Below are positions 1-64,000 of a stretch of 64,000 bases of DNA, in pieces; within the stretch, counting starts at the first letter, position 1; each line of letters starts with the position of its first letter. The position numbers and the translations under genes were made by a program. The DNA lies in assembly GCA_050613775.1 (NCBI GenBank), contig JBODTK010000154.1:124001-188000 (forward strand), read 5' to 3'. Source of the stretch: Neocallimastix sp. 'constans' (lineage: Eukaryota). The notes under the pieces are model-generated. The model made no database searches. It saw only the letters and a list, made by a program, of their open reading frames with translations, and was not told the DNA's origin.

Positions 1-4
1 GTAA

Positions 5-160
<156 letters not shown>

Positions 161-508
161 AGGTTATATTATTATCATTATCTTATATATAATTGAAACC
201 AATAAAATTTATAAATATATTAAATATTGTTGATGACTTCACAATTTGAAAAAAAATTGTATTCCTAAATATTTACCCCTATCAAATTCTTTATTTTTTA
301 TTTGTTGATATTTTTTATCTTTCCAATTACTAAATTTATTTTTATTAAATTTATATTAAACAAGGAAAGATAATAAATAATTAAAACATTAATTTAAAAT
401 TTTTTTTCTATTGTTATACACAATTTTATTTTATATATAAATACAATATATTTTTTCTTCTTTTTTTTAAATTATTGTTTTTATCAATAAATAATTATAA
501 TATAATAA

Positions 509-529
509 AATTTTCTCTGGAAGAAAATT
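509..529 (+). promoter_or_regulatory. Conserved CTGGA-loop hairpin upstream of GH6 copy 1
   Basis: aattttct-ctgga-agaaaatt; the same element precedes all 7 intact GH6 genes. Confidence 0.75.
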
Positions 530-654
530 AAAGAAAAAAATATTTAATATTATTAATAATAAAAATAATATTTTGTATTGAGTACAAATAATATATTTTA
601 TATTAAAAATAAACATATTTTAGTAAAATATTATATTAATTGAAGTATTTAAAA

Positions 655-2121
655 ATGAAGGCCACTATTGCTTTAACTGCTGCTGCTGCTCTTGCCGCTA
701 AGGTTTCTGCTGCTTGTTTCTCAGAAAGATTAGGTTATCCATGTTGTTCTGGTAATGAAGTTGTTTACACCGATAATGATGGAAAGTGGGGTGTAGAAAA
801 CGGTAATTGGTGTGGTATTGCCGATGCCCCAGCTCAAGCTACTTGTTGGTCTCTTTCTCAAGGTTATCCATGTTGTTCTTCTTCAAATGCTGAAGTTTGG
901 TACACCGATGCCTCAGGTAAATGGGGTGTTGAAAATGGAGACTGGTGTGGTATTCCAACTGGTTCTACTGGTGGTAGCACTGGTGGTGGTAATGTTACTC
1001 CATCTAATGAACAATACACCATTTCTGGTAATCCATTCAAGGGTGTTGAATTCTATATCAATCCATACTATGTTGAAGAAGTTGATGGAGCTATTGCTCA
1101 AATGTCAGATTCTTCTCTTATTGCTAAGGCTGAAAAGATGAAGACTTACTCTAATGCTATTTGGTTAGATACCATTAAGAACATGCAAAGTTGGTTAGAA
1201 TCTAATTTACAAGGAGCTCAATCTCAACACCAATCTAGTGGTAAGGATATCTTAACTGTTTTCGTTGTTTATGATTTACCAGGTCGTGATTGTCACGCTC
1301 TTGCTTCTAACGGTGAACTTCTTGCCAATGATGGAGATTTAGCTCGTTACAAGTCTGAATACATTGATGTTATTGAAGGTCACTTAAAGACTTACAAATC
1401 TCAACCAGTTGTTCTTATTGTTGAACCCGATTCACTTGCTAACTTAGTTACTAACCTTGAATCTACTCCAGCTTGTGCTGATTCTGAAAAATACTATCTT
1501 GAAGGACATGCTTATTTAATTAAGAAGCTTGGTGTTCTTCCACATGTTGCTATGTATCTTGATATTGGTCACGCTTTCTGGTTAGGTTGGGATGATAATC
1601 GTGAAAAGGCTGGTAAAGTTTATGCTAAGGTTATTAGTTCTGGTGCTCCAGGTAATGTTCGTGGTTTCACTGATAATGTTTCTAACTACACTCCATGGGA
1701 AGATCCAACTCTTTCTCGTGGACCAGATACTGAATGGAATCCATGTCCAGATGAAAAGAGATACTTAGAAGCTATTTCTAAGGACTTCAAATCAGCAGGT
1801 ATCAAATCTGTTTACTTTGTTTCTGATAGTTCTCGTAATGGTAAGAAGGTTGATCGTAAGCATCCAGGAGAATGGTGTAACCAAACAGGAGTTGGTGTTG
1901 GAGCTAGACCACAAGCCAGTCCAGTTTCTGGTATGGATTATCTTGATGCTTTCTATTGGATTAAGCCACTTGGTGAATCCGATGGTACTTCTGATGAAAG
2001 TGCTGCTCGTTTCGATGGTTACTGTGGTCATGAAACCGCTATGAAGCCAGCACCAGAAGCTGGTCAATGGTTCCAAAAGCACTTTGAACAAGGTATTAAG
2101 AATGCTAACCCACCACTTTAA
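655..2121 (+). CDS. GH6 cellobiohydrolase with signal peptide and two N-terminal fungal dockerin (CBM10-like) domains, copy 1 (488 aa)
   Basis: First ATG at 655 (the ORF track starts at an upstream TTG at 640). Signal peptide [19 protein letters not shown], two C..LGYPCC...WGVENG.WCG modules, G/S/T linker, and GH6 motifs [21 protein letters not shown] and KPLGESDG. Same architecture as known anaerobic-fungal Cel6/CelA-type enzymes. Confidence 0.96.
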
Positions 2122-2624
2122 ATAAATTGAATAGAAATAAGGTTAAAATATTCAGATTTAAATAAAAAGGAAATTAATAAATGTAACAAATAAAATAAAT
2201 AGAAATATCTAATAATAATAAGAATGAGTAAAGTGATAAAAATTAAATAGAATGTAAAAATAAAGAGTACATAATGTAGTCAAAGAATATATTACTTAAT
2301 AAATAAAAAATTAAAAAAATATAATAAAAATATAAATTTATTAATATACTATATTTGCATTTATTATTTTTTTGTATTTTTATTCAGATTATATTTTTTT
2401 AATGCAAAATTTTTTATAATACTTAAATTTTGAAAATTATAAAATACTATTATTTTTTATATATAAAATATACCGTTCTTTTTTAATACTTATAAAAAAA
2501 AAATAATAGTACATTTTATATATAATTAATAATAGTATTTTGTAATTTTCAAAATTTAAGTATTTAAAATTTTAACCTTTAATTTATTTATATAGGTAAT
2601 TAGATTTTTATTTAATTAATTTTT

Positions 2625-2940
2625 ATTTATATTGATCCATTTTTCATATTATATATAAATTAAAATTAATTTTTCCATTGATTTAGTGAAATGCTTTGAA
2701 TTACTATAAATTTTGCATTTCTATCTTCTTCCAGCATTTCTTCTGTAACTTTACTATCATACACCACATTTTTATTGTATTTGATTTTAGTATGTTTATT
2801 AATTTCTTTATTTTTAATTTTTGAAATCTCTATCTTGAGTAAGAAATTTTCATGTACATATTCATCTGGATTGTGTATTTCAAGAATTATATTAACATCT
2901 TGGATCCATGATTTATAATTGGTGTGTGCAATTAAAAGTT
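2625..2940 (-). mobile_element. Ty1/copia-type Gag N-terminal relic
   Basis: Minus-strand frame with no upstream ATG reads HTNYKSWIQDVNIILEIHNPDEYV...EEDRNAKFIVIQSISLNQ, then (frameshift) YEKWINI. This resembles the copia Gag NY..W / D..A..I..S.S / A.E.W pattern. Confidence 0.55.
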
Positions 2941-4115
2941 TTTATTTATAGATTTAATTAATTTTACTTATCTATTTATTAATAAACAGTATATATTATT
3001 TATTTATTTTTTTTTTTGTTATAATAATATATTTATAATAATAAAGAATAAGATATTATTTAAACACATTAATATTTTTATTTTTATGTTGTTTATTTAA
3101 TAAATATAATAATGTAAAAGTATTATGGTTAACAAGGAGAGAAATAGATAATATATTCATGACGTTTTATGCAGAATGTCTATCGCATGAATAAATTTGT
3201 TACATATATATAAGTTACACAAAATATTTAAAATTATTGTTAACATAAAATGTTAAGTATTAATTTATATAAGATAATATAAATAAATTAATAGTATAAA
3301 TATTGATTAATTATCAAAAATAATACAATAATATTTACAAAATATTTAAAAATATTGTTTACATGAAATAAAAATGTTAATAAAGTATTAATTTTTATAA
3401 GACAATATAAAAAAAAAAAGTATTTATTAATTATCAAATACAATCAATAATATTTATATTATTATTATCTATTTTTTCTATATTTATATATTAGATTTTT
3501 TAATAATCTTAGAATAACGAATAAAAAAATAATTATAAAATTATAAAATTAATATTTTCTCAATAACTGAAAAGAAATATATAAATAAAATGAAACAAAT
3601 GATGTCTATATATACATTAAACTGAATCTAACCAACCCTTCAAAAATTTTTGAACTTAAATACATAAATCTATAATATTATCTTCCCTTAACAATAATTA
3701 TAAATGTATGAATCTTTAGATTCAAAAAATATCTTTTAATTGCAATAGTTCATAATATAAAAAAATATTCACAAAAACTTTCATAATAATCAAAAAACAG
3801 TTAAATTCAAAATTTAAATTTTTTTAACAATTTTTTATTGCTTTTATAAATAATCGTTTTTTTTTTTTTTTTTTTTTTTATTATTTTGTTTTCTATAATT
3901 AATTTTTTTTTCTTTATAATTTTTTTTGTATCTAATTTTTTTTTTTTTTTATTTTTTTTTTTTTTTTTGTATCTAATTTTTTTTATAGCAATTTTCTTTT
4001 TATTATATTTTATTTTTTATCTCATTTTAATCATTAATAGTACAAAATCAAAATAACTTATTAATTTATTCAATCGATAGTCTCTCATTTTAAAAGTTAT
4101 TTATATTCAATTTAT

Positions 4116-5573
4116 TTAAAGTGGTGGGTTAGCATTCTTAATACCTTGTTCAAAGTGCTTTTGGAACCATTGACCGGCTTCTGGTGCTGGCTTCATAGCA
4201 GTTTCATGACCACAGTAACCATCGAAACGAGCTGCACTTTCATCAGAAGTACCATCGGATTCACCAAGTGGCTTAATCCAGTAGAAAGCATCAAGATAAT
4301 CCATACCAGAAACTGGACTGGCTTGTGGTCTGGCTCCAACACCAACACCAGTTTGGTTACACCATTCTCCTGGGTGCTTACGATCAACCTTCTTACCATT
4401 ACGAGAACTATCAGAAACAAAGTAAACGGATTTGATACCTGCTGATTTGAAGTCCTTAGAAATAGCTTCTAAGTATCTCTTTTCATCTGGACATGGATTC
4501 CATTCAGTTTCTGGTCCACGAGAAAGAGTTGGATCTTCCCATGGAGTGTAGTTAGAAACATTATCAGTGAAACCACGAACATTACCTGGAGCACCAGAAC
4601 TAATAACCTTAGCATAAACTTTACCAGCCTTTTCACGATTATCATCCCAACCTAACCAGAAAGCGTGACCAATATCAAGATACATAGCAACATGTGGAAG
4701 AACACCAAGCTTCTTAATTAAATAAGCATGTCCTTCAAGATAGTATTTTTCAGAATCAGCACAAGCTGGAGTAGATTCAAGATTAGTAACTAAGTTAGCA
4801 AGTGAATCGGGTTCAACAATAAGAACAACTGGTTGAGATTTGTAAGTCTTTAAATGACCTTCAATAACATCAATATATTCAGACTTGTAACGAGCTAAAT
4901 CTCCATCATTGGCAAGAAGTTCACCGTTAGAGGCAAGAGCGTGACAATCACGACCTGGTAAATCATAAACAACGAAAACTGTTAAGATATCTTTACCACT
5001 ACTTTGGTGTTGAGATTGAGCTCCTTGTAAGTTAGATTCTAACCAACTTTGCATATTCTTAATAGTATCTAACCAAATAGCATTAGAGTAAGTCTTCATC
5101 TTTTCAGCCTTAGCAATGAGGGAAGAGTCAGACATTTGAGCAATAGCTCCATCAACTTCTTCAACATAGTATGGATTGATGTAGAATTCAACACCCTTGA
5201 ATGGATTACCAGAAATGGTGTATTGTTCATTAGATGGAGTAACATTACCACCACCAGTACTACCACCAGTAGAACCAGTTGGAATACCACACCAGTCTCC
5301 ATTTTCAACACCCCATTTACCTGAGGCATCGGTGTACCAAACTTCAGCATTTGAAGAAGAACAGCATGGATAACCTTGAGAAAGAGACCAGCAAGTTGGA
5401 GCATCGGCAATACCACACCAATTACCATTTTCTACACCCCACTTTCCATCGTTATCGGTGTAAACAACTTCGTTACCAGAACAACATGGGTAACCTAATC
5501 TTTCAGCGAAACAAGCAGCAGAAGCCTTAGCGGCAAGAGCAGCAGCAGCAGTTAAAGCAATAGAGGCCTTCAT
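4116..5573 (-). CDS. Dockerin x2 + GH6 cellobiohydrolase, copy 2 (485 aa)
   Basis: Intact intronless ORF, near-identical to copy 1, with the same motifs. Confidence 0.96.
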
Positions 5574-5681
5574 TTTCTTTATTTTTTAGTAATTAAATTG
5601 AATATAAAAAATACTTTTATAAAAATAAAAGAACTATTGTAAATCAATACAATATATTTTAATAATTATACTTATTAATTA

Positions 5682-5700
5682 ATTTTCTTCCAGAGAAAAT
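5682..5700 (-). promoter_or_regulatory. Conserved CTGGA-loop hairpin upstream of GH6 copy 2
   Basis: Reverse complement reads attttct-ctgga-agaaaat. Confidence 0.75.
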
Positions 5701-6996
5701 ATAAAAAAATTTGATGATGAATAGAATAAAGTAAAATTTCCTCTTTTTATATATTTCAAAAAAAAAAAAAAAAATTAATTTATATTTAATTTATTTAGTT
5801 TTTCTAAAAATTATACTAAGTACTCCTAATTAATTAATTAATTAATTATTATATAAAAATAATTTTCTATTAAATTATAATTTAATTTAAAAATTTTTTT
5901 TTGGATATGGAAAGATATAAATAAATAATTTAATATTATTAAAATGAAAAAACTATGATAAAACTTTAAAAAATATTAAAAAAAAATTTTTTTTTATTAT
6001 AATAATTAAAATTTACTGAAACTATTAATTATTAATATAATACTATTGTTTCGTTAATTAAATTTGATTTATTTTACATATTAATAACAAATTATTGTAA
6101 TTTTATCATATTAAATTTCTATAATCATTTTTAATAAATTAGGATTTCAGTATAACTATAAAATGAAGATCATAATGAATCCATGCATATGCCGATTTAA
6201 TGACAAATAAAAATTACCAATAAAAAGCCAAGCATTCCTTTTTTTAAAAAAATTAAGTAATATTAATAAATATTCCTTTTATTAAAAATTATATAATTTA
6301 ATATTTTTATTATAAATACATATTTGGTATATTTTATATTATAAATGCTATTATTATTAAAAATATTATTATATTTAAATTTTTAGCAACATATTTTTAT
6401 TATTATTATTATTATATTCAATTTTTATCAACATATTTTTTTAATATTATAAATAATTTTTATAATATATAAATTATATTTAATAAATTCTACAATAAAA
6501 AAAATATTTTTATTAAATACTACTATAAAAAAATATTTTTAAAAAAAGAATATTATTATAAAAAATATATTATCTTGTTATAAACTGTTCATTAATTATT
6601 GTACAATTTAAAATTTACTAATGCTCTGTTATATAAAAGTTACTTTTTACTGTAAAAATAATAAATAAAATACATTGATATTCATAAAAGTTTTGTTATT
6701 ATAAAAAATAAATTACTTTGTAAATATTATTATTTATCCTATATATATATTAGTCATTGTTATAAGTATTATTTTTTTTAAATATGTATAACTAAAATAT
6801 TTATTAATATAATATATTTTAAATAAATTTTAATATTAAACTATTCTTTAGTTATAGTAGATAAAATAAATTAAGGCATAATTAATTTATGAAAAAAAAC
6901 AAAAAAAATTAAAAATTAATGTAAATTATATTGTATTATATTTATTTTCAAAATAGAAGTTTTAATTTTATTACTTTATATTACTAAAAAAAAAAA

Positions 6997-7733
6997 ATGA
7001 TGGTCCCTATTACTAAAATTGCCGTTCCTTCCCTTTCCGTTAAGGATTCTACTGTCTGTTTCTATGAAAAATTATCCATAATGATCTTGTAAAGAAATTG
7101 TTTATACCGATAACAATAGAAAATGGGGTATAGAAAAAGTTAAATGATGTACTAATGCTGATACTCCAGTCAAGGTGCTTGTTGATCACTTTTTATCAAT
7201 TACTCATGTTATTTTTCTTCGAATAATGAAGTTTAGTAAACCGAGGGCTCCTATAAATGAGATAAGTATAAATGGTTTCATGATAATGTTTTTAACTACA
7301 CTCCATGGGAAGATCCAACTCTTTCTCATGAACAAGACACTAAATGGAACTCATTACTAGATGAAAAAAAGACACTTAGAAAAAATAATGAAAATTTTTA
7401 AGTCGGCTGATATTGAATCCATATATGTTGTTTCTGATAGTTCTCGTGTAAAGTTAAGAAGATTGATCGTACACATCCAAGTGAATAGCGTAACTAAATT
7501 GGTATTAATATTAGTTCCAAATCACAAGCCAGTCCAATTTCAGGTATGGATTACCTTCATGTTTTCTATTAGATTACGCCCCTTTGGTAAATCTGATGGT
7601 ACTTCTAATGAAAGTTCTACTCATTTCGATGGTTACTGTGGTCACGAAACTGTCATGAAACCAGCTCCAGAAACTACTCAATAGTTCCAAAATCACTTCA
7701 AACTAGATACTAAAAATGCTTACACCATTTTAA
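6997..7733 (+). pseudogene. Degenerate GH6-dockerin pseudogene with a large internal deletion
   Basis: ATG at 6997 is followed by decayed signal and dockerin sequence (gtttataccgataacaatagaaaatggggtatagaaaa). It jumps at ~7270 to the GH6 C-terminal part (aactacactccatgggaagatccaact...ttcgatggttactgtggtcacgaaac) and ends with taa at 7733. Many stops and frameshifts. Confidence 0.9.
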
Positions 7734-10091
7734 ATTTTAAATAAACTCAAAATATTAAAAATAACTTTATACTTTGTTTTGATCTTAATAATATATATTT
7801 ATCAATTTAAATTATTAAAAAAATTATTAAAAATAGAAAATATATTAAAAAAAAATCTACAAAAATAGATAATTTATTATAATTAGTTTGTTTATTTTTT
7901 TTAAAAAAAATTATATTATTTCCAAATAAATATATTAAAAAAAAAAAAATCTACAAAAATAGATGATTTATTATAATTTGTTTATTTTTTTTTTTTTTTT
8001 ATAAATTTTATTATTTCCAAAATAGTATTTATTTTAATACTACTATCAAACTATATAAATTATATATAATTAAAGTTTACATGTTATTATATATATTCTT
8101 AATTTCCTTTTTTGTTTTTTGCCTTTTTTTATTTTTTTTATTTTTTTTTTTTTTTTACATTCATTGAATATTAATATCACTTTTTTACAAAGATATATAT
8201 TTATATATTTTTTAATTAATGATTTGAAATAATTTATAAAAAAATTATTAGAAGATTAAAACTTAATCAGCATGAATATTTGTTTAATAATAAAGAAAAA
8301 TCTTTATGAAAAAAAAAAAAAATTTTTTTCTATTATTCGTTCATGTAAACGTATTACTCCAAAGGAAATATTTTTTCAAAATAACAATATTTAAATTAAT
8401 ATTATACAATATTATTTGCTTAAAAACATTATTTTCAAAAGATGTATTTAATAAATTATTAATAGTAAATTATTATGGATTATAAATATAATTAGAGCTT
8501 ATATTATTTTTATACTACATAGAGTGTTATTTTATCCTAGTATTCATATATATATATTTTTTTTTTTTTTTTTTTTTAATATTTTTTACATTTATTAAAT
8601 AACATAATATTACTATTAAAAAAGATATATAAATATCATTTTATTATACAATTATTATTTTACAATGAAATGGAATAATTTTTTTAAATAATATTAAAAC
8701 TTTATCAATATGAATACTTGTATAATAATAAAGAGAAAACTTTTATGAAAATTTTAGTTTTATTATTATTCGATCATAGTAAATGTATTGTTCCAAGGTA
8801 AATATCTTTCAAAATAATAATATAAAAGTAATATTATTTTATATGTAAACCATATATAATATTATTTATATAAAACATAATTTCCAAATAAGTATTTAAT
8901 TTATTATTATTTGTAAATTATATAGATTATATATAATTAAAATTCACACTGTTTTTAAATTATATTGAATTTTATTTTGTTTTATTATTCGTATATATCA
9001 TTTCCTTTTTTTATATTTTAAAAAAGTTACATTTAATTTAATATAGAATTACTATTTGATAATAATATTAAATATTTTCATAAATAATATTAAAAAAAAA
9101 AAAAAAAAGACTTAATACGAACATTTGTATAATAATAAATAGAAAACTGTTTTGTAATAAAAGTCTTATAATGGTGTATAATAATAAATAGAAAACTATT
9201 TTGTAAATAAAGGTCTTATTATGTCGTAGAAGTGGCTCCAAGATAAATACTTTTAGAGTAATAATATTAAAATAAATAATATTAATTATAAAAATTATTT
9301 TAGTATTAAATTATATAAAATTAAAGTTTATAATGATGAAATAAAATTAAATAATGGAAAACTGTATAAATTTTAATTATATATAATTTAGTACTAAAAA
9401 TAAATTAAATATATATTTGGAAATAATTTCTTATAATTAATATTATTTATTTTAATAATATTATTTCTATAACAATACTTCATCTTGATGACCTAATAGT
9501 ATAAGATTTTTAATTACTAAAATGTTCATATTAATTAACATATATATTCATCATTTCTTTTTTTTCTACAATTCCTTACTTTTATAAAATAAGAATGTAA
9601 TATAATTTTTTAAATATATATATATATGTATAATTTATTTCATGGATTATTAAATTAAATTTCTATAATTACATAGTGGAATATTTTTTTTTTAATTATA
9701 TTAAAAACTGATAACATATAAAACTTTAATTAAATCCAAAAAAATTTATAAATCATATAATAAATAAAAAAATTATATGTAAATTTTCATAAAATATATT
9801 TAAAATTTAATTTAGTATTTCCATTATAATCAAAGAGATATTACTAATTTTAATACAATTTTTTAAATATAATTTTCTAAATATATTTATTATTTATTTT
9901 TAATTTGAACTTTTTATATAAATATATCTATCTAATATAATTAATAAATTTATTATTAGATTATTATTATTATTAATTTTTGAATATATAATTAGTTATC
10001 ATTAATAAATTATACAAAAAAATTATTTATGTTTGAATACTATAATTTTAAATGAATAGTTAATCTGGTATTATTACTAAACTAAATATCA

Positions 10092-10133
<42 letters not shown>

Positions 10134-11531
10134 GATGTTAATAGGAAATAATTTAAAATTTTTATTTAAAATAATATTATTTAATTCTAAATAATAGTTT
10201 TTTTTTTTTTTTTTTTTAATATAATTTAAGAAAAAAAAATTCCCCTATAATATTTTATTATTATATTGAAATTTTGAAACATTAATATATGTATAATTTT
10301 ATATATAAAAAAATTAGTATTTAGTATATCACATAATAAATAGGAGACTTTATGAAAATCTTTATTATGAAATTAAAGTTTTAGTCATTTTAATATAATT
10401 TAAGAAATTAATTTATTTATTACTTTTAAATTTAAACTTAATTAAATTTTTAATTATTTTTTTATTTATTATTATTATCACTATTATTATCATTATATTA
10501 TGTTTATTATCATTATTATAATCATAATATTTTAAATATATACTTCGATTTAGTTTAATAGTCATTATCAAAAGAAATATATAATTTAAAATTTTCATCA
10601 TATACCTTAAAACAGAATGAATTAATTATCAAAATTAATATAAATTTGAATTTTATAATATACAACTTAAAAAAATTAAATACAGATACCATAATAATAA
10701 TTAATCTTTACAAAATATTTTTCGTTTTCAATTTTATTTTTATTTTTTATTATATATTTATAATTTTCCAGTATATATTATGAAAGATAAAAGAAATAAA
10801 AAATGGATTTCAAATAAAGTTAAATTATGATAAATTTTTTCTATATATAGGTATTAAAACGGAAAAAGATTATCTTTAATACAAACATAAAACAAGTGTG
10901 TAACATAACTTAGGTTAATTTTTATAATATTATTTATACTATTTAGTTAATTTGCTTATATATTTTTTTATAATATTAACTTTTAAAAAGATATAAAAGA
11001 TATTTAAATTGAAAATTTAAATAAAATTTAAATTTTAATATATTTATACTATATGGGAATTATATAGGAGAAGATATACTTAATATAAAACTAAAACTTG
11101 TGTAACTTAACCTAAATCATATTAAACTTTAGTAAAAAAAGTTCTAATATATATAGTTGTAATATAATTTAAAGTTTTTTGTGATATATTTTAAAACTTT
11201 TACAATATATTTTAAAATTTTCTTTAAATTTATATTATTTATTTTTAATTATACTATTAATTAAAACTTTATTTATTCCAAGTGATTTTCTTTTAGAATT
11301 TTTCATAAAATAAACTTTATTTTAATTAACTTTTATATAATTGGATAAAATATAAATTACAAAAAAAGAAAATTATTACACATTTTTATATTATACTACA
11401 AAAAAAAAAAAAATAAAATAAAAAATTTATTTAACATATCAATAAAGTTTTTTTTTTTCATTTCTTGAAATATAAATAGAACAATTTTTTTCTATTTTAC
11501 AATTTTTTTTCTTAATTTATTATTATTAATA

Positions 11532-11552
11532 AATTTTCTCTGGAAGAAAATT
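11532..11552 (+). promoter_or_regulatory. Conserved CTGGA-loop hairpin upstream of GH6 copy 3
   Basis: aattttct-ctgga-agaaaatt. Confidence 0.75.
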
Positions 11553-11665
11553 ACTTATTAAAGAAATTATAAAATATTGCTATAAAAATATTGTATTGAT
11601 TTACAATCATCTTAAATAATTTTTTTTTCTAGATATTTTTTTATAAAATTTTAATAAAAAAGAAA

Positions 11666-13135
11666 ATGAAAGCCACTTATGCTTTAATTGCTACTGCTGC
11701 TCTTGCCGCTAAGGCTTCTGCCGCTTGCTTTGCTGAAAGATTAGGTTACCCATGTTGTTCTGGTAACGAAGTTGTTTACACCGATAACGATGGAAAGTGG
11801 GGTGTAGAAAACGGTAATTGGTGTGGTATTGCCGATGCTCCAACTTGCTGGTCTCTTTCTCAAGGTTATCCATGCTGTTCTTCTTCAAATGCTGAAGTTT
11901 GGTACACTGATGCCTCAGGTAAGTGGGGTGTTGAAAATGGAGACTGGTGTGGTATTCCAACTGGTTCTACTGGTGGTAGTACTGGTGGTAGTACTGGTGG
12001 TGGTAATGTTACTCCATCTAATGAACAATACACCATTTCTGGTAATCCATTCAAGGGTGTTGAATTCTACATCAATCCATACTATGTTAAAGAAGTTGAT
12101 GGAGCTATTGCTCAAATGTCTGACTCTTCCCTTATTGCTAAGGCTGAAAAGATGAAGACTTACTCTAATGCTATTTGGTTAGATACCATTAAGAACATGC
12201 AAAGTTGGTTAGAATCTAACTTACAAGGAGCTCAATCTCAACACCAAAGTAGTGGTAAAGATATCTTAACAGTTTTCGTTGTTTATGATTTACCAGGTCG
12301 TGATTGTCACGCTCTTGCTTCTAACGGTGAACTTCTTGCCAATGATGGAGATTTAGCTCGTTACAAGTCTGAATATATTGATGTTATTGAAGGTCACTTA
12401 AAGACTTACAAATCTCAACCAGTTGTTCTTATTGTTGAACCAGATTCACTTGCTAACTTAGTTACTAATCTTGAATCTACTCCAGCTTGTGCTGATTCTG
12501 AAAAATACTATCTTGATGGTCATGCTTACTTAATTCAAAAGCTTGGTGTTCTTCCACATGTTGCTATGTATCTTGATATTGGTCACGCTTTCTGGTTAGG
12601 TTGGGATGATAATCGTGAAAAGGCTGGTAAGGTTTATGCCAAGGTTATTAGTTCTGGTGCTCCAGGTAATGTTCGTGGTTTCACTGATAATGTTTCTAAC
12701 TACACTCCATGGGAAGATCCAACTCTTTCTCGTGGACCAGAAACTGAATGGAACCCATGTCCAGATGAAAAGAGATACTTAGAAGCTATTTCTAAGGACT
12801 TCAAATCAGCAGGTATCAAATCCGTTTACTTTGTTTCTGATAGTTCTCGTAATGGTAAGAAGGTTGATCGTAAGCACCCAGGTGAATGGTGTAACCAAAC
12901 TGGTGTTGGTGTTGGTGCCAGACCACAAGCTAGTCCAGTTTCTGGTATGGATTATCTTGATGCTTTCTACTGGATTAAGCCACTTGGTGAATCCGATGGT
13001 ACTTCTGATGAATCTGCTGCTCGTTTCGATGGTTACTGTGGTCATGAAACTGCTATGAAGCCAGCTCCAGAAGCCGGTCAATGGTTCCAAAAGCACTTTG
13101 AACAAGGTATTAAGAATGCTAACCCACCACTCTAA
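11666..13135 (+). CDS. Dockerin x2 + GH6 cellobiohydrolase, copy 3 (489 aa)
   Basis: Intact ORF with one extra TGGS linker unit. Confidence 0.96.
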
Positions 13136-13890
13136 ATGGATTAAATAATAGTTATAAAACATAAAAAAAATTTTTTTTTTTTTTGAATAATTAATTATTA
13201 GATTTATATTCATTACAATAAATTTTAAATTTAAAAAGAAAAAAAAATAAAGAAATTATGAAATTATGAAATTAAAGACAAAATTAAAAATATAAATTTT
13301 TAATTAAAGAAAATGTTGTCTTTAAATAAAAGTTAATTAATAAAAATAAAAATTTAATATTATTTTAAAAAAAATATATTTATTTATTATGAATGTAAAT
13401 TTGTATTAGAGTTAATTGTAGTGTGTTATTGCATAAATTTTTTTAAATATTTTTTTTTTATTTAATATTTATTTTTATTTTTGGTTGTTGTAGAAGATTA
13501 GAATTATAATATTTTGTAAGAATTAAATTGAATATCAGTTTATAAATTTCATTTTTATTTATAAAAATTATCACTTTATAATAATATTTGAAAATATTTG
13601 AAAGATTAGATATTATAAAATTAAATAAAAGTTATTTCCTAAGCCTAAAAAAAAAAAAAAAAAAATTATAATTTCCAAAAATTGTCCAATATCAAATAGC
13701 AATGTAAACATGGTGTTATCACAGATTATGAATAATAATGGAGAATCACACAAACTAATTGTGAGCGTAGTAACAAAGTATATAAAATATTAGTAATAAT
13801 AACTATAGAAATAAATATTGTTAATAATAGTAATAGTATTGATAGAGAAAATAGGAATATTATTATTAGTACTCGTCAAAATAATACTTT

Positions 13891-14086
13891 CCCCTTATAT
13901 ATTATTATTATTAGAAAAGATACTGAACTAATTAAGAGGGTTGCACTAGTACTATATATTTAAGAGGGAACTACTAGCATTTGGGTACATGATTTCATAT
14001 GTCCATGTAAATATATATTCTACCTGTGATATAAAATATATTCTACTAAATTGATATTTTTCTGACATTTATGTATTTGCCAAGGG
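13891..14086 (+). repeat. Partial copy of the same dispersed repeat family
   Basis: ccccttatat...gagggttgcac...gagggaactactagcatttgggtacatgattt...tttgccaaggg. Confidence 0.8.
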
Positions 14087-14864
14087 AACTCCAAATAAAA
14101 AAAAAAAAAAATCATTTTACCTTTTTATTTATTTATTATATACAAATTGTTTTATATTATTAATTCTGAATTTATATTTTTCCTTTATAAATTAATTATA
14201 TTCTTATATATAAATTATATAATATAAAATTAAATTTATAATGATATATAGCTTTTTTAAGATGAAATGTTTAAAAATATAAATTTTATTATGCTTTATA
14301 ACTGAAAAAGATAATTTTTTCAAAACGAAACTTTAAATATTCTTTACAAAATACATAAAAAAAAAAAAAAAAAAAAAACAATACTATTTAATCCTTTCCT
14401 TCTTTTTTTTTTTTTAAGGATTAATTTATTAATATCAACTTGCATCCATTATTACACATACATTTATAATTATTTTATATCTTTTTATATTTTTATTTAA
14501 TTTTTTATTTTTTTATAATTTTTTAATTTTATTAGTTTAATTTATTTTTTATTTTACTTTTAATTCATCTGACTTTTTTTAATTTTTTTATTTTAATACA
14601 TTTTTATCTATTTTTTTTAAAATATTTAATTTTACAAATTTTAATAGTTTCATTTCATTTAATTTTTTATACTATTTTTTTTCTTATAATTTAACAATAA
14701 AAATTTTTTTAATAATTTGTCAATTTTTTAAATTTATGATAGTCTCTAATTTTCAACTAAAAAAAATAATTATATAAAGGAACACACACTATTCAATTAA
14801 AGAAATAAACTTTAAAGTATATAATTATAAATTCTCATTTAAATTTTTAAGCTTCTCAATTTAT

Positions 14865-16307
14865 TTAGAGAGGTGGATTAGCATTCTTAATACCTTGTTC
14901 AAAGTGCTTTTGGAACCATTGACCGGCTTCTGGTGCTGGCTTCATAGCAGTTTCATGACCACAGTAACCATCGAAACGAGCTGCACTTTCATCAGAAGTA
15001 CCATCGGATTCACCAAGTGGCTTAATCCAGTAGAAAGCATCAAGATAATCCATACCAGAAACTGGACTGGCTTGTGGTCTGGCTCCAACTCCAACACCAG
15101 TTTGGTTACACCATTCTCCTGGATGCTTACGATCAACCTTCTTACCATTACGAGAACTATCAGAAACGAAGTAAACAGATTTGATACCTGCTGATTTGAA
15201 GTCCTTAGAAATAGCTTCTAAGTATCTCTTTTCATCTGGGCATGGGTTCCATTCGGTTTCTGGTCCACGAGAAAGAGTTGGATCTTCCCATGGAGTGTAG
15301 TTAGAAACATTATCAGTGAAACCACGAACATTACCTGGAGCACCAGAACTAATAACCTTGGCATAAACTTTACCAGCCTTTTCACGATTATCATCCCAAC
15401 CTAACCAGAAAGCGTGACCAATATCAAGATACATAGCAACATGTGGAAGAACACCAAGCTTCTTAATTAAATAAGCATGTCCTTCAAGATAATACTTTTC
15501 AGAATCAGCACAAGCTGGAGTAGATTCAAGGTTAGTAACTAAGTTAGCAAGTGAATCGGGTTCAACAATAAGAACAACTGGTTGAGATTTGTAAGTCTTT
15601 AAATGACCTTCAATAACGTCAATATATTCTGACTTGTAACGAGCTAAATCTCCATCATTGGCAAGAAGTTCACCGTTAGAAGCAAGAGCGTGACAATCAC
15701 GACCTGGTAAATCGTAAACAACGAAAACAGTTAAGATATCCTTACCACTAGATTGGTGTTGAGATTGAGCTCCTTGTAAATTAGATTCTAACCAACTTTG
15801 CATGTTCTTAATGGTATCTAACCAAATAGCATTAGAGTAAGTCTTCATCTTTTCAGCCTTAGCAATAAGAGAAGAATCTGACATTTGAGCAATAGCTCCA
15901 TCAACTTCTTCAACATAGTATGGATTGATGTAGAATTCAACACCCTTGAATGGATTACCAGAAATGGTGTATTGTTCATTAGATGGAGTAACATTACCAC
16001 CAGTAGTACCAGTTGGAATACCACACCAGTCACCATTTTCAACACCCCATTTACCTGAGGCATCGGTGTACCAAACTTCAGCATTTGAAGAAGAACAGCA
16101 TGGATAACCTTGAGAAAGAGACCAGCAAGTTGGAGCATCGGCAATACCACACCAATTACCGTTTTCTACACCCCACTTTCCATCATTATCGGTATAGACA
16201 ACTTCATTACCAGAACAGCATGGGTAACCTAATCTTTCTGAGAAACAAGCAGCAGAAGCCTTAGCGGCAAGAGCAGCAACTGCGGTTAAAGCAATAGAGG
16301 TCTTCAT
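14865..16307 (-). CDS. Dockerin x2 + GH6 cellobiohydrolase, copy 4 (480 aa)
   Basis: Intact ORF with the short linker variant. Confidence 0.96.
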
Positions 16308-16426
16308 TTTATATATATTACTTATATAAAAAAAATTAATATTTAAAATATAACTTTGAAAAGATATTTTTATTGTAAATCAATACAAAATTTCAAATAT
16401 TATATATTTAATAATTTTTTTTAAAA

Positions 16427-16447
16427 AATTTTCTTCCAGAGAAAATT
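16427..16447 (-). promoter_or_regulatory. Conserved CTGGA-loop hairpin upstream of GH6 copy 4
   Basis: Reverse complement reads aattttct-ctgga-agaaaatt. Confidence 0.75.
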
Positions 16448-19272
16448 AAATACTATATTAAGTTTTATTTGATAAAAATGAAACAAAAAAATTTGTTCTT
16501 TTTATATATCTTTGAAAAAGTGGATATTTTAGTATATAAAAATAATATATTAATATATATTAATTAATTATGAATAATTATATTAAAGTATAATATGTAA
16601 TTAATCAATTTAAATGTACATCTTTTTTTTAATTAATATAAATTTTAATTTAGTATTTTCTTTTTTTTTTTAATTTATTTTTAAGTATTAAGGAGTACTA
16701 ACTTTATTAAATATTAAAATTTATTATATGAAAAAAAAAAAAAAAAAAAAAAAAAAGCTTTTTAATATTTTATAATTATTAAAATGTGTAATTATTGCTA
16801 CTTGTAAAAATCTGAAATTTAAATAATTGTTATTAATAGAATTATTATTATTATTTAAAACTATCTTAATTAATGCTAAACATCATCCTAATATTATATT
16901 TGTTTAGATATTAATTTTTATTAAAGGCTCTTTTTTTTTTTTTTTTATGTTATTCTTTTAAAATATATTTTTTAAAATATTTACTAAATTATAAGTTAAT
17001 AAATTTGTGAATGTGATATATAATATATATACTTCTATTTTCATTTAAAATTTTATTTCAGAAAAAAAATATTAAACTATTAAAATTAATAAATAAAAAA
17101 TGGTATAAGTTAATATTAATATTGCTTTTATAATTTAAATTTAAAAAAAAAAAAAATATTTCATATTCATATAATATACTAACTATGAAATTGAATTATG
17201 ATATAAAATAAAACTGAAATTTTTTTAGTTATACTCTAATATATTATTAATAATATATTTAAACATGATAATTAATAAACTCAATATTATATTTATAAAT
17301 AAGTATTTCAACAACTTTACAAACATTATAATATAAAAAGCATTCATATATATATTAAATATTGTTTAATTTTTTTTTTAATTATACATATATATTTCTA
17401 ATAATATTTATATTATTACATATCCTTATATTTTATATAAATGATATAAATAATTTATATTAGTTTTATTTCATAATTATTATATAAATTTATAATTCTA
17501 TTTTTTTAAATTATATATATATTTATTTTAATCATAAAGATTTTTTTTTATATATTATTACAAAATTATATTCATAATTATTTACTTTACATTAATATAA
17601 TTATTCCATATAAAATATGAATATTTAATAAAAAATTTTTTTCTTATACTTCATTTATGATAATATTTTCTTATTATTGCTATTATTAATATTATTACAA
17701 ATTTGTTATTATCTATTATTATGTTTTTACTAAAAATTACTATTACAATTTTGTTATTATTACAACTTTGATTGATATTATAATTATATTATTATTATTA
17801 TTATTTTTATTTTATTTTTATTATTAATATGATAATTATTATAGATTATTAAGTAAAATATATACATTAAAAAATCATAGAATTATCCATATTATTATTT
17901 TTTTGGTTTATAATATTTTGTTTACTTCGTTTTTTCTTTTTCTAAAAAAAAAAATAATAAAAAAAAAAAAAAAAAAGATAACCATTAGTTATATTCATTC
18001 AAAATAGAAACATTCAATCTTAATAATACTCGTAATTTCCATAAAAGTGACCAGGCAAAAGGAAACTATTATAAAAAGGGTTAATTTTTAATATTATATA
18101 ATATTTATGTTATATAGATATATTATAAATATATTATGTTGTTATTTATATGATATTAATATAATATTCCCTAAAATGTATTAACATAAAAACATTTGGT
18201 TAAAATTTTTTTCAAATACTTTCTTTATTTAATAATAATGTTTTTATTATTATAATTAATTATTTATTATTATGTAAATCATAATTATTAACTGAAAACT
18301 ATTTTTTTTTTTTTTTTAATTTTTTTATAATTTTTTGTATATTTTTTTTTTTAAAAAAAAATGATTAGCATTTACTATATTTATTCAGAATGGAAAATTT
18401 TAATCCTAATATAAATAGTAATTATAATAATAAATATTAAATATGAGTGGCGCCATTTCCTTAAATGTTATCCGGCAAACTGAAACTATAAAAAGGGTTA
18501 ATTTATTATATATAATATAATGAATCTAATTAAAACAAACAAACAAAAAAAAAAAAGGTACAACTATATTTGTTTTAAAATTGAAAAATAAAAATATAAA
18601 TAAAGTTTTTTTTTTTCTTTTTGGAAGATTTAAAAATTGATATGAGACAATAACATAAAAGTAAATTCAATAAATATAATTATTAAACTTTTAAAAAATT
18701 TATATGTATGTATTATAGTATTATAACATAAAAAAAAAATAAAATAATATAAAATAATTTATATTAAATGATAAAAATTATTATTTCATTGTTTCTCTTA
18801 ATGTAATAACATGTTTTTTTTTTTTTTTTTTAATAAATTATTAATATATATATTTTTTTGTTTATTAGTTTATTTATTAACTATAAACATTATTATTAGT
18901 ATATTATAAAAATATACTAATAACATAAATAATATATGTGTGATAACATAAATAATTTATTAAAATATATACCAATAATATAAGTAATATATGTGTGATA
19001 ACATAAATGATTTATTAAAATATATAATTTAATTATATACCTAATATATACATATTTAAAATAAAAAAAAAAAAAGAAATAAAATATTTGAATTATTTTA
19101 TTAATATTTATAATAAAAAAATTTATATCACATAATATTATTTATTTATATATTTATTTATTATTGATATGCGGGACTTTTATGTGCAATAATTTATAAG
19201 CAGTGGGTTTTAAATAATGGTAGTTTAGTAAATTTTATTAATAAAATTATAATATTCGTACAATTAAATAAT

Positions 19273-19532
19273 AATTCTAATTCCTAAAAATTTACAAGAG
19301 AGTTCTCTATTTCTAATATAAATAATTTAATTTATAAGAAATAGGTAATATATTAATTATATATTCTAATATATAGAACTATATAAATTTTATATGAAAT
19401 AAAGTATTATAATTATAATAATACATATTGAAATAAAATAAAATAAAATAATTATAATTATCAAAAAAGATATAAATTTAATATTATTATTAAATATACA
19501 AATATGTTACTACACATATTTGTTTTATATCA
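19273..19532 (+). repeat. Left arm of a ~260-bp inverted repeat (partner 23824-24089)
   Basis: aattctaattcctaaaaatttacaagagagttc... is the reverse complement of ...gaactctcttgtaaatttttaggaattagaatt. Confidence 0.85.
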
Positions 19533-19746
19533 TTATTTTTATTTTTGAAACTATCATCATAAATATATATTAATTTATTCATGTAATATTATCAACCAGA
19601 TATTATAAATCTATTCTAATTCTTGAAACCGTTATTATCATTTTTATTATTATAATAAGAAAAATTAAAAATTATTATTCATTAATAATTACAATATTTT
19701 ATAATTATTTATTAATATTTTAAATAGGATATTTATATCACATGAT

Positions 19747-19837
<91 letters not shown>

Positions 19838-21697
19838 GATTATCATCATGTATTAATTGATTTATGTAACATTATCAAACTTTAATAATTAATTATTCTA
19901 ATTCTTGAAACCATTATTAATTGTTTTTATTATTCTAATTCTTGAAACTCATTAATTGTTTTATTTATTCTAATTCATGAAACTATTATTATCAATTTTT
20001 TAAAGATAATTATATTGATAATATATCACAATAATTATTAATTAATATTGTTTTGATTACACCAACAAAAAAATTTTTTTTGCTTAAATATAATATGTCA
20101 GTCACATGTTTATCTTGATATTAAATTTTTTTAAAAAAAATTTTTTTTCGATTTATTATTATTATTATTCCTTTTATTTCCCTTTTATTATCAATTTTAA
20201 AATAAATTATTAACCATATAATTTATAACTTTATAATAAATAAATATACAGTTTACCTATATGAATATTTAAATATTTAATATTAAATAAAATAATAAAA
20301 AAGTTTTCTTTTCATTTTATATTTATATTTAATTATATTACATTAATATACCATAAAATGAAAAGAATTATCATAAAAATTTTTGAGTTTTTTCTGTTTT
20401 TATTTATTTATAAAATTAAGAAGAAAAATATATATATTAGTTATAGTATATTCTTTTAGTGTTTCATATATGCTGTTAAAATTTTTTTGAATTAAAAATA
20501 TTTATAAAAAAAATTTTTTTTATTAAAAAAATTAATAAAATATATTAGTTAAAAAAAATTTAAACCTTATTTTTATTCAATTTTAATGTTAATATAAATC
20601 ACTTCATCTTCCATTGTTCTTTTATTTTTATCATAATAATAGAATATTTTTAAATTGAAATTAAAAAATAAATGAAAGGAGGATTTATTTGTATAACAAT
20701 AAAATTTATTATATGAAAGAAAATATTATTTTAAACTTTATTATTAATTTTTTTTCATTAAATGAAAAGGCTATTCTATTTGTTTTATATAATTTTCTTA
20801 AATATTATCCAATAAAAATTATATAAATTATAATAATACAATATTTTTTTTTTAATTATTTTTATAAATTAAATTTTTTTCTTTTTTCAAAATGTATTAT
20901 CTTAATGTCGATCAAATATCTTTTTGTACAATGTAAAAAAAGATATTTTACTATAAAAAATTTTATTTTTATATAATTTAAGTTTATTAATAAATCTCAA
21001 AAATATTAAAATTACATTGAAAAATCAATATAATAATAAATAAATAATAAAAAAATAACAAATATAAAATAATAAATATATAATAAATAATAAATAATAA
21101 ATATATAATAAATAATAAATATATAATAAATAATAAATATATAATAAATAATAAATAATAAATAGTAATTAATATAAAATAATAAATAAATGAATATATA
21201 ATAAATAAAAAATGATAAATAATAATAAATTAATTAAATTAAACTAGGATAATCGTATTGAAAAATACTAATGATTTTAATTAATTTTTTTTTTTCAAAT
21301 TGGGAGAACATAATTAGATGGAAATTTTTAAAGATACATGAACTTTTATTTTATATTAAGTTTAATATAAAAAATAAATTATTTATAAAATATTTATTTA
21401 TTCATATTTAATTCTAATTGAAACTTTTTAATTTAAAAATTTTTAATAGTATCTAATATTGAATTAAGTATTATATGATTACACAATTATTTTTATTCCT
21501 TAATTACTATTGTAAGTATAATATAATTATATAACTTTATTTTATAAAAAAAATGGAACAAAAAACAGAATTCCCCTAAATATAATTTAAATATTATTTC
21601 ATATCATATTTCTTTAGAATATATAAAGGGTTTATTTTCTTCAATTTTATTTTCTTCTTTGTTTATTATTAAAATAATTTAATAATTATTAAACAAA

Positions 21698-21718
21698 AAT
21701 TTTCTCTGGAAGAAAATT
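21698..21718 (+). promoter_or_regulatory. Conserved CTGGA-loop hairpin upstream of GH6 copy 5
   Basis: aattttct-ctgga-agaaaatt. Confidence 0.75.
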
Positions 21719-21818
21719 AAAGGACAATAAAATTTGTTGTTTGAATTAAAATAAACTATAATTTGTATTGATTTACAAACTATTATTAAATAATTAAATA
21801 AATAAAATTTATTGAAAA

Positions 21819-23261
21819 ATGAAGACTTCTGTTGCTTTAACTGCTGTTGCTGCTCTTGCCGCTAAGGCTTCTGCTGCTTGTTTCTCAGAAAGATTAGGTT
21901 ACCCATGCTGTTCTGGTGATGAAGTTGTTTACACCGATAACGATGGAAAGTGGGGTGTAGAAAACGGTAATTGGTGTGGTATTGCCGATGCTCCAACTTG
22001 CTGGTCTCTTTCTCAAGGTTATCCATGCTGTTCTTCTTCAAATGCTGAAGTTTGGTACACTGATGCCTCAGGTAAATGGGGTGTTGAAAATGGTGACTGG
22101 TGTGGTATTCCAACTGGTACTACTGGTGGTAATGTTACTCCATCTAATGAACAATACACCATTTCTGGTAATCCATTCAAGGGTGTTGAATTCTACATCA
22201 ATCCATACTATGTTGAAGAAGTTGATGGAGCTATTGCTCAAATGTCTGACTCTTCCCTTATTGCTAAGGCTGAAAAGATGAAGACTTACTCTAATGCTAT
22301 TTGGTTAGATACCATTAAGAACATGCAAAGTTGGTTAGAATCTAATTTACAAGGAGCTCAATCTCAACACCAAAGTAGTGGTAAGGATATCTTAACTGTT
22401 TTCGTTGTTTACGATTTACCAGGTCGTGATTGTCACGCTCTTGCTTCTAACGGTGAACTTCTTGCCAATGATGGAGATTTAGCTCGTTACAAGTCTGAAT
22501 ACATTGATGTTATTGAAGGTCACTTAAAGACTTACAAATCTCAACCAGTTGTTCTTATTGTTGAACCCGATTCACTTGCTAACTTAGTTACAAATCTTGA
22601 ATCTACTCCAGCTTGTGCTGATTCTGAAAAGTATTATCTTGAAGGACATGCTTATTTAATTAAGAAGCTTGGTGTTCTTCCACATGTTGCTATGTATCTT
22701 GATATTGGTCACGCCTTCTGGTTAGGTTGGGATGATAACCGTGAAAAGGCTGGTAAAGTTTATGCCAAGGTTATTAGTTCTGGTGCTCCAGGTAATGTTC
22801 GTGGTTTCACTGATAATGTTTCTAACTACACTCCATGGGAAGATCCAACTCTTTCTCGTGGACCAGAAACCGAATGGAACCCATGCCCAGATGAAAAGAG
22901 ATACTTAGAAGCTATTTCTAAGGACTTCAAATCAGCAGGTATCAAATCTGTTTACTTCGTTTCTGATAGTTCTCGTAATGGTAAGAAGGTTGATCGTAAG
23001 CACCCAGGAGAATGGTGTAACCAAACTGGTGTTGGTGTTGGAGCCAGACCACAAGCCAGTCCAGTTTCTGGTATGGATTATCTTGATGCTTTCTACTGGA
23101 TTAAGCCACTTGGTGAATCTGATGGTACTTCTGATGAATCCGCAGCTCGTTTCGATGGTTACTGTGGTCATGAAACTGCTATGAAGCCAGCACCAGAAGC
23201 CGGTCAATGGTTCCAAAAGCACTTTGAACAAGGTATTAAGAATGCTAACCCACCACTCTAA
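21819..23261 (+). CDS. Dockerin x2 + GH6 cellobiohydrolase, copy 5 (480 aa)
   Basis: Intact ORF; the protein differs from copy 4 at about two N-terminal residues. Confidence 0.96.
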
Positions 23262-23823
23262 ATAAATTATGAAGTTTAGAAGTTTAAATGAGTATAATAA
23301 CGATTTTAATCGAAACAACAATTTTATATTAAAAATTTTTTTTAAATTATGAAAGAGAAAATAGTAAAAAAAATTAAAAAATAAAAAATAAAAAATATAG
23401 GCTTGTTGAAATAAATTAACAGTTCTATTTTCAATAAAAAAAGAATACAAAAAATATAGAAAAAATCATAATCATAATTAATTATTATTAAAATAAATAA
23501 TATTAAATATAGTTTTTGATTTTGTTGCTAAAATAAATAATAAAGAGATTAAATAAAAGAAAATGAAATGTAACAAAAAAAAATAATAAATAAATAAAAA
23601 ATAAAATAAATAATAAAAATTTTGAATTAATGTTTTTATATTATTATATTATGGAATATTTTAATTTTTGTTGTTGAAGTACGTAATATTGAAAATAATG
23701 GAAATTACTGAATTTTAATACTTTTCAAAATAACTATATTTTTTATAATTTGAATAAGATATTAATTAAATTAACTAATATATATGTATTTCAAGTTGTT
23801 AGATCTCATAAACAATATCACTT

Positions 23824-24089
23824 TGATATAAAACAATAACATATTTGTATATTTAATATTAATTATTAAATATTAAATTTATATCTTTTTGATAATAATT
23901 ATTTTATTTTATTTTATTTCAATATACATTATTATAATTATAATAATTATAATACTTTAATTCATATAAAATTAATATAGTTCTATATATTAGAATATAT
24001 AATAAATATAATACCTATTTCTTATAAATAGATTAGATTATTTATATTAGAAATAGTGAACTCTCTTGTAAATTTTTAGGAATTAGAAT
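23824..24089 (-). repeat. Right arm of the inverted repeat flanking GH6 copy 5
   Basis: Reverse complement aligns with 19273-19532 with small indels. Confidence 0.85.
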
Positions 24090-24529
24090 TTGATAGGTAT
24101 TATATATGTAGAAAGTGAACCTGATGTTATATATTGTTTTAAACTGGATATGTAGTAACATAGGAGTTGTATAATTAATAATATCATGTACTTTCTACAT
24201 ATTATCATTGTAATGAAATCTATTGTATTTTGTCCTTTAGCATTAATTTGTATATGTATTTTTCTACAGTATTATTTAAACTCTCATGCATCTATTGTAA
24301 AATGGAAATGTAGGAGATTAATTCACTCCAATGCTTGTGTTTAAGACATTATTTTACGGATGGGAATCTTTTTATAGTCATTCCTTACTTCCTTCTTATT
24401 CTAATATTTTAGAATATGAAAATTTCATAAACAGGTATTTTATATATTCCTTCTTGGTGGAATTTCAAGCTTTAGATGAGCTACAATTCAATACTAGGGA
24501 ACCGAGACAAGTAAACAACACTTAAACAG

Positions 24530-25632
24530 CTGACAAGGGGTCCATTGTTCCGTTATATTGTAGGACTTTCACATTATCTTGCTAAAACCAGTACCTATCA
24601 CATTAGTAACTCTCTTGTGTTACTTTATGATCGATTTAGTAAGAAATACCAAGAGAGCCAATATCCTTCCGGTAAGGCTTAAGAACAATACTATTAGTAT
24701 TCCTATTATATATATTTTTCAGACACCAGTACTAATAGTCTAAGTTTCTTTTACCGAATTTATAGAAAGTAATTCTTCAAGAATCTTTTTGTATTTTCAA
24801 GGAATAGTTTAGTGAACACCTCACTATTTATTTCAAAGATGTTACTTCTTTGTTTTATTATTTTAGATCTAACTTGTTATCATGTTACGACACATAGTAA
24901 ACATCACACCGAATTTTTTTTAACTTTTGAACTCATTTATATTCGTTACATTAAATTTTCTAATTAAAATTTGTTTATGTTTAATTTTTTTTTCTTGTCA
25001 TACTTAATCTTTTACATACATTTCATTTTTTTTTTTATCTTTAAATTATATAATGTATTGTTTTTAATAAATATAATACATAAAAATATATTAATCTATT
25101 TAATAAAGCACTCTAAGTGTATTCTCTTCCAAGTCCAAAGAAAAAAATAATTAAGAAAATCTCTGAGTTTTCTTACTCTCCTTCCTAATCTTCTGTGCAC
25201 ACTTAAAATAAAATAGATAATGTTCTAGTATCCCAAGAAAATCAAATCAATTGTTTTGAGGAACGCAATGAAGAACTCGCCTCTGATATAACCAGTAACA
25301 CTCTTAATGAAAATTATTGGAATCAAATACTAAGTAATTCTTCTCCTCAGGAATCATGGGGACATTAATCAGTCAATTTCAATGTCAGAAATGAACTTCA
25401 CTGTTCTTTTAATGAAAAAATAACAAAGTGCCTAGTTCCTGATGTTGAACCATCAATATTTTTTAAAAGCATTTTCATTTTTCAATTCTGAGAGTAACAT
25501 ATCTTCTCAAGACGATTCTAATTAAAAGGTTACTTGTTCTGATTGTGTAAAGTGTCTATTTTTATTATTTAATAAAATTTGGGATAGTGACTTTAACAGA
25601 TGAATGAAATTCTACATCTTTTGTTTCTATTC

Positions 25633-25686
<54 letters not shown>

Positions 25687-25995
25687 ATCTTTTCCTATTG
25701 TAATATTTATTGTGGTATTTCATTCATCAATACAGAATTGAAGATTCTGTCAAAAAATCCGGGATAATGCTTTTTCTCATGAATATTAGACCAGAATAGT
25801 TTGGATTTAGAAATAAAGAAGAATACTATCAGTTTATTTATTTCAATTCATGAAATTTGTCAATGAAGAAAATTGAATAATATATTTACCATTTCTTGTC
25901 TTTCTTGACCTCAAAAAAAAAAACTTATAACTCTGTTTTAATATATTTATCAATGACGTACTTCATATATACATAAGATATGGTGTAATTGCTGA

Positions 25996-26037
<42 letters not shown>

Positions 26038-26416
26038 GTGTCGTTGCCTTATTATTCACTCGTAAAAAAATCTCTCAAATAAAGTTCATAATTGAGGTAT
26101 TAAAAAAATGAAAATGACTTTTGGACTTAATAAATGCATTATCCTAGTTGTTAAACAAATGAACTTTATAGCTCACGATATTACAAAAAATCGTATATTC
26201 AAATTTAATATGAACTATTCTACGAACACTAATCAATATACATATTATTGGACACTTAGGACTTATTATTGCTAAAATAAATAGTCGAAATTAATTATAT
26301 AGTAAACTCATTTTTTAATTTTTAACAAATAGGAACGTATCTTTTCATTTTAAAACTTGTATCTTTGTTACATTTGTCCTTTGTTCAATTTTTTACTATT
26401 CTCCTATACTAAAATC

Positions 26417-26452
<36 letters not shown>

Positions 26453-27180
26453 CCAATTTATAATATGTCTAAGGAACTATTTATACCTTCTATTGTATAA
26501 TTTTGGTACAAACTCAATGATTTAATTTTTAAAAAGAAAAAAAAAAAAAAAAAAAAAAAAAAATAGAAAGAGTTCTATTATATCATTTTTATCAATTTTA
26601 ATTCAGTCAAAAATATTCCAGTATTTTCACACTATTCTAGCACGTAGATTAACATTACATAGACATAATAATAAATTCCCTGGAGAAATACAAAGATATT
26701 ACAGGGTAAATCTTCATTATACAGAGTAATCCCTGCAATTGGATGATTTAAATAAAAAGAAATATAAATTTTTATTTTTAAAAAATTTATTTAACATCTA
26801 TCTCTAAAATATTTATTTTTTTTTTTTCTCTTGGATTTTTCTGGATTGAATATATTAAATATGGATTAAAACTTGATCTGAAACCTTATATTAAAATAGC
26901 AATTTGGAAATTGGAAAATTGCCCAACATACTCTCCTTATTATAGTAAAAGTGACAGTTTACCTAGTTTTACACACACTGAATACTTTTTTATATCCTAA
27001 ATTTGAAGAATTTAGGCGACAATTCAATTCAATTCAATTTATTGCTGAAATTTTTTTTTATTAGTTTTTCTCTGATTGCTCATAGATAAATAGAAATCAT
27101 TGAGCATTTCAGATGATAATAAGGAAGTTTTTGATGATAATATTAATTTTTACATACTTTGTCACCTTCTTTTAAAAGTA
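24530..27180 (+). mobile_element. Heavily decayed non-LTR retrotransposon (LINE) with reverse transcriptase relic
   Basis: Broken frames recover RT motifs: a KAPGPDG-like segment (~25420), SIPKK(polyA)GDL..CNIYCGISFINTELKILSK (~25625-25755), PE*FGFRNKEE (~25790), FLVFLDLKK..YNSV (~25890) and MTFGLNKC (~26113). A C-terminal Cys-knuckle remnant (CPTY...PKFEEFR) lies at ~26920-27016. Confidence 0.8.
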
Positions 27181-27365
27181 TTATTAATTAAATCAATAGT
27201 ATATTCATTGTTTAAATATATATCATAGAGTTTTTTTCTTTTTCTTTTTTTTTTTTTTTTCTATTATTATTATTATCAATTTTATTAGACATAACTAATA
27301 TAACAAAATAAAATAAAAAAAAATTAATTCAAAGCTTCATTGAATAATTTTTTATTTTTATTTTT

Positions 27366-27410
<45 letters not shown>

Positions 27411-27630
27411 AAATCATTCTCCAAAACTTACTAAATAAAAGAAATTATTATTTTAAAAATTCATTATTTTCCATTCTTAATATTAAAAAATAACTAATGT
27501 TTCCTCAACAAAAAAAAAAAAAAAAAAAAAAAAAGCAAAACAATCAAATATCAAAATATTTTTTTTTTTTTTTTTTGATATTAAACAATAATAACTTTCA
27601 ATAACTTACTTATCCTATTTAAAGACTTTA

Positions 27631-27710
<80 letters not shown>

Positions 27711-28456
27711 TATACCAAGAAGAGAATTACATTTTACTTATGGTTTTATTACACAAATTATGTAAATTACATATAAATATATATATATATATATATTCAT
27801 GTTAATATAATAAGAATATAATTTTGTTTTTTAGTTCTTTTTTTTTTTTTTTTTTTTTTTTGTCTTTGCTTTTTATTTTATTTTTTATTTATTTATAAAA
27901 TATATGTAGTAATTTTTTTTTTTTTTTTTTACAATAATTTACTTTATATAAATATTTATTTTATTTTATTTTTTTTTTTTTTTTTTTTCTTTTTTTTAAT
28001 CTATGAAACTATATATAAATTATAAATAATATATTAAAATAAAAACAATAATAAATAAATATTAAAATAAATATTAATAACTAATTAAATTTAATTTTTT
28101 TTTGTTGTTATTGTTGCTATTTACTACTAAAATTACTATATTATTTTTTTAACATAAATAAATTTATTATAAAAAAAAAAATTAATAATAATAAAATTAT
28201 ATAAAAAAAATTAGATTTATTTATAATATTGATATTTATTTATAATATATATTTATAAAATAATAAATTTTATTAAAATATCGAAAAAAAATATATATAT
28301 GAAGAAATAAAAAAAAAAAAAAAAAAAAGATATAATATTAAAACAACTAAATATAATAAAATATATACTTTAAATAGTTTATAAAAAAAAAAGTTTATAA
28401 AATATAGTATATTTTAAAAAGAAAAAAAAATAGGATACAAAATTAGAGTTTATATT

Positions 28457-48816: not shown

Positions 48817-50617
48817 TATCTTTTGCAATTTAAAAATGTATTACGAATTTTACATTCTTAACTTTATCTTAAACATATCAATTCTTGTATATAATCAGCA
48901 ATGTAATAGAGTTTTTTTGTTTTTAGTCATTCTGTCAATAGAAAATATAATTTTTGACAACAGAAGAAATATATATATATATATGAAACAGATGGTATAT
49001 AATACTAACAAATTTTAAAAAGTTCATTATATAGTATTAAATAAAAAATTGATCTCTTTAAATGGAAAAGGATGAAATAAAATTTAAAGATTTTAAAATT
49101 TTAATTACAATATAAAAATAAGCTAAATAAGATATTAGAAAAATTGGAAAAATTAATAATTAAATAAATTATTAATGCATATAATAAAGTTGATATAATA
49201 GATATAATATAAAATTTATTAGAAAAAATGTTTTTTTTTTTTTTATATTATATATTGTACTTATTATTTCATATTTATAAGTAAATATATATTAACAATA
49301 TATTAAAACTGAACATTCAGGTAAAGGAATTAGTTACAGTATAAGTAAAAAATGATTTAAATAATATGAATTTAATTTACCTAATTTAAGGAATAATTTA
49401 AATTAATCTTCTTTTATATATTTATATATAATTAGATAATATTTTATTTATTATATTTAGATTTATCAATTTTAATTTATTTATTGTTACACAATTATTA
49501 ATCATTTTAATTATAATTATTTATTAAAAATGTCTAAAATAAGCTTTATATATATATATTTTTTTTTTATATAAACATTTTTAAATATTTATATTTATAT
49601 AATATTATAATTTTTATAGTAATAATAAAATAATAATAAAATAATAATAATAAAATAATAAAAATAATAAAAATAATAAAAATAATAAAAATAATAAAAA
49701 TAATAAAAATAATAAAAATAATAAAAATAATAAAAATAATAATAACAATAAAACCTGTATGCACCGCACTATATGAAAAAATTGGAACTAAGAAGTCAAT
49801 AATTTCATAGTAAAATTTGTAAAATTGTGAATGAAGATATCTTATTAAATATATAGAAAAAGTAGAATATATGAGAATTTATTATGTGAGCAAATTTGAA
49901 CTTTCAAAAGTTAGTATTGGTCATCAAATATAATAAAAAAATTAAAAAAGGTATAAAAAAAATACTATTAAAATATATATTTATATAAAAAATACGAAAA
50001 AAAATTAAATATATAGTCTTATTTGTTATTAATATATTATAAAATAAAATTATATGTGTTAGTTATCAAATATATTCGATAAAAATGACTGTTTTTATTA
50101 ATAGTTTGAAATTTTTTTATCTTTACAATATATTATCAAATTTTATATTTATTAAGAATTTTAAAATTATTTATAATTAAAAAGGTATATTGATGAAATT
50201 ATTATGTTGAAATGAAACTTTAATTTATAATTTAATATTATATTTTTTTATTAATAAGATATTATAAATATTTATAAAATTATATGTAAATTTATTAATA
50301 TTAAATAATTTTATTGATTTAGGATTTTTATTTTGTGCTTCATTTATATATATATATATAAATAAATATTAATTAACTTTATTCAAAAATCTTATTATTT
50401 ATCATTAGTTACACATATTTTTTTATCCAAAATATATCAAAATTTTTTTATTATAAGTAAAAATTCATATAAATTATTGATATGAATTTATTATAAATAT
50501 AAATAGATTAAAAAATAGCTGGAATAATTTTAATTTATGTATTTTCAATTATATATAAATTATATAATTGTTTTATTAACTATTATGTTTATTATTAATT
50601 TTTTTTAATATAGTTTT

Positions 50618-50853
50618 ATAATTTTTTTGATTAATGAATTTTGAATATAATTTTTTTGATTCATGAATTTTGAATATAATTTTTTTGATTCATGAATTTT
50701 GAATATAATTTTTTTGATTAATGAATTTTGAATATAATTTTTTTGATTAATGAATTTTGAATATAATTTTTTTGATTCATGAATTTTGAATATAATTTTT
50801 TTGATTCATGAATTTTGAATATAATTTTTTTGATTAATGAATTTTGAATATAA
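50618..50853. repeat. 29-bp minisatellite, ~8 copies
   Basis: Unit ataatttttttgatt(a/c)atgaattttgaat. Confidence 0.9.
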
Positions 50854-51102
50854 TGTTAATATTTTGTCATTAAAAAAAAAAAAAGAATTAAAATATTTCA
50901 CTGATTTGTAAAAATAATAATTAAAAGATTTTTTTTTTAACTATGTGAAATATTTTAATTTTTATTAATAAAAATAATTATATTTTATATTTATATCAAT
51001 GCAATGTAATGGAACAATTTTATTAGATTTACTAAATTTTATTAAAGTTATAATTTGATAAAACAGCTAAACTACTAATACTAGTACTAATACTAATACT
51101 AA

Positions 51103-51134
<32 letters not shown>

Positions 51135-53885
51135 ATAATAATAATAATAATAATAATTGATAAAGAATAATCAAAATCTTTATAATTATAACTACATTTT
51201 ATTTATTATTATTTTATAATTTTATATGTAATCATAAAAATTTTAATAAAACTCCGAAAGCATATAAATTAGGAATTTAGAAATATATCTTAGAAATCAA
51301 TCTTGCTTAGAAATGAGGTTCAAATATTTTAATTTTGATATTTTTAAATGTAATTTTAAAGGATTATAAAAATATGCTATAAAATATTATATTATTGAAT
51401 ATTTTAACTTAGGGAAGTCAATAAAATTATATTAAAATAATTAATGTTTAATATAAATAAAGATAATAAATAATAAATATAAGACATATAAAATAATGTA
51501 AATAATTGTATATAAATTGTATATAATTTATTAGTAATTATAATAAATATTTTATTATAAATAAATAATTATCTTTTTTTTAAATGTTGAAATTTAAAAT
51601 TTAATATCAATAATAAAAAAAAATATTATAAATATATTATTTTATTATTACTAATATAAATAAATTTTACTATCTATTATTATGAATAATGTAATTGATG
51701 AGATAATTTATAAATTGTATATAAAAAAAATTTCTTTACCATATTAGTATTTTTTTTTATTTGAATTCATGAAACATTTAATTTAAAATTTATTAATATT
51801 TTTATTAATTTGTAATTTTAATTTTATATAAATAAACAGATAAAAAAATTATAAAAATAGAAAAAAAAAAAAAAAGAAAATAATTAGAAAAATGAAAATT
51901 TTAATTTACTTTTATTCTTAAAAAAATATATATAATTAGCAAAGAAGTTTTATAATTCTATGTAACAGAATTAAGTTATTATTAACATTTATTTTTATTT
52001 TATTTTAATAATAAAAGTGGTAACTTTTTATTATTTTATTAATGCAAATAAAAATAATTTAATAATTTAAAATATTATTTTTTAAACAAAACATGGCAAA
52101 TAATTATATTTAATATGAATATTTGAAATATATTTAAAATTGTGTATATATAATTTTTTTTTTTTTATTTATTTATTATTAATTTTATAAAAATAATTAC
52201 CATATTTATTTAAATAAAAAAAAAATCATAAATAATTAATTATTATTTATAATTAATCTTTTAGTCCTGAATTTTATTGGTATAAAATATATAAATTAAA
52301 AATATATGTAATGATAGTACAAATAATCTATCATTATATATTATATGTATATGTATATGTATATGTATACAATAGTTATATTTGTAAATAAATAAATATT
52401 TGTTAGTTAAATATAATACATTTTTAATAATATATTAATAGTATAATTTGAACAATGGTTTAATAGATGAATCATAATACAAAAAAATTAGATCATACCT
52501 ATATAATTATTGTAATTATATATTTAATAAAGTTTTGTATTTATAAAATAATGTATGTCATTTTTGTATAAGTTAGTTAAAACGATTTATTCGGAAGAGC
52601 TTTTAAATATAAATCTAATAAGTGTATTTTCTGATTGTTTTAATAAATATATATATTTTTTAATTCAAATTTAAATTATATTTATTATTTTAAATTTTTT
52701 TATTGATTATATTTTAAATATTAGATAATTATAAAAATAAAATTAAATAATATTTTAATAAAAATAAATTAAAAAAAAAAATACATATTGGATAATGACT
52801 CCAAAAATATATTTTGAATATATGACTGAACGGTAGATGAAACTTTATAGGCTAATTTTATTTTATTTTATTTCATATTTTTTAAAATTATTTTTAAAAA
52901 AAAATAAAATAAAACTCATTATAATTATATTATTAAATTCTTTTTATTCCTTTATAAATTGGAATTTTTTTTTTTTTATTTATTGTATATATTTTAAACA
53001 TAGCAATAGTATATATATACCATAAACACTAATTGATTGTGTAATAATTTATTTCATAAAAACTATAATATATGATAATATATATTTATATATAAAAATG
53101 TCTGTTAATAGTTAACTTTTAATTAACTGTTTTAATCTAAATGGTTTTAATAATTATTATAACAAAGAAAGCTTATCAAATTAAAAAATAAATAAAAAAA
53201 ATATATATATATATACTTTAGTTTTCTTTCAACTATTTTTTATCTTACTATATATCAAGTATACCTTTATTATTATTATTATAATTATTTTTTTTTTTTA
53301 AAAAAATTAATGAAATAATATTATGTTACATTAAATAAATTACTTTACATAAAATGACATGGTTATTTAATATTATTAGAATTAATTAAATGAAAATGAA
53401 ATGTTTTTATTAAAAACAATCTATGTATAATTTAATTTAATTTTAAAAAATTTTTTTTAAAAAAAAAAAAAGAAAAAGAAAACATATCTAAATTAAGTAA
53501 ATTTTAAATTTTGTAATGTATTTATTTATTTATACATCTATATTTTTTAATTTAGCCAAAAAAAAAAAAAACAACTTTTTTTTTAAAAAAATATTATATA
53601 GTGTTTTATTTATTATATAAAGTTTATTATTTTAATATTAATCTACAATACACAATTTAATAAATTATTTTAATATTCATATATCAATAATATATAATAT
53701 ATAGATAATATACTATTTTGTTCAATAATTAATATAGTAATTTTTAAATATAAAAAGGGTAATAATTTTCTTTTTCTTTTTTTTTTTTTTTTTGTTTTTT
53801 TTTTTATTTTTTTTTAATATATATTATACGTTATAAACATTTATTATTAATTATCATAATAAATATTTATTGCAAAAAAAAAATC

Positions 53886-53902
53886 TTTTCTCTGGAAGAA
53901 AA
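53886..53902 (+). promoter_or_regulatory. Conserved CTGGA-loop hairpin upstream of GH6 copy 6
   Basis: ttttct-ctgga-agaaaa. Confidence 0.75.
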
Positions 53903-54098
53903 TAAATATACTTAATTATATATATAATAAATATTTATACGTTTTTTATAGATAATATAAAAGTATTTGTATTTAATTATTAAATAGTCAATACAATTAT
54001 TTCTAATTAACAGGAAATAGTCTATTTTTTTTTGTTTTGTAAACAAGTTTTATATTTTTACATAATAAATCCTATTATTTTTTTTTGACATAATTAAA

Positions 54099-55571
54099 AT
54101 GAAGACATCTCTTGCTTTAATTACTGTTACTACTCTTGCCGCTAAGGCTTCTGCTGCATGCTTCTCTCAAAGTTTAGGTTATCCATGTTGTTCTGGAAAT
54201 GACGTTGTTTACATCGATAATGATGGTAAATGGGGTGTTGAAAATGGTAACTGGTGTGGTATTGCTGATACTCCAGCTCCAGCTGCTTGCTGGTCAACAA
54301 GTTTAGGTTATCCATGTTGTTCATCTTCTAGTGCCCAAGTTTACTACACTGATAATGACGGAAAGTGGGGTGTTGAAAATAATGACTGGTGTGGTATTCC
54401 AACTGGTTCCATTGGCGGTGGAAACAGCGGTGGAAATGAAGAAGTAAATGTTACTCCAGGTGAACAATACACTCACAATGGTAATCCATTCTCTGATGTT
54501 GAATTCTTCATTAATCCATACTATACTGCTGAAGTTGATGCCGCAATTGCTCAAATGAGTGATTCTTCCCTTATCGCTAAGGCTGAAAAGATGAAGACAT
54601 ACTCTAATGCTATTTGGTTAGATACCATTAAGAATATGAATGAGTGGTTAGAAAAGAATTTAAAGGGAGCTCTTGCTCAACAAAGTGGAAGTAAGAAGGT
54701 TTTAACCGTTTTTGTGGTTTACGATTTACCAGGTCGTGATTGTCACGCTCTTGCTTCTAATGGTGAACTTCTCGCCAATGATGGTGATTTAGCTCGTTAC
54801 AAGTCTGAATACATTGATGTTATTGAAGGTCACTTAAAGACTTATAAATCTCAACCAGTTGTTCTTATTGTTGAACCTGATTCACTTGCTAACTTAGTTA
54901 CTAACCTTGAATCTACTCCAGCTTGTGCTGACTCCGAAAAATACTATCTTGATGGTCATGCTTACTTAATTCAAAAGTTTGGTATTCTTCCACATGTTGC
55001 TATGTATCTTGATATTGGTCACGCCTTCTGGTTAGGTTGGGATGATAATCGTGAAAAGGCTGGTAAAGTTTACTCTAAGGTTATTAGTTCTGGTGCTCCA
55101 GGTAAGGTTCGTGGTTTCACTGATAATGTTGCTAACTACACTCCATGGGAAGATCCAACTCTTTCTCGTGGACCAGAAACTGAATGGAACCCATGTCCAG
55201 ATGAAAAGAGATACTTAGAAGCCATGCACAAGGACTTCAAATCAGCTGGTATTGAATCAGTTTACTTTGTCTGCGATACTTCTCGTAATGGTAAGAAGGT
55301 TGATCGTAAGCACCCAGGAGAATGGTGTAACCAAACTGGAGTTGGTGTTGGTGCCAGACCACAAGCCAGTCCAGTTTCTGGTATGGATTATCTTGATGCT
55401 TTCTACTGGATTAAGCCACTTGGTGAATCTGATGGTACCTCTGATGAATCTGCTGCTCGTTATGATGGTTACTGTGGTCATGAAACCGCTATGAAGCCAG
55501 CTCCAGAAGCCGGTCAATGGTTCCAAAAGCACTTTGAACAAGGTATTAAGAACGCTAACCCTCCACTCTAA
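54099..55571 (+). CDS. Dockerin x2 + GH6 cellobiohydrolase, copy 6 (490 aa)
   Basis: Intact ORF with a more divergent N-terminal half; GH6 catalytic motifs conserved. Confidence 0.96.
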
Positions 55572-56009
55572 GTTTGAAATCTATTTATAAAATAGATTAA
55601 ATTCTTTCTGTCATTGAGGAAAAATAGAAATAATGTTTAACATTTTTTTTAAATAATAAAGAATAAAGTTTACTATTAGAATGAATTTTCTTTTTTTTCA
55701 TATCAATAAAATATTATAAATAAAATATTACTCTAAATATTAATAGAGTATTTTTAAAAAAATAAATATTCTGATGTTTTTTTTTTTTTTTTTTTAATAA
55801 ATATTTAAATTATATAATATTTATAATGTATATATAATGAACATATAATTATTATATAATACTATATATTTATTTTTATTGATAATAAATAGAAATAATA
55901 TATTAGTAATGATATCATTAATAGATTGTTAAAATTCGATTTTATATTTTTTTCTAATTATTTACTAGTAATATAATATGTCTCTCTATATTATAAATTA
56001 TTAAGTAAA

Positions 56010-56690
56010 AGGGAATTAGTTTAGTTCTAAAATTTTGGAGGGCCATAAGTATTGAAATAAGCAAATAATTAAACCCAGCTTTGATTAAATACTTTTTGAT
56101 TTAAATTGCTTTTTTTAATTATTGAATTTTCTTATTAAATCATTATATGATATTCATTCATGATTTCTTAAAACCATTTTCTAATTTAATTTTTTATCAA
56201 AGCAAATTGTATCAGAAGATTTCCCAACATATTGCCTTTATTGCGGTGAAAATAACAAATTTTAATTCCTAAATTTGAAGAATTCAGGCAATAAGCATTT
56301 CATTTGTTGATGAAAATTTTTTTTAAATTGTCTCTGATTGCTCAAGTAAAAACATTAATCATTCCTTATGATAATGAGGAAGATTATGAATATAATATTA
56401 ATTTTTGTGTACTGTTTCTCCTTCTTAGAGAAAATGCGGTTTTAAGGAAAGAAGGAGATTGATTAATTATTATTATTATTACTATTTTTTTTTTTATTTC
56501 AATCACCTTCGAGAGAGTCTTTTTTCTAAATTTCTTCTTTCATGATGCTTACGTAATAATAACCTTACTAATGATATGCCAATGATAATTAATGATTTTT
56601 ATACTACAGTCATTTTGTATACCATTGAATCTACAGTTGTCAAAAGCAAGAGCGTTGACATTAATGTCTAAACGATAAGGCAAAAAAAAA
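56010..56690 (+). mobile_element. 3' fragment of a related LINE
   Basis: 56200-56425 aligns by eye with 26900-27170 (cccaacata...cctaaatttgaagaatt.aggc...tctctgattgctca...tgataat.aggaag). Encodes PTYCLYCGE and PKFEEFR and ends in an A-run at ~56682-56691. Confidence 0.65.
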
Positions 56691-58881
56691 ACATTCTGAT
56701 ACTGATTCGCCCTCATAAAATAATGTTTTAATACTAATATAAAAACTTCATATATTTTATTTTCATGCAATTCCTCAATCTTTTAATTAAATTCTGTTAT
56801 TCAAAGTAATAAAAATTTAAAATTCCACGTTAATCACAGATATCTTATATTTTTTGAATAAGTTTTTTATTTTTTTTAAATTTCTACTATTCGTTTTATA
56901 TATATATATATTACTTTCAAGTTTATATAATTATTATACAATTTTTGAATAAATTTTAAGTAATGATAAAATATTCTCCTTTTAGTCTATAAAGATTTTA
57001 ATAAAAAAAAATGAAAAAAAAAAATGAAGAAAAAAAAAATATTTATATTTATATATATCTAACTATATTTATATTATATTTATATATCACAATTTGTCAA
57101 AACTTTATAATTTTTTTTTCCAAAAATTACTCATCATTAAAAATTATATTAAAAATAAAATTATATTAAAAAAAGTATTAAAAATATATATATATATATA
57201 TATGTAGTAATGAATTAAAATATTTTCATATCTATGAAGGCTTTATTGTAATAAGTATTATTGCTATATTTGTATGATAAATAGTAATGAAAAAAAAAAT
57301 AAAATAAAATAGAATTGTAATCATAATTAAACTTTATAAAATATGATTATTATATTTTGAATTTACCTTTTTCTCTTTTCACAGAAAATTTTTTTAATAA
57401 TCAATGATTGATTAAAAGATTAATAAATAAGAATTTATATTTATTATGAAAAGCACAATTATACATAAGTACAAAATAAAATTAAATAGATAAGTAATGT
57501 TGTTAACTATATAGTTAAAACTTAATAAGAATAAATTATAAAGCATCATATTAAATTTGTAATTCTAATTTACCATAGATATATCAATTTTTTAAAATCA
57601 TACTTTTTTAATATTTACTATATTTATTATATCAATATTGTATAATTAAATTCATTTTATATTAATTCATATTATATTATGTATTATATATATATATTTG
57701 ATTACAATATTTTATATTTTAAAATAATATTTTTTAAAATAAAAGCTATTAATAATTGTTAGCTTTTTATAATATATAATTCATAGTAATTTTTTTTTTT
57801 TTATTTTATTATTGTTTTTGTCATTTTTTTTTGTCATTTATTACTATTGTTATTTTTTTTTAGTCATTTATTACTTTTTTCATAAATATTAATTTATAAT
57901 GCATATCATGTCTTATGCTTATTTTTTCTATTTTCTATTTTAATAAAAATTAATTTTTAAATACAATATTTTCTATATATTATAATTTATTATTATAATT
58001 CATATATATATATATTTTTTATATATATTATAATTTCTATATTACTATTATTTATATTTATCATTATGTTCCATTTATTTTTATTTATATTTTTTTTATT
58101 TTTCCATTATATTATCATTTTTCCAATTTAATAATTTTTAATTTATTTCAATTTAAAAATATATAAAATATATATAATATAAACTTTTTATATAACAACT
58201 CTAAATAAATATATATTTTTTTTATTTTTTATTATAAATATTATATTGTAGTTTTTAAAAATTAATTCTATAAATTATAAAATTAATTAAAAAATTTTAT
58301 TAATAATAATAATCTATATTGTGTAAGTAATTAATTTCCTGGAAATAATTCTAAATACTATTGTTTTAAATAGAGTTTAATAAAAAATTATTTCATTGTG
58401 CCATATTAAATAAATTAAATAATAATTAGGTAACTAAAGACAATTTAATTTCCGAAATGCTAATTAAAATATATTTTGAGTGAAACAAAAAAAACAAAAA
58501 AAAAAAAAACAATGATTATATAAAATAATATAAACATTATTTAATAAAATTCATAGAAATAATAAATTTTAAAATATATTAAGTAAAAAATGTCTATTAT
58601 TTTATATAAATTCTATTTATATAATATCATGTCATACATTAAAATTTATATTCAATATATATATTTAATTTTTTAAAAATATGTAATTTATTTGATATTA
58701 AAAATATGAAATGTTTTTTAGTTATTATTATTAATTAATTTATATTTTTATTGTTATTACTAATAATATTATTATTCTAAATATATTATATTAAAAAAAT
58801 GTATAAAAAGAGTATATTTTTCTTCATTTATTCAATTCAATATAATAATTAAATAATAGAATTATTATTATTATAAAAAGA

Positions 58882-58903
58882 AAATTTCTCTGGAAGAAAA
58901 TTT
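58882..58903 (+). promoter_or_regulatory. Conserved CTGGA-loop hairpin upstream of GH6 copy 7
   Basis: aaatttct-ctgga-agaaaattt (one bulged A). Confidence 0.75.
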
Positions 58904-58969
58904 AGAATATATATATAATAAATTTAATCTTATATTTAGATATATAAAATTTTAATTAAACAATAAAAC

Positions 58970-60445
58970 ATGAAGGCTTCTATTGTTTTATCTGCTCTTA
59001 CTGCTTTTACTCTTAAGGCTTCTGCTGATTGCTTCTCTACCAGATTAGGTTATCCATGTTGTTCTGGAAATGACGTTGTTTACACCGACAATGATGGTAA
59101 ATGGGGTGTAGAAAATGGTAACTGGTGTGGTATTGCTGATACTCCATCTTCAGCTGCTTGCTGGTCCCTTTCTCAAGGTTACCCATGCTGTTCCTCTTCA
59201 AATGCTGAAGTTTGGTACACTGATGCCTCAGGTAAATGGGGTGTTGAAAATGGAGACTGGTGTGGTATTCCAACTGGTTCTACTGGTGGTAACACTGGTG
59301 GCAATAATGACGATATTGATGTTACTCCAGGTGAACAATTCACTCACAATGGTAATCCATTTGCTAATAAGGAATTCTATATTAATCCATACTATGTTAA
59401 AGAAGTCGAAGGTGCCATTGCTCAAATGTCAGATTCTTCCCTTATTGCTAAGGCTGAAAAGATGAAGACTTTCTCTAATGCTATCTGGCTTGATTCAATC
59501 AAAAACATGCAAAGTTGGTTAGAATCAAATTTGAAAGGTGCTCTTGCTCAACAAAATGCTTCTGGTAAAGATGTTTTAACTGTTTTCGTCGTTTACGATT
59601 TACCAGGTCGTGATTGTCACGCTCTTGCTTCTAATGGTGAACTTCTTGCTAACGATGGTGATTTTACTCGTTACAAGTCTGAATACATTGATGTCATTGA
59701 AGGTCACTTAAAGACTTACAAATCTCAACCAGTTGTTCTTATTGTTGAACCAGATTCACTTGCTAACATGGTTACCAATCTTGATTCCACTCCAGCATGT
59801 CGTGATTCTGAAAAGTATTACATGGATGGTCATGCTTACTTAATTAAGAAGTTTGGTGTTCTTCCACATGTTGCTATGTATCTTGATATTGGTCACGCCT
59901 TCTGGTTAGGTTGGGATGACAACCGTGAAAAGGCTGGTAAGGTTTATGCCAAGGTTATCAGCTCTGGTGCTCCAGGTAAGGTTCGTGGTTTCACTGATAA
60001 TGTTGCTAACTACACTCCATGGGAAGATCCAACTCTTTCTCGTGGACCAGAAACCGAATGGAACCCATGTCCAGATGAAAAGAGATACTTACAAGCTATT
60101 CAAAAGGACTTCAAATCAGCTGGTATTCAATCAGTTTACTTCGTTTGTGATACTTCTCGTAACGGTAAGAAGGTTGACCGTAAGCACCCAGGAGAATGGT
60201 GTAACCAAACTGGAGTTGGTATTGGAGCCAGACCACAAGCCAGTCCAGTTTCTGGTATGGAATACCTTGATGCTTTCTACTGGATTAAGCCACTTGGTGA
60301 ATCTGATGGTACCTCTGATGAAAGTGCAGCTCGTTTCGATGGTTACTGTGGTCATGAAACCGCTATGAAGCCAGCACCAGAAGCCGGTCAATGGTTCCAA
60401 AAGCACTTTGAACAAGGTATTAAGAATGCTAACCCACCACTTTAA
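58970..60445 (+). CDS. Dockerin x2 + GH6 cellobiohydrolase, copy 7 (491 aa)
   Basis: Intact ORF, divergent paralog; GH6 catalytic motifs conserved. Confidence 0.96.
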
Positions 60446-61015
60446 ATTGATGATTTAAATTAATAAAATATTTAATTAAACATTAACTGTTATCTAAATA
60501 TATATTTAAAGTGCTACAAAAAATAATAAATTATCAAAAAAAAAAAAAAAAAACTATTTAGATTTACATAATATATATAGCGATTATTTTCTAATTATAG
60601 GAAATTCCACGATATTATATATTATCTATTAATAAAAATATAAATAAAAAATATTTTTAATATTATATTTTCAATATTAATATTAATATATTAATTAGTT
60701 AATAATAAATAATAAGATTAAGTCATGTAATTTTATTCGTTTAAATCAATAAATAAATTAAAAAAAAAAGAGCAATATATTAAATTAATTTATTTAATTT
60801 TGGAATATTAATTTAATGAGTAGCGAATAATTATTTTTTCTTTCTTTTTTTTTTTTATTTTGTATTTTATGAAGCTGTATTGTTTTTAATAAATTTATTA
60901 TAATTAAATTAGGAAGTTTAGTGAAAATATATATTTACATATATCTTTAAACTATTTAATAAATTAGTATATAAAATTTAGTAAAAGTATATTGTATATT
61001 TTTTTTGAAATATTT

Positions 61016-61526
61016 CATTTAAAAAGGTGCATTTCGCAAAATATTAATAAATAGATAAATAAATAGTAAAATAAATTATTAGATTATATAAAATACTGCA
61101 TAAGAATTTAAAAGGTGTAAAGATGATCAATTAATTATTTAAATATATTATTTTTTAAAATTTTAATAATTATATTTTGAATAATAATTCAAAATATAAT
61201 TATTCTTTATCTCTTATTAAATTTATTTTTTTATATATATAAAATAATATTAATTATATGGTTAAAACGTGTAATAAAATATTTTATTAATTAAAGTTTT
61301 AACTTTAATACATATTTATTATTTTTTATATAATTTATTATATAAATTCTTATTTTTTTTTTTAAAAAAAATATAAGTTTATTTATTTATTATAGTTTTA
61401 TTTATTTATTTTTTAATTATTTAGTAATTTATTTAAATTACATATATTATTTATTTATTTTATTATTAATTTATTTATTTATTAACTTTTAAAAAATTTT
61501 TTTGAGAAATGAAAATTTTCGAAATG
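61016..61526. mobile_element. Putative MITE-like element with imperfect ~27-bp terminal inverted repeats
   Basis: Left end catttaaaaaggtgcatttcgcaaaa; right end ttttgagaaatgaaaattttcgaaatg. Left end shared with the element at 62927. Confidence 0.5.
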
Positions 61527-62926
61527 CCTCACACTCAAACTTTATAATCTTTTATTTTAATTATTTAATTGTTTGTTTGTTTTTTTGTATTTTCAATTTT
61601 ACTATTAAACTTTTATTATATAATAATTAAAATTAATATATATTATATTATTTTCTATTATATTTGTAAAATTTTAGTAAAATTAAATATCATTTTTAAT
61701 TACATATCAAAATAGTAATATTTATAACTTTCAATATATATATTTTAATTTATATATTTTATAATATTACTATCTTCTAAATATTTTAATCAACTAACAT
61801 TTTTTTATACATAATAATTGTTAATGTATATATACATAGAAAAAACAAAACAAAACAAAACAAAAATAAAAAATAAAAAAATAAAATATTGCTCATGAAA
61901 TAGATTTTTATTTTTTTTTTATTTTTTTTTTTTTACTATTTTCACTTTATTGTACATGTTTGTATTTTTTTTTTTCTATATTAACAATATAAAATAATTC
62001 TTTTCCTAAAATTGAACAATTCTATTAATTCTATCATTTAAAAAAGGTTATTCATTGAATTGGGATAGTTATCGTTATATTTTACTTTTTTAGATTTATA
62101 AATTTTCTCAAAGAAATGTTATAATAAAATAATGAATACAATGGAATGTCCCAATATTTTATGTAATTTAAACAAAATAAAATATATAATTACAATAATA
62201 CTTAAAAGAGTTAAAAGAACTCAAATCATTGATTCTGAATTGATTTACTTCATTTGTGATAGTTTTTATAATAGTAAGAAAGTTAACCAGTAGCATTTTA
62301 TAAATGAAATAATCAAATTGAACACAGCATTAATACTATGTTATTGATTATTCAAATATATCTTAAACTGATAAATTCTATAAAATTAAATCATTTTGAT
62401 GAATTTGATAATACATCATATGAACGTTAAACTTATTTTAATAGTTACTATGGATTTAATGCTATCATAAGACTAGCATTAGAAGATGTGAAGTTTCAAA
62501 AAGAGTTTCAAAAAAAAAAAATAAAAAATAAAAAATAAAAATAAAAATAAAAATAAAAATAAAATAAAAAAAAAGTCTTTTGAATTATATTTTAAATCTT
62601 TTATTTTTCCGTTTATCATTTTATCATTTTACTAATTTCATAATTTTTTATTTATTTCAATTTAAAAATATTTAAATATATAATATAAACTTTTTATATA
62701 ACAACTCTAAATAAATATATTTTTTTTATAATTTTTTATTATAAATATTATATTGTAGTTTTTTTAAAAATTAATTCTATAAATAAATAATGATAAAGTA
62801 TTCAGGCTCGTTTATTTCTTATTGGGAGAAGTTATATTACTTATTTATGTTAATTTATTAATATAATTTTATTTATTCATTTATTAATTTATTTTATAAT
62901 TTATTATATATTTTATTAAATACTAA

Positions 62927-63833
62927 ATTTTCGAAAAGTTGAATTTCGCGAATAATTAATAAATAGATAAATAAATAATAAAATAAACAAATAATAAATT
63001 TATTATAATATATTAATAAATAAAAAATTTATAAATAATAAATAATTAAATTAATTTATAAAGTACGAAGTTCAGGTTCGGTTCTTTTAAGGTTTATTCT
63101 TTATTTGGGGGATATAATTTATGCTTTATAAAAATAATTTTATTTAAATTTTATTTATTTAAAAGAATTACATTTGCTTATCATTATTAAAAATGTAAAC
63201 TAACATTTATTATTAAAATTAATATTTATTTTCATATTTTGATCTCAAGAATTACACTAATCTACTATTTCTTATTCTTGGACAAAGAAATAAAACTATT
63301 TCTAATTATTTTTCTCTTTTATAATTATTATTATTAAAAATGTAAACTAACATTTATTCTTAAAATTAATATTTATTTTCATATTTTGATCTCAAGAATT
63401 ACACTAATCTACTATTTCTTATTCTTGGACAAAGAAATAAAACTATTTCTAATTATTTTTCTCTTTTATAATTATTTACTATAATAAAGTTTTCCTATAT
63501 TAAAGTATAAATATTAATTTACTTTCATTAATGTTAAATAATAAAAATATATAAATTAATTTCTAATAAGAAATACAATAAAAACTAGATTAATACATAA
63601 ATTTATGCTTTTACTACATTTCTTAATTAACATAAATTTATTATTAATTAGAGTTTTTATTTCTATTTCATATCATAATGTTTTTTATTTTATTATATAT
63701 AAAGTAACTAATAATATTAGATATATTTTTCTTTTCATATATTATTAAATCAATGAATAAAAATAATAATTATAATAATAAAATTTAATAATAAGTATTA
63801 ATTATTTATTATTCGAGAAATGAAACTTTAAAT
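62927..63833. mobile_element. Second putative MITE-like element of the same family, with an internal 147-bp tandem duplication
   Basis: Left end ttttcgaaaagttgaatttcgcgaataattaataaatagataaataaa; right end ttattcgagaaatgaaacttt. Duplication units start at ~63184 and ~63331. Confidence 0.5.
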
Positions 63834-64000
63834 ATCTAAATATTAAATATTAAAAAAATGAAATAATTTTAAAAAGGATTTTCATATAACTATATATTTA
63901 AAAAATCAATATAAAATAAAAAATAAGCTAAATTTTCAATTATTCAATATTATTAAAAATATTTAATTATATAAAATTTAAATAAAAATAACTAAAAATA

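What the first reader, a model, noticed from the sequence alone, without database searches (positions are those of the whole stretch)
509..58903. Invariant CUGGA-pentaloop hairpin (Smaug/Vts1-element-like) upstream of all seven intact GH6 cellulosomal genes
Seen: paralog homology stops within ~10 nt of the start and stop codons. Even so, every intact copy has TTTCT-CTGGA-AGAAA (5-8 bp stem) at 509-529, 5682-5700(-), 11532-11552, 16427-16447(-), 21698-21718, 53886-53902 and 58882-58903. It is always in the gene's sense orientation, ~70-200 nt before the ATG and ~40-130 nt after a TATA-like box. I did not see it elsewhere in the window or upstream of the pseudogene. Established: SAM-domain proteins Smaug and yeast Vts1 bind stem-loops with a CNGG(N) loop (canonical CUGGC) and repress or destabilise mRNAs. 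Inference: this is a 5'-UTR RNA element giving coordinated post-transcriptional control of cellulase mRNAs in gut fungi. The stem shows no covariation, so a quasi-palindromic DNA site (TTC-N4-GAA) for a dimeric transcription factor remains an equal alternative.
Basis: partly seen in the sequence, partly recalled or inferred. Interest (0 to 1): 0.88.

Follow-up and report, generated by a model that had tools for sequence, protein, structure and literature searches.

The report
Smaug-type RNA hairpins on cellulosome mRNAs
The messenger-RNA leaders of many plant-wall-degrading enzymes in anaerobic gut fungi carry one or two small hairpins whose loops match what Smaug/Vts1-type proteins bind, so these fungi likely control much of their cellulose-digesting machinery after transcription through one shared RNA signal.

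Summary
TTTCTCTGGAAGAAA lies in sense orientation upstream of 7 of 7 intact GH6-dockerin genes and nowhere else in the window (0.33 expected). For gene 6, contigs of three likely-RNA runs run through the motif into or up to the start codon, while DNA upstream of the TATA box is nearly uncovered. It is therefore a 5'-UTR element.

In 68 non-redundant related dockerin-gene leaders, 28 of 33 CNGG words sit in hairpin loops (0.3 expected; antisense 0 of 3). Stems change completely while the loop stays, and TTC-N4-GAA survives in only 16 of 28. This rejects the DNA-site alternative.

It is also enriched in other enzyme families (13 of 31 versus 0.3). A UUGAC loop is a published Vts1 ligand. A third loop type, C(A/U)AG, takes its place in some GH6 leaders.

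The best reading is a cap-proximal SRE-type element bound by a Vts1/Smaug-like SAM protein. The binder and the sign of the effect are untested. New variant of a known kind; interest 0.76.

The parts
509..529 (+). Hairpin 1 of GH6 gene 1: 8-bp stem, CUGGA pentaloop
572..588 (+). Hairpin 2 of gene 1: 6-bp stem, UUGAG loop
655..2121 (+). GH6 gene 1 (signal peptide-like start, 2x CBM_10 dockerin, GH6), 488 aa, one ORF
4116..5573 (-). GH6 gene 2, 485 aa
5635..5654 (-). Hairpin 2 of gene 2: 7-bp stem, UUGAUU loop
5682..5700 (-). Hairpin 1 of gene 2: 7-bp stem, CUGGA loop
6997..7735 (+). Decayed GH6 copy (internal deletion, stops), no motif upstream
11532..11552 (+). Hairpin 1 of gene 3: 8-bp stem, CUGGA loop
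11590..11607 (+). Hairpin 2 of gene 3: 6-bp stem, UUGAUU loop
11666..13135 (+). GH6 gene 3, 489 aa
14865..16307 (-). GH6 gene 4, 480 aa
16373..16388 (-). Hairpin 2 of gene 4: 5-bp stem, UUGAUU loop
16427..16447 (-). Hairpin 1 of gene 4: 8-bp stem, CUGGA loop
21698..21718 (+). Hairpin 1 of gene 5: 8-bp stem, CUGGA loop; the leader from 21681 to the ATG is present letter for letter at the 5' end of transcript-like contig L002
21762..21779 (+). Hairpin 2 of gene 5: 6-bp stem, UUGAUU loop
21819..23261 (+). GH6 gene 5, 480 aa
53749..53769 (+). TATA-like box plus T-tract of gene 6; contig depth is 0-2.5 upstream of it and 52-433 over the leader in three runs (like boxes start at 436, 5751(-), 11471, 16506(-), 21622, 58802)
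53886..53902 (+). Hairpin 1 of gene 6: 6-bp stem, CUGGA loop; inside contigs that reach the start codon with no intron joint
54099..55571 (+). GH6 gene 6, 490 aa
58885..58899 (+). Hairpin 1 of gene 7: 5-bp stem, CUGGA loop; no UUGA hairpin found in this leader
58970..60445 (+). GH6 gene 7, 491 aa (2x CBM_10 + GH6)

Best explanation
These are RNA hairpins in the 5' untranslated leaders of cellulosomal enzyme mRNAs, likely bound by a Vts1/Smaug-type SAM-domain protein that would silence or destabilise the whole set of mRNAs together. SHOWN: gene 6's motif is in the transcript; the motif is strand-specific; the stem covaries; the loop is conserved; two loop classes share a 1-4 pair (C-G or U-A) with G at position 3; the elements occur across several enzyme families. 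FROM THE LITERATURE: such loops bind Vts1, Smaug and ZCCHC14 SAM domains, and Vts1 triggers Ccr4-Not deadenylation and Eap1/eIF4E-linked decapping. INFERRED: the weak stem is fixed mainly by protein binding. A protein bound some 20-100 nt from the cap, with a second site about 50-100 nt before the AUG, would couple cap access to decay. That gives a fast off-switch for very abundant secreted enzymes, for example when free sugar accumulates.
For: Transcribed: single contigs span 53826-54103 (0 differences, depth 108), 53854-54203 (0 differences, depth 52) and 53874-54238 (2 differences, depth 433), and bins 53500-53772 have depth 0-2.5. L002 begins 20 nt before the motif and matches the gene 5 leader exactly. 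19 of 27 first hairpins lie within 40 nt of their contig's 5' end. Loop-specific and strand-specific: 28 of 33 CNGG words in sense leaders are in stems of 5 bp or more, against 0.29 in shuffles (maximum 3 of 200), 0 of 3 antisense and 1 of 14 in 3' flanks; CNGG ranks first of 64 loop classes. Covariation: unrelated stems close the same loop; 7 of 7 pairs change on both sides (pre-selected alignment); without selection 143 of 160 cells pair, and the 11 sites outside the common stem pair 43 of 55 against 28.6 after arm swapping (2 of 10000). G-U substitutions occur in L020, L028 and L040. Second class: UUGAU loops in stems of 6 bp or more, 13 of 31 against 0.31 (antisense 1 of 29, 3' 1 of 27), whereas loops without G3 (UU[ACU]A) are not enriched (17 versus 13.9). 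PMC2275152 (passages) names uCUGGCa and a synthetic uUUGACa as Vts1 SAM ligands. PMC9282228 (passages) shows a CUGGA pentaloop in a viral 5' UTR binding ZCCHC14. PMC4053848 (section 9) finds CUGG and five-base loops the best predictors for Smaug.
Against: No SAM protein was looked for in these fungi and no binding was tested. The hairpins are weak (-1.1 to -3.2 kcal/mol for the three CUGGA hairpins folded); genes 6 and 7 fold no better than shuffles, and the antisense strand of gene 1's hairpin folds better, at -4.1. Predicted pairing falls to 0.05-0.83 with 50-nt flanks and to 0.0 for gene 3 in a whole-leader fold. The closing pair is U-A or A-U in 13 of 15 distinct rows, with one G-C, whereas Vts1 prefers G:C (PMC3045596 passages). 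Most Smaug sites lie in reading frames, not leaders (PMC4053848). The C(A/U)AG class lacks G3 and does not fit the known SAM rule. The three runs that cover the leader are not on record as RNA; the one run on record as RNA (X3) does not cover it. These mRNAs are very abundant in the runs, which fits a stabilising role as well as a conditional repressor.
Confidence: 0.5

Rival explanations
1. The same SAM-type recognition has a positive outcome: the bound protein stabilises the mRNAs or promotes their translation or delivery to the secretory ER, as ZCCHC14-TENT4 stabilises viral RNAs carrying Smaug-type loops.
For: All the structural evidence above applies equally. PMC9282228 describes SRE-like loops recruiting TENT4 to stabilise HBV and HCMV RNAs, and an identical CUGGA loop in a 5' UTR acting positively for hepatitis A virus. 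GH6 coding contigs reach summed depths of 10^4-10^5 in all four runs (paralogs summed, a poor measure of expression).
Against: ZCCHC14 is to my recollection an animal protein. The fungal family member described in the papers read, Vts1, promotes decay (PMC3468468 abstract).
Confidence: 0.2
2. The hairpins are RNA elements read by a non-SAM protein, or by several proteins, that recognises CUNG-like loops; or they act structurally on cap-proximal scanning.
For: The C(A/U)AG class (14 of 18 in GH6 leaders versus 1.0) sits at the position of the UUGA hairpin. It never occurs with it in 27 close-clade leaders (13 CWAG, 5 UNGA, 0 both), so one reader may accept both A3 and G3. [quoted passage not shown]
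Against: The two main classes match exactly the two loop types reported for Vts1, and G3-less UU[ACU]A loops are not enriched. The stems are too weak for a purely structural block.
Confidence: 0.18
3. The motif is a double-stranded DNA site downstream of the start site (for example TTC-N4-GAA) for a dimeric transcription factor.
For: Within the window and the close GH6 clade the 15-mer is nearly invariant, more than a stem alone would need. It is quasi-palindromic.
Against: TTC-N4-GAA is kept in only 16 of 28 sites. Flanks change to unrelated self-complementary arms, including G-U pairs. Orientation is one-way (28 versus 0). Distance from the TATA box varies from 53 to 138 nt.
Confidence: 0.06
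4. The motif is a neutral relic of gene duplication or gene conversion.
For: The coding sequences are 86-98% identical. Esterase-like genes carrying the same stem share a similar N-terminal module, so some copies are not independent.
Against: Flanking leader sequence is at shuffled-level identity while the 15-mer is invariant. Unrelated stems with the same loops occur in GH45, GH3-GH6, GH26, GH5, GH53 and GH3 genes.
Confidence: 0.04

Closest known systems
Smaug recognition element (SRE) bound by Drosophila Smaug / yeast Vts1 / SAMD4
   Same: CNGGN0-3 loop on a stem of 4 bp or more of free sequence; preference for CUGG and five-base loops (PMC4053848 section 9; PMC3045596 passages); U-A closure as in the uCUGGCa model SRE (PMC2275152); two sites per mRNA as in nanos.
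   Different: Here the site is at a recurring cap-proximal place in the 5' UTR, not in the 3' UTR or reading frame. The closing pair is almost never G:C. A natural UUGA(U) class is common; the paper read describes UUGAC only as a synthetic ligand. A C(A/U)AG class has no counterpart. The targets are secreted enzymes of one complex. Binding is not shown.
ZCCHC14-TENT4 binding stem-loops (HAV 5' UTR stem-loop Vb, HBV PRE, HCMV RNA2.7)
   Same: HAV Vb has the identical CUGGA pentaloop and lies in a 5' UTR (PMC9282228 passages).
   Different: Those are viral RNAs in human cells with a positive outcome. No fungal counterpart was tested.
Known regulation of gut-fungal CAZymes: catabolite repression, partly by natural antisense transcripts
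   Same: Same class of target genes; free sugar represses them (PMC8065543 and PMC5737911 passages; the antisense paper seen only as a title in a reference list).
   Different: No cis-element or RNA-binding protein is mentioned in the passages read.

Membership tests
Smaug recognition element (SRE) | Loop sequence CNGGN0-3 | tested here: met
   CUGGA in 7 of 7 window copies; CUGGA, CUGGU, CUGGUU and CAGG loops in relatives
Smaug recognition element (SRE) | Stem of at least 4 bp with free sequence (covariation) | tested here: met
   5-8 bp in the window; unrelated stems and compensatory changes. Predicted stability is low.
Smaug recognition element (SRE) | Located in the mRNA, sense strand | tested here: met
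   Gene 6 leader covered by contigs of 3 of 4 runs, none of the 3 on record as RNA; L002; 28 sense versus 0 antisense. Start sites were not mapped.
Smaug recognition element (SRE) | Preferred G:C closing pair (a preference, not a requirement) | tested here: not met
   U-A 9, A-U 4, G-C 1, other 1 of 15 distinct rows
Smaug recognition element (SRE) | A Vts1/Smaug-type SAM protein is encoded by the organism | not tested
   No genome held and no query sequence for the protein came from any call; paper searches returned 0 papers
Smaug recognition element (SRE) | Binding by the SAM domain, and repression or decay of the mRNA | not testable with these tools
   Needs binding and reporter assays
Vts1-binding UUGA(N) loop variant | U1-A4 in place of C1-G4 with G3 kept, on a stem | tested here: met
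   5 of 7 window leaders; UUGAU 13 of 31 versus 0.31, G3-less control not enriched; thresholds chosen after seeing the data
TTC-N4-GAA dimeric transcription-factor site | Both half-sites and spacing conserved, either orientation | tested here: not met
   16 of 28 keep it; one orientation only
Any Rfam 15 family | Match at gathering score | tested here: not met
   0 matches in the 64 kb window

The most novel reading that the evidence does not exclude
Anaerobic gut fungi run the catalytic part of their cellulosome as a post-transcriptional regulon. A Vts1/Smaug-type protein reads a three-word hairpin code (CUGGN, UUGAN, C(A/U)AGN) placed in tandem in the 5' UTRs of cellulases and esterases from many families but not of serpin or CotH dockerin proteins. 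These genes are widely held (recalled) to include horizontally acquired bacterial ones, so they would have been put under an ancient eukaryotic RNA switch. The switch may be the sugar-triggered shut-off, or may hold mRNAs silent in zoospores until they encyst on plant tissue.
Probability: 0.35. Interest if true: 0.9.

Novelty: new variant of a known kind. Interest (0 to 1): 0.76.

Why it matters
Gut fungi are strong natural degraders of plant biomass, and their enzymes are shut down by free sugar, which limits their use. The papers searched name no cis-element for this. A short, mutable RNA element shared by many enzyme families makes the question directly testable: mutate one loop base, or knock down one protein. 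It would also extend SRE biology to an early-diverging fungal phylum, to 5' UTRs, and to natural UUGA loops. Native leaders could be read by yeast Vts1 in heterologous expression.

Tried and rejected
No genome is held for the window, so no genome-wide scan or background set of housekeeping genes was possible. Run X3, the only laid run on record as RNA, gives no cover of the gene 6 leader, which proves nothing either way. A 5'-UTR intron in gene 6, suggested by a branch-point-like word and an AG near 54000-54015, was rejected: contigs cross it without a joint. Rfam: 0 matches. Paper searches found no description of the element: 0 papers; 182 papers hold a 10-letter part of the motif; the 30 listed are unrelated by title; 0; 18 papers, none on it by title or abstract start; 0; 11 listed, none on it by title or abstract start; 0; 1, unrelated. 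The library lacks most subscription papers, including the early Piromyces/Orpinomyces cDNA papers, and no supplements were read. Earlier-findings look-ups gave nothing that bears on this. Other ORFs in chimeric contigs were tried as a control set; two showed a hairpin (L018, L030), but their flanks are fusion junctions, so the control was not used. A PUF-site reading of the UGUA-starting second hairpin was considered and set aside, because other UUGA hairpins have different stems. The GNGC, CNCT and TNTG enrichments look like shifted registers of the same hairpins (GNGC seen; the other two inferred).
Full report
OBSERVATION. The window is 18.9% G+C and holds seven intact, single-ORF genes of 480-491 aa. 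Genes 1 and 7 were scanned and are 2x CBM_10 (fungal dockerin) plus Glyco_hydro_6; gene 1 matches solved Cel6A cellobiohydrolases. This anatomy points to an anaerobic gut fungus (Neocallimastigomycota; inference from established knowledge). The 15-mer TTTCTCTGGAAGAAA occurs 7 times, once upstream of each gene in sense orientation, with no other match at up to 2 mismatches; shuffles give 0.33. Stems are 5-8 bp. The motif is 70-197 nt before the ATG and 53-138 nt after a TATA-like box. With the motif cut out, the 220-nt upstream regions of the paralogs align at 0.60-0.71 identity against 0.62-0.66 for shuffles, while coding sequences are 0.86-0.98 identical. The motif has been kept while its surroundings drifted.

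IS IT IN THE RNA? I laid 4 of 22 listed runs on 53500-56200, gene 6. In X1, X19 and X2 single contigs cover 53826-54103, 53854-54203 and 53874-54238 with 0, 0 and 2 differences and depths 108, 52 and 433. They contain the motif, reach the ATG at 54099, and show no intron joint in the leader. Bins from 53500 to 53772, upstream of and including the TATA box, have depth 0-2.5, and coding bins 10^4-10^5. That pattern fits RNA. Caveats: those three runs are not on record as RNA; contigs cannot give a start site; reads are cut in the T-tract at 53759-53825; and X3, the one recorded RNA run, does not cover the leader. Independently, contig L002 starts at window 21681, 59 nt after gene 5's TATA box and 20 nt before the motif, and matches the leader letter for letter.

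RELATIVES. One scan of metagenome contigs with the gene 7 protein returned the best 80 of 156 confirmed relatives. Most are 1-3 kb contigs with one main ORF and short AT-rich flanks, which looks like assembled cDNA (inference; library type is not given). Pfam shows GH6 of a close and a distant clade, and other dockerin proteins: GH3, GH5, GH10, GH26, GH43, GH45, GH53, glucuronoyl esterase, GDSL esterases, serpins and CotH, plus a group with weak alpha/beta-hydrolase hits. Before counting I dropped 3 loci whose longest ORF was not the matched one and 4 with GC-rich chimeric upstream sequence, and merged 5 near-duplicate pairs, leaving 68. The dropped loci cut both ways: L035 has a CUGGU hairpin and the first ORF of L077 has a UUGAU hairpin, but the GH6 ORF of L034 has neither.

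LOOP AND STRAND. In up to 260 nt upstream of the ATG, 28 of 33 CNGG words sit in loops of 4-7 nt on stems of 5 bp or more. Dinucleotide shuffles give 0.29 (maximum 3 of 200); the antisense strand gives 0 of 3, and 3' flanks 1 of 14 sense and 2 of 19 antisense. CNGG is first among all 64 loop classes. 19 of 27 first hairpins lie within 40 nt of the contig's 5' end, and all are 78-215 nt before the ATG.

COVARIATION. The common stem TTTCT/AGAAA accounts for 19 of 28 sites. The rest include ATTCA/TGAAT in the distant GH6 clade, two different stems in a GH3-GH6 leader, TGATA/TATCA in a GH45 leader, an AT-alternating stem in a GH26 leader, and single changes giving G-U pairs. On an alignment of 30 sites, 93.3% of cells pair and 7 of 7 pairs change on both sides, against 63.9% in shuffles and 49-65% in slid controls. 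That alignment was partly selected for stems (25 sites with 5 bp or more, two weaker ones, three from the window), so I recounted without selection: 143 of 160 cells pair over 32 sites in a fixed five-base register. The 11 sites outside the common stem pair 43 of 55, against 28.6 when arms are swapped between sites (2 of 10000); some of these 11 are related to each other. TTC-N4-GAA is kept in 16 of 28. The DNA-site alternative does not survive this.

SECOND AND THIRD HAIRPINS. Five of seven window leaders carry a second hairpin 47-63 nt after the start of the first motif, with a UUGAG or UUGAUU loop; genes 6 and 7 have none by this rule. In the relatives UUGAU loops on stems of 6 bp or more number 13 of 31 (shuffles 0.31, maximum 3 of 300; antisense 1 of 29; 3' 1 of 27), and 9 of 21 in non-GH6 leaders alone (0.12). 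Loops lacking G at position 3 are not enriched (17 of 687 versus 13.9), and U[ACG]GA loops only marginally (3 versus 0.98; 22 of 300 shuffles). These thresholds were set after seeing the data. [quoted passage not shown] So the two classes are a compensatory pair inside the loop, with G3 kept. A third class, C(A/U)AG loops closed by G-C, occurs in GH6 leaders (14 of 18 versus 1.0) but not elsewhere (1 of 5). Among 27 close-clade leaders 13 have it, 5 have a UNGA hairpin and none has both. It lacks G3 and is unexplained.

BREADTH. Among leaders of 100 nt or more, 35 of 48 enzyme or enzyme-like genes have a CNGG or UUGA hairpin, against 0 of 7 serpin and CotH genes (Fisher p = 4e-4; non-GH6 enzymes alone 14 of 19, p = 1e-3) and 0 of 2 unassigned. 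The grouping is post hoc and the sequences are related. The sample was chosen by dockerin similarity, so specificity against housekeeping mRNAs is not established. No CNGG hairpin appears within 260 nt upstream of the three non-GH6 starts I could place in the window, at 29668(-), about 35147 and 39978 (starts).

MECHANISM. Shown: an RNA-strand, loop-specific, covarying hairpin in 5' leaders. Inferred: a SAM-domain reader. Smaug-family proteins are described as conserved from yeast to humans (PMC9893680 passages). Smaug favours CUGG and five-base loops (PMC4053848 section 9). Vts1 recruits Ccr4-Not and, through Eap1 and eIF4E, decapping (PMC3468468 abstract and outline). [quoted passage not shown] I put SAM-type recognition at about 0.7, split 0.5 repressive and 0.2 stabilising; the identical CUGGA loop acts positively in the hepatitis A virus 5' UTR through ZCCHC14-TENT4 (PMC9282228 passages). 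Against the reading: the hairpins are weak and context-sensitive in prediction; closing pairs are U-A or A-U where Vts1 prefers G:C; most Smaug sites are in reading frames; and the ortholog was not looked for.

NOVELTY. The element class is known. Its use at recurring positions in 5' UTRs of a fungal enzyme complex, with natural UUGA and C(A/U)AG variants, was not found in Rfam, in paper searches, or in earlier findings. Searches served to find background papers (listings seen). The library misses most subscription papers and no supplements were read, so an early mention in cDNA papers cannot be excluded. Verdict: real feature, new variant of a known kind, interest 0.76.

Noticed in passing
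window 655-23261: Five GH6 genes in alternating orientation are 94-98% identical in coding sequence, but their upstream flanks are near random identity, which suggests gene conversion confined to coding sequence.
   Followed up: partly
L045, L046, L053, L069 5' ends: Alpha/beta-hydrolase-like dockerin proteins carry the same stem as the close GH6 clade and a similar signal-peptide and dockerin start; leader, signal and dockerins may have moved as one cassette onto a different catalytic domain.
   Followed up: no
L004, L005, L007-L009, L011, L013, L015-L017, L020, L024, L025, L028 leaders: C(A/U)AG-loop hairpin closed by G-C, at the place of the UUGA hairpin and never together with it; reader unknown.
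   Followed up: partly
L022/L032 leader, 35 nt before the ATG: A 7-bp hairpin with a UAGAU loop, a possible UNGA variant.
   Followed up: no
window 39978-40469 (+): Single-ORF NUDIX hydrolase (Pfam 7.9e-16) among intron-rich neighbours; possible horizontal transfer, not tested.
   Followed up: no
window about 35147-36443 (+): Multi-exon gene whose last exon has a weak DcpS_C/HIT-type Pfam hit (5.4e-05).
   Followed up: no
window 28457-29668 (-): 403-aa very acidic protein with a signal-peptide-like start and no Pfam hit at E 0.1.
   Followed up: partly
window 31913-32800, 38778-39500, 13912-14090: Dispersed, GC-richer repeat at 73-94% identity between copies, overlapping a 51-nt tandem unit at 32618-32772; probably a decayed mobile element.
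   Followed up: no
window 54185-54205 and 59056-59076 (+): Genes 6 and 7 have a further CUGGA word in a G-U-rich 8-bp potential stem early in the coding sequence; may be chance.
   Followed up: no
window 26621 (-) and 37869 (-): Two CUGGAA(U)-loop hairpins of 8 and 7 bp outside the GH6 genes, not near an ORF that I identified.
   Followed up: partly
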